Below are positions 1 to 64,000 of a DNA stretch of 64,000 nt, in pieces. Below the pieces are notes generated by a model. The model saw only the letters and a program-made list of their open reading frames with translations. It was not told the DNA's origin and did no database searches. Every line of letters starts with the position of its first letter. Within the stretch, counting starts at the first letter, position 1. Source of the DNA: Blepharisma stoltei ATCC 30299 (Eukaryota; Protista; Ciliophora); NCBI GenBank assembly GCA_965603825.1, contig CBFDEM010000014.1, positions 620,001 to 684,000 of the forward strand, in the 5' to 3' direction. The translations under genes were made by a program, and so were the position numbers.

Positions 1-1151
1 AATGCTCTATTTTGCACAACAACACTGGAATCTTGTACAAGAATGAGCAGGGGATCTATTAAAGAATGGTAAAGGTCATATAAAGTATATTTTAAGCAGT
101 CTTTAGACAGCTGTTTCAAGGTATTCACAATTTGAAACTTCCCGCTATTATTTTTCATATCTTTAAAGCCAGAAAAAATATCATTTAGCCAGCCGTGCTT
201 TTTGAAGTAAGCCAGCTTTTCTTCGTTTAGACATAAAATCAATAGAGCGGCTTTTGCTGAGATAGAAGAAACCTCGTCTTTACTTGTAGAAATTTCTCTG
301 AGACATATTAAATCGGCTTTGGTGATTTCTTCTCTACCATTTTCGAAGTTACACATAATCTGGAAACACTGGGTGGCGGAGCATAGAATATCAGGACTTT
401 TACTTGTCAAAAAGAGTCTAATTTTATCGATGACGTCTTCTTCGATAAATCTAGTGCAAATGTTTTTTTCATCAATTATGATTGCAATGCAGGATAGTAC
501 AAGCCTGACCATGTTTTCAGTAGGTAATTTTTCACTAAGCATGATCCCTGATAAAGTCGCTACAATTCCTCTGGTTAAGAATTCTTTTTTGAATTTCGTA
601 GCCAAGTTTTTAATCCCTATCAGTACTTCTATCTTAGTTTGTGTATCTACAATAGTTGCCGCTAGCACTGCATTAAATGTATATAAAGGGTTCACAGCTT
701 CCAGTTTCTCCGAGTAGCTTTTATCTTCTGTGCATTTTACCATTATTCGTATAGGTGTTGATATAAATTCTTTAGTATTTGATAACGCCAGATGATTTAC
801 TACATGTATGATATCGTGAGAAAAAAGCATGTCAAATTTCCCTTTGTCGTCCATCATCAATTCATAAAAGATTTTTATGGATTCACTTTGTATTATGTTG
901 CCTTGCTCTTCACCAGGTATTTTTGTGTTTAAACAAGCAATTAGTGCGGGGATGCCTTTGACACCGCTGAGCTCTTGGATTGTGTTTTTGCGTTTTTCTG
1001 GGTTATTCATATCTCGAAGGACCCTGGTGAGGGATTGATGGATAAGTTTGGTCATAGAAAGCCCGGATTGAGATTCAGCTTTGTTGAGCATTATTTGCTG
1101 ACAAAGGGCTTCAACTGAGGATTTTTCAGGAGCACTTTTAGTTGTTCCCAT
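1..1151 (-). CDS. ARM/HEAT-like alpha-helical protein, probably N-myristoylated (3' end outside window)
   Basis: ATG at 1151; the stretches I translated by hand (5' part and last 120 bp) are open in one frame running off the window, so it is absent from the ORF track. Starts MGTTKS (MGxxxS) and has ARM-like motifs such as KGIPALIACL and RGIVATLSGIM. Confidence 0.7.
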   Translation of the reverse strand, partial: MGTTKSAPEKSSVEALCQQIMLNKAESQSGLSMTKLIHQSLTRVLRDMNNPEKRKNTIQELSGVKGIPALIACLNTKIPGEEQGNIIQSESIKIFYELMMDDKGKFDMLFSHDIIHVVNHLALSNTKEFISTPIRIMVKCTEDKSYSEKLEAVNPLYTFNAVLAATIVDTQTKIEVLIGIKNLATKFKKEFLTRGIVATLSGIMLSEKLPTENMVRLVLSCIAIIIDEKNICTRFIEEDVIDKIRLFLTSKSPDILCSATQCFQIMCNFENGREEITKADLICLREISTSKDEVSSISAKAALLILCLNEEKLAYFKKHGWLNDIFSGFKDMKNNSGKFQIVNTLKQLSKDCLKYTLYDLYHSLIDPLLILVQDSSVVVQNRA

Positions 1152-1669
1152 TATTAGCTAATATACGTTACTTTAAATAATTTTGGAAATTTATTTGGGA
1201 ATTTAAAAGCATTGATCAATTATTCCTAGTGTGAGAGATTTCGTATAGGATTTATACTCAAATTGGCAGTCGATCTAATGATAAGAATTAGACATAGTTT
1301 TCTTTGTGAAATATTATTGATTTTATTTATAATTTATATTTTAGCAGATTTTTCAATTGATTTTTAAGGATATATGATTTCTATATCCTGTTCTTTATTA
1401 AAAGCTAATGCCATTATTTTTGATGAAAATCCCGAATTTTCTTTGTTTATTACTTTTATGCCAGAGTTCTTTACAAGAAATTCCTCATAGTTATTCTAAC
1501 ATGCAATATTGTTTCTGGTTAATAATTTAGTTCAAATTTTGATTTTCTTTTAATTCAAAGATTTATTTAGTTATTGAAAATTGGAAAACCTTTGGAAATT
1601 TAGCTTATTCAAAAGAACTTAATTAATTTCAGCATTTTATTAATAAAACCTTCATAATAAATTTACCAT

Positions 1670-2506
1670 ATGAAAGGGAAGCTCAAAGACTCATACGATA
1701 ACCATTACGACATGGACATTGACGAAATGGAAAAGCCTCAATACTTAGAAAGCATTGATCAAGAGCTTGAAGAAGATCAACCACAGACAGGTGCAGTCCA
1801 AAATTACATTGACGAGCTTTGGGTATCCCAGCCACAATTAATAGAAGAATCCTTAGAAAAATTGGAAGCTGAAGATAATGAATACAGATCTAGGCTATCA
1901 CAAATTTCTGAAAAAGACAAAAGTCAAGCAGATCAGCTTCTCTTACAAAAACAATTATATGTGGAGCTGATTGATTTTTCATTAAAATTACACAGGATTT
2001 CATCATTTTCTAGCGTAAAAGGATACAGAAAAACTCTGAGGACGATTTTGAAGTCTCTGCTGAATTTTCAATATAAATTATCCTCACAAAAGATAAAGCC
2101 TAAAAAATTGTCAAGAATAGATGATAATTCAGAAATCATATGGGATTGGATGGCAGAATTAGCAAGAGAATGAAGCACAAGGGTGAACTTGAAAATCGGT
2201 GGAGACATCATAGATCAAACCCTAAAAGAGTCAGAAAAGCTTACAGAGTTTGACATCCAAGCATTTTTAGCAAGAGAAACTAGAACAAATGATGTCCCTG
2301 TACATAAGCAGACAGTGAAAAAGCCTCATCACCATTCCTCAAAGCATAGAAAGCTTAAATTTGATATTCATGAAAAACTTCAAAATTTCATGACCCCAAT
2401 CGCTACAAATTTCGAGCCAAGACACAACACCCTCATCAAAACCCTTTTTGGGCGCAGAGAAGAAGGCAAGACAGAAAAAGTTTATTTAGATGTCCCTTTA
2501 ATCTAA
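1670..2506 (+). CDS. AATF: AATF/Bfr2 (TRAUB-domain) SSU processome factor
   Basis: ORFs 1670-2173 and 2183-2506 are in one frame joined through TGA=Trp at 2171-2173. C-terminal HRKLKFDIHEKLQNFMTP matches the AATF/Bfr2 motif (RKxxYxVHEKLxNFMAP); acidic N-terminus. Confidence 0.8.
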
Positions 2507-2540
2507 TTTTCACACGTGCTAAATTTTCTAATAAAGAAAA

Positions 2541-3059
2541 ATGGGTATGATGCATAATGTCACGTCAAGGTTTAACTCATCATTTTTCTTTGGGGTTACT
2601 GTTATTGGCATTTTAGCTGCTATAAACTTTGCGACATCATTTGCAGTAGATCATAGTTTTTCTGCTTCAATTTCTAATGTTAACGTGACAAAATTCATAA
2701 AAAATTCAAGATATAACTGGGATGAAGCAGAATTGACCTTCAATTTGAATGGGAATTTTTCTGATATTTTTAATTGGAATGTAAAGCTAGCATTTTTTTA
2801 TGTGGAGCTGGAGTATAATGCTTTAGAAAGGAACCAAATCACATTGTGGGATAAAATCATATGGAGAAATCAGAATACACCGATTAACTTGAATATGATA
2901 AAGGAAAAAGGAAAATACGCTGTGAGGACGAAGAAACATAACTTGAAAGGCGCAACGGGAACTGTGAAATTGAAGATTGAAGTGACTCCAATAGTGGGGC
3001 TTATATACAAATTGGAAAGCACACCAGCTTTTGTGAGGTTCCCTAATGATTATTCTTAA
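2541..3059 (+). CDS. SPCS3: Signal peptidase complex subunit 3 (SPC22/23)
   Basis: MHxxxxRxN start, N-terminal TM segment, FNWNVK and NQITLWDKII motifs typical of SPC22/23. Confidence 0.9.
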   Translation: MGMMHNVTSRFNSSFFFGVTVIGILAAINFATSFAVDHSFSASISNVNVTKFIKNSRYNWDEAELTFNLNGNFSDIFNWNVKLAFFYVELEYNALERNQITLWDKIIWRNQNTPINLNMIKEKGKYAVRTKKHNLKGATGTVKLKIEVTPIVGLIYKLESTPAFVRFPNDYS

Positions 3060-3399
3060 TTTCCTATTTAGTAAACACATATTTTAAACTCGATAATTAC
3101 TATAAATAACGTTTAAGGACTAATCATTGTCAGGCTTGATAATAAGAAATAAATTAAAGTTATTTCTTTTGTAATTTTGCATCTTTATTTAAAAAAATTG
3201 AATTATAACTAAAGTGATGAATTTGGTGAAAAAATAGAAATAATATCTCTATTGATTTCACTTATATGTATCTTTAGAGAAAAATAAAAACATTCGAATT
3301 TTTTAAGTTAACATCTAATAAAGTAAATAAGCAATAGTAAATCTTATCTAAGCTTTTAATTTAAATCCATAATCATGACCTATCTGGGGCAAATATTAA

Positions 3400-5469
3400 A
3401 TGTGGAGAGCCTTGCTATTCCTATCAATAGGAGTTTTTGCAGTTTGTCCCAAGTACCAATGCCACACGGGCGGCTTCAATGTAGGTCCTACATGTGCATA
3501 CCCAACAGCAACCAACGACATTATGATGCAAATGTGTGATGCTTCATCCCAAAGCCGTGTTTGTCTGGTAACACCTCAAATCACCCACAATTTCACCTGT
3601 CAACCCTTCGATAACACCAGACCAATCCAACTAAACTACCCAGGTGAATTTTGCCATTCAAATTCCCAATGCCTTTCAGGATACTGCGCAAATAATGCTT
3701 GCCAAGGGCAGCCTTTAGGAGGAATGTGCGTTTCTCATGCTGATTGCAATGTAGGTTTATTCTGTAATCAAGCAGGCCACTGTATAAAGCAGCTAGGGAT
3801 TTCTAATTCTTGTAATTCTGATTGGGATTGCCAAAATAATTTAGCCTGCAATAGGACACTTTATAATCCTGGGCTATGTTTGCTTTATTATTCAATTGCT
3901 AATGGAGACGCAGTTGGAATGTGCGTAACTGAGCTATCAGAAGGAGTCTCTAATTTATGCATAAGCGGATCATGTGCCCAGCAGAAGCCTAATACAAATG
4001 GAGAAGGATTCTGCCAGCCAAGCATCAAAACTGTTGGGAAATTCCCATCAAAATGTGTAGGAGACACAGACTGTGTCGGACAAAATACTCAAAATACAAA
4101 ATATACAGGGACTTGTGCATGTGGTATGAATCCGACTGGAGAAAGCTACTGCAATTCTTGGTCAGGAGATGAGCCAAACCAAATAGTCCAAGAAATCTGG
4201 GTGCAGCATGTAAATTCAGTTGGGATAGCCAATTGTCATACAATGAGAAGATTTGCACCGACTTGTTTATACCATACAATGCCTCCAGCTCAAATAGTTA
4301 ATTATACCCAAAACGAAATGATGTCAGCTGACTTAGCAAGATACCAAAATAATGATGTCTGTACCCAAACAATTTTCAATAGAGATTACTATAGAGTTTC
4401 TCCTCAATCTTTTACCTGCAAGGCATATGGGTGTGATACTAAAAATCCATGGGCAACAGAAACTTGTCTGACTTATCAAGAAGGAAGTAATAAATTTGCA
4501 ATAAAAGAATGCGAAAATAAGCTTTATTGTAATACTCAAGAAACGTTAGGAAATGAATGGATGAATTCTACTTGTGGGCCAGCCCCAACAGTAGCTCCTG
4601 CATATCCAGGAATGCAGTGCAAGGCTAATAGTGATTGTTTATCTGGAAAATGTATAGGAGGAGCATGCAGAGGTGCTATTCAAAATGATCCATGTAATGA
4701 TGATTATGACTGTAACCCTGGGCTGTATTGCTATGCTCTTAATATGGTCTTTCGATGTGTTCCTCAAATACCAATTGGACAGCAAGGCTGTGCTACAGAT
4801 TATGACTGCGTCACAAATGCTGGGTGCAATGCTACAAAAGAGTACCCAATAGGTGAGTGTGTGGCTTATTTTTCAGTACAGCTAGGTACTGAAGTCCCAT
4901 GCCCGATATCTGGAACTAATTATTTGTGTGAGTCAGGAAGCTGTTATAACAATGGAAAAGATGATAGAGGAGTTTGTGTCCCTCCTCCAAAATCTGTCAA
5001 TTTTGGTGCAACATGCCAAACCAGTAACGACTGTATGGGAATCAATTCAAATAATCAAAGCTTTGTTGGGCAATGTCAGTGTGGGTATAATCCATGGGGC
5101 TATAAATATTGCAACGCTTTCGCTGGAGATCCTCCTGGAGCTCTGTTTGTAAAAAAAGTTTCCCCACTCTATAAACTTTCCCAAATAACAATGTGCCATA
5201 CTGCACTCAGGTTTAACACGAACTGTTTAGATATGGTAGCAAGTATGACTGGAGCGAACGCAAATATTTATTATTCAGCTTTGCTGAATTTTACAAACTT
5301 CCCAGCCTATATGGAAAATGATGAATGTGTAAGGACAGTGATCAATTCAGCGTTTTGGTCAAGGCTACCACCAGGACCTTCACCTCCTCCACCACCAAGT
5401 CCTGATAACGATGATAATAGCTCTGCACAAGTTCTTATTGTATTGAGCTCACTAGCTTTATTCATTTAA
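3400..5469 (+). CDS. Secreted/GPI-anchored Cys-rich surface protein with two internal ~320-aa halves
   Basis: Signal peptide, repeated CxxxxDC-x-xGLxC motifs, internal duplication (CPKYQC / CKAYGC; CHTMRRF / CHTALRF), Pro-rich stalk and hydrophobic C-terminus. Confidence 0.85.
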   Translation: MWRALLFLSIGVFAVCPKYQCHTGGFNVGPTCAYPTATNDIMMQMCDASSQSRVCLVTPQITHNFTCQPFDNTRPIQLNYPGEFCHSNSQCLSGYCANNACQGQPLGGMCVSHADCNVGLFCNQAGHCIKQLGISNSCNSDWDCQNNLACNRTLYNPGLCLLYYSIANGDAVGMCVTELSEGVSNLCISGSCAQQKPNTNGEGFCQPSIKTVGKFPSKCVGDTDCVGQNTQNTKYTGTCACGMNPTGESYCNSWSGDEPNQIVQEIWVQHVNSVGIANCHTMRRFAPTCLYHTMPPAQIVNYTQNEMMSADLARYQNNDVCTQTIFNRDYYRVSPQSFTCKAYGCDTKNPWATETCLTYQEGSNKFAIKECENKLYCNTQETLGNEWMNSTCGPAPTVAPAYPGMQCKANSDCLSGKCIGGACRGAIQNDPCNDDYDCNPGLYCYALNMVFRCVPQIPIGQQGCATDYDCVTNAGCNATKEYPIGECVAYFSVQLGTEVPCPISGTNYLCESGSCYNNGKDDRGVCVPPPKSVNFGATCQTSNDCMGINSNNQSFVGQCQCGYNPWGYKYCNAFAGDPPGALFVKKVSPLYKLSQITMCHTALRFNTNCLDMVASMTGANANIYYSALLNFTNFPAYMENDECVRTVINSAFWSRLPPGPSPPPPPSPDNDDNSSAQVLIVLSSLALFI

Positions 5470-6467
5470 GTTATTAACTTATAATTTTTTAAAGCTAACG
5501 CTCAAATATCTATATCATTATATAACTTAATAATTATATAAAAATCCAAACAAACTGTTGCATTTTTTGGGCAGAATAAAATATAACCATGAAGAAAAAA
5601 AGAGAGCAGCATAAATCTGTGATTGATAAAGCTGAGCTTTTTAATAAATAAAGTACAAGGTCTTATCCAATAATGAGAAATTTGCATCTCTTTATTCAAT
5701 ATTTTAAAAATTGTAATGCTATATGCTTAAGATTCTAAGGAGGACTTTGTAAAGCGAGCTAAAAAGTCAAGTTTCGCTTAGCGCAATAAGCTAGAATTTA
5801 TAATGAATAGTCAATATCAGCTAAAATAATCTAAAAATGCTAATGAAAAAATAACTGGTTTCTTTATCTTATATCAAACTAGGAATAGTCGTTTCATTGC
5901 CTTCGCGACTCGATGCTAGCTGTCTTTGTTCTCGAAGTTGTTCTGATAAAATCAAAATCTATAGCCATTGATATTTCTATGCTTTCGTTTTAATATTTGA
6001 TTTAACTACTTTAATTTTACAATTTACTTCAGCCATAAGGCTCAAAAACCTAATAAAAAACTAAACACTATTCGTAAAACAATAAAATCGAAAAGTTTTT
6101 TTTGCAGCATGAATGCCATTTATCTGGAGTTACATTTTGTAAGGAAGTAAAACAAACTTAAGAGGTAAAGCTGACTTGCTACAAAAAATATTTTGAATTA
6201 CTTATAATTAATGGATTATAAACGATGACAGTGAATAAAAGTTGTCAGACAAAATTAATTTAGAATTATAAAGTCTCATTCATATTTATTTGGGGATATT
6301 TTAAAGCTTATTTCGATATTGCTACTTATGGCGCTTTATTAAAAAGAGATTATCATAAGAAGTAAAAGCCTATAATCTTTATATTAAATTAAAAATCCAG
6401 AACTTTGCATGTCTTTATTCAATATTTTAAAAATTGTAATGTTTTTAGAAATAAATTCTATTAAGAA

Positions 6468-7810
6468 TTAAGATACTAAGAAATTGAATGAGAAGTCCGC
6501 ATAAATTGGAAGGTCGCTTTCGTTTACGTTGTCAGTCTTAATAACAGTCATAGACTTTGTTGAAGATGGATCAATTTGCCAATTCTTTATATCTATTGTA
6601 TTGCTGTTTTTATCTTGCACAATGAAACTGTCTTTGGTGAGATAATATTTAAGAGGAGCTCCAAATTCAACTATAATGTTTGGATAGATGAAGCCGACTG
6701 AGTCCTGTCTGCAAGATTCTGAACCTTGAACTACTAAACCAGCGCATGAATAGCACTCTCCATCATAACAATCCTGACAAGAACTCGTGCAAGCTACATA
6801 AATCTTACAGAAACAGCGTATATTAGAGTCGCTATCAGTTTTCAGGAAATAATCTGTATCACAAACACTACAAGCAGTGTTGGAATCACATGAACGCAGT
6901 TTTTAAAGCATTCTAAATTAAAATTACAGCATTCTGTGCTCAGAATTCGGTATGGTACTGTGCATCCTTGACAAACGCCAGTTGAATCGCAGCTAGTGCA
7001 TAAAGCTGGGCATTGGCAGGTTGAATCTATTGATAAGCACCCATATTTAGGATGGGATATATCTGAGCAAGGTGACGAGCCAATGCCTGTATTCATCGCG
7101 ACATAACTTCCTTCTTGGTCATCAAGTAAAGTGATTTTATAAGATCCAATATTTTGAGTTGATAATGCTCCTTTATGAACAATAATCTCATAAAAGTAGC
7201 CATTCATTTTATACCCCACATCTAATAGGTTAGGCCATACATATGCAGGATTTGTGCCTGTAGCTTCCTTATTATCATCTTGCGAGTAAATTTTTCACGT
7301 TATAGTCCCTGAAACGTCAACCCAATAAAATGTGAAGAACATTCATTCGCCTAAATAAAATTTACCTAATGTATCATAAATCACCATATCATTAAAACCA
7401 TTTCTAAGGCTCTGGTCATCAAAAAACGCAAGGAAGTTTCCTGATCCTGATTGAACAGAATAATCGTGACCAGCATTAGATGCATCACGATAAAATGAAA
7501 AAGGGTATGAATCAGCCTAACGGGTAATTTGATATAGCCAAGCGCTTACTGCTATTTCAGTTGTTGAACTGCCTGAAAAATCTCCCATGATATCTGGGGA
7601 AACTTTTGTTTGTCCACAAGTGGTAACTAAAGGAGAGCTATCAGATGTAGCTAGAGTTCGAGAACTCTCCAGAGAGTCATCAATTTCATAATTATTAATT
7701 GCATTTATTCAGTTGCTCGTCATTATCCAATGATAATAAGGAGTAAAAGCTTTTCCTGACGAGAGGCTAAAAAGTACAGCGAGGACAGTTGAGGCCTTTA
7801 TAATTACCAT
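6468..7810 (-). pseudogene. LamG-like/furin-like Cys-rich secreted protein, copy A (disabled)
   Basis: Close paralog of 9759-11105. GAG>TAG near 7518-7520, a 1-bp deletion near 6893 (GTTTCA>GTTCA) and a deletion near 6690. Retains three 15-nt introns (7351-7365, 6913-6927, 6794-6808). Confidence 0.8.
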
Positions 7811-9137
7811 TTATTTTATAAAGGTTAATATAATCAAGAAAAAAAAATTTAAGCTTATTCCTATTAATTAATTCAACCAATTTTAACAAAGACTCTATTT
7901 CCATTAAATATGTGGAAGTTTGGCACTTATAAAGGCTAGAATTCGAGCTTTTTGTATGAATTTTTAATAAGGCCGTGGGTTTAAGCTCTGGATAAGTGAT
8001 TTGCATAGCTTGATGAGGAAAATCAGAAATTTGGTGGAATTTTCGCTATCTGAATTATAAATTTCTAAAATTTCCTAGGTGTGAAGATAAACGATTTCAT
8101 GCCCAAAGCTAATAATGATTTTTCTAAGAATTAATCGAAAGGACATTTTTAGCAAATAGATTGGCCTTAATAATTTAAAGCTGTTCCATTTTATTTAATG
8201 GAAAAATATTAAGCATTTTAAAATTAGACTTAGAATAGTTATAATATGTTTTATCTGCTTTTAATATTAGTTTTTAAAATTTTAATATATTTATTCTTAA
8301 GGCTTAACTTTTTAATTGTAAGCAGGCTAATATACCATAAATTGCCTAAACTTCTAATGCTAGCTAACCTTTTATTTCTCAATTTTTTTCTCTTTGGCAT
8401 TTAATTCGAGTACTGCCTCTCTAAGATCTGTAATCTTTATATCTTCATCTTACGCCAGATTCAGTTTTATGGCTGAGAACTCTTTGCTTTTACCCTGCAA
8501 GCTGAGGCTTTATTTTTTCTTATGAAGCTCAAGCCTTGGCTGCTCTGTTATTATGCCCTAATTCAAGAAAGATTTAAGTCAAGCCCGACAAGACCTCTAA
8601 ATTTTCAAGTTTTTCCTGTTGAAAAGACTTTGAGAATGGGCGATCCGGCCATCTCCTTGAGCTAGCTAAAACGGAGACAATAATATTCCTGGCAAAAACT
8701 AAAACTGAAGCGAAAGGCAGAATGTGGTTCAAAAAGTCTGCTCCACAGTGCTTCCATTGTGGAATTTCTGAAAAAGAGTAACCTTCTTAAGGATTTAAAG
8801 CACGATTTAACCTTATTCTATCACTGTTTACTAGTTGATGATTTTTATTTCCTTTGCTTTTTGTACTTTTAACTAATATTAACTGTATACGTGGTGCAAC
8901 AGAAGCTTCTTTTGCCTATTAATATTGGAATTTCTTTATGAAAAAATGATTAGAAATAGTTGTGCATTTGCTTTCTGTGCATCTATGCTAGCTGTCTTTG
9001 CTATCGAAGCTATTATATTATCAAAATCTATAGTCATTGATATTTTTGTGCTTTCGTTTTTATCTTTAATTTAATTATTTGATTATACAATTTACTTCAG
9101 CCATAAGACTCCTAAATCTAATAAAGCGACTAAAATC

Positions 9138-9223
9138 TATAACATGACTTTTGAATTTTAATTAATTTATTATATAACCAGACAAATGCATGCTTTTTAA
9201 GTATTTCTTTATCTCATATTTAT
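9138..9223. mobile_element. 83-bp TAT-bounded IES-like insertion
   Basis: Absent from the paralogous segment at about 6060-6090. TAT direct repeats at 9138 and 9221; removal restores colinearity with the paralog. Confidence 0.55.
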
Positions 9224-9758
9224 CTTTAAACAATAAAATCGATTTATTTTTGCAGCATAAATACCCTTATTCAGGAGACAACACTTTATGTGGAAGTAAA
9301 ATGACTAAAGAGGTGAAGTTATGTGCTATTGGTTTTCTTATATTTAATGGATTATAAGCGATAGCAATAAATAAAAGTTGTCGGACAAGATTAATTTAAA
9401 ATTATGAAGTCTTGATCCCATTTATTTCGGGATATTTTCAAGCTTATTTCAACATTGTTACTTATAGTGCTTAATTAAAAAGAAGATATCATAAGGATTA
9501 AAAATATATATTATTTATTCCTTAATATCAAGATAATTAAAACAGTGCATAATACTCTAGAAGTTGATAGTTATTAAAATTTATTGTTTGATTTTAAACA
9601 ATAATTAATAAAAATTTTAGCATTTATTTTAGCTCTTTATATAACAATTTTATAATCATAAACTCTCTTTATTAATAATTCAGAATTTGCATCTCATTAT
9701 TTAATATTTTAAAACTATAAAGCTTTTAGAAATAAATTCTATTAAAATAAACTAAAAT

Positions 9759-11105
9759 CTAGGAATTGAATGAGAGGTTCACATAAAATGGAAGGCTGCT
9801 TTCGTTTATATTGTCAGTCTCAATAACAGCCCTAGAAAGTGTTGAAGATGGATCAATTTGCCAATTCGATGCATCTATTGTATTGCTATTTTTATCTTTT
9901 GCAGTGAGATTGTCTATGGTGAGAACATTTTGAAGAGGAACGGCAAAATCAACAATAATGTTTGGATAGCTAAAACTTATTTGGAAGCCCACTGATTCCT
10001 CTCTGCAAGATCCTGAATCTTGAACTATTAAATCAGCGCATAAATAGCATTCTCCACCATCACAATCCTGACAAGAAGTCGTGCAAGCTACATAAATCTT
10101 ACAGAAACAGCGAATATTATAGTCGTTATCAATTTTCCGAAAATAATTTGCATCACAATGATTACAAATATAGTTGGAATCACATGAAACGCAGTTTTCG
10201 AAGCATTCTAAATTAAAATTACGGCATTCCGTGCTCAGAGTTCTGTGTGTTTGTGTGCATCCTTGACAAACACCGGCTGAATCGCAGTTAGAGCAAAAAG
10301 CTGGGCATAGGCAGGCTGATGTTATTGGCAAGCACCCATATTTAGGATGGGATCTTTGCGTACAAGGTGGCGAGCCAGTGCCTCCTGCTATCGGAACATA
10401 GCTACCTCCTTGGTCATCAAGTAAAGTGATTACATAAGTTCCATATCTGGAAACTGATGATGCTCCACTATGAACAATAATCTCATAAAAGTAGCCATTC
10501 ATTTTATACCCCACATCTAATAGGTTAGGCCATACATATGCAGGATTTGTGCCTGTAGCTTCCTTATTATCATTTTGCGAGTAAATTTTTCACGTTATAG
10601 TCCCTGAAACGTCAACCCAATAAAATGTGAAGAACATCCATTCGCCTAAATAAAATTTACCTAATGCATCATAAATCACCATATCATTAAAACTATTTCT
10701 AACGCTCTGGTCATCAAAAAACGCAATGAAGATTCCTGATCCTGATTGAACAGAATAATCGTGACCAGCATTAGATGCATCACGATAAAATGAAAAAGGG
10801 TATGAATCAGCCTCACGGGTAATTTGATATAACCAAGCGCTTACTGCTATTTCAGTTGTTGAACTGCCTGAAAAATCTCCCATGATATCTGGGGAAACTT
10901 TTGTTTGCCCACAAGTGGTAACTAAAGAAGAACTGTCAGATGTAGCCAGTTTTCGAGTACTTCCTAGAGAGTCATCAATTTCATAGCTATTAATTGCATT
11001 TATTCATCTGCTCGTCATTATCCAATCATGAAAAGGAGTAAAAGCTTTTCCTGACGAGAGGCTAAAAAGTACAGCGAGGACAATTGAGGCCTTTATAATT
11101 ACCAT
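9759..11105 (-). CDS. Secreted LamG/ConA-like + furin-like Cys-rich + C-terminal beta domain protein, copy B
   Basis: Single frame from ATG 11105 to TAG 9759 when TGA=Trp. Signal peptide; LamG-like motifs (IAVSAWLY, EWMFFTFYW, GYFYEIIV); CxxC repeats; three 15-nt introns. Confidence 0.85.
10088..10102 (-). other. 15-nt spliceosomal intron
   Basis: GTAAGATTTATGTAG; identical in copies A, B and C; removal gives RCFSC. Confidence 0.8.
10208..10222 (-). other. 15-nt spliceosomal intron
   Basis: GTAATTTTAATTTAG; removal gives C-Q-C, restoring Cys spacing. Confidence 0.8.
10646..10660 (-). other. 15-nt spliceosomal intron
   Basis: GTAAATTTTATTTAG; same position in all three paralogs. Confidence 0.8.
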
Positions 11106-12429
11106 TTATTTTATAAAGGTTAATATAATTAGGGAAAAAATGTTCAAGCTTATTCCTATTAATTAGTTAAACCAATTTTTAAACAAAGACTTTATTTCCA
11201 TTCAAATATTTAAGCATTGGTACTTAAAAGGTCACAATTCAAGCTTTTTGCATAAATTTTTAATATTGTCTTAAGTTTAAGTTCTGGATAGAGCGATTTG
11301 CCTAGCTTAAATAGGAAAATCTTATCTGGATTAAAAATTTCTAAAATTGCCTGGGGTTGAAAAATAACATCTTCACGCCTAGACTAACAACGGGGAGAAT
11401 TGATTTTTCTTAGCAAATAATTTGGTCTTACTCCTCGAAGAGCTGTTCCATTTTATCGATATCAAGAAAATTTAGGCGTTTTAAAATCAGACTTAGAACT
11501 CTTTTATTAGAAATATGTATAATATTGTTTTTATTTGCTTTATTTAATATTGGATTCAAAATTTTAATTAATGAATATGAAGCAGCATCATGCATTTAAA
11601 CTCTGCTTAAATAAAGTAATTAGCTTCTTTGTTCTTAAGGCTATGAAAATGGTTAAGATGCCTTAAATAATCTAAATTTCTAATGAGCTAACCTTTATTA
11701 CACAATTTTTTCACTTTGACATTTAATTCTGTATAAGATCTGTAGCCTTTATATCTTCTTTAAATTTACTCTAGATTTTGTGCCAGATTCAGTTTTATGA
11801 GTGAGAGCTGAATTTACTTTGCATTTTTACCAGCTTTATTTTTCTTATTCTATTGATATCGCTTGTATTATCAGCTTTCCTAGATTCTAGGATATCAGCT
11901 ATATGATGGGCTGATTCGCAATAATCTATTATCCTGCCTAAGCAAACACAGAGTGACCTTTGGCAAAGAAACAAAATTCCATCTTCAGCAAGTATCCCTT
12001 AACACAAAGGCCTACTGGAAAGAGACTCAGGCGCCCGAATCTATCATAATGAGATGCATAAAATCTGCTCTATACTGAATGCATCAGCGTCATTATTTTA
12101 TTTTTCTATATTCTTAGGATTCTAGCTATTTGATATTACTTTTTAATTACAAAAGTTGAGTAATAACTAGAACTAAACTTTCAAAATCTGTTTAATTAAA
12201 TCCTGCATAAATTCTTATCTGGACCATATCGGTTTCTTTCAACTTTTAGCCCCTTTAAATTCTTTTGCTCAATCTATCGCTAATTTTTTAGAAATTAGTT
12301 TAGTGCCCAGAGCAATTTTATTAGCACTTGCTTGACATTTATTCATAACTAATAATTCCATTTTATCGAAATTGAAAAAAAATATGCGTTAAAGTTTTTA
12401 TTTTATGATTTCAGATGGAAGAAAAATAT

Positions 12430-12678
12430 TAAAATTGGTGTGATAAGTCGACCCAACCTCTTAGTTCATCAAGCAGACTATCACAAGGTTCCAGGAGCTA
12501 TGAAAAAGAGGTTTTTACCAGCGGTGAGCTGATCAGCTACCTAGCGAATCTTGATTTAGTTAATTTTTTTAACCCATTTGTTGTCAAGACCCATCTAATA
12601 TAATATAAGTAACAATTGTGCTCCTGATGGAATTCTAAAAGGTGCAGCAAGGACAAATGAGAACTTTATCATCACCAT
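12430..12678 (-). pseudogene. 5' remnant of the LamG/Cys-rich family
   Basis: ATG GTG ATG ATA AAG TTC TCA TTT GTC CTT GCT aligns with the copy C signal peptide (MVLIKLSIVLA), then degenerates. Confidence 0.6.
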
Positions 12679-13288
12679 TTACATTATAAGTCTTTACAAA
12701 ATAAGCTAAAGATGTATAAATTAATGCTTTAATTCGAACGAGCCAGCTAAGAATTTAATCGAAAGGGCATTTTTAGCAAATAGGTTGGCCTTATTCCTTG
12801 AAAAGCTGTTCCATTTTATTTATATCGAGATAAATTTAGGCATTTTAAAATTAGATTTAGAACTCCCTTTATTTGAAATACTTATAATAAATATGTCTAA
12901 CCTGTTTATTCAATATTGGATTCAAAATTTCAATAAATGAAACTTAAGCAGTATGATCCTATTTAAACTCTGCTTAAAATAAATTGATATAGCTTTTCTG
13001 TTCTTAAGGCTAAGCATTTTAATTGTAAAGCAGGCTAAGATGCTATAATTAACCTAAATTTCTAATGATCTAACCTTCATTTCACAATTTTTTCACTTTG
13101 GCATTTGATTCGAGTTCTGTCATATAATATCTGTAATTTTGAATCTTTTTTAATTTACTCTAGATTTTGCGCCAAATTCAGTTTTATGATTGAGAGTCAT
13201 TACTCTTCGCTTATACCTTGCTAGCTGAGGGCTTTATTTTTTTAATTCTATTGATATCGTTTTTATTATCAGCTTTTCTAGATGCTAG

Positions 13289-13541
13289 TATAAAAGATTT
13301 AAAATCAGCCTATAGTGTAATAGTGTAATACTGGTTTCACGCTAGGAAACAGTCCGACTGACCTTAAATTCATTTCTGGTACTGCTGGCAGATCCTTTTA
13401 AAACTCTCAGCTTTAGGAAGAACCTTAGCTTGGGTTTATCAGTTCAGTGTTACAGCTCTACTTGACTCCAGAAAAACATTGGCACATATACATCCTCGGG
13501 TATATTCTCCCTTAAATTTTTAGAACACCCGAGGGATATAA
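13289..13541. mobile_element. ~248-bp TATAA-bounded IES-like insertion with an internal hairpin
   Basis: Absent from the paralogous segment at 11881-11910. TATAA at both ends; higher GC; imperfect inverted repeat at about 13487-13540. Confidence 0.5.
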
Positions 13542-14536
13542 GCTATATGATGGGTTGATTCACAATAATCTATTATCCTGCCTAAGCAAAAATAGAGTAA
13601 CCTTTGGCAAAGAAACAACACCTCCTCTTCACAAATATCCTTTAACACAAAGGCCTAAAAACGACTCAGGCGCCCGAATCCATCACAATGGTATAGATCA
13701 AATCTGCTCTATAGGGAGTGAGTTAATGCCATCATTTTATTTTTTTATATGCTTAATTTTTCTAAGACTGCTTTCTCAATTACAAAAGTAGAGCAATAAC
13801 TGGAGCTGAAACTTTTAAAGCCTTTTTAACCAAATCTGCACATTCTTATTGACATTAAGCACATTCTAAAAATTTTAATTTATGATCTCGAATTAAAAAT
13901 TCTTTTGCTGAATCCATAAGAAGTAGAAAGCTAAATTTTAGAATTTAGAAATTCATGCCCAGGGCAACCTTATTGCTCACACTTGACCCTTTATTGTTTA
14001 CGAACAGTTCCATATTATCGATATCGAAATAAATCGAGGCTTTATAATTTTATTATTCTTATTGATTTCAGATGGAGAAGTAATTATAGTTAGTAGCTAA
14101 TTATTTTGAAATTCACAATTCTCGAATCTTAAAAAAAATTCAGAAAAATTCTAATATAAGGCTCGAATCGGACAAAAAATTCAGAAATTTCTAATATAAG
14201 GCTTTATCATAGCATTTTAAGAATTAAACTAAATACGCATTTTATGAAAGATATAGCTAATTTTTCCATTTCTGAAAATAATAAAAGGTTCAATAGTAAG
14301 CTAGTTAAATCGCTGCATGTTGCTTTCGAAGCAGCTAAAGCTTCTTTTTTAAGATTTATTAATTGATTTTAAAGAATAATTATAATGTCTAAACATTATA
14401 CTAACATTAATTGTATCGAAGATATTTTTAAAATAATAATATTTAGCTATCTTTAAAGAAAGCTACAATCCTTAATCTCACGTTAAAAAATTAATAAAGT
14501 TTTTAGAAATAGATTCTGTTAAGAATTAAGCTAAGT

Positions 14537-15889
14537 TTAAGTGCCTGCGCCGAATGAGAAGTCAACAGTAATTGGAAGGTCGCTGTCTTTTACGTTTTCA
14601 GTCTTTATAACAGTTATAGACAGTGTCGAAGATGAGTCGATTACCCAATTCGTTATATCGATTATATTGTCATTTTTATCCAGAGCGCTGAAATTGTCCT
14701 TAGTAAGAGCACTTTTCAGAGGATTAGCAAATTCAATAATAATATTTGGATAGCTGAAGCTTATTTGGAATCCCACTGAGTCCAGTCTGCAAGCTCCTGA
14801 ATCTTGAACCACAAAATCAGCACATTGGTAGCACTCTCCATCAATGCAATCGTGACAAGAACTAGCGCAAGCTACATAAATCTTACAGAAGCAGCGTAAA
14901 TTAGAGTCGCTATCAGTTTTCAGGAAATAACCTGCATCGCAATGATTACAAACAGTGTTAGAATCGCATGAAGGACAGTTTTCAAAGCATACTAAATAAA
15001 AATTACAGCAATCAGTGCTTTGAGTTCGGTACGTTTCTGTACAGCCTTGACATACCCCACTTGCACAACTAGAACAAGCTACTGGGCATTGGCAATCACT
15101 GCTGCTTAAGCATCCATATTTAGGGTGGCAATCACTAGTGCAGCTTGCTGAGCAAGCTGTTGTTGATATCGCTATGTAATTAGTTCCTGCATCATCCGCC
15201 AATGTAATTGCATATGGAATCACACTTCCACTAAATGAAGCACTTTTACAAACAATTACCTCATAAATAAATCCAGTAAATGATCCAAGATTGATGATGG
15301 TTGGCATCACATATACTGGATTTGAGCCTTTCTTGTTAAAAATCTGAGTTTTTAAGTAAATGTCCCATGTAATATCTCCTGCTGCGCCAGTCCAATAAAA
15401 TGTAATGAAAACCCATTGATCTGAATAAAAATTACTGAGAACGTCGGATATAGTCATGTCATCATCATTGTTTTGGTTGGAATTGTCATCTTGAAAGAAA
15501 GCATAATAACTTCCAGTATCAGATCTCACTGAAAAATCTTTTCCATAGCTATTCATGTCATGGATAAAACTAAAAGGGTATTTATCACTACTTGTATCAT
15601 CAGATTGAAAAAACCAAATGCCTATCGCAACTTCACTTAAAGACAAAGTTGAGAAGTCTCCAAGTAATTCTAACGATGACATATCAGTGGATCCACAGGA
15701 AGCCGAGATAGGATTGCTGTTCTTCTCATACAAGACAAGATTTCCACCTAGTGAATCCTTAATTTTAGTATTATCCCCTGAATTTACCCCATTAGTATTC
15801 AAGATCCATCGAATATAAGGAGTAAATACCTTGCCTGATGAAATGCTAAAAAGGACAGCAAGGACAATTGAGAGCTTTATCAAGACCAT
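14537..15889 (-). CDS. Secreted LamG-like/furin-like Cys-rich protein, copy C
   Basis: Intact 450-aa ORF paralogous to copy B; includes three in-frame 15-nt introns (435 aa if spliced). Confidence 0.85.
   Translation of the reverse strand: MVLIKLSIVLAVLFSISSGKVFTPYIRWILNTNGVNSGDNTKIKDSLGGNLVLYEKNSNPISASCGSTDMSSLELLGDFSTLSLSEVAIGIWFFQSDDTSSDKYPFSFIHDMNSYGKDFSVRSDTGSYYAFFQDDNSNQNNDDDMTISDVLSNFYSDQWVFITFYWTGAAGDITWDIYLKTQIFNKKGSNPVYVMPTIINLGSFTGFIYEVIVCKSASFSGSVIPYAITLADDAGTNYIAISTTACSASCTSDCHPKYGCLSSSDCQCPVACSSCASGVCQGCTETYRTQSTDCCNFYLVCFENCPSCDSNTVCNHCDAGYFLKTDSDSNLRCFCKIYVACASSCHDCIDGECYQCADFVVQDSGACRLDSVGFQISFSYPNIIIEFANPLKSALTKDNFSALDKNDNIIDITNWVIDSSSTLSITVIKTENVKDSDLPITVDFSFGAGT
14872..14886 (-). 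other. 15-nt spliceosomal intron
   Basis: GTAAGATTTATGTAG at the position equivalent to copy B intron 3. Confidence 0.8.
14992..15006 (-). other. 15-nt spliceosomal intron
   Basis: GTAATTTTTATTTAG at the position equivalent to copy B intron 2. Confidence 0.8.
15421..15435 (-). other. 15-nt spliceosomal intron
   Basis: GTAATTTTTATTCAG at the position equivalent to copy B intron 1. Confidence 0.8.
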
Positions 15890-16419
15890 TTATATTATAT
15901 GCCTATAAACAATATTAAAAAAATCGATAAATTTATGCTTAATTTAAAGCTAGCTAAATTTTTAAAAGAAGAGAAATAGGCTAAAGCTTATATTTCCAAT
16001 AAATATTTAAGCTTGATTAAGAAAGCCATTTAAATTATTTTGCTAAAATTTGATGACCGTTTTTCTAAAAATGCAAGTTGAATGTCCCTAGTTCTTAGGA
16101 TTCTATGTATTGATCTTACTTTTTAAATACAAAAGTCGATTAATCACTAGCGTTAAGCCTTTATAACCTGTTTAATTAAATCCTGCATATATTCTTATCT
16201 GAATCTTAATCAGCTTCTCGTAACTTTTGGCTGTTGTATTCTATTCTTTTGCTCAATCTATCGTTAATTTTTTAGAAATTAGCGCCCAGAGCAATTTTAT
16301 TAGCACAAACTTGATCTTTTATTTATAGCGAATAATTCCATTTTATCGATATCGAAATAAATTTAGGAGTTACAGTTTGCATTTTTATGATTTCAATAGA
16401 TAACAATTTTAAAATTTGA

Positions 16420-16635
16420 GTCCATCAAGCCGACTATCACAAAGTCCTGGGCCATGAAAAAAGAAATTGGCGTCTGATATTCAGCAGCAGTGAGCTTATA
16501 AGCTGCCTAGCAAATTTTAAATTTAGTTGAATGTTTCAAGTCATTTGCTGTAGTGACCCATCTAATATAAAGAACAAATACCTTGCCTGATGAAATGCTA
16601 GCAAGGACAAAAAATAAGAACTTTATTATCATCAT
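16420..16635 (-). pseudogene. Second 5' remnant of the LamG/Cys-rich family
   Basis: AAATACCTTGCCTGATGAAATGCTA is shared with the 5' end of copy C (about 15825-15850); also paralogous to 12430-12678. Confidence 0.55.
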
Positions 16636-17351
16636 TTACAATATAAGCTTTTAAAAACAAGGGAAAATGTGTATAAATTTATGCTTCAAATCGAGTTAGC
16701 CAGATTTTAAAGAAGAAATTATTTATAAAGCTTATCTTTCCACCAATATTTAAGATTGACTACAAAGGCTGTTTTTCTTTGGGCTATTATTTCAATAAGC
16801 GTATTTCTAAGAGCAATTTGAACATTCCTAATTCTAGATGTTTAGAACTATTTGTGATTACTTTTTAATTGCAAAATTTGAATGATAGCTAAAGCCTAAT
16901 ATTTTAAATGACTGCTTATTAAATCCTTATATTCTTATCTTAAACTTAATTAGTTTCTCAAAGCTCTTGGATATTGTATGGAATTGAAAATTCTTTTGCT
17001 TATTCTATCTTATCATGCACAAGACTTGAATTTTCAAGTGTTCAATAAATACGTATTTTATGTTGAATCTAAATCTCTTATAAAATTTTTTAGATGATTC
17101 AGCTGAAGAAAAAATGTGATAAAAGGAAGCATCATAAATAGAATATTTAGAACAAAGTTATTTATAAACGGATAAACGGTATTAGCTATTTGTGCATGAA
17201 TTGGAAAATAGCAATAGTCTATTAAATTTCAAATTTAAGGAGACGCAAAAACAATCATAAGAGAGATTTAAAAAGAATAATTAATTTATTCTTATTCTGT
17301 AGTTGGGGCTTTTCTTCTTGATTTTTGAATAATGAGAATGCTTTTTGAAAA

Positions 17352-17795
17352 TTAGAAGGAGTGCCTAATCCTAGCAGGCATTGGATAGCGGCCAGGATAT
17401 AAAAGATCAAGCAAACCCGCTGACAATATTGCCCGTTTTAGAGCTGATTTCCTTGTCCTTGATTTTTTAGCTTTTTTTGCAGCTTTTGAAGAATTTGTTA
17501 AAGCTTCAGCTGGCTTTTGAGACTTTCTAGGAGTTTTGGTAGCTGATTTTAGTTCTGGCTTAGGAGATTTTGCAAGTGGATTGGGTGCTATTGCTTTTTT
17601 AGCTGGCGATTTTTGACTTTTGGCAGGGGTGCGAGATCTTGATCGGGCTGTAGGTCTGATTATTTCTTCGGATTTTGAAGGAATTTGAATCTCTTCTACT
17701 GGCTGAGAAGCATCCTTTTTAGAGTACGTGCGGTCACGTCTTGTGGTTGCAGATTTTCCTTTGGCACTGTTTGTCGAAATTTGATATATCTCGAT
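17352..17795 (-). pseudogene. ATG-less 147-codon K/S/P/A/R-rich basic ORF
   Basis: Translates ...RSRSRTPAKSQKSPAKKAIAPNPLAKSPKPELKSATKTPRKSQK...; no in-frame 5' ATG; a hydrophobic segment (VCLIFYILAAIQCLLGLG) follows in another frame. Confidence 0.5.
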
Positions 17796-18338
17796 TGAAT
17801 TAATTTAAATTAAATATTAATTTTAAGGAAAATTATAGCCTATAGCTTCCGATTTTTCCATGAGGAGCTTGCTCTATGAAATCCATAGCGATTTATAATT
17901 TGCTATTTAGATGTCCGATAAAGAATAACTGAATTTTTCTCCATTAAATAAAGCTGCAGGAGCTCTTTATAAGGTAGCAGAATGATTTAAGATGATTTTC
18001 TATTTTATGATTTAAAAACAATGTGACTTAAGAATTTTTTTCAAGCTAAAAATTTTGGATAAGAAAGGTATTGAATATTTTAAGATGAGAAAATCATTAA
18101 AGAAATATCAAAATTTTAAGATTTTATAAATCTTTAAATTTGTCAAAATAACCCATAAAACCAGAAAACCAGTAGCAATTATATTAGTTGAAGTGATGAA
18201 TATACAATATATAAACGCTTAAAGAGATCTTTATATGAGATTTAACAATTTATTAAGAATTGCAAAATAAGCCTTATAAATAGCTAAATAAGAATTTCTA
18301 TTAATTGAATTATCTATATCTTCATAATTATAGACCTT

Positions 18339-19529
18339 TTATGCTCGGAACCAACGTGGAGTCAATTGTCTAAACAATTGCAAATTCCCTGCACTTCTTT
18401 CCTCCGGTGTCCAATTAAATAGACTTGGTAATGGATTTCCATTAGGCAGCCTCGTGTTTTCATCCCTCAAAATATCAAAACATGGGTGTGCTAAGCTTTG
18501 TAGTGCTGTAGGCCTTAACTGAGGCGAATAAACCAAAATTCCACTCAAAAAGTCAATGATATCTGGAGGAGTCCCTGCCTTAAAAATCCTGTCCAAAGGC
18601 TGCTGTCTTATTTGAGGAAATCTTCTTTCTATATAATTTGGGTTCATATCATTAATTTGGTTTCTTGTAGGAGTCCCTAGGATTTTTATTACTTCGACAA
18701 GCTGGTCAATACTGCTTTCGCCTGGGAATAAAGGCTGGCCTAATATCAATTCTGCTATAACGGCAGCTCCACTTCAGACATCAATGGCTGTCGTATAATC
18801 AGTGGCACCAAAAATTAGCTCAGGAGCTCTATAATATCTGGAGCAAATATAGCTGACATTAGGCTCACCTTTGACTAATTTTTTGGCTGAGCCAAAATCA
18901 CAAAGTTTGACGATATGGCTATTGGTGTCTACTAATACATTTTGAGGCTTTATGTCGCGGTGGCAAACTCCGGTAGCGTGGAGATAGGCAATGCTTCTCA
19001 TGATTTGATAAGCATACAATTTTACCAATAAAATTGGCATAGGCTGCTTCTGATGAACATAATCTTTAGTAACTCTATATATAGTTTCTGGAATAAAGTC
19101 CATAACTAAGTTTAAAAACATTTCATCAGGCTTCTCGCCTTGCGTGAAGTATGAATGACGAAGAGTTACTATGTTTGGGTGGTGTAAATCTTTCATGATC
19201 TCCAGCTCACGATTTTTATATCTTCTGTCTTGCAAAACCTTTTTAATTGCTACGACTTCTCCAGTTTCTGCTATTGTAGCTTGAGAAACACTAGCAAACG
19301 TGCCTGTTCCGATGACTTTTTCATTATTGAATGTGAAGGTCCCACTACCAGTTTTGTTTTCTTCTAGGCTCATTCGATTAACCGAACTGGCAAGCTCGCC
19401 TACACCTCTCTTTTTCGTAGCTGCTGACGAAATATTCCGTCCAATTGTAGATGCAGATGAAACATTATGTGGATCGCTCTTTCTTGGCTCAGCTCTCTTA
19501 GGTACCCTGTTTGATTTCAATCTCTCCAT
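18339..19529 (-). CDS. GSK3: Glycogen synthase kinase 3 / shaggy-like kinase
   Basis: [52 protein letters not shown]; DV[TGA]S at 18774-18776 is the invariant DVWS. Confidence 0.97.
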
Positions 19530-20685
19530 ATTATAAACTTCTTCAGGTTTTTCAAATTTATGGCTAAATTACTCGGAAATTTTACTACAAAAATACTTAA
19601 AAGCTTCTGTGTAATTTTTATTTTGACTGAGAATTTAAATAAACCTATAAATTATCTATTAAGTATGTGAAAATAATCCTTTTGCTATTTTGTAGGTTAT
19701 TCTTCTCAGATTTCTTTAAGTTTTTTCTTTTTATGCATACTGTAAAGATTTTTCCTAATATGCTTACTTGTTGATAATTCTAAGTTAGAAAAACAGGGAA
19801 AAAAAGACTATTTCATTGAGCGAGGAGAGTTCCGAAATTTTGCAATATTCAAGCTGTTAAAGGATCAATATACATTTTCTGATTTTTTATGGATTTCATT
19901 AAAGAGTCAAGGTATGATGTATGTTGTGAAAATCTTGCTTATAATCTAGTTCATTCCTGATAGTGAAGCGATCTTCTCCTTTTAGACATTAGATTGAGAG
20001 CTTTTAAATTATCGAGTAAATATTAATGTTGTAATTCTAAAGATTTTAATAAATATGTATTGCTCCTTTAGTGTTTATTGTTAAAATGCTTTCTCTTGTA
20101 GGAATTTTTATAAATAATTTTAAAGCAATCTTCGTTTTATTTCATATATATTTTTTAAACATTTTATCATCAATAATTTTATAGCTTTTTTGTCTTCAAT
20201 ATAATATAAAGCTTCTTATTATTGATCGATTCTTTTTTTCTATCAAATAGAAGAAGCTATATCAATATGCATTCTGAAAATTTGCAAAAAATTCAAGAAA
20301 ACTTATTTATTCACGTTTTTTAAGCACACAGCAAATTAATTTTAATATAAATAACTTACAATAAATCAATCATATTTGACTTCTTCTCAACATTATTTTA
20401 TATTTATCCCTTTTATTCCTATTGGCAAAATCAAATTGTAAATGCTATGATCTCATATTTTTCAGGCTCAAATCAGACTGCTAAATTTAATTTATATTTG
20501 AATTAATAATATTTAAAAGATTAAATAACTGACAAGAAATATTTCTAAGATTATAATTTTTAAAGTTTATTCATATTAACATGCAATTTCTATAACCCAA
20601 TTAAAATTTATACAATATTTTCATCTCTAATAATAAAACTCATATTAATACTAAATGTGTTTCTGTTTATTTAATTGTTTCATTA

Positions 20686-21276
20686 CTAATGTCTAAAATT
20701 CGCCCTTCTTCTGCAGCATTGGAAAATAATCTGTCCCAAAAGAGTCCAAGTAGAAGGCTCAGGAATATTTTTTACTTCTGGCTGAGGTTTCTTTTCAAAA
20801 GTTTTCTGAGCAATTTTTTTGGTTTTTTCTTTATAAGCTTTTATCCTACTTTTTAGTTCCACTTGGGCTTCATATATGCTATTATTCTTAGGCTCTATAC
20901 GTCTTGCTTCTTTTAAGTCTCTTGAAGCTTCTTCAAAGTTACTCAGTTCTGTATGGGCTACTCCTCTTCTATAAAGGGCTTTAGGATTTCCTGGATCTAC
21001 ATTTAGCACATCAGAGCAATGAATTATGACGTTTTCATAATTAACCTTCATTTTCAAATAACAAGCTGAAAGGTTTAAAAGGCAAGGGATTTGGATTTCT
21101 TTTACATATCGCATTACATCTTCTTCAGGAATTAATTCATCTTTAAACAGATAATTTATAGCTAATAAAGCCTTCGAATAAGCTTTGCTTGAATTTTCAA
21201 ACTCCCCTGCTTTAAAGAGCCGAGTCCCTTCATCTTTTTCTTTATAAGGAATCATAAGCTTTTCATCGACTTCCAT
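20686..21276 (-). CDS. TPR-domain protein (FKBP/Cyp40-like co-chaperone TPR)
   Basis: KDEGTRLFK, LNLSACYLK, NPKALYRRGVA carboxylate-clamp TPR motifs. Confidence 0.85.
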   Translation of the reverse strand: MEVDEKLMIPYKEKDEGTRLFKAGEFENSSKAYSKALLAINYLFKDELIPEEDVMRYVKEIQIPCLLNLSACYLKMKVNYENVIIHCSDVLNVDPGNPKALYRRGVAHTELSNFEEASRDLKEARRIEPKNNSIYEAQVELKSRIKAYKEKTKKIAQKTFEKKPQPEVKNIPEPSTWTLLGQIIFQCCRRRANFRH

Positions 21277-21363
21277 GATGACAATATATGGAAATCGTCA
21301 TTACTATTGTATTTTAAATAATAATTTTAATAGGATTTTTGAATAAATTGATAGTAAACATAA

Positions 21364-23586
21364 TTAAAAATACTCCCTTCGTTTTTGGCTTGTATCAATA
21401 GCATCTATTGTTGTCGGTCTTACCATGACCTCTTGTTGGTCTTCATAATAATCAAAAATTTCGTTCATCGGATACCTCATTCTCATTTTATACCGAAAAC
21501 CTCCAATAACGACTTTTTCGTCAAATCTGCTAAACAGCACACAGGCTGACTCTATGACCCTTGTAAGGTTTTCAGCCCTTGACACCTCAATCAGTACTTT
21601 TAATGGAATTTTGCTTTTCCCAATCGTCACATATCGGTCACCCACCGTCAAATGTGCCTCAACTATGACAAAATCCGCTTGTAAATATTTTAAAAATAAA
21701 TTATCCACAGATACCTTAAAACTTATATGGACCTCAAATTTCGGCCTAAGCCCTTCACATATAGAAGTAAGCTGACTTTCATGATTATAAAAATCCACTG
21801 TCATAAAAGTAAGGAATTCCGGCAAATTTTTGATATTTTCTATCACTTTTGGTGGGAGGAGGTTTAAATTGTAATCAGCGTCAATTATCATTAAATCAAA
21901 AATATTTTCGCCTGTGTCGACCTCAGTGCCGCCTTCAATAAAGCCACCTCCTAAGTCTAAATTTTCTATTGACTGGTTGACACTAACAGGTAGTTTTGGT
22001 CCTTGCAATTTAGAAAATTGTTTTAATTTGTTTGCCCGATAATCTGAAAGCTTGCTTAATTCCTCAATTCTTTTTTGTGCAGCCCTCAGCTGGAATTTTA
22101 AGTTTTCATTTTCTGCTTTTATCATGGCTGTTTTTTCTTCTTCAATTTGGGCTTTTAATGTTATTAAGTTTTGGTATTTTTCTAGCTCAGCTGCTAGGTC
22201 GCCTTTTTCGATTTTTAGCCTTTCTATTTCTCGCATAAGCCCAGGCACGTCGCCAGGGACACTTTGAGCCCTTTCTATCATATCTAGCTGTGACCATACA
22301 GGCTGCTGACCTTCTAGCTTCATCATCCCTATAGCTTTCATGAAGGCTTCAGAGTCTTTGTCTTGGACCAGGACTTTTAATTTTTCGTCAAAATCGTCAA
22401 CATATTTTCCTTTTTCTGATAATTTTACGTTTAAAACCAAATTTTCGTCTTTAAGTCTGCTTCTTTCTATGTTGGCTAAATCCAGCTCTTGTTTGGTTCT
22501 GGCTAGCTCGCTTTCAGCTCTGAGGACTCTTTCTTTATAATCATTGACGGTATAAAGCCTTTCCTCGAGCTCTTTTTCAAGGAGGGTAATTTTGGTGCCA
22601 ATTATGACTCGGTCGCCGGATTCTTTTATAAAGGGGGATTGGCATAGTTCTTTTACCCTCATTTCGAGCTGCTTATTTTCAGATACAACTTCTTTAAGTT
22701 TTAATGCAAGATCTTTGCTGCCTTTTGCAGCCATTTCTGCAGCGTTTAGGCGGATAGAAAGCTCGGAGTTTTTGGTTCTTTCGTCTCTGAGGGAGGCTTG
22801 GGATTCTTCAAGCATTTTTTTGGTAAGCTCAAGATAGGTTTTTTGGGATAGAAATTCTTGTTCTAAGGAAGAAAATTTTTGCTCTAAATTTAGTAGCTGT
22901 GTCGCTTTTTCTTTAAAACTGTCAGTGAGATCTGGAGCTAAGCCTCTATCCCCTTTTGATCGAAGCAGCTCAATTTCAGTCTGCTGAAGCTGCTCTTTTA
23001 GTCTTTCAATCAGTCTGTCTCTTTCTTCTAAAGTTTCATCAACTCTTCTATCCTTAGAAATCACTACTGGCTGGGTATTAAATTTTGCTATTGTCGGCGG
23101 CCTATTTTTCTGTCCAACTTGCCGAGGATTTTTGCCTTGAGAAAATTTTTTTTCTTTTAATTTTTGTTTCAACTCCAAATTCTCCTTGGAAATTTTTTCT
23201 TTTTCTTCATTTAAAGCTTGGATTTTTGCTTTAATTTCGCCACCTGCAGAATTTGCTGCCAAATCTCGCTCATATTTTATATCTGCAACAATTCTTGTTA
23301 GCTGCGTAGTTAATTGTTTTACCCTTTCTTCTAATTCATTTTGCTTGTTTTTTAATTCAATATTGGTGTCATATAAATCGTAATATGCTTCAGTTTTTTG
23401 TTTTTCTGTCATCGATTGAAAAGATTTTGTAGGTTTTGCAGGGATTTTTTGGGTTTTTTGCAATCCTGCTGATTCTGGGCGCTTAAGGTCTTTTGATTGT
23501 CTTTCGAGTGGTCTTGATATGCGATTTTTTTCAGGGATATTTAAAGTTTCAATTACTTCAGGGATGTTTTCAGCTGTTTCAGTCAT
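21364..23586 (-). CDS. RPGRIP1L: RPGRIP1L/Fantom-like ciliary transition-zone protein (coiled coil + first C2)
   Basis: Long coiled coil followed by a C2-C2_1-type domain (ENIFDL, TFMTVDFYNHESQ, FLKYLQ, YKMRMRYP). Confidence 0.8.
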   Translation of the reverse strand: MTETAENIPEVIETLNIPEKNRISRPLERQSKDLKRPESAGLQKTQKIPAKPTKSFQSMTEKQKTEAYYDLYDTNIELKNKQNELEERVKQLTTQLTRIVADIKYERDLAANSAGGEIKAKIQALNEEKEKISKENLELKQKLKEKKFSQGKNPRQVGQKNRPPTIAKFNTQPVVISKDRRVDETLEERDRLIERLKEQLQQTEIELLRSKGDRGLAPDLTDSFKEKATQLLNLEQKFSSLEQEFLSQKTYLELTKKMLEESQASLRDERTKNSELSIRLNAAEMAAKGSKDLALKLKEVVSENKQLEMRVKELCQSPFIKESGDRVIIGTKITLLEKELEERLYTVNDYKERVLRAESELARTKQELDLANIERSRLKDENLVLNVKLSEKGKYVDDFDEKLKVLVQDKDSEAFMKAIGMMKLEGQQPVWSQLDMIERAQSVPGDVPGLMREIERLKIEKGDLAAELEKYQNLITLKAQIEEEKTAMIKAENENLKFQLRAAQKRIEELSKLSDYRANKLKQFSKLQGPKLPVSVNQSIENLDLGGGFIEGGTEVDTGENIFDLMIIDADYNLNLLPPKVIENIKNLPEFLTFMTVDFYNHESQLTSICEGLRPKFEVHISFKVSVDNLFLKYLQADFVIVEAHLTVGDRYVTIGKSKIPLKVLIEVSRAENLTRVIESACVLFSRFDEKVVIGGFRYKMRMRYPMNEIFDYYEDQQEVMVRPTTIDAIDTSQKRREYF

Positions 23587-23715
23587 ATTTGAATAATGAA
23601 TTATTTATATTTCCATAAATGGATATTCCTTTATTTTGAAAACCATTATAAATATCGTAATTTTCATTTGAAAACCATATGAGTTATATTAAAATCTTTA
23701 ATTTAAAATTTTTAT

Positions 23716-25464
23716 TTAATTCGTGCATGACTGAATTGGGAATAATAAATTTTCTTCAATATCGTACTTATAAATAAAGAACTTTCTGATGAAAAATATT
23801 GATTTTTCATTGGAAATATGATTAGCTGGGCTCCACCAGTCTTCTTCAGGCAGGTCCAATACATCTTCTACAGTCTGAGAATTAATTGGGTCCACCTTTG
23901 TAGCCTTTTTCCCATGCAAAATTATCAAATTATTTTCCACTGAGAACATAAAGCATCGGATACAGTCAGGAATTTTTATTTTTAATAAAGAAAATCTGTT
24001 TCCTGCTATATTATAAGCTTCAATAGAGTCTGTGCCTCCAGCTATATAAATATTTCCTTTAATAAACGCTGCTGAGCAGCTTTCTCTTGCCACATTTAAG
24101 CTTGCTATTTTCTGCCAGGTCCTTTGGGCTACGTTTAACCTTTCGCAGTCTTTTAAATTTCCATTATTGAAGCCTCCAAATACATAGACAAATTCCCCTA
24201 TGTTTATTATTGCATGATTAAACCGAGGATTTTTCATAGCTGGGCCAATGGTCAAGTCTTGGGAAACCACATTGAAAATCCATGTAGATTTCTTAGGGGA
24301 TATTTGTAGACCTCCTGTGATTATAATAAGCCCATCTGGGGTAATTGTCCAAGCACTTCCATCAAGTCCAACATCTCGATTTTTTATTTTGATTTTTGAA
24401 AGCTCGTCTATAGAAGTATTAAAAGTAATCAAATACTTCATGTTGGGGATAAAGCAATACAGCATCGACGAAATTATTTTTCTCCTTGATACAGAGCTGC
24501 TTCTCTGCATTTTTGTTTTAAAGTCTCTCTGTGTTTGTGACATCCTTGTAATTTCATAATCTGAGCCATCTCTTGAAGTTAGTGATACATAATTTTCTTC
24601 AAAATCTGATAAACTCATTGGTGTTTGTGTTTTTGTCCTTTTGGCATCTCTAAAACCGATTTTTGGAGGTGCAGTTTTAGGAGATGCAATTTTTGTTTTT
24701 ATAATATTTTGCTTTGGTAAAGCAAGCTGTGGGACTTTTTTAGGAGAATGAGAGTCTGTTGAAGTAGGGGTTGCAGCTTTAGGGTGCTTTGGATCTGGCG
24801 CTGGGGTATTTGTGCCGCTATTTTTCAGCCCAATGTCAAATACAAATTGGTTTACAATGGCATTTTTTATGTCAACTTGTGTATAGTCAACTTTTTTCTT
24901 TATAATTTCAAATTTGTCGACTTCTTCTATAGTCAGGCAGTTTGTCATAGAATTTGCCAATTCGTTATATTGGTAATCACCCTTTTTCACAGTCTCTAAA
25001 GCTTCGTTTATTTGCTTCTTGAGGGCTCCACATTGATTTATGACCTTTAGTGTCATATCTTCAGCAGCCCCAAGCAAGTCACGCTCTATTACTTTTACGA
25101 TTTCTGTAATAAATTGAATGGACAAATTTTGAAATTCGTCAATATTAGATATTTCTCTTTCGAGACGAGATTTTATGTGTGATAAAATTTCTTGCTTTTG
25201 GGAAGCCTGAGCGAGGATTTGTGCCTCAGTAGCACAGATCTCGCGCCAATTTTCAGCGACTAAAGAAGTTAGTTGACTTTCACTAAGGGCGACTGGCTTG
25301 TGGTTGGAGCCTATGTCGGAAATTATATGTTTTCCTACACAGCTGCTACACAAAATAACCTGCTTACAGAAGCAAATAAGCTCCCCAACTCCTTTGCAGA
25401 TTTCACAAGACTTAGTATTCATCAACGACATAATTATAGTGTTCAGCATTTTAGGCATATCCAA
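23716..25464 (-). CDS. B-box-like Zn finger + coiled coil + kelch-repeat protein
   Basis: CxxC...CxC...CxxCxxxH N-terminus; kelch motifs IIITGG, VYVFGG, IYIAGG. Confidence 0.85.
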   Translation of the reverse strand: MDMPKMLNTIIMSLMNTKSCEICKGVGELICFCKQVILCSSCVGKHIISDIGSNHKPVALSESQLTSLVAENWREICATEAQILAQASQKQEILSHIKSRLEREISNIDEFQNLSIQFITEIVKVIERDLLGAAEDMTLKVINQCGALKKQINEALETVKKGDYQYNELANSMTNCLTIEEVDKFEIIKKKVDYTQVDIKNAIVNQFVFDIGLKNSGTNTPAPDPKHPKAATPTSTDSHSPKKVPQLALPKQNIIKTKIASPKTAPPKIGFRDAKRTKTQTPMSLSDFEENYVSLTSRDGSDYEITRMSQTQRDFKTKMQRSSSVSRRKIISSMLYCFIPNMKYLITFNTSIDELSKIKIKNRDVGLDGSAWTITPDGLIIITGGLQISPKKSTWIFNVVSQDLTIGPAMKNPRFNHAIINIGEFVYVFGGFNNGNLKDCERLNVAQRTWQKIASLNVARESCSAAFIKGNIYIAGGTDSIEAYNIAGNRFSLLKIKIPDCIRCFMFSVENNLIILHGKKATKVDPINSQTVEDVLDLPEEDWWSPANHISNEKSIFFIRKFFIYKYDIEENLLFPIQSCTN

Positions 25465-25493
25465 AATAAATGGCCATTATATTTATTTTTAGC

Positions 25494-26246
25494 TTATGCT
25501 ATAACTAAGTTTCTTACTAGCCCAGTTTTCATCTCAATCATGGATTTTTTATGCAGATTAATTTGATAGACTACTCCATCTAAACTATAAATAAAAATCC
25601 ATTCTGTGGAGTTTAAAATTTCTTCAATTTCTTTAATTATGGGCCTTGCAGATTGGTCATTAGCATATCACCAATATTTTTCTTTATTAGAACTTGACCT
25701 ACTTATTGGATAAATCAATTTTTCTCCGGATATGCCATTTAGAGTCATTAAGGACTCTTGAAATATAATTTCAGCTTGGCTTCCTGAGAACTCAAATTTA
25801 CTTCTTATATTTCCTAAAATGAAATCTTTTTCTATATAATTGCTGATAGATTCTGGGAAATAAATCTCAGATAATTCCATATGATAGCTCCATTTGCCTT
25901 GCAAAGTGCAGGATTGGGAAGAAAATTGTGGGACTGATGATAAATCAGTTGGCTGATTTCCTTGAATTTCTTGTACTTCAGGATTTTCATCAAATAAAAT
26001 ATCAGGGTCTTCATTTTCATTTGAGTTTTTTGGTTGAGGAATTTGCTGCGATCTAGGTATAGTAGGCTCCTTTTGAGGAGAAGCATTCCTAAGCAGTTCA
26101 TCTTGTTCTGTATCTAAAGGTGGAGCACTTGGAATCGGCATCTGTGGATAAGCAACTGGAGCTCGCAGATCTGCAACCTGAAACTTAGGAATTTTTACCT
26201 TAACTGATTGTTTTTGCTTATTATTTTTGCTCGACCCGCTTCCCAT
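25494..26246 (-). CDS. N-myristoylated protein with tandem WWE-like domains
   Basis: MGSGSS start. Reading TGA 25668-25670 as Trp extends the ORF to TAA 25494, adding WYANDQ...IEE...YQINLHKKSMIEMKTGLVRNL (WWE-like); first unit KWSYHMELSEIYFPESISNYIEK. Confidence 0.7.
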
Positions 26247-26267
26247 TTATAATATATCTACTATTAT

Positions 26268-26963
26268 TTACTTAATCTTTTGTAACAAAATTATTTGTTT
26301 GTTTCCAGCTTCCTCAATTCTCCTAGAAATATTTTCTATATCACTTTCTATGCTTTCCCTATCATTTCCACTCGTTTTTAGCTGATTTTCTAATTCTGCT
26401 ATGTATTTCTCCCAGTGGATTTTCTCATTTTCTCTTTCCGATAAGAGTTTTTGGTATTTTCCTTTAATTCCTTGTAATTCGTCAGACAAATCTTCTAAAA
26501 TTTTGCTCCTTTTATATTCATTTTCAGTAAATTCTTTATATAAGTCTTGGTACTGCTTTTCTAGATCCTCAATAGGCTTAAAAGGCTCTTTATAACTAGA
26601 AGTCGGCTGCTTGATTGTTGTTGTGTACATTTCAGGAGTTTTTCGAGGAGGTTCAATTTCCGTTGGATCTTCAATTGAAAATTCCTTTTTATGACGTGGG
26701 GAGTTTTGAGTTTCTACACGCTGGACTGCACGAGAAACTAAAAGTTTACGAGCAGGAGATGTAGGTTTGTTAGGAGTTGTAATGAGTAAATCATTGTATT
26801 CTGTTTTTAATAAAATTGCGTCATCTATAATGCTGTTAAAATTTGGACGCCTTGTTTTTTCTTTAGAACTGAAATCAGCAGATTTGCGGATTCCAATGTC
26901 ACTGCGTTCAAGAGGCATTCTAAATGCTTTTGAATAAGAAAAGCGAGATGGGGATTTTGCCAT
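26268..26963 (-). CDS. Hypothetical coiled-coil protein
   Basis: 231-aa ORF with an S/P/R-rich N-terminus and heptad-rich C-terminus. Confidence 0.7.
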   Translation of the reverse strand: MAKSPSRFSYSKAFRMPLERSDIGIRKSADFSSKEKTRRPNFNSIIDDAILLKTEYNDLLITTPNKPTSPARKLLVSRAVQRVETQNSPRHKKEFSIEDPTEIEPPRKTPEMYTTTIKQPTSSYKEPFKPIEDLEKQYQDLYKEFTENEYKRSKILEDLSDELQGIKGKYQKLLSERENEKIHWEKYIAELENQLKTSGNDRESIESDIENISRRIEEAGNKQIILLQKIK

Positions 26964-27489
26964 AACGTTTAATTTTTTAATAAATATAAATATATTGCAT
27001 CATAACTGTGGAGTTGAAAATAAAAAATCGAGAAATTACTTTTTATATTAGAGAATTTTGAGCTATTATTGGAATAATAATTTTTAAGATAAAAAATTGT
27101 ATTATATTGGGAATAATCATTAATTTTATAGTACCATTTATGTGATAGACCTTGGATCATATTTCCTTTAAGATAGATTGGTTTTCATTTAAGCTATCTA
27201 GATCATTATCATGCAAAATCCTTTATTGCAATCAAAATTATTACTCAAATCCAATTTTTAATTTTTACATTAAAATAGTTATATAAATATAACTTAAATA
27301 ATTTAACTTTCTTTCATCTTATCCAGTCCAATTAAGCATTTTTATTGAAATATTAGAGTTCTGATTTGATGATAGCAGATTTGCTTTGAGACATGCAACT
27401 ATATATTATAATAATATTTTATGGAAGCATAAAATTATAGATCAGCTTTCTATTGTGTCAATTAGTGAATTACCAAAATTCTATTATCA

Positions 27490-27852
27490 AGATATATCTA
27501 TGGTATCAGTAAATCGCCTTTTTTTCAAAGCTTTCTTGTTGGGGATAGTCCGCGTGGGCTCCATATGAGAAAGAATTTTTTTTCAACTTAGGTTTAATGA
27601 GGACGTTTAGAATTGCATCTAAAATTCTTAATAAAAATTATCCACCCAAATATAAGCGCTGTGGGGAAGATTTTAGTTGAAAAAAAATATTTTACTGGGT
27701 GAAGTGCTTAAAAATCGCTGAAATTGATAATTGAGATTTGAAAGAAGTCAAGATGAGACCTAGCAAAAATTAAAGATATGCTGAAATTTATCAAGAAAAT
27801 GAAGAAAGACACTTAAAAAGCAAAGGATTATACAAGAAAGTACGCAAAATAA
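27490..27852 (+). pseudogene. Degenerate UBC/UEV-like relic
   Basis: KIIHPNISAVGKIL; CACCCAAATATAAGCG identical to 39895-39910; EIYQENEE...YAK* matches the 3' end of 39660-40107; several frameshifts. Confidence 0.65.
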
Positions 27853-27905
27853 GATTTAATTTTATAGTCCTGAAAGATAACCGTATTTAAAATAGATTTC
27901 CTTAG

Positions 27906-30900
27906 TTAAGTATAAGTAGGAGGGTACATTTCATTGTAAAGCCTAACTGCTTTTTCCCCAGCTGTCTTTCTCAGAACTTCAGTAGATACTAAATCAGTCA
28001 ATCTATCAGCTCCTGAAATCGAATTGATATCAAGATATCCACTTTGGCCTCTCGTCAAGTTTGCAATCTCTTGAAATTTTGCCTGAGCAGCACTATAAAC
28101 ATAAAACGCATGTATTGGAATTTTTTTTTCTATAATTTTGGCTAATTCGTCCTCATAGTACCCAACAACGTTATATCCCGAGCGATTTCAATAATCTGAA
28201 TTATGACCTCTTTTTCAGGAGATTTCTTCACGAGTGTTTGGAGGAGAATCTCCAATTAAAATTACTTGTGAAATCTTATGAACTTCCGAGACCCTATTGA
28301 CATGCCACAATCCAACCTCTATTGCTTCATTTGTCCAACCATATTCAGGCCACACATTTTCCATAAATCCTTGAAGGATATCCGGCTTATTTGTAAATGG
28401 AGAAACTTCTAGTAGTTTTTCCTTAGGAGCATTATAGTTTCTATAAACGCAGTACTGCAGCTGAAAACTTCCAGGGTTTACCCCACTTCTAGTTAAAACT
28501 TCACATACTCGTGAAAACATAATACTTACTGTATTTTTGGCGCTTTGAAGTAATAATGACATAGATCCTGTTGCGTCCATTAGAACAATTGTTTTTTTAT
28601 CGTCAATTTCTATTGGAATTACTTTATTCTTCTCTTTTAAAAATGCCTTAGCCTTTCCAATATTATTATTCTGAATAAAATTCAAAAATTCAATTGTACT
28701 GTCATGTTGAGCTTTGGATTGTTTTACATTATTAGATTCGCCTATATTTTCAATTTGAATAAATTCATCCCTTTTTTTATTTAATGATTCATAAAAGGAT
28801 CCATTATTTCTCATATTTTCAATATCTAATTTTGATATTAGAAAATGTTCTAATTCATTATCCAAAAGAATCATGCTAAACGATCCTTGTTGTCCTTGTC
28901 TTGCACATCTTCCCATAATTTGGGTTTCCTCGGATACATCTTCTGATAAAAATGTTTGAATTACATGAACTCCTCCATTAGTCGAGATTTCAAGGTTATA
29001 GCATTTAAAATCAATTCCTCTGCCATACGCTCTTGTTAATAATGATACAGTGTTTGGAACCGTCGCCTTTTTGATCATCATATTCCTGTTTTCTACACTC
29101 AAACTCTCAGTCATTAGCTGAATTTCATAATTGCTATTTTTCAACTGCGATTTATTAAAAAAGTCCATTAATTTTTTTTCATTTTCAAAAAATACCAGTA
29201 CAGCTCGTTTGCATCCTTCTTTGATTCCTTCTATTTGATTATTTATTTCTGTAAATATCCTCTTATGATAATCATCTATATTTTCTATATGAACATCTTT
29301 ATTTTTTCTGAACTTTCGATTATTTTCTCCAAAAACTGAAGGCATGTAAGTGTTTAATGCAATTTTATATTCATTTTGTATAATAATTTTTTCATAATCC
29401 CCCAATGTTTTCAAAGTTCCAGTAACCCCCATAATATATTTAAATTTGTGAGGAATTTCTGCAAATGAGAACATGCCACAATTGATCCCAATGAAAATGT
29501 TTTCATTTAAGCTTTCTGTTGGGATCTTTCCTTTTTCGTTCTCTAAGTAATAGGCAAATAAAGTATCGCAGCCATAAACGATATTAAATGAAATTCCATC
29601 ATTCTCTTTATAGCCAATTTTACCATTCTGCACTTCATAATCATAAGATTTACGCTTCTCCTTCTGGCTATCAACAGAATCATGAGATTGAAGATCTTTC
29701 ACCTTGCTAATCATGTCTTTTACAGCTTCTTCAATGAGAAATTCAAAGCCGGGGAACTGTTTGCAGCAATTTTTATATTCATTGGCGTTCCAAAGCTCCA
29801 TAAGTTGGCCGTTTCTGTTTTTTCATATAAAATCAGTTAGTTCTTTAATTGTAGAGTGTCTCAACTTAGCAAGGGGCCTATACATATTTCCATAGAAAGA
29901 TTTGGTGAAAAACACGTCGACTTCGTCTATCAGTAGGATTTTAGGTCTTTCTGCGACTCCGTCACTAAGACTTGGGCATCGCCCATTTTGTATTAAGTCT
30001 AAAACTATTGCTCTAATGTCTCCTCTGGAATTAATATCGTCTTCACAAAGTTTATTAAAAGTCCCATATTTTATGTATGGGTGTATATTTAAAGCTGCAT
30101 ATAAAGGTTGAAAATCTTCGAAATCTCTATTGCTTAAATGCTCACTATAGCAGGCACAGTTTACACTAAACCCTAAAAGAGCAAGCATAGAGCACAAAAA
30201 TGCTAATGTGATTGATTTTCCTTCCCCTGTAAGGATTTGAACCAGGTTATTTTTAGGTTCGACGTTTTCATAGCCAATGCCAATCATGCGGAAAATTGAT
30301 AAAATTTGTATTGCATGTGGTTTGAAAAACGTAGTTTCTCCCTCTTCATCAACATCATAGTTGCATTTTTTCATATTCAAAAACATTCAGAGTATTGAAA
30401 TATATGCTAAAAGCTCTGGAATAAATTCTCTTATGGTCTGAATATCTGGATTTAAGGGATCTATGGCATGATCCCTTGAGAAAGCTTCTATATCACTTAT
30501 GATTTGCGATATAATATAATCCAGTCCTTTATCACGAATGATATCTATTTTAAAATAAGTTCCATGAAAATCGTGGAATATCTCATAATACTCCTCGTAT
30601 TTATCATTCAGTTCTTGTTTATTTAAATTTGACCCTTCGATTTTCTCCAGTGCGTATTCTATATCATGTCCTTGGGTTTTTCCCAGCCAAAACCTTTGAC
30701 TAACTCCTTCAAAGAATTTGTGCTCTGCAATTATATAAATCCCTAATCCGGTTTTGTGACTTTCTAGCTCATTAACAATATTTACAGCTTTATCTTTATT
30801 TTTTATTCTAAATTTCTCCAAAAATTCATCCATAACTTTATCCAGTTCTTTTTTCAATAAAGGGAAATTATTTGAGACTTTTTTCATATCTATCATATGC

Positions 30901-33900
30901 TCCACAATTTTACTTATTTCTATCTCATTTTCTGCCTTTTGTCTGAACTCGTTAGTTTTCTGATAAATTTTCTTTTCAATCTTTTTGATTGTGTTTTTCC
31001 AATCAAGATCTTTGATATTTAAATTTTTTTCAAAAGCCGACAAACAACTATAATAAATTCTTATTTCATTGAAATCTTCATTATTAATTTCTTCTTTGTT
31101 TATATAGCTTGAAGCAGATTCTACAATGCTCTCCATTTCTCTTTCGATAGATTCAATTGCATTCGATTCAATTTGTTCAAGATTTGCAATGTCTGGGTTT
31201 ATATGATTTTTTATTTCTTCGTAGCTTTTTATTCTATTTCATCTTTCTTGGATATCTTGTGCCTTATCTTCAAGAAGTTTTTGATGCTTAATTTCATCAT
31301 ACTGAATTTTGAAGTTTGTGAAGTACTCATTCTCTTGACGCAGCATTTCACTAAAGTGATTTGCAATTTCAGAATACCGTAGAAGATTTTCAATTTTAGA
31401 ATAATTGGTATGCATATGATAGTTTCCGTTTTGTGACAAATATTCTTTAAAAATTCTGAAAAGCTCGTCTCACTCTTTGATTTTATTTAAAGCTCTATTG
31501 CAGTTGTGAAGATTATGTGGAGGCTTGAAATCGATATAGCTTTTATTGAGCTTTATATAAAAATCAGATATACAAATTAGCATTGTTTCAATATTATTTT
31601 CAAATTTAAACATATCAGTAGAAGGCACTTCTTGATCAAAGTTTATTTTAAAATCTATAAAAATTTTAAAAAAATTAAAGGCCTCTATTAGCTCAGTGCT
31701 GCTATCTTTGTGCTCAATATTGAGAAGAGTTTTCAAATTGCTTCGAATTGCTTGGTTTATATTGCTTTCGATTTCTTTAAACAATGAATCACAATTAGAT
31801 GCAATTCTGATCAGCTTATCTTTAAAAACTAATTTTTTAGCTTTTTGAAAAGCAGAGTCCCAGTCATGATTATTAAGGGCAGAAATAATTTCAACCCTAA
31901 TTGTTGACACAACTTCTCTTAGTTTTTTTTCTACATAATTGTAGTCTTTATAGGAGTATTCACTAGTATATTTTAGATGGATATCGCATAATTCTTTAAT
32001 GTGCCCATCTTTTGCCAAGATGTTGATTCTTTCTCGATTATATTTTTTCTCTTGATCGTATCCTTTCTTAATATCATCGCTTAAAGTCTTCGCTAAATTA
32101 GCAATATCATTAGGCAAGAAATCTAAAATAGAAAGTATATCATTGCAAATACTCCTTTTCTCTTGTAAAGATTTTCAATTGATAGCATTTCTTATGCTAT
32201 CAAATTTTTTATAAATCAAATTTTTAATCTCATTAGAACTTTCTTTATAAATTGGGAAATCTTTTGAAGTTTTTTCAAACTCTTTCAAAATTAATTTTGG
32301 AGAAAGTTCTTTAAAATCGTTGATTTCGCATTTTTCGAATCGTAAAATAATATCCTGGCGTAAACGATCCAGATTTTTCTTAAAATCATTAATACTTTTG
32401 GATTCAAATTGAGATCCCAAACACTTAAGTAAATTGGTTTTTAAGTCATCAATATTTTTGATTTTTGCCTCAGCTTCACTAAATTTAATAGACTGAATAG
32501 CGACTTTAATTGCAGATAGAAAAGCTTCAACCTTTTCAGAAAATACAGTCTTGGCATCCTTCTCAAGACCAATAAGTGACTGCTCATATTTCTTATCAAA
32601 TATTTTATATAAATCATTTTGCTTTGCATTCGAAACTTTTTCAAAATTTGAACATATCTCATTTATTTGCGCATAATCTAGCTTGGAATTATTTATTTGA
32701 AAAATGCTATCATATGAGCCTTTTATTAAATTTTCGATTGAGCAAATTAATTTCTCTTTGATTGTATCTTGAAACGCATTCCATGTTGCGTCATCCAGAG
32801 CTGCTATTAGTTGCTTTGCTCTATCAAAATTATGGCTTACAATAGATTCAATTATATTTTGGCATGCTTGGTCAAGTTTTGAATTTTTTATTTTTTCATA
32901 ATAATCAGAGGTCGCTGAAAAATTCTCATTTATTTTGGCAAAATCGTTAACAATCGTTAGTAATAAAGCAATTTGTCTGAATTGATTTCTTTCAACGCAA
33001 ATTCTAAGCTTTTCATTGAAAAAATAATTTAAATTATTGAACTCCTTGATATAATGCTCACAATGAGGCTGCATGTCTAAAACTCTGAAAAATGATGGGG
33101 ATTTTGTATTTAGTAATGATATTTCTTTAAAATTCAACGATATCTGATGAGAATAATTTTTTATCAAACTGATGTCATTTTTTTCGTCTAAAATAATTTT
33201 TGAAATAGAACTTAGGCAGTTTTCTAATGAAACTAAATGGTTGTTGTAAAATTGAGATAAATTAGACAAAACGCTTGAACAGAACTGCCTTACAGATTCA
33301 GCTAGTTCAGGTATATTTTTGCACTCTTCAATGTAATTAAACGAGCTTTCTAATTTTTCAATATCAGGCATATTTTTTGCAATCTTTTCTTTGAATATTT
33401 CAATAAAATTTTGGATTTTGCTTATTTTTGTATTTAATTCTTCAATATTTGTAAATCCATATCTCCCAAGCAATTCTTGACATTCTAAATTTTTCTCCAA
33501 TTTTTGATATTTTAAGTATTCTTTCCTAACAGTCTCCAATTTTTTGAACTCGTTTCTCTCCTCTGCAATATCCTGCAATTCTGGGTTATACTCTCTTTTT
33601 ATAGATTTCAGTGTGTTTTCAACCCTTTCTTTAAATTCTATCCATATATTTTTATCATAATTTTTTAATGAAGGAATAAATTCTTCCAATTGAAAAATAG
33701 GATCCAGCTTTTGAACAATGCTATAACCCTTAGGCACGTTGAAATGAAAATTAATGCCTAGGTCAATTTCTTTTAACTCAAACTGCAGCTTTTCAATACA
33801 GCGTTTTATTTCTTTTTCGATCCCTAAAATTTCATTGCTGTAAGTTCCTTCACTGAATTTTTCAATTCATTTTCCTGACTCCAGCCAAGAAAAGCAGTCA

Positions 33901-36900
33901 TACAATAGCTTGAAATCTATAGATTCGGGAGAATTCGAAAAAGACTTGATGATTTCTTTGGCTTCTCTCTTGAAAAAGCTAATTTTATTTATTATCGAAT
34001 TTAATGCTTCTTGATAAGAGGCAGCTATAAGGTATTCTATATCTGGAACCTTCATCAACAATTCGAATTCGTCAAAATTAGATTCAATATCAGCTATATC
34101 ATTTGTGGAATCATCATTGATAATTGATAAAACAGATTTCTTAGAATTTTCAAAATGCGTTTTATATTCTTCAAAAATTGGTTGGAGGAAATCTTCTATT
34201 TCATTTTTATCTGTAAGAGCATATAAGTCCTGCACGCTTAAAGCTGATTTTATTGTATAAATATTTTCTTGAAGTATTTCTATATCCGATTCTTCAATAT
34301 ATCCTTTTTTTAACAGCCCAATTGAACTATCACATCTTCCTTTTAATTTTGAAATAAATTGTATTAAAAGAAGGCCATGCTTTTCATCTAATTCTGGTAA
34401 GCACAAGTGATCACGAGCAATATCTAAAAATTTCTGCTCTTGTAATAAATTCTCAACAAAACCCTTAAAATTATTTATTTCTAAATTTGAGCTTGCATTT
34501 CCCAACAAATTTCTAATCAGAGTTTCATATTCTTTACAAAGATTTGCATAATATGGGATTATATCTTGAAATTTTCCTCTTAAAATTTTTGCATTGCTGA
34601 TTTGAGCTTTCAAAATATAAGAATCAATATCCTCGTCTCTTAAGTCGAAGTTGATAAGACCTAGTTTAAATACAATATTGGTGATCATAGCTGCTGGGTT
34701 GACTGTCTCCTCTCTTAAATGGCATTCTCTGATTTCTTCGATTTTTTTCAAATAATTGTGAACTTCTTGATATGTTTGTATTATATTTTCATCCAAAATT
34801 GCATGGCTTTCTAAAAAGCTATTAAATTGAGAAACTACTTTTTGGTAGATATTATTAGTCGTTCTAATTACAGATTCTACACATTGATTATATTGATTCT
34901 CAAACATGGAGAATAAGTTTGCTATATATTTTACCTCATCCAATTTTTGCTTGATTATTTCATAATTTATAGAATTTAAGGCTTTTTCAATGTCTTTTGA
35001 ATGGATAGATAATTGATTCATTACCGAAATTCGAGAATCTTCAGTAATAAAGCTTTTAAACACATTTTTTGGGTCATATATTGGCTCTCTTTCCATGATT
35101 TTTTGGATGAGTTTTTGAGGATTCCCATCTAGGTGATTAATTGTTATTACTTCGTGAACTGTTTTTTGTTCTATATCCTCAAGAATGTGCCTATACCCTA
35201 TATCAGAGTTTTTTGTGTTTGCCAGTGCATTGATCACTTTTCCATGGATATTTGAAGCTTCATCTTCAGAATATTTGGTAAAAACATATGTAAATGAGCT
35301 ACGATATTTATTAAAGTCAGGAATGAGCCTCATCAATGTATAAGCAATTTTTTTGATCCCTTCAAATCTATCGCCTTGAGCTTGGCTGCTTAATAAAATC
35401 ACTGGTCTTACACTTCTGCAATTTTTTACATGCTCAGCAATGCTTATTGTATTTGCGATGTCAACCTCTGTGCCATTTGTATCCATTAATCCTGGAGTAT
35501 CGCATAGATAAACAGTTTCTTCGGAATTTTTTATTTTTATTGGCACCATAGTGATATATCGAGTTTCTGATCGGTCATGAGAGGAAATTGTTATATTTTT
35601 TAATAAGGGATGCTTTACAGCAATAGATTTTATATGCCATACATTGTCTTCTAGGATTTTAAACATTAATGTTGCTGTGGATTTTCCTGCACCTGTAGCA
35701 CCAATAAGAAAAATAATATCTTTATTTTCTAGATTCTCAGAGGATTTGGCTGATTTGCTAATCAAACGAGCAATCTCTCTTATATTAACAGGGCGTTGAC
35801 CTTTTAGAATTTTTTCAGTTATTTTGATCAAATTTTCTCAGTTTTGATTCTCAAAGCTTGAAATAAAATCTGAAATTAAGCTTTTTGATAAAATTCATTT
35901 AGGATTCTGTTTAAAATATTCAATTAAATTTCTGAACTCTTTATTGTGATCTATATGCTCAATTTTTCTGTGAATGTCAAATGTTGAATCAAAATTATAG
36001 GATAGAGTACAACTATTTTCAAACTCATTTTTTTACAAAAGAATAACTGTAAAGCCATTATTTTTTGGTGAAAAAAGCCCAAAAATAAAGGTATAAAAAA
36101 GTGCATTGCGCTTTTTATAGTCAAATGGGATGAAAAAAGTAATATTAAATTTTTTTTTCCAGGATTTATAAAGATTAAATTAAATAAATAGCAAATAATA
36201 AAATTACACAAAGAACAAATGGTGTAAATTTAGTTCAAATAAGCTGAAATAACTATTTAAATGTTCTAATGTATCGCCTTCTTATGCAGTGTGATTTAGA
36301 AAGAGCCCACCATTTTAACTTCAACTAGTGATATCGAAACATTCTGCGTCGCCCTTTTATCGGATGGAGGCAATCCGGCAATTTTAAGTGCCACAAGCTG
36401 GCCAGAAAACCTCATAGGTGTTCTGCCTTGTGGCTTTAGCAAGCTTTGCAAACTTTGCTTCCATGGGAATTTTAAGCAGTAAAATTCTATGCTTTCTTGC
36501 TTCCATGGGTCAATATATCTTTCAATATGCGATAAGCCAAGTTTAGCATTTGGATAAGGCACAGCAGAAAAACTGAACTTTATTATCATAAAATTTCACA
36601 GGAGGAAGAGTTCTCATTAATCCCGTGCATATCTATTTTATAATTATGCAAAAGATAAAAGTATAATTTACTTTTTCTGCTTCGTCCAAATTATATACTT
36701 TATAGTAGGCAAAACACAAAATACTCGTGAGAAATCTTTCCATGCAATATGGGATAGAAGATATATGGTTTATCATTCCTTCCAGGAAGTCTATATTTTT
36801 TTGATTTTCAGCTTCCTTAGGATCTATAGTTATCATAGTTTTCAAATTAATTCGCTTATATATGCAAAGCAACTTTTCTAAATCAGCGAGAATGATCTTT

Positions 36901-38099
36901 TTACTGTTTGCTTTGTCTATTTTATCGCTGTTTAGATAATGTGAAATACTTGTTTTCGTTTTATTTATCATTTCTTCTATGTTTTCAGGATTTTTAATAT
37001 TGAACTTGATTAATCCTTTTTTCAATTCCTCTTCCAAATTTTCTTCCTCAAAAGCGCTTTCATTTTGCTTAAGCTCTTTATTTTCTTTTGCTGCTTTTAT
37101 TTCTTCAGACAATTGCAGCAATCTTTCAAGATCTATTAATTTATTTTTTGCGCTTTCCTCTTCATTAAATTTTTTTCTCTTATGGTAAAATAAAACTTCC
37201 TCTTTAGCTTCTTCTATTTTTTCAGCTATATTGCTTATATCATCAATTTCGTAGATTCTAAGCAGTTCATTCATTTCCTGTTCATTTTTATTTTCTTGAT
37301 TCTTCATTTGATCAATATCAAATTCATTTATTTCCTGCACATTTGTATTTTCTTGATTATTTACTTGAACAATTCCCAATTCATTTATTTCCTGCTCATT
37401 TTTATTTTCTAGCTTATTCTCTTCACCAGTATTTAATTCACTTATTTCTTGCTCGTTTTTATTTTCTAGCTTGCTCACTTCATCAATATTTAATTCATTC
37501 TTTTCCTGCTCATTTTCATTTTCCTCTATACTTTCTTTGTTAATATTTAATTCATTTAAGTCTAGCTCATTTATTTTTTCCTGGTTTTTTATTTCATTAA
37601 TATCCATATTTTCATTTTCCTTCGAATTTTCATCAATTCCATTTACTTTCTCAATTTGTAGAATCTCATATTTTTCTTTTTCTTGTGCCATTTCACCATT
37701 TTCTTGAATAGTTTCTGATGGATTTTCAGGACTTTCTTTCTCACTTATTTCTATTTCGATGTTAAAATTTTCATCATATTCGCTAGGGAAATTTAATTGA
37801 GTTTTTAGAGGGATATTTCTGATTAAGTCGATTGCCTCCGAGCCCAGTAGTTTGGGATCATCATAAGTCTTCATATAAATATTGAGGATTAAAGAGCTGG
37901 AAATATCTGGCTGCAAGTGTATAGGAGCAAGGCTGGAGACTTCTGATAGTTCAAAAGCAAATGATGAAAAGATGACTTGAGACGTTATGGGGTCACATAA
38001 AGTATAGCAGAGCTTTGGAATGGTATCTGAGTTCACATTTGGCTTGAAATTAACTTCGTTGATTTTAAAGGTAACCAAACGAATATTTTCACTTATCAT
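27906..38099 (-). CDS. Giant C2-like/GTPase/SecA-like ATPase/vWA protein, copy 1 (~3165 aa after removing a 696-bp insertion)
   Basis: All ORF-track fragments share one frame and join via TGA=Trp. G1 GATGAGKS (~35679-35702), G3 DTPG, FTKY; SecA-type ILTGEGKS (~30213-30230), LLIDEVD, GVTGT, TRAYGRGIDF, GGVHVI, QIMGRCARQG; vWA DATGSM (~28560); TAA at 27906. Confidence 0.85.
35992..36695. mobile_element. 696-bp insertion bounded by 8-bp direct repeat AAATTATA (IES-like or transposon-derived)
   Basis: Repeat at 35992-35999 and 36688-36695. Excision gives KVYNFDSTFDIHRKIE, colinear with copy 2 KSYDLNQSLNIHQKIE. Confidence 0.8.
37262..37525 (-). repeat. 57-bp (19-aa) coding tandem repeat, about 5 units (ENKNEQEINEL...)
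   Basis: ENENEQEKNEL / ENKNEQEISEL / ENKNEQEINEL / ENTNVQEINEF / ENKNEQEMNEL at 19-aa spacing; only one unit in copy 2. Confidence 0.85.
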
Positions 38100-38402
38100 T
38101 TATGAATCTATAAATTTTTCTGAATATCTGCACAATAAAATGGAGCAAATATTTTTACTTAGACCTATTCGAATTTTAGGTCTTTCAACACCTAACTGAT
38201 AATAATAAAAGAACCTTGGTCCTAACTTTATTCGATATAAAAATACGTGAGAAAGTGACTTTCTTAAGCTAAAGCATTGCAAATGATAAAGCATCGTATG
38301 AGTACGCTTTACCGAAGCCAAATTAGAAAGAGGCTATAAAAACAGCAAGGAATTAATTATTCGTTTATCTTAAAGTGATTAAGAATAAGGACGAAAGTAA
38401 GA

Positions 38403-38458
38403 TATAGCGCTTTCCCGAGGATGGCGCGGAATGGCGCCATCCTCGGGAAAGCGCTATA
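38403..38458. repeat. Perfect 25-bp inverted repeat with 6-nt loop, GC-rich, TATA-terminated
   Basis: TATAGCGCTTTCCCGAGGATGGCGC-GGAATG-GCGCCATCCTCGGGAAAGCGCTATA. Confidence 0.95.
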
Positions 38459-39659
38459 GTAATCATTAAAGGGAACCTCTTGAAATTAGCCATTCTAAAG
38501 TGAGGAATTAGCCATGCCTTAATTTAATAGGCTTGCAGATTATTTAGCAATTCTCGGAATATAAGACTTTTGAAATCATAATTATTCACTAAAGTGTATG
38601 CAGGGGAAATATTAAGTAATTTTTAATCAGTGATTTTTATTAGTTTAAATCCATTTTATATTCAAAGTCATTTCTGCAAATTTATATAAATGGCTTTTTC
38701 AAAATAAAAATGTTTTGGGTATCGCTTCAACGAGAATGCTTTATTTAATTATAATAAAAACAACACTTTTGTTAGAGGCAAGGACTTTAATTGCTTATCA
38801 TTCTTATATAACCCTAAGTGGCAGAAGGATCATTATATTTATAAAAATATAAGTAAAATCGTTTTCTTTCTAGGAGAGAAGAAACAAGATTTGCAATTTA
38901 AATTTAGTTGCTTGCTTATATGAAATCTAATCAAGTCATTTATTGGAATATCTGAGGATTTAAAATGCGATTTTATTTGTGTATATTGAGTTCATGAAAC
39001 CTGTGAAGCAGAAGACCATTAAAGTGCTAAGAAACTTGCTAAATTATATTAAAGGGTATATATTTGTGTATTAAAATCAGTCCTAAAGCAATAAACAGTA
39101 TTATTCCTCTCTAAGGTTTAGAAAATTATGTTTCTCCCATATGAAGAATATATTAGCAATTTCATTTGTCTTTTATAATTGTAAATTTCTATTCTCAAGG
39201 AAAAGTATATATCAATAAAAGCAATGAAAAATTAATCAAGATACATAATTGAGATAGAAATATTAAATCATATAAAAGCTAAGACTTTTAGTGGCCAAAT
39301 TGTTATTAACAGCCTGGTCAATTACTAAAGTTAGCAGAAATAAGTAAAGATTAAATCATAAAATCGAGATAAGCCAAGAAAAAATGTTTTTCCTTAAGCA
39401 GCTGATATAAATCTTTTCCTATCCTTTATTTTGGCGACTCGGTTTTATTTCATCAAGATCCCATAAACAGCATTTTTAATAGCTTAAGGTGATCGCTATA
39501 TTGAATAAATTATCATAACTTTTTCTTGTTACCAAAATATTAAGCAAGCTGCTTCTATTTAATTGATAATAAATTTAAAAAATACGAATTTGCATAGGAG
39601 AGCTGCTTTTAAGGAAAGCTTAACATAAGCTTGACCATAATATAGAGCTTATATTATTT

Positions 39660-40107
39660 ATGGATGGATATGACACTAAAGGTCAAGCCTTACAGTCAAT
39701 TAGAAAAATAGCAAAAAACCATAGGCCAGATATATTTGCCTTTAAAAGAGATCCTAAAGATAACTACAGATGGCAACAGATTTTTCTTGCAGGTATTGTA
39801 GGACCCTCTGAAACTCCATATGAAGGTGGGATATTTTATATCTCGGTTCCGCTTTATAAAAGCTTTTATATTACAGTTCCTTACAAAAATTTTGCACCCA
39901 AATATAAGCGAGGACGGAATTATTCAGACAGAAATGCCCAGTTTAATCAAAATAGATATAGAAGATGGACTTATATGAATAATAGAGCTTTTGAAAAAAC
40001 CAAATTGGGAATTAGCCACTAATAAAGAATTAGTACAAATTTATAATGAAAATGAAGAGAAATACTTTTCTTGTGTTAAAGAAGCTACGGCTATGTACGC
40101 GATCTAA
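39660..40107 (+). pseudogene. UBC-fold (UEV-like, no catalytic Cys) gene with a +1 frameshift
   Basis: GPSETPYEGGIF in one frame; after a shift near 39860-39880 it reads FLTKILHPNISEDGIIQ...ELVQIYNENEEKYFSCVKEATAMYAI*. Gln occupies the catalytic Cys position. Confidence 0.75.
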
Positions 40108-40180
40108 TCATTTTTAAATAGAGAAATATAAATAAAGGCAAAATTTTTTAATTTTCGATTAAATCTTACTATAATAATTA

Positions 40181-40702
40181 TTAGTTATCAAAGCAAAGCT
40201 TAAATACTTCAATTGGTGATAATTCGCCAGTTCTCCTAAGCTTTTTCTTTGCTTTTTTATGTCCCAATCCAGCTGCTTTTTGCAAATAGTCAATCCCTAC
40301 ATTTTTATCTCTATACCCATAGAGTCCTTCTACATAAAACACTCCAATGCTGTACATAGATTCCGTGCACCCCATTTCAGCAGCTTCAAGCAATAGCTCC
40401 TTTGCCTTTGCCAAGTTCAGATCTCTGCCATTTTCTCCATGCAAATAGTCAAGTCCCAGGCAATGAATTTTTGCTCTTTTGATCATAAGAGATTGTCTTG
40501 ATGATAAAGGCTCCTCGACTTTTGAGGGTCCTAGGTAGAAATTATCTTGTTCTTCCTCTTCACTTTCAGATTGCTTTAAAAAGCTCTGCAAAATAAAATT
40601 TTCTTTAAAATATGATTTTGATGGATTTAAAGGGGAGAGGTCTTGTAAAAGGTTTGAGTAGGGTTTAAAATCTTGTTTATCGGCATTAAAGGTATGATTC
40701 AT
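40181..40702 (-). CDS. SEL1-repeat protein
   Basis: LGLDYLHGENG...KAKELLLEAAEMG, SMYSIGVFYVEGLYG...YLQKAAGLGH. Confidence 0.85.
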   Translation of the reverse strand: MNHTFNADKQDFKPYSNLLQDLSPLNPSKSYFKENFILQSFLKQSESEEEEQDNFYLGPSKVEEPLSSRQSLMIKRAKIHCLGLDYLHGENGRDLNLAKAKELLLEAAEMGCTESMYSIGVFYVEGLYGYRDKNVGIDYLQKAAGLGHKKAKKKLRRTGELSPIEVFKLCFDN

Positions 40703-41099
40703 TTATTTTCAGGGTTTTATGCCCCTTATTATTATTTTTTGAAATTTAATATAAAATTTGGTAAAATTTAACCAAATCATTTAATGCAAATTATTTTTTA
40801 AATTTATTTCAATTAGAATTTATTTAAAAAGCAATATTATCTCTCACTCATGCATTTAAGATAAATATAATGATTATTTTGCATATCAAAGAGGTTCTAT
40901 TTAATTCCTTGCCATAATGAGTCTTAAATATTTTTTAGAGATATTATGAAGAAAGCTTTAGCTATTAAGAAAAGCTTAGAAATTTCAATTGAAGATATTT
41001 CTTCACTCATTCTTAGGTTTCTCTCCTCTTTTTAAGTGCCAATTTAGCTGTTTTGGCAAACAGTCATACACTATGTTTTTAATTAAAATCTAAAAACTC

Positions 41100-41290
41100 A
41101 ATTCTATGAACAGAATTCGTGAAAATTTCAAATAAAATTCCTTAGCTTTGTCAAGCTCAAGTCTTCGCTATTCTCTCCATGCAAATAGCTAGGCCAAAGC
41201 AATAAATTTTTGCTCTTTTAATTATAAGAGATCATTTTGATGATGAAGGCTCCACCACTTTGAGGATTCGCGGCAATTGTATTAAAAGGT
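41100..41290 (-). pseudogene. Degenerate partial duplicate of the SEL1 gene
   Basis: TCTCCATGCAAATAG, AATTTTTGCTCTTTT and ATAAGAGAT blocks match 40400-40530. Confidence 0.7.
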
Positions 41291-41835
41291 TTGTAAAATA
41301 AAGTTTATTTAAATTTAATTTTTATTCGCTCAGAAAGGAGAATTCTTCAAAAAAATCTATATGGGGATTTATATTCCTCAAATTTACAATACTTTGATAA
41401 TATTTGTTTAAATTCAGAAAAATAATGTTGCTGTTAATATCTTAAATGTGCATCAATATATCATAAACATTTAAATTCTATTAAAATTAAATTTATATTT
41501 TATCTAAAAACGATTTTTGTTCTTTTATTGCTGACTTCGCTATTAAACAATTTCTTTACCTTTTAGGTAGCTATAATTTAAATTGAAAGCTATAATTTTA
41601 AAAACAAATTCTTTTTTAAGAAATTTCTCTTCCAGCGTAAATTGTCCTTTGAGAAGCTAATATCATTTAATTCATAATTATTTATGAAATTTAAAGTGAA
41701 TAAATATTGAAAACATATTGAGATCCGCTTATATGCAAATCTTCATCGTATAGCTTAATAAAAGCGCCAATTATTTATCAAATAAATATTCCACATTTTA
41801 ATTCAGATATTCCCGAAAATTTTATCTTTCTATAA

Positions 41836-44800
41836 ATGATTAGTGGAATTAATTCTTTTCTTGTCTTTAAGATCAACAAAGTTGAATTCAACTGAAAATC
41901 AGATCCAAATCCAATTTCAGAGCTCCTTTATACATTGTCGAATTCCCATACATCCCAGCTCATCTTTCAATCTCCACCTTTTGATTTGGCTCAAATCTCC
42001 AACCTCAATCCTGTTCAATTAGATGCTGATCTTGTTGATTCGATGACGCTTAGTTTTTATATGCAAGTCCTCGATGAAAAAAAGCTATTTGGGTCGGCTT
42101 TAATTGACCTTAGCCAAAATCTCCCTCTGAAAACATGGTTGACTATCCCGAGTAATAATGACGAAATTTTAAGTGTAGAAATAGAAATTATAAAAGAAGA
42201 AAACATTGAAAATTCATTTGAAATTATCCAAGAATCTCTTAGTGAAAGTGAAGTCAACGACAAAGAAAGCAATCTGCAAAAAAATAATGTAGAAAATAGA
42301 AATGAGCAGGAAATGTATGAGTTATTGAGGCTTAATGAAATTGATGACGTAAATAAATTAACTGAAAAAATTGAAGAAGTGAAGGATGATATCGCTTTTT
42401 ATCATAGAAAAAAATTAATTGAAGATGAAGAAGCAGCAAAAAATAGGCTAAGAGGACTTGAAAGATTAGAGCAATTACATAAAGAAATAAAAACAGCAAA
42501 AAAGGATAATGAAAAGAATAGGCATAATGCAAGTACTTTAGAGGAAGAAAATTTAGAATATGAGCTGGAGCAAGGGCTAAGCAAATATCATATTGAAAAC
42601 CCTGAAAAATTGGAAGAAATGATAAATGACACAAAAGACAATATTTCATTTTGTCTTAAAAGAAAAAGACTAGAAGAAGCAAAAAATGAAGAAAATATAC
42701 TTGCTGATTTGGAAAATTTGAATTCTATATACAAAAAAATTGCCTTAAAATCAATGATAATTTTAGATCCTAAGGAAGTTGAAAATATAAAGCAACTCGA
42801 TTTTCTTGAAGGAATGCTGAGCGACATTTCATCATATCCCCGCTGCACTGAAAGGTTTTTAACGAGTATTTTATGCTATGCCTATTATAAAAGCTATGAT
42901 CTTAATCAATCATTAAATATTCACCAAAAAATTGAGTCTATCGATCCTTATGATGAGTTCAGGAATTTTCTTGAATTTCTAAATCAAAGTGCTCAAGGAA
43001 TTTTTCCAAGAAAACTTATTTCTAGCTTTAAGGAAAACTTTGAAAATAAAAACTGGGAAAATTTAATTAAAGACACAGAAAAACTCCTCAAAGAGTATAT
43101 TCGTCCTATTAACGTAAAAGAACTTTCTCGCTTAATCAGCAAATCAGCTCAATTCTCTGAAAATATCGAAAATAAAGATATTATTTTGCTGATTGGGATC
43201 ACAGGTGCAGGAAAATCAACAACAACTCATTTTATGTGCGAATCAAAATTAGATAGGGTTCTGGAAGATGGCGTGAGTCATATCAAAGCTGTTGCTATAA
43301 AAAATCCCATATTAAAAAATATAACAATTTCATCGCATGCACAATCTGAGACTAGATACATCACTTTGGTGCCAATAAATATAAAAGATTCTCAAGAGAC
43401 TATTTTTCTATGTGATACTCCAGGGCTAATGGATACAAATGGAGCAGAAGTTGACATGGCAAACACAATTAGCATTGTTGAATATGTTAAAAAATGCAGA
43501 AGTGTCAGACCATTGATTTTATTAAGTAGCAAAACTGAAGGTGATAGATTTTAAGGAGTCAAAAAATTGGCTCACACATTGGCCAGACTTGTCCCTAATT
43601 TCAATAAATATAGCAATTCGTTTACATACGCATTTACAAAATACAAAAAGAAAGATGCTTCTAATATACATGCGTTGGTGAATAATGCTATCGGAAAAAT
43701 TGAGATTCCTGATGAAGCATTTCTCCATATTTTGAATGATATAAAGAATAAAACTAAAAACGGTGCCATAACTATTGACCCATTAAAAGATGATCCACAA
43801 GAATTGATCAGAAAAATATTGGAAAGAGAGCCAATAGAAGACCCCAAAAACGCTTTTGAAACTTTTATAACTGAAGACTCACGCCTTTCTATAAAAAACC
43901 AAGTATTGATTTATTCAAAAGATATTGAAAAAGCCTTAAATTCGATGAATTATGAGATAATAAAATATAAATTGGACGATCTTAAATATCTAGCTAGCCA
44001 ATTTAAACAGTTTGGGCCACAATATATTAGCTGTGTTGAGTCTGTAATCAAAAAAACTAATGATACATATGAGAATACAGTTACTCAGTTTAACAGCTTT
44101 CTTGATAAGCATGGAGCTTTAGATGAAGCTAATATAAAAGCTTATAAAGAAATTTATAATTCTCTTAAAATATCAGAAGAAATAAGAGAAAGTCATTTAA
44201 AAGGCGAAACAGTAAAAGCAGCAGCGATGGTAACCAATATTATCTCAAAGCTCAGTCTCGCTCATCTAAACTTAGAATCTGAAAATATTGATTCTTATAT
44301 CTTGAAAGCACAATTAAGTAATGCAAAACTTTTGAGCGAAACATTTGAAGATGTGGCACCAAATTATGAAGGTATTTGCAGAGAATATATAAATCTTATT
44401 GAAAGCTTATTGTCTTCTGCTGAATTTTTTATGGAGAATGATAATTTTGAGAGCTTTGCTAATACTTTATTGCAAGCAAAAAAATTATTAGGAATTATTT
44501 TAGGCCATTTGAATTTAGATTCCTTAAATGAAAAATATCATATTCTTTTAGATAAGTTTGTTTCAAGCTTGAAACAAAGATGTGAAAATTCAATTGCACT
44601 ATTAAACAAAGGATGCATTGAAAAAAACGATATAGAAATTCTTAAGACAAATATTACTTTGATAAAATCAGCGAATGATGCTCATTCTTTAAATTTTCTT
44701 ATCTCCAAATTAGAAATAAAGGAGCTTTTGCAATCAATTATTATTGTATATCAACAATACTTTGATAAAGCTAAGGATGATGTGATATCATTTATTAACA

Positions 44801-47800
44801 ATGAAGCGACATATAATGTAGCTGAAATTGAACCAAAATTTGATGAATTTAGCCTGTTAATGGAGATACCTGATATAGAGTATTTAATTTCTGCTTCTTA
44901 TCAAGAAAGCCTAAATTCACTGATAAATAAAATCAGCTATTTCAGAAAAGAAGCAAAAGAAATTGTTAAATCTTTTATAAATTCTCCTGAATCCATAGAT
45001 CTTAACCACTTGCGCAATTGTTTCTCTTGGCTTGAGTCAGGAAAATGAATAGAAAAATTCAGAGAAGGAATTTATAGAAATGAACTTTCAGGAATAGAAA
45101 AAGAGATCAAAAGTTATATTGACAAATTATTAGTTGAATTAAAAGAAATTGATTTAGGAATCAATTTTCCTTTTAATGTGTCTCAAGGATATAATATTGT
45201 TAAAAAATTAAACCCAATTCTTCAATTGAAAGAATTTGTTCCCTCATTGGAAAATTATGATAAAGATATTTGAATAAAATTCAAAGAAAGGGTAGAGGAG
45301 ACGCTGAAAGTAATAAAAAGGGAGTTTAACCCAGAGCTGCAAGACATTGAAAAGGAAAAAAATGATTTAAAAAGACTCATAAGCATTAGGGAAGAATATT
45401 TATGTTATGAAGAAGAAAAGAAAGAAGAAATCCTTAAAATTTATGGATTAGAAAATATTGAAGAAATAGATACAGAAATAAATAAAATTCAAAATTTCAT
45501 TGAAATTTTCAGCCAAAAATTGGAGAAGAACTTGTTTGATATTGATAAAATGGAAAATTCATATAACTATATTGTGGAGTGCAGAACTATACCTGAACTA
45601 TCTGAAATTCTTGAGCCTTTTTCTTCAAATATTATCTCCATATTATCTCAATTCTACAATAAGAATCTTGTTTCTTCAAAAAAATGCTTTGACATTATTA
45701 CAAAAAACATTTCAGATTACAGGCCTTGGGATATAACCCTTATAAAGAAAAATTCTCATCAGTTTTCTTTAAGCTTCAAAGAAATTTTACTATTGAATAC
45801 AAAATCTCAATCATTTTTCAAATTTTTAGAATATCAACCTCATTTTGATCATTATACTAACGAGCTCAATAATTTATGCACAATTTTCAATGAGAAGCTT
45901 AGAAATTGTATTGATAAAAATGAATTGAAAAAAATGTCTTCGCTTTTAGCTATTGCTAATGACTTTGCCAAAGTTAATGAAAATTTTGCAGCAATTTCGA
46001 TTGATTATGGAAAAATACAAAATTCAAAGCAAGATCAAACGTGCCAAAACATAATTGAATCAATTGAGACTTATAATTTTGATAGAGCAATTCAGTTAAT
46101 AAGAATGCTTGATGAAGGGGCTTATAATCAAAATATAGATATAATTAAAGAAAAAGTGTATTGTCAAATTGAAAATTTATTGAAAGATCTTAAAGAAAAC
46201 GCTTTAAATATAAGCAATTCTAAGTTAGATCATGCCCAAATAAGCTCTACGTGCTCAAATTTTCAAAAACTAGCTACTCTGAAAAATAATTTTTATAGTT
46301 TTTTTGATAGAGAAGTTGTTCAATTATTCAATGAACAAGAGGGAAATATTAGAAAGATATTTATGGATAAAATTATGGAATTTCTGTATACAATTGAAAG
46401 CGCTATTAGCTCCCATAAATATTATGAAGCTGAAGTAAAAATGAAAAATATCCAAGATTTGAAAAGTGATTTACTTAAGATATATGGGTGGAGAATTCAA
46501 GATCATCTCTCTAAAGTTCAAAAGAAGCTTGATGATATGCCACACTCAATACTTAATCTTATGAGGTCATGCAAAATTAAAGATTTTAAAGATTGCAATC
46601 CTAGGTTAACCTTACAAGAATTTGAAAATGCTTCAAATGACTTCCCAAAATATAAAGATAGTCCTAGCCAAGTTAAAAATATAATCCATGAAAAATTCGA
46701 TAGCATAAGACGCACTATGTTAATAAAATGCTCTTGATGAAAAAAGTCAATTATCAACGATTTATCTTCAATTTTAGAGATTTTACCAAGTGATTTTAAG
46801 AATTTAGCAAATATTTTGATTGATGACATTAAGAAAAACTATAAAGAGCATAAAAAATATACTATAGAAAAAATCAATATATTAGCGAAAGGACAAAATA
46901 TAAAAGATTTATGTGCCATGTACCGCAAATCTGTCAATAAGCCATCATGAAATAATAATTATTGGCGGGAAACTGATTATTCACAGGAAATTAATTTGTC
47001 ATGGGAAGCTAATTATATAGAAAAGAGTTTAAGGCATATTTTGATAAATCTTAACGATCAAATATGTCTTGCTATTGATAAAGGTGAGTGTGAAAAAGTT
47101 TTCAAAAATGCTTGGGTTTTGGAGTATAAAGGCAAATTAAATGATATAATATCAGACAGTGAATGAATTCTATCTGAAATTGAGCAGAGTCTTAAGAAAG
47201 TTATTGCAAATGCTTTTAATTCTCTTCTAAATATTGATCATAAAGATGAAAGCATAGAATGCATTGAGGCCTTAAAATGTCATACTATTTTTATGGACTT
47301 TAAAATCAAATTTGAGAAGGAAAAAGGAGCTTCAAATATGTTTAACTTTAACAATACTATTGAAAGCATGCTAGTCGGCATTTCAGAATTTTATGCAAAT
47401 CTCAATAAAAGCTATTTAGAGTTTAAACCTCCCAATAATGCCCATAGCTGCAATAAAATTTTAAACAAGCTTAAAGAATGGGATGAATTTTTCAGAATTT
47501 TTAAAGAATATTTATCACAATATCAAATTTATCACTTTTACATTGATTATGAAAGAATTAAAAAATTGCCTCGTTATTCTGGGCTTGTAGAAGACTTAAG
47601 TGAAGCTTTATGTCAACTGGATGATTATTTTATGAACTTGAAAATTCAAAATGATGAAATAAAGCACCAAAAACTCCTTGAAGACCGTGCTAATGAGATT
47701 CAAGATAGATTAGACCAAATAAAAAATTTTGAAGACTTAAAAAATCACCTAAATCCTCATGTTGCTAATTTTGAAAAAATAGAATCAGGAGCAATTAATT

Positions 47801-50800
47801 CTATATCCAGAGAAATGGATAAAATTGTAGATGACGCCTCACATTTGATAAATAAAGATGAAATCAGGGAAGAAGAATTTACTAAAATTAGAATTTATTA
47901 TAATTGCTTGGTAATGTTTGAGAAAAATCTAAAAATCAAAGGCTTTGATTGAAAAAAGACACTCAGAGGAATTGAAGCCAAAATTTTTAGTAAAACTGTT
48001 GAATTAAGAGAAAAAGCTGAAAATGGAGCTCAGGTGGCAGAAATTGTAGATCCTATGATAAAAATGAAGAACATTTCAAATAATTTTCCTTTATTAAAAG
48101 AAGGACTAGATAAAATTTTGGATGAATTTTTAGAAACTTTTAGGAAGAAAAACAAAGCCAAAGCTGTGGCAATTTTCGAAGAATTAGAAAAACATCCAAG
48201 CGGGCTAGGACTTTATATTCTTTCAGAACATAAATTTTTCGAGGGTGTAATGCAAAGAATATGGCTTAATAAGACCCAGAGGCATGATATAAATTATGCG
48301 CTAGATCAAATCAAAGGTACAAATTTGAATAAGGAAGAGTTAGAAGATAAGCATAGGGATTACACTGAGCATTTTGGTGAGCTGCACAGAATATATTGAA
48401 GAATTGCAAGCAATGAAGGGGCGGATAATGCTATCTCTCAAATATTAAGCCAAATAGAAATAGTGTCCAAAAATTATGCTATAACCTCTTCAAATCCAGA
48501 TATTAGCTTATTTAAGGAGTTTATACCTGAGCTTTTAGCTTATATTGCAATGCTATGGGTGCTTTTAAATATTAAAAAATATAATCAAGATATAAATGAT
48601 ACAGAACAAGAAATTACAATTGTTACCCCTCATGCAATACAAATCTTATCAATATTCCGAATGATTGGAATTGGCTATCGAGAAAATACAAATCCTAAAA
48701 ATAATCTAGTGCAAATTTTAACAGGTGAGGGAAAATCAATCACACTAGCGTTTTTATGCTCTATGCTTGCCCTGCTAGGATTCAGTGTGAACTGCGCCTG
48801 CTATAGCGAGCACCTAAGTAACAGAGATTTTCAAGATTTTTAACCTTTATACACAGCCCTAAATATTTGCCCTTATATAAAATATGGAACTTTTAACAAA
48901 CTTTGTGAAGATGAAATAAATTCAAAAGGTGACATCAGAACGATTGTTATAGATTTTATCAAATTTGGAAGATGCCCAGGAGCATATAGTGGAGTAGAGG
49001 AAAGACCCAAAATTCTTTTAATAGATGAGGTAGATGTCTTCTTCACTAAAACTTTCTATGGAAATATATATCGGCCTCTTGCTAAGCTAAAGCATGATAC
49101 TATTAAAAATCTGACTGATTATGTATGAAAAATAAGAAAAACGCCTCAACTGATGGAAATATGAAATGCGCCTGAGTATAGACTATGCAGTCAGCAGTTT
49201 CCAGGGTTTGAATTTATTATTGAAGAGGCTGTTAAAGATATGATAAATCATGTAAGGCAGTTTGAGTCCCATGACTATATAGTACAGCATGACAAAATTT
49301 GCTACAAAGAAAACGACGGAGTTTCATTTAATATTGTTTATGGATATAATACATTATTTGCATACTATTTTGAGAATGAAAAGGGAAATATATCTCAAGA
49401 AAGCTTAGAAGAAAATATATTTATTGGAATTAAGTGTGGAATGTTTTCATTTGCAGAAATTCCTCACAAATTCAATTACATTATGGGAGTCACTGGAACT
49501 CTAGAAACTTTAGGTGATTATGAAAAGCATATTATAGAGAATGAATATAACATAAAATTAAATACCTATATGCCATCAGTGTTTGGGGAAAGCAATCGTA
49601 TTTTTAGAAAAAACTTAGACATTTATGTAGAAAATAAAGACAATTACAGCATGAAGATAATGTCAGAAATAAATAGCCAAATAGGAGGCAAAAAAGCAGG
49701 TTGCAAAAGAGCTGTATTGGTATTTTTTGAAGATGAAAAAAAATTAATGGATTTTTATAATACTTCGAACCTAAAGAACACTGATTATGAAATTCAGCTC
49801 ATGACAGAAAGTTTAAGTGTAGATGACAGAGTTATGATGATTAAAAAAGCCACAGTTCCAAATACAGTATCATTATTAACAAGAGCTTACGGCCGAGGAA
49901 TTGATTTTAAATGCCAAAATCATGAAATTGAGACCAATGGAGGAGTGCATGTAATCCAAGTTTTTTTTTTCAGAAAATATATCAGAAGAAACTCAAATTA
50001 TGGGAAGATCTGCAAGGCAAGGCCAAGAAGGATCATTCAGCATGGTCCTTTTAGATAGCGAACTCGAAAAATTTTTGGTTTCGAAAAAAGATATTGAAAA
50101 TATGAGAAATAATGGAACAATTTATGATGGTTTAAATGAAAAGAGAAATAAATATAATCAAATTAAGAATGACAATGAATCTGGCCATGTGAAGCAATCT
50201 AAAGCTCTTCATGATAGTTCTGTTGAATTTCAGAGTTTTCTTCAAAATAACAATATACAAGGAGCTAAAGTATTTCTGCATGAGCTTAACAAAGGGCTTA
50301 GCATTGATATTGGAAATTCAAAAACAGTTGTTTTAATGGATGCAACGGGGTCTATGTCACACTTGCTGCAGAACGCTAAAAATACTGTGAAAGTTATGTT
50401 TTCAAGAGTCTGCGCAGTTTTATCAAAGAAAGGGGTTAGTTCTGAGTGTTTTCAGCTTCAGTACTGTGTTTATAGAAACTATAGTTCAAATGAGGATAAA
50501 ATACTCCAAGTTTCCCCATGAACAAATAAGCCTGATATTCTAGAAAGATTTATGGAAAACGTGCGACCTGAAGGTGGTCAAGGAAATGAAGCAATAGAAG
50601 TTGGATTATGGCACATAAATAAGATTTCGCAAAATGATAAAATTTCACAAGTAATTTTAATTGGTGACTGTCCTCCAAATACTATTGATAATATTGCTGA
50701 AAAGAGAGGTGCACGATCATCTTATTGAAATAGTTCAAAATTTAGCAGCGTCGAATATTACGAGCGAGAATTAGCAAAAATTATAAGTAAACAAATCCCA

Positions 50801-51010
50801 ATAAATGCCTTTTATGTCGATAACTGCGCTAAAGTTAAATTTGAAGAGATAGCAAGACTTACAAAAGGCCAAAGCGGATTTCTTGATATTAATTCAAGCT
50901 CAGGAGCTGATAGACTCACTGATTTAGTTTCTACAGAAGTTTTAAGAAAATCTGCTGGAGAAGACGCCGTAAAGCTTTATAGAGAAATGTACCCTCGCTC
51001 ATATACTTAA
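41836..51010 (+). pseudogene. Giant C2-like/GTPase/SecA-like ATPase/vWA gene, copy 2 (two in-frame TAA and a +1 homopolymer frameshift)
   Basis: ATG 41836 aligns with the copy 1 start; same motifs (GITGAGKS ~43195, TGEGKS ~48721, DEVD ~49024, DATGSM ~50339). TAA at 43552 (Glu in paralogs) and 48841 (Gln in paralogs); T10 run at 49961-49970 is one base too long; ends TAA 51008-51010. Confidence 0.8.
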
Positions 51011-52435
51011 TTTTAACTTAATTAATCTATAAGTTGATTTTGATCAATTTTCATTTTCAATAACTTAAAGCCACATGTTTATAACAAATATATGTTCAAC
51101 TTTAATAGTAATCTAGCAATAATTGATGGCTATGAAAACACTTCTTAAATATTACAATTCTATTTTATTTTATCTTTGCGTTTTATATCCTAATTTAAAA
51201 ACCCTTTAAATTATTTAATTCCTAAATCTTTATCCTCAATAAAAGACTATAAAGCATTTTTCAACTGCAGCAAGAGATATATTTTGGGGCGTGTGGGTAT
51301 TAAATAATAATAATTCCTGGAAAAATAGGCTATAAATAAAGCGATAGTGATAAATAAAAATTAGAGATTGAATATCAGCAGTAGATTAGCGTAGATAACT
51401 TATAATGGATGCTAATGCAGGAAATGATAAACTAACAGACAGGATTTATATTGAAATTTTGCAAGAGAACGGGCTATATGTAATAGAAAAATAAATTCTC
51501 CTTCATATCAAGATTTTATAATAATATTTCAGTATTTAAATATAGTTCGTGGACTGGCTTCACTTATTTGGCGATGCCGTTAATTTATGGAGCAGTTTTT
51601 GATGATTCCACTCTGCAGGCTAATGCGAGTTGGCAAACTAAATTTAAAATTGATAAATTTAAGCTATTCAAGGTTTCTATATTGAATTTGGCTCTGCAAT
51701 GAATGCTTCTCGCCAATCAGGCAACAGAATGGCGAATTTAAATCTATTAAATTATATATTTCACCTATTCTGATTCATAAAAAACGCAACTTAATGCCCA
51801 TTCATAGTAGCTGACAATACTAAATTTAAGGGAAAATATGCAAAACAGCAAAAATATAGCCTTCAATCAATTTCTTCATTGCTAATGCCTCTTTAGATGT
51901 TTAAAATAAATACAAATAATATTATAAATCAAAGCGTAGCCAAGCAGCCAAGTTATTATTGAAGCTACATCTTTTTCCCCAGGGCATTTTCACTTGCCTA
52001 TCATTTTTCGATGCGATTTGGTTGAAAATTTTAAATATCCAAGCATCAGGTCGAAAATTGGCGGCTTCTGCCAGAGAAATGTCTGATGCGAAAAGGTTTT
52101 GACCAAATGCCAAATGGTACCGAAGAAATGTCTGAAGGGAAAAAATCATGTCTAAAAGGCATGATGCTATTATAGAGTCTTTGAAAATAAAAACACAAAA
52201 TAGAAAAAATATTTTATTATGAATTTAATTCAACTAAGATTATCAATATAGCGAAAGGCCTTTTTCAAATAGCTTAAATAAATTAAACAATATAAAGATG
52301 GAGCACAGGTAAATCTATTCACAAGTTTAGAAGTCCATCAATAGCTTTATTAGCAATGCTAATAATTATTAATTTTTAAAAATAATATTTTATCCTTCCC
52401 GTACTTTTCGATCTATTTTTATTCCGAAATATAAA

Positions 52436-52906
52436 ATGAAAAGAGTTCCTAATCTTTTTCGATCCTTTGCTCAATTTAGAAAGCTTCAGTCTTACGAGGA
52501 GTTTCTTAGCAAAAACCCTAAGAATTTTGGCACTCAAAAACCCTTAGAAATACCGAAGCTTGTAACTCTTGATGATAAGGCTTTGATTGATAGACATGCT
52601 GACATGAACCAAAGAGAATTTTACACAGAAAGCTCTGATTTTGACGTAGAAACCTTTAATCTTAAAGAGTACTTTTGGAGCTGCATTTTTATAACTAGGC
52701 CAACTCTTTTTAGAATACTTTGATGCTTTATAATTTACACAACCCTTTCCTTTTTGGTTAAGGCTGTCTATATGACTTACAAGAGACTAAGAGTTCGGTG
52801 GTGTGCGAACAGATATTTTGATATGCTTGGACCTGCATTTAGAGACATGCAGCTTGTGAAGTTCAACCAAAGGCTGTATTTTAAAAAACTGCATAGCTAT
52901 GATTAA
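52436..52906 (+). CDS. Hypothetical single-TM protein, probably mitochondrial (156 aa)
   Basis: Reading TGA 52721 as Trp extends the ORF through a hydrophobic segment (ILWCFIIYTTLSFLVKAVYM) to TAA 52904-52906; basic amphipathic N-terminus MKRVPNLFRSFAQFR. Confidence 0.7.
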
Positions 52907-53499
52907 GGATAAATAGGCTATAATTATGGATTAAATAGATTTCTATTGGATTGTAAATAGAGAATTCTCTATATTTGTTTATGGTTTTTAGCAGCCATAA
53001 ATATTTTAAAATTGGCAGCAAAAGATTAGAGAAGTTAGTCAGATTTTTTGTCTCACAAAAATCTAAGAACACATCTCCTTCTATTTAGAAATATTAATAA
53101 ATTTTAAATATTCAATGTTATATATTAGCATTTATGCTAATATCAAACAATATCAGGATTATGAAATCAAATTTACTAATTTTTTTAAGGTTATAAAATG
53201 GGAACATAGAATTATGTTGCATAGTACTCATTTTAAAAATTATAAATATTTTAAATTCATCTAGTTTAAAATAGTTTACAATAAATCTTATGATAACTGC
53301 AACATCCCAAACTGACGATTTGATAGCAAAAGTGGATAAAATCAAAATAGCAGAAAGAATTTTGTCGTTTATATAGTGCTAGCTTTTGAAAGCGCAGTTT
53401 TAGCATCATAATTTATCTCTTTAGGATAAATGAAAGTATTTAAACTGAAAAAATAAAGTTTGAATTGGAAGGGTATTCTAGACGACTAAGATCATTTAC

Positions 53500-54800
53500 A
53501 TAAAAAACGCCTATAAGGAAATCACAGGCGTTTTGGAATTGAATCATAGCTGAGATATATAAATTGTGAAGTCTTAGCCTCAGCAATTTTTGATGACACT
53601 AGCGAGTTCATTGAGCTCAGAACTACACTTCATTGATAGTTAAAAGATGAGCAAATAAATCCAGTTGATAGGTCTGCAGAAAATATTAGAAGATTGATAT
53701 CACAAGAAGAAAAATAAGAAGGGCCCGATAAAGTTGCTTGAGGGTATATGTTTCCTTCAAGCTAGGGTTTGATTATTAGTGGCTCGTAATCTAATGTGCG
53801 TCGTCTTCTCCATATTTAAGTATATGCAATCTATCTAAAAGATTTCGTCTGTTCTCTGTTTGAAATCTAATTCTTAAAGTTCTAGAATCAACCCATGCGC
53901 GAATTGGATTTTTTCCCATTTTTTTATAAAGAGGAATCAAGCAGTACCATATCACATTCTGCATTAATTGTTGTGTCGATATTTACAAAAATATGCATAT
54001 ATAGCCTTATTGATGAAGAAAAGAAAGCCCCACTAATCAGTGCATTTGATAAGCATTTTTGCATGTGATACAAAAGCTTTGAGACAAATAGTATAATCTC
54101 TGAAACTGCAGGGAAGAGATTAGGAGTTATCAGTGCAGGAGCTGGGCATACTCTTTAACTCAGGATTGGGCACACATCTGTAAAAAAAGTCCTATCACTT
54201 TTATTGCAGGAAGTGCAGAGGAGGTTGCAGGTGGCTATTCATTATTTGAGTTGTTCAAGTTATACCAATTTTTGCATCTGCATAGCGAATTGCTGTCAAG
54301 TTCTGCATTTTTTGATGATCAGTGCACTGTGCTTCATTGCATGCACAGTTTCCAGGCAAACTAACAGTATGCATTCGATCAGACTGGGTATACTCAGAAC
54401 AAGAATTAATGCGAAGAGCAAAATTTGCACTTCTCTTTGCAAGCAAGACATTCAGAGCCTGTAGAATCACAATAAGGGTAATAGTAACAGAGTTGCACAT
54501 TTTTATCAGAGCAGTAAACTTCACTGGAAAAATTCATTTTAAGGCTGCTTGGATCTACTATCATTTGATCTGGTAGAATTTATGAATCATTTGAAGAATT
54601 ACAGATATCACAAAATTGTCAATAGTATATGTCTTATTGCTGTATGGGCAGACTCTGATAAGAATTCACAGAGTTAATTCTAAATGCAATCTTTTTGCGC
54701 GAAAATTCGGATTTGCACCGCACCAGAATAGCATCTAGTTTGCATAATCTACTATGATGTTAAATATTTAAATCTTATGCCAGCCAGATTATTAATAGTT
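53500..54800 (-). pseudogene. Heavily degenerate Cys-rich (furin-like) gene relic
   Basis: Minus-strand fragments such as CNLLCTSCNKSDRTF and many TGC/TGT codons among stops and frameshifts; boundaries approximate. Confidence 0.35.
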
Positions 54801-55048
54801 TAGGATAGCACACCATTGCCAAGCTATTTCTTTAGGGTGCTAGATTGGTAAGGTGTTAAGGCTTAAGTAAAAGTTATTTATTTTTTCCTGCAAGCGTAAA
54901 TTGCATATATAATATAATTGAATTACACTCTAAAATTATATATTAGAAAATTAGAATGCTAAAACCACATTCTGAATTGCAATTTATAGTAAATTATTAT
55001 TGAGCAGGATTTTTACTTTAATAAAAGTGAATAAAAGCTGAGTTAAAT

Positions 55049-58000
55049 TTAAGTATATGAAGGTGGGTACATTTCTTTATAGAGATTGACTGCTTCTTCT
55101 CCAGCTACTTTCCTTAAAATCTCAGTAGAAACCAAATCAGTTAGTCTATCAGCCCCTGAAATTGAATTAATATCAAGAAATCCACTTTGTCCTTTTGTTA
55201 AAGCTGCAATTTCTTCAAAAGCTTCTTTAGCGTACGTTTTTACATAAAATGCATTTATTGGGACTTTCTTATCTATGATTGTTGCCAACTCCTGCTTATA
55301 GTGTTCAACAGCTCTAAATTTAGATTGATTTCAATACGAAATATATTTGCCTCGTTTTTCCTGAATATCATCAACTGTATTTGGAGGCATATCACCGATT
55401 AAAATAACTTGTGAAATTGTATCATTTTTTAAAACGTTATTTACGTGCCATAATCCAACCTCTATTGCTTCGTTTCCCCAACCTCCTTCTGGTTGTACAT
55501 TTGCCATAAACCTTTCAAGAATATCTGGATTATTTGTTCATGGTGAAACTTGGAGGATTTTATCTTCAGTAGAACTATAATTTCTATACACACAATACTG
55601 CAATTGGAAGCACTCAGGGTTTATTCCTGTATTTGAAAGCACTGCGCACATGCGTCAGAACATAATTTTCACTGTATTTTTGGCATTTTGCAATAAATGA
55701 GACATAGATCCAGTTGCATCCATTAAAACAATTGCTTTGGATATCCCTAAATTGATACTGGGACCTTTATTCAGTTCTTGTAAAAATGCTTTAGATCCTT
55801 TGAAATTCCTACACTCGATTCATATCAAAAACTTTGTTGTCTCATCATGAAAACTTTTTGATTGCTTCACATGGTTTGATTCATTGGCATTCTTGATTTG
55901 ATTAAAATTATTTCTTTTGCTATTCAAAGATTCATAAATTCCTGTTTTATTTTTTTTCATTTCTTCAATGTCTTCTTTCATGATTTGGAATTTTTCTAGG
56001 TCATCATCTAAAAGTATCATACTATACGATCCTTCCTGCCCTTGCCTTGCAGATCTACCCTTAATTTGAGTTTCTTCTGATACATTTTCTGATAAAAATA
56101 CTTGGATTACATGAACTCCTCCATTGGTCTCAACTTCATGATTGTAACATTTAAAATCAATTCCTCTGCCATAAGCTCTTGTCAATAATGACACAGTATT
56201 TGGAACTGTGGCTTTTTTAATCATCATACCTCTATCTTCTACCGATAAACTCTCTGTCATCAACTGTATATCATAGTCAGTGTTCTTTAGGTTCGAATTA
56301 TTATAGAAATGTATTAATTTTGCTTCTTCTTCAAAAAATACCAATACAGCTCTTTTGCAAGGTGGCTTTTTGCCTTCTATTCGAATATTTATTTGTTCTA
56401 GTATCTTATTATAGTAATTGTCCTTGTTTTCCACATAAATATCCTCATTGGTACAAAATTTTCTATTGCTTTCCCCAAATACTGATGGCATTAGCGTTTT
56501 TAATTTTATTCTATATTCATTCTCTATAATATTTTTTTCATAATCCCCTAAATCTTCTAAAGTTCCAGTGACTCCCATAATATATTTATATTTATGAGGT
56601 ATTTCTGCAAATGAGAACATTCCACATTTAATTCCAATGAAAATATTTTCTTTTAAGCTATCTTGACTAATATTTCCTTTTTCATTCTCCAAATAATAAG
56701 CAAACAATGTGCTATACCCATAAACAATATTAGATAAAATCCCATCATTCTCTTTGTAGCAAATTTTATCATTTTTGACTATATAACCATGAGACTCAAA
56801 TTGACGCACATGAGTTATCATATCTTTAACAGCTTCTTCTATAAGAAATTCAAAGCCTGGAAATTTTTGGCAGCACTGATTATACTCATTTGAATCCAAT
56901 CACTCAAAAAGCTTAGGCGTTTTTCTATATTTTCATATGTAATCTGTTAAATTGCTAATTGTTGGATCTTTAAGCTTTGCGAGGGGCCTATAAATATTTC
57001 CATAAAATGATTTAGTGAAAAATACATCGACTTCATCTATTAGGAGAATTTTAGGTCTTTCATTATCTCTATAGCTAATTTTAGGAATCCTTCCAAATCT
57101 AATAAAATCTAAAACTATCTCTCTAATATCTCCTTTAGAATTGATTTCATCTTCACAAAGTTGATTAAAAGTTCCATACTTTATATAAGAGCAAATACTT
57201 AAAGCTGTGTATAAAGGCTGAAAATCTTGAGAGTCTCTTTTACTTAGATGTTCACTATAGCAAGCACAATTTATATCAAACCCCAATAAAGCAAGAATAG
57301 ATGATAAGAATGCCAATGTAATTGACTTTCCTTCTCCAGTTAAAATTTGCACAAGATTATTTCCAGGATTTGTATTCTCATTATAGCCAATCCCAAGCAT
57401 ACGAAATATTGATAGAACTTGTATAGCGTGAGGAGTTACGAATGCAATTTGACTATCTTCATCATTCACATCTTGGTTGTATTTTTTAATATTCAAAAGT
57501 ACCCATAGCCATGCAATATACGCTAAAAGCTCTGGAATATATGTTTTTATTAGACTAATATTTGGATTTCGACAATCTTTCGTGTATTTTTTAGATAGAA
57601 CCTGGATTTCGCTAACTATTTGAGCTATCGCAGTATTCACTCCTTCATTGCTAGTCAGTCTTAAATAAATTTTTTGGATTTCACCTAATTTTTCAATGTA
57701 GGCCAAATAGTTATTGTTTAGCTCTTCAATATTCAAATTTGAGCCTTGGATATGCTCCAAGGCATAGTCGATTCCATGTTCTTGAGTTTTTTTCAGCCAC
57801 AATCTTTGCATAACCCCTTCAAAGAATTTATGTTCTGTGATAATGCAGAGTCCTAGTCCACTAGGGTGCTTTTCTAGCTCTTCTAAGATTGCGACTGCTA
57901 TTGTTTTGTTCTTTTTCCTAAATGTCTCTAAAAATTCATCCAAAATTGAATCTAATCTTTTCTTTAATAAAGAAAAATTATTTGAAATATTTTTCATGCC

Positions 58001-61000
58001 TATCATAGACTCAACAATTTCGCTTGCTCCCTCTCCTTTTTCAGCTTTTTCCTTTAATTCTAATGTTTTTTCATAAATTTTGTCTTCTATCATTCTGAGT
58101 GTATTATTGAAAGCAAAACCTTTAATACTTAAATTTGCCTCGAAATGAGTCAAACAATTATAATAAATCTGAATTTGATTAAAATCTTCTTTCCTGATAT
58201 CATCTTTCTTTATCAAATTTGAAGCGTCTTCGACAATCCTATACATTTCATCTGAAATGGATTTGATTACATCAGATTGTATTTCTTTAAGATTAACAAT
58301 ATTTGAATTTAAATGGATTTTTACTCCCTCAAAACTTTTTATTTGGTCTCATTTTTCTTTGATATTATTAATACGGTCCTCTAAAAGTTTTGGGTGCTTA
58401 ATTTCATCATTTTGAATCCTAAAATTTAAGATATAATCATAAAAATCATAAAGAGTTTGATTTAAATCATCAGCAAAATCTGCATATCGGCGGATTCCTC
58501 TAATTTTTAAAATGTCAAACCTGGGATGATGATTTTGATATTCTTTAAAAATTTGTAAAAAATCATCCCATTGTTTGATTTTATTTAATATTGTGCTGCA
58601 CTTGATAGTGTTTTTTGGAGGTTTATATTCCATATAACTATTGTCAAGTTTCTCGTAAAAGGCTATAATGCTAGCTTGCATGCTTTCGATAGTGTTATTA
58701 ATTCCAAACATGTTAGACAACATATTTTCTTTCTCACAATCAATTTTAAAATCCATTGTAATAGAATAAATTTTGAATGCTTCTATAATCTCAGCACTAT
58801 CTTCCTTATGCTCAATATTCAGAAGAATATTTAAAGCCTTTTTTATTAACTTAGTGATACTATCATAAATTTCTGTAAGTATTCCATCGCTTTCTTTCAA
58901 TACTGAATCTAAATTTTCTTTAAGCTTCAAAACCCTTGCTTTATTAAAAACAATATCTAAATCTTTCCTATGCATTGCTAAATTAATTTCTCCTTTAATT
59001 AAATATAAAGCATCCCTCAATTTATTTTTCGCATATGCATAATCTGAATTGGAGCCATCCTTTTTTAAAGAATTAATCATTTTGCATATATCGCTTATTT
59101 CTTGATTGCTCGCAAGAGCATCGATTCTTCCTCTTGTATCTTTTTTATTTTCTTTATAACTTTTCACTATTTCTTTAATTAAGTTCTTAGCTGAAGCTTC
59201 ATATTCTTTTGGCAAAAAATCTAAAATAGAAGATATTTCATCAACAATTCTTTTCTTTTCAGGATTTGTTTTATTTTGGATATTAGCTTTTATTTGTTCA
59301 AATTTGCTGGATATTATATCTTTTACTTTGTAAAGGCAATCACTATACTTTTGAAAATTTCTTGAGGCTTTTTCTAATTCTTCCAAAATTAAACTTAGAG
59401 GAAATTGCTTAAAACCTTTGATATCGCACTTTTCCATTTTTTCGATAATAGTTATTGGTAAGTCATTAAGAATATTTTTGATGTTTGAGACATGTTCAGC
59501 TTCAAATTGTTTTCCAAGAATACTAAGTATATAGTCCTATAATCCTAAGAAATTTTTCATTTTAAGCTCAGCTTCATGGTATTTGTTGAAACTAATGGTT
59601 ATTTCTATAGAATTTATAAAATCTGCAATCTTATTATAAAATTCTGTTCTTGCTTCATTTTGATATTCAGTTAGTATTTTTTTTTGGTTTTCATCAAAAT
59701 ACTTATTGAGACCGCTGTTTTTAAATCTTACGAATTTTTGAAAGATTTCATGTATTTCCTCTATTTCCGCTTGCTGCAATATCGAGTTATTAATGCTTTT
59801 AGACCTTTCTTTTGCGTCTTTCAGAAATTGTTCAATTCCGCAATATACTGATTTTCTCTATTTAAAAAATGCAGTTGGCATGTGGATTCGAACTCCATGT
59901 GTAGAATAAAATTTCATATTATAAATTAAATAACTCCAGGTTTAGAATTTTATTCAATAATGGAGTTTGAATTCACGTGTGAGCTCATTTTTGCAAAAAG
60001 TGTAAAGCATGATATAATTTTTCCTTAATTATATCAATAGATTGAGCTCGAGTATCATTGTCCATTTCTTCTATTGATTTTATTGCTGTTTCAAAATTAT
60101 GATTCTCAATTAAATCAATTATTTTTTGCTGTTTAAACTTTGAATTCTGAATTTTTTGATACTCATTTATGATAGCAGCAAAATTCCCATCAATTTCTTT
60201 AAATTCATTAGCAATGCTTATTCATGAAGAAATTGCTTCTAAGTCATTTCTTTCATTGCTAATTTGTAGTTTTTCATGGAAAGTTATGCGTAAATTATTG
60301 AGCTCATTGGCAAAATGCTCAAACTGAAGCTGAAATTCCAAAAAGTTGAAAAATGATGGAGATTTTTTATTCAATAACAATATTTCTTTAAAATTTAAAG
60401 AAAACTGAATAGAATATTGCTTTACAGAGTCAAAATCACAATTAGTATCATCTGAAATATTCCTTGCAATAGCATTGAAGCACTCTGCCAAAGAGATAAG
60501 ACTATTGTTGTAAAATTGAGATAAATTCGATAAAATACTCTGTGAAAAACTTATGACAAATTCCGAGAGCTGGGGTATGCTTTTACACTCTTGAATATAA
60601 TTAAAATAATTTTCTATTTTATCAACGTTAGGCGTATTTTTCGTTAATTTTTGGTTAAAAATATTGATAAAGTTTTGGATTTTTGTTATTTCAAGATTTA
60701 TTTCTTTAAATGTTTCAAATCCGTTAATTTTGAGCAATTCTTGACACTCACTATTTTTATTTTCTTCTTTATATTTTGAATAATCAAGTCTAATCTTTTG
60801 TAATCTCTCTAATTCATTAATTTCCCTTTCAATATCACTATGCTCTGGGCAAAACTCCTTTTTAATAATTTTCAAGGTATCTTTAATTCTTTCTTGGAAT
60901 TTAATCCAAATATTATTCTCACTATTTTCTAATGAAGGTATAAATTCTTTTAATTGGAGAATTGGGTCTAATTTTTGAACTATGCAATATCCTTTCGCCA

Positions 61001-64000
61001 CATTGGGAGGACAATTAATTCCTAAGTCAATTGCTTCTAATTGATCCAATAATTTTTTAGTGAAATTTTTAATTTCTCTTTCTATACCAGACAGCTCATT
61101 ACTATAAGTTCCTTTTTGAAACTTTTCGATCCACTTTCCTGATTCAAGCCATGAGAAGCAGTTGCGCAATGCTTCTAGATCTGTCGACTCAGGAGACCTG
61201 GTTAAAGATTTTACAAATTCTCTTGCTTCTTTTTTGAAAAAACTGATCTTATTTATAAGTGAGCTTAATACATTTTGATAAGAAGCAGTAATAAGGGATG
61301 CAATATCTGGGATCTCCATTAAATAGCTGAATTCATCAAATTTTGTTTCAATTTCAGCTATATTATATGTGGTTTTATCATTAATGAATGAGATGACATT
61401 GCTTTTAGCGTCTTCAAAGTGCTTTTGATACACATCAAGAATTGACTGGAGCTGGTTTTCTAATTCATCTTTGGCTATCAGACCATTAAAGTGGCGAGAT
61501 CCGATAAATGACTTTATTATTGAAATATTTTGGTTTAGAGATTCGATATCGCTTTTTTCAAATCTTCCTTTACTTAATATTGCAATGGAGTTATCATGAT
61601 TTTCTTTTAAGGTAAATGATAACTTCTTTAGAAGATCATTATGCCTTTCGTCAAAAGCTGTCAAATCGAAATGGGTGCGAGCAATTCTTAAATATTTTTG
61701 CTCTTGCGATATGTCTTTAGCAAAATTTTTAAAGTTTTTCTTTTCCAAATTAGAAGTGGCAGATGATAGTAAGCTTTCAATGAGATGTGAATATTCGTTA
61801 AAAAGATTTTTATAGTGCGGCACAACGTCTTCAAATGTTTCACTTAAAATTTTAGCATTGTTCAACTGGACATTCAAAATATCAGGATCTATATTATCTG
61901 ATTTTAAGTTCAGATTTGTAAGATCTAGCTTTGAAACAATATTAGTTAACATTGCTGCAGATTTGACTGTTTCTCCCCTTAAATGGCTATCTCTGATTTC
62001 TTCTGACTTTTTAATAGTATTATAAACTACTTCATAGGATTTAATAGTATTTTCATCCAAGCTCCCATTCTTGTCTATAAAACTATTAAACTGATTAACA
62101 GTATTATTATATAAATCATTAATGCTCTTTATCACATGTTCTGCAGATTCTTTATATTGTGATAAAAATTGCTCAAATAAGCTTCCTAAATATTTCAACT
62201 CGTCCAATTTATATTTTATAATTTCATAATTCATAGGATTTGAGGCTATGAAAATGTCTTTTGAATGAAGCATTACTTGCTCTTTTATAGAAATTCTAGA
62301 ATCTTCAGTTATAAAGCTAACAAATGCAGTTTTTGGGTCTAAAATAGGCGCTCTTTCCATTATCTTTGATAGGAGTTCTTGAGGGTCATCTCTTAAAGGA
62401 TCAATAGTTATCGCCCCATTTTTAGTCTTATATTTTATGTCCTGCAAAATATGCAAAAACGCTTCATCAGGGTTTTCTAACAACCCTAAAGCATTCGTTA
62501 CCAGTGCATTTATATTGGAAGCCTCTTGGGCTGTATATTTTGTAAATGCGTATGTAAATGAATGGGAATACTTATTAAAATTTGGGACAAGTCTGGCCAA
62601 GGTATGAGCAATTTTTTTAACACCTTCAAACCTATCACCTTCTGTTTTACAACTTAATAAAATCAATGGCCTTACGCTTCTGCATTTTTTAACACATTCA
62701 ATAATACTTATTGTATTTGCCATGTCAACTTCAGTTCCTTTTGTATCTAATAGCCCTGGAGGATCACAAATAAAAATCTCTTCAAAATTTTTAAAATTTA
62801 TTGGCACCATAGTGATATATCGAGTTTCTGATTCTGCATGAGAAGAAATATTGATGTTTTTTAATATAGGATTTTTTACAGCAATTGCTTTAATATGTCT
62901 CACACCATCTTCCATGATTCTCTCCATCTTTGAGTCGCATAAAAAATGGGTTGTTGTCGATTTTCCTGAACCTGTAACTCCAATTAACAAAATAATGTCC
63001 TTGTTTTGCAAATCTTCAGAGCATTGGGCTGATTTATTAATCAATCGTTTAAGTTCCTTTATATTGACAGGCCGATACTCCTTGAGAATTTTTTCTGTAT
63101 CTTTTATTAAATTTTTCCAATTTTTATTAATGAAATTTTCTTTGAAACTTGGGGTAAGCTTTCTTGACGAAAATCCATTAGGTGAAGCACTCAAAACTTG
63201 AAGAAAATTGCTGTACTCTTTTTCAATGTCTAAATTCTCAATTTTTTTCTGAAATTCTGGTGCTATCTCAAAATTGTAGCTTTTATAATATGCAAAGCAC
63301 AAAATGCTTGTAAGAAACCTTTCAGTACAACAGGGAATTTCTGAAATATCATTTATCATTGCTTCAATAAAATCAATCTTTTTATCATTTCCAATCTCTT
63401 TGAAGTCTAAAATAATCATAGATTTTAAACAAATTTGCTTATCAATAGAAAGTAATCTTTCTAAATCAGCAAGCTTGTTTTCTTCTTTTTTTGCTTTTTC
63501 TGGCTTTTTTTTCCTGTGATTTGATGTAATACTTTCTTTAGTTTTAATTGTCAATTCTTCTAATTCCTTAGGGCTTTCAAGATTATATTTGTTTAAACCT
63601 TGCTTCAATATATCTTCTAAATCATTCTCTTTAGTATCTATAGCTATCATAGATTTTGAGCTAAGCTTTTTGTAAATAGAGAGCAGTTTTTCCAAATCAG
63701 CAAGATTATTTTCTTCAATTTTTGCATCATTTAATTTTTTCCTTTTATGATAAAAAGAGATACTTTCTTTTGCTTCATTTATTTTTTCTTCAATTTGTTG
63801 AGGATTTTCAATCTCGTACTTAATTAATCCTTGCTTAAGCTCTTCATCTAAATTTTCTTCCTCAATAACGCTAACATTTTGATTAATTTCTTCATGCAAT
63901 TTTAGCAATCTCTCAAGATCTTGTAATTTCTTTTTTTCTTCTTCCTCAAGGTCATATTTTTTCTTTCTATTATAAAAAGCAATATCTTCTTTTACCTCTT
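55049..64000 (-). CDS. Giant GTPase/SecA-like ATPase/vWA protein, copy 3 (5' end outside window; 169-bp insertion and one in-frame TAG)
   Basis: GVTGSGKS (~62960-62980), DPPG, ILTGEGKS (~57323-57340), LLIDEVD, TRAYGRGIDF, QIKGRSARQG, DATGSM (~55703-55721); ends MYPPSYT-TAA at 55049. Frame is continuous after removing one 169-bp unit at 59843-60016, except TAG at 59537-59539. Confidence 0.8.
59843..60016. mobile_element. 169-bp palindromic IES-like insertion bounded by ATATA
   Basis: ATATA at 59843-59847 and 60012-60016. Excision yields IIKEKLYCGIEQ (copy 2: IIKEKVYCQIEN) and corrects the frame; internal inverted arms at about 59862-59914 and 59946-59995. Confidence 0.85.

Follow-up and report, generated by a model that had tools for sequence, protein, structure and literature searches.

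SecA and SecA2 are the preprotein translocase ATPases of bacteria and plastids, and in SecA the PPXD and the scaffold helix are polypeptide-handling elements. Midasin/Rea1 and MoxR-vWA systems pull protein ligands off complexes, and GIMAPs and GBPs self-associate in a nucleotide-dependent manner. To our knowledge, none of the VLIG/GVIN1, GBP, RNF213 and NLR families joins a SecA-type motor and a vWA domain to a GIMAP-like GTPase. In a phylogenetic study (PMC4256840), lfa2470 of Legionella fallonii (‘SecA DEAD-like’) figures among the genes scored as derived from eukaryotes, and Amoebophilus effectors with GIMAP-type GTPase and SecA-like domains have been noted (PMC3482391). Both papers mention such proteins in lists only, without architecture, structure or function, and we found no paper that describes the family as such.

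We analyzed a window of 64,000 nt from Blepharisma stoltei ATCC 30299 (contig CBFDEM010000014.1, positions 620,001-684,000 of the forward strand); all coordinates below are window positions. As the initial annotation had proposed, reading TGA as Trp merges the ORF fragments into three paralogues of ~3,100 residues, which are collinear and share 55-60% identity (54-68% in tblastn with table 4). TGA at copy 1 residues 722, 1521, 1882, 2070 and 2615 falls in columns that hold Trp in 34-45 of 45 non-Blepharisma homologues, and inside the long frames TGA and TGG have about equal frequencies. Copy 1 (27909..38099, reverse strand; ATG 38097-38099, stop 27906-27908) has 3,165 codons once a 696-bp insertion is taken out. 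Copies 2 (41836..51007, forward strand) and 3 (55052..64000, reverse strand) are pseudogenes as assembled, and the N-terminus of copy 3 lies beyond the window, to +66278. In each protein a variable head comes first and is followed by a GIMAP/AIG1-type GTPase and then by a helical region; a SecA-type DEAD motor and, at the C-terminus, a vWA/MIDAS domain complete the order. Every motif named beforehand was recovered at matching positions in all three copies: GxTGxGKS, SETR, DxPG and FTK of the GTPase, and TGEGKS, HLSxRD, DEVD, GVTGT, GRGIDF, GGVHVI, QxxGRxARQG, DATGSM and LIGD further downstream. The cluster is indeed multicopy, but with eight copies and one fragment rather than three copies; these lie in tandem and inverted orientations over ~103 kb that extend past the window, and their N-termini are mosaic.

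The frequent disablement suspected at first proved to be an understatement, since none of the three window copies is an uninterrupted ORF and just two of the eight copies in the array can be read as one open frame. The two intact frames (3,447 and 3,042 codons) both lie outside the window. As assembled, copy 1 is split into ORFs of 488 and 2,708 codons. Its precise 696-bp insertion (36000..36695, reverse strand) is bounded by 8-bp direct repeats (TATAATTT) at 36688-36695 and 35992-35999, is unique in the genome and lacks canonical GT..AG ends at its boundaries. It is IES-like, or resembles a transposon footprint, and copy 1 is perhaps disrupted by nothing other than this removable IES-like sequence. 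Copy 2 carries TAA codons at 43552-43554 (Glu in copy 1) and at 48841-48843 in the SecA motif Ia region (Gln in copy 1), together with a 1-nt frameshift in a T10 run at 49961-49970, all on the forward strand; it otherwise retains all motifs. In copy 3, on the reverse strand, a 10-nt insertion within a small palindromic stretch shifts the frame near 59.9 kb, and TAG codons occur at 59858-59860, where the neighbouring copy beyond the window has one too, and at 59537-59539. Because all three copies are interrupted, the window loci may yield no full-length protein.

The motor of copy 1 (28773..30335, reverse strand) carries TGEGKS (30213-30230), HLSNRD, DEVD (29916-29927), GVTGT (29415-29429), GRGIDF and QIMGRCARQG (28893-28922). 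SecA-type motifs I, Ia, II, III, V and VI are invariant across 53 homologues. Pfam assigns SecA_DEAD (35 bits, GA 24.6) and Helicase_C (33 bits) to the window motor. The claim that this ATPase is specifically SecA-like was upheld by profile, Foldseek and VIA comparisons, which all rank SecA first: the family profile matches SecA in the PDB at E 1e-18 (positions 41-505), against E 2.5e-5 for the best other helicase, Mss116; the top 36 Foldseek matches of the motor model are all SecA; and VIA gives Z 23 over ~500 residues for SecA and Z 17.6 for eIF4A. About 500 residues align with full SecA and 330 with the isolated motor, compared with ~300 for nucleic-acid helicases. A 167-aa insert follows motif II at the position of the PPXD, although Pfam reports no PF01043 (SecA_PP_bind) there, and the motor is predicted to continue into a 42-residue scaffold-like helix (model residues 522-563) and a short helix before the vWA domain. 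The longer alignment with full SecA suggests that the insert and the scaffold-like helix may superpose on it as well.

The vWA domain of copy 1 (27909..28610, reverse strand) contains MIDAS-type residues, with DATGSM at 28560-28577, LIGD at 28248-28259 and a conserved NEAIE. Residues 585-803 of its model match integrin beta I-domains by VIA (Z 17-18, rmsd ~3.0-3.9 Å, ~195 residues), and Foldseek aligns the model with the vWA subunit of TFIIH (TM 0.71). In the MIDAS columns, T597, E678 and D704 are invariant and D595 and S599 at least 90% conserved, forming a D-x-T-x-S variant. Pfam finds no vWA domain in the window copy; it reports VWA_4 at 31.1 bits in homologue P0166 (GA 27) and at 23.8 bits in P0218. 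The initial vWA call is sustained by the conserved MIDAS and the integrin-type fold. More than 50 distant homologues retain the MIDAS and the two NTPase sites.

Motifs and a structural match place a GIMAP-like GTPase at 35133..35740 of copy 1 (reverse strand), with G1 GATGAGKS at 35679-35702, SETR at 35559-35570, DTPGLMDT at 35478-35501 and FTKY at 35271-35282. The best Foldseek match of its model is GIMAP7 (E 2e-6); GBP1, Toc34 and GIMAP1/2/5 come next, and GxTGxGKS, SETR and DTPG(L/F)xDT are conserved; the proposed TRAFAC, AIG1/GIMAP-like assignment therefore holds as GIMAP/Toc/GBP-like. Pfam AIG1 does not match the domain, and MMR_HSR1 reaches 19 bits, below GA. Guanine specificity is only putative, because the classical G4 Asp is not conserved (FTKYP).

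An N-terminal domain of ~125 aa (37725..38099 in copy 1, reverse strand) is conserved among the Blepharisma paralogues. It had been described as C2-like, an identity that our tests do not support: Pfam C2 does not match it even at E up to 5, hhalign gives a probability of 0.1 against the true C2 heads of family members P0236 and P0239, and the Atlas leads pointing to C2 (score 0.82, TM 0.24-0.35) fall under Atlas's own reliability marks. The suggestion that the proteins are membrane-targeted rested on this unsupported call. Other family members carry Death, U-box, C2, jacalin or ricin-B domains as heads. The helical region of copy 1 (30363..35132, reverse strand; ~1,600 aa) is poorly conserved across the family, and the model shows long helical bundles over its first ~350 aa. 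The expected pattern of conserved enzymatic modules around a divergent middle is confirmed by a conservation profile of 49 sequences. For the single intact pair c7/c8, without a significance test, omega was 0.16-0.5 in the enzymatic modules, indicating purifying selection, and near or above 1 in two middle windows.

The family takes in more than 680 matching sequence clusters, from Tetrahymena, rotifers, Hydra, Hexamita, Reticulomyxa, a choanoflagellate and algae; among the named matches, none comes from a fungus, a land plant or a named vertebrate. Full-length homologues are also found in obligate or facultative intracellular bacteria, including collinear ones in genuine Legionellales chromosomes (MAGs), located between dnaE and recJ and adjoining an Ank-PARP gene. 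Relatives with the SecA-like part only occur in Legionella, Coxiellaceae, Chlamydiae, Wolbachia, Holosporaceae, Bandiella, Tisiphia and Mycoavidus. With members in several eukaryotic supergroups and in bacteria, the family is wider than the label of a ciliate system allows. The C-terminal module is 40-48% identical between ciliate, rotifer and bacterium. Such conservation is unusually high for an immune gene and suits a conserved cellular target no less than defence. All Blepharisma copies form one clade in the tree, so their expansion is lineage-specific, and parallel expansions are seen in Tetrahymena, rotifers and Reticulomyxa. Bacterial sequences are basal and interspersed, and in this quick tree search with long branches an AU test, on a group named after the tree had been seen, rejected a single eukaryote/bacteria split (eukaryote monophyly; p 0.00026).

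These loci belong to an uncharacterised large family of giant two-NTPase cytosolic proteins, which are not Sec translocases. We tentatively propose, at a little under an even chance, that the protein is a remodelling machine for host-microbe conflict. The domain calls of the initial annotation carry over to this proposal apart from C2, and its restriction to a membrane-targeted ciliate system does not. In such a nucleotide-regulated protein-remodelling machine, targeting or recognition would fall to the head and the variable helical region, and the GTPase could self-associate depending on nucleotide, like GIMAPs and GBPs. A ligand protein caught by the vWA MIDAS would be pulled on or unfolded by the SecA-like clamp and motor; coupling between ATPase and MIDAS would, by analogy, resemble that of the midasin/Rea1 and MoxR-vWA pairs. 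A role in conflict or defence is plausible on circumstantial grounds. Signs typical of conflict families include the lineage-specific expansion, the disruption of six of eight copies, the mosaic N-termini, the variable heads and the homologues in intracellular bacteria. On the other side, searches of PADLOC with the GTPase piece, with the SecA-vWA module and with the full-length homologue from bacteria gave no significant match.

The same proteins could instead be housekeeping factors that remodel membranes or organelles (phagosome or food vacuole, extrusome, contractile vacuole, cilium) and are multicopy by chance, which we regard as unlikely though worth serious consideration. The GIMAP-like GTPase would then scaffold on membranes, where the SecA-like/vWA module would strip or load proteins. 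Such a factor would fit the very strong conservation of the C-terminal module across supergroups and the C2 heads of some family members; GIMAP, GBP and atlastin-type GTPases work at membranes, and conserved host trafficking machinery is the usual target of bacterial effectors. It is harder to reconcile with the patchy distribution, the repeated lineage-specific expansions with many broken copies, the Death, U-box and lectin heads, the fast-evolving middle, and a Blepharisma head that is not demonstrably C2. The basal and interspersed bacterial sequences, the rejected eukaryote monophyly, the full-length copies in Legionellales chromosomes and the six disrupted array copies might also point to an effector-type family of intracellular bacteria, acquired horizontally and decaying in the ciliate without a host function. 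This we judge improbable: the array retains intact ORFs of 3,042 and 3,447 codons with catalytic modules under purifying selection, the ciliate code is used with TGA at Trp columns, and the catalytic residues do not vary among eukaryotic members. That many eukaryotes have expanded the family independently argues for retention by selection, and the Legionella copy was scored as eukaryote-derived (PMC4256840).

Two further readings concern the motor. We give a similarly small chance to a nucleic-acid sensor or helicase of the RIG-I/DDX60 kind, in which the SF2 motor would bind RNA or DNA and not polypeptide. The SF2 DEAD fold, the eIF4A and Mss116 matches, the commonness of immune SF2 helicases and the presence of the bacterial defence helicase Hna among the weaker Foldseek matches speak in its favour; however, SecA scores far above every nucleic-acid helicase, the ~500 residues aligned with it appear to take in the PPXD-position insert and the scaffold helix, and domain searches detected no nucleic-acid-binding accessory domain. 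A genuine Sec-pathway subunit that partners a SecYEG-type channel in an organelle or endosymbiont has only sequence and fold similarity to SecA to recommend it. The best score against the NCBIfam SecA/SecA2 equivalogs is 46.9 bits, against cut-offs of 725-1085; Pfam finds no PF07516 (SecA_SW) in the window protein; and no counterpart of the wing domain, the two-helix finger or the C-terminal SecB/zinc site or tail was seen in the model, which has a vWA domain instead. The motor is also preceded by 1,900 residues of a giant protein, and the ciliate codon usage means that this is not endosymbiont DNA. We therefore consider this reading, which the initial annotation had already doubted, to be effectively refuted and almost devoid of probability.

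The Blepharisma protein can be compared with several known systems. Like SecA and SecA2, its motor has the SecA-specific motif variants TGEGKS, xLSxRD, DEVD, GxTGT, GRGxDF and QxxGRxxRQG, a large insert past motif II at the place of the PPXD and a long helix after NBD2; unlike them, it occupies residues ~1,900-2,420 of a 3,100-aa protein, is only 15-20% identical to SecA, precedes a vWA domain, and sits in a cytosolic eukaryotic context where a SecYEG partner is not expected. The TRAFAC P-loop, the DTPG(L/F)xDT switch II signature, the FTK-type G4 and a helical extension after the G domain are shared with GIMAP/AIG1 proteins, whereas GIMAPs are proteins of 30-40 kDa and the Blepharisma domain is part of a giant fusion. 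Midasin/Rea1 and MoxR-vWA pairs join an ATP-driven motor and a MIDAS vWA in one machine with long helical linkers, a logic that the Blepharisma protein may share by analogy, but its motor is SF2/SecA-type, not AAA+, and no sequence homology to them was detected beyond the common vWA fold. Lfa2470 and the ‘SecA-like helicase-related’ protein of Amoebophilus asiaticus probably belong to the same family or to its bacterial branch. Despite a different domain composition, the proteins resemble the giant immune NTPases of animals (VLIG/GVIN1, GBPs, RNF213 and NLRs) as very large cytosolic NTPases with lineage-specific expansions, pseudogenes, a fast-evolving region and variable adaptor heads, which in the family of the Blepharisma proteins include Death, U-box and lectin domains.

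Reading TGA as tryptophan, as the initial annotation had proposed, does merge the ORF fragments of this region into three giant paralogues. About 30 fragments predicted with translation table 11 become a few very long frames, within which TGA is about as frequent as TGG, and the TGA codons of copy 1 fall on alignment columns where 34-45 of the 45 homologues from outside Blepharisma have Trp. Searches with tblastn (table 4) recovered three collinear paralogues sharing 54-68% identity: copy 1 at 27909-38099 on the reverse strand, copy 2 at 41836-51007 on the forward strand, and copy 3 on the reverse strand from 55052 past the window end (64000) as far as +66278 in continued window numbering. Every motif in the annotation's list was found in each of the three copies at matching positions. 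Unrelated genes on the reverse strand next to the cluster encode a protein kinase (18777-19529), an RPGRIP1-type C2-C2_1 protein of the ciliary transition-zone type (21367-23604) and a Kelch-repeat protein (23719-25476), which mark the window as eukaryotic. At 38403-38458, approximately 300 bp upstream of the start codon of copy 1, DNA of otherwise 30% GC contains a perfect inverted repeat that is GC-rich, its 25-bp arms separated by a 6-nt loop.

None of the three window copies is a single open frame. Copy 1 is interrupted by 696 bp between 8-bp direct repeats (TATAATTT); taking out one repeat together with the intervening sequence yields an unbroken frame of 3,165 codons that, across the junction, is collinear with copies 2 and 3. 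The restored frame was checked by script for length and stops only, and the inputs to our searches were stop-free pieces or database proteins. A long intron was ruled out as the source of this 600-700-nt gap, because exact removal of the 696 bp restores the frame and no GT..AG ends fit the boundaries. Since the insert is also unique, belonging to no repeat family in the B. stoltei genome, it looks like a retained IES (a removable insertion) or a transposon footprint. Copy 2 carries TAA codons where copy 1 has Glu and Gln, and a frameshift located in a T10 run. Tiny introns of 15-16 nt were rejected as the cause, because each stop differs by a single base from the Glu or Gln codon it replaces, and the frameshift sits in the homopolymer; the intact paralogues are intronless ORFs. 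Copy 3 is frameshifted by a 10-nt insertion and carries two TAG codons, one of which is common to the next copy outside the window, where the DNA is near-identical over that stretch. Copy 3 also contains a small palindromic stretch (59843-60016) with a tRNA-T-arm-like GGAGTTCGAATCC, 87% shared with the inverted neighbour c4 (C14:696061-696201), and the two copies are nearly identical in their flanks. This suggests a recent inverted duplication, or gene conversion, of genes that were already broken.

The cluster of three genes originally described is correct for the window and forms part of a larger array on the same contig, C14, of which the window covers 620,001-684,000. A profile search of the 41.5-Mb assembly located the C-terminal module, comprising the SecA-like motor and vWA domain: seven full loci and one fragment lie on C14, and there is a single occurrence on contig C3. 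In the window and 70 kb beyond it, we counted eight copies and an N-terminal fragment, arranged in head-to-head and tail-to-tail pairs that together span approximately 103 kb. Only two of the eight are uninterrupted single ORFs: c7 (P0151, 3,447 aa; C14:721715-732055) and c8 (P0001, 3,042 aa). The latter, 54 kb past the window end, is identical (100%) to NCBI protein CAG9315978 [Blepharisma stoltei]. The length difference between them is due to a long low-complexity EKCENQ-type run in c7 (P0151 residues ~330-600), which separates the N-terminal domain from the helical repeats and is absent or short in the other copies.

The contrast between conserved modules and a divergent middle region was borne out. 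The middle, approximately 1,600 helical residues, is poorly conserved, and dN/dS between c7 and c8 (one pair, without a significance test) was 0.52 overall; values of 0.16-0.5 were obtained across the GTPase, SecA-like and vWA parts, whereas two middle-region windows gave 1.16 and 1.28. For the same pair, dS was 1.6 in the first 200 codons versus ~0.1 elsewhere, which indicates mosaic N-termini; heads have been swapped among the Blepharisma paralogues. The first ~330 residues of c2, which is copy 2 (41836-42798), and of c6 (+99631-100593) are 81-85% identical to those of c7 (+111063-112055), while the bodies are approximately 50% identical.

Profile and structure searches both place SecA first among matches to the ATPase, in agreement with the initial annotation. 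Pfam SecA_DEAD passed its threshold with 35 bits, and Helicase_C scored 33 bits. In phmmer searches of two pieces against the PDB, SecA and SecA2 were matched, and the sole other matches were non-significant (E above 0.5). A 53-sequence profile matched SecA over profile positions 41-505 (E ~1e-18), with the best non-SecA helicase at E 2.5e-5. The AlphaFold model built for the C-terminal 817 residues (pLDDT 87) retrieved SecA in all of its top 36 Foldseek matches; in VIA, the same model aligned to SecA over ~500 residues with Z 23, compared with Z 17.6 over 304 residues for eIF4A. TM scores to SecA clusters in the Atlas were 0.53-0.56. NCBIfam SecA models gave only 47 bits against cut-offs of 725-1085, and nothing corresponding to SecA's wing domain or its two-helix finger was visible in the C-terminal model. 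The ATPase is therefore SecA-like without being a SecA orthologue.

The vWA assignment was likewise upheld: model residues 585-803 match integrin beta I-domains (Z ~18), the MIDAS residues of D-x-T-x-S, NEAIE and LIGD are invariant or nearly so, and Pfam VWA_4 is above threshold in the homologue P0166. For the GTPase, sequence searches against the PDB returned P-loop matches only, and a structure search was therefore needed. Its model (pLDDT 85) is nearest to GIMAP7 (2e-6), followed by GBP1, Toc34 and GIMAP1/2/5 in Foldseek, which bears out the proposed AIG1/GIMAP-like identity. The C2-like N-terminus did not hold up. The N-terminal domain of ~125 aa is conserved among the Blepharisma paralogues, and neither Pfam nor hhalign supported a C2 head there, which is favoured only by weak, sub-threshold Atlas leads. 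The architecture, the kinship of each enzymatic domain and the conservation of catalytic and MIDAS residues are established.

A single 535-aa piece, searched exhaustively with HMMER, matched 2,553 cluster representatives, of which 680 fell below 1e-30. Many matches are ~3,000 aa long, and the C-terminal module is always located at the C-terminus. Giant cytosolic proteins with a clear relative of SecA number in the hundreds and span five or more eukaryotic supergroups; in them, a vWA/MIDAS domain always accompanies the relative as a fusion partner, and a GIMAP-like GTPase usually does. Named members occur in Blepharisma, three species of Tetrahymena, bdelloid and monogonont rotifers, Hydra vulgaris, Hexamita inflata, Reticulomyxa filosa (many copies), Salpingoeca macrocollata, Mallomonas and Ectocarpus. 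The homologues in Tetrahymena thermophila are UniProt Q22U20 and W7XIB0. The candidate ciliate defence system of the initial annotation is hence carried by ciliates, but also far beyond them. Heads vary among members (U-box, C2, Death, jacalin, ricin-B, fascin, AAA and Rel-homology), and one member has a GBP-type G domain. Comparison of the motor alone suggests that it has vertebrate or tunicate relatives. An ESM Atlas cluster resembling the motor contains 543 'SecA P-loop/SecA DEAD-like' proteins of ~920 aa, 87% of them eukaryotic, with chordates commonest.

In bacterial genomes, 126 stretches also encode a relative, and nearly all of these stretches belong to intracellular lineages (Legionellales, Coxiellaceae, Chlamydiae, Wolbachia, Holosporaceae, Bandiella, Tisiphia and Mycoavidus). 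From the GTPase to the vWA domain, two MAG proteins (3,272 and 3,048 aa) run collinear with c7. One of the two is flanked by dnaE and recJ and adjoins an Ank-PARP gene, and is therefore truly bacterial. In the Legionellales MAG, the gene at L002:14703-17036, which adjoins the giant homologue, encodes ankyrin repeats and a PARP catalytic domain, a typical eukaryote-like effector architecture. In a quick maximum-likelihood tree with long branches, all copies from Blepharisma group as a single clade, those of Tetrahymena and of rotifers fall into a few clades each, and sequences from bacteria are basal or interspersed. An AU test rejected a single split between eukaryotes and bacteria (p 0.00026), for a group chosen after seeing this long-branched tree. 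Array expansion and decay, and a wide, patchy distribution with inter-domain transfer, are established. PADLOC gave no match for the GTPase piece, the SecA-vWA module or the bacterial full-length homologue, and a full-text literature search found passing mentions only, with no description of the family. One list of genes judged eukaryotic in origin includes Legionella fallonii lfa2470 '[SecA DEAD-like]' (PMC4256840), and Amoebophilus effectors are said in one account to bear 'GIMAP-type GTPase' and 'SecA-like helicase-related' domains (PMC3482391).

Whether the family acts in host-microbe conflict is, in our judgement, close to an even call. Such proteins could be nucleotide-gated protein-remodelling machines at the interface between the eukaryotic cell and intracellular microbes. 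In this model the GIMAP-like domain would be responsible for assembly and the vWA MIDAS for capturing a ligand, on which the SecA-type clamp and motor would pull. If the conflict role is true, the family would represent a new class of innate-immunity machine with a mechanochemical protein-pulling effector, as well as a new case of host-symbiont gene exchange, and Tetrahymena, Hydra and rotifers offer tractable systems for testing it. A bolder version is possible but rather doubtful: that a SecA-derived polypeptide-clamping motor, recruited outside the Sec pathway and joined to a MIDAS domain and a GIMAP-like GTPase, is a widespread, unrecognised arm of eukaryotic immunity at the cell-autonomous level, present in ciliates, rotifers, cnidarians, foraminifera, diplomonads and choanoflagellates, and that intracellular bacteria (Legionellales, Chlamydiae and Rickettsiales) have traded it repeatedly with their hosts and use it as effectors or decoys.

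A housekeeping role in trafficking is unlikely, and would still leave a large conserved family for which our literature search found no description. Improbable readings are a decaying acquired gene, to be set beside both the broken frames of the array and the dN/dS of the enzymatic parts, and, to a similar degree, a sensor of nucleic acids. SecA itself is the textbook single-job motor that pushes proteins through SecYEG, and a true Sec function for its relative here is scarcely credible.

At the position that the PPXD occupies in SecA, the motor described here carries an insert of 167 aa, and a helix of 42 residues follows NBD2 in the AlphaFold model. The family GTPase differs from GIMAPs in that the G4 Asp is not conserved, and resembles them in its fold and in the conserved DTPG(L/F)xDT signature.
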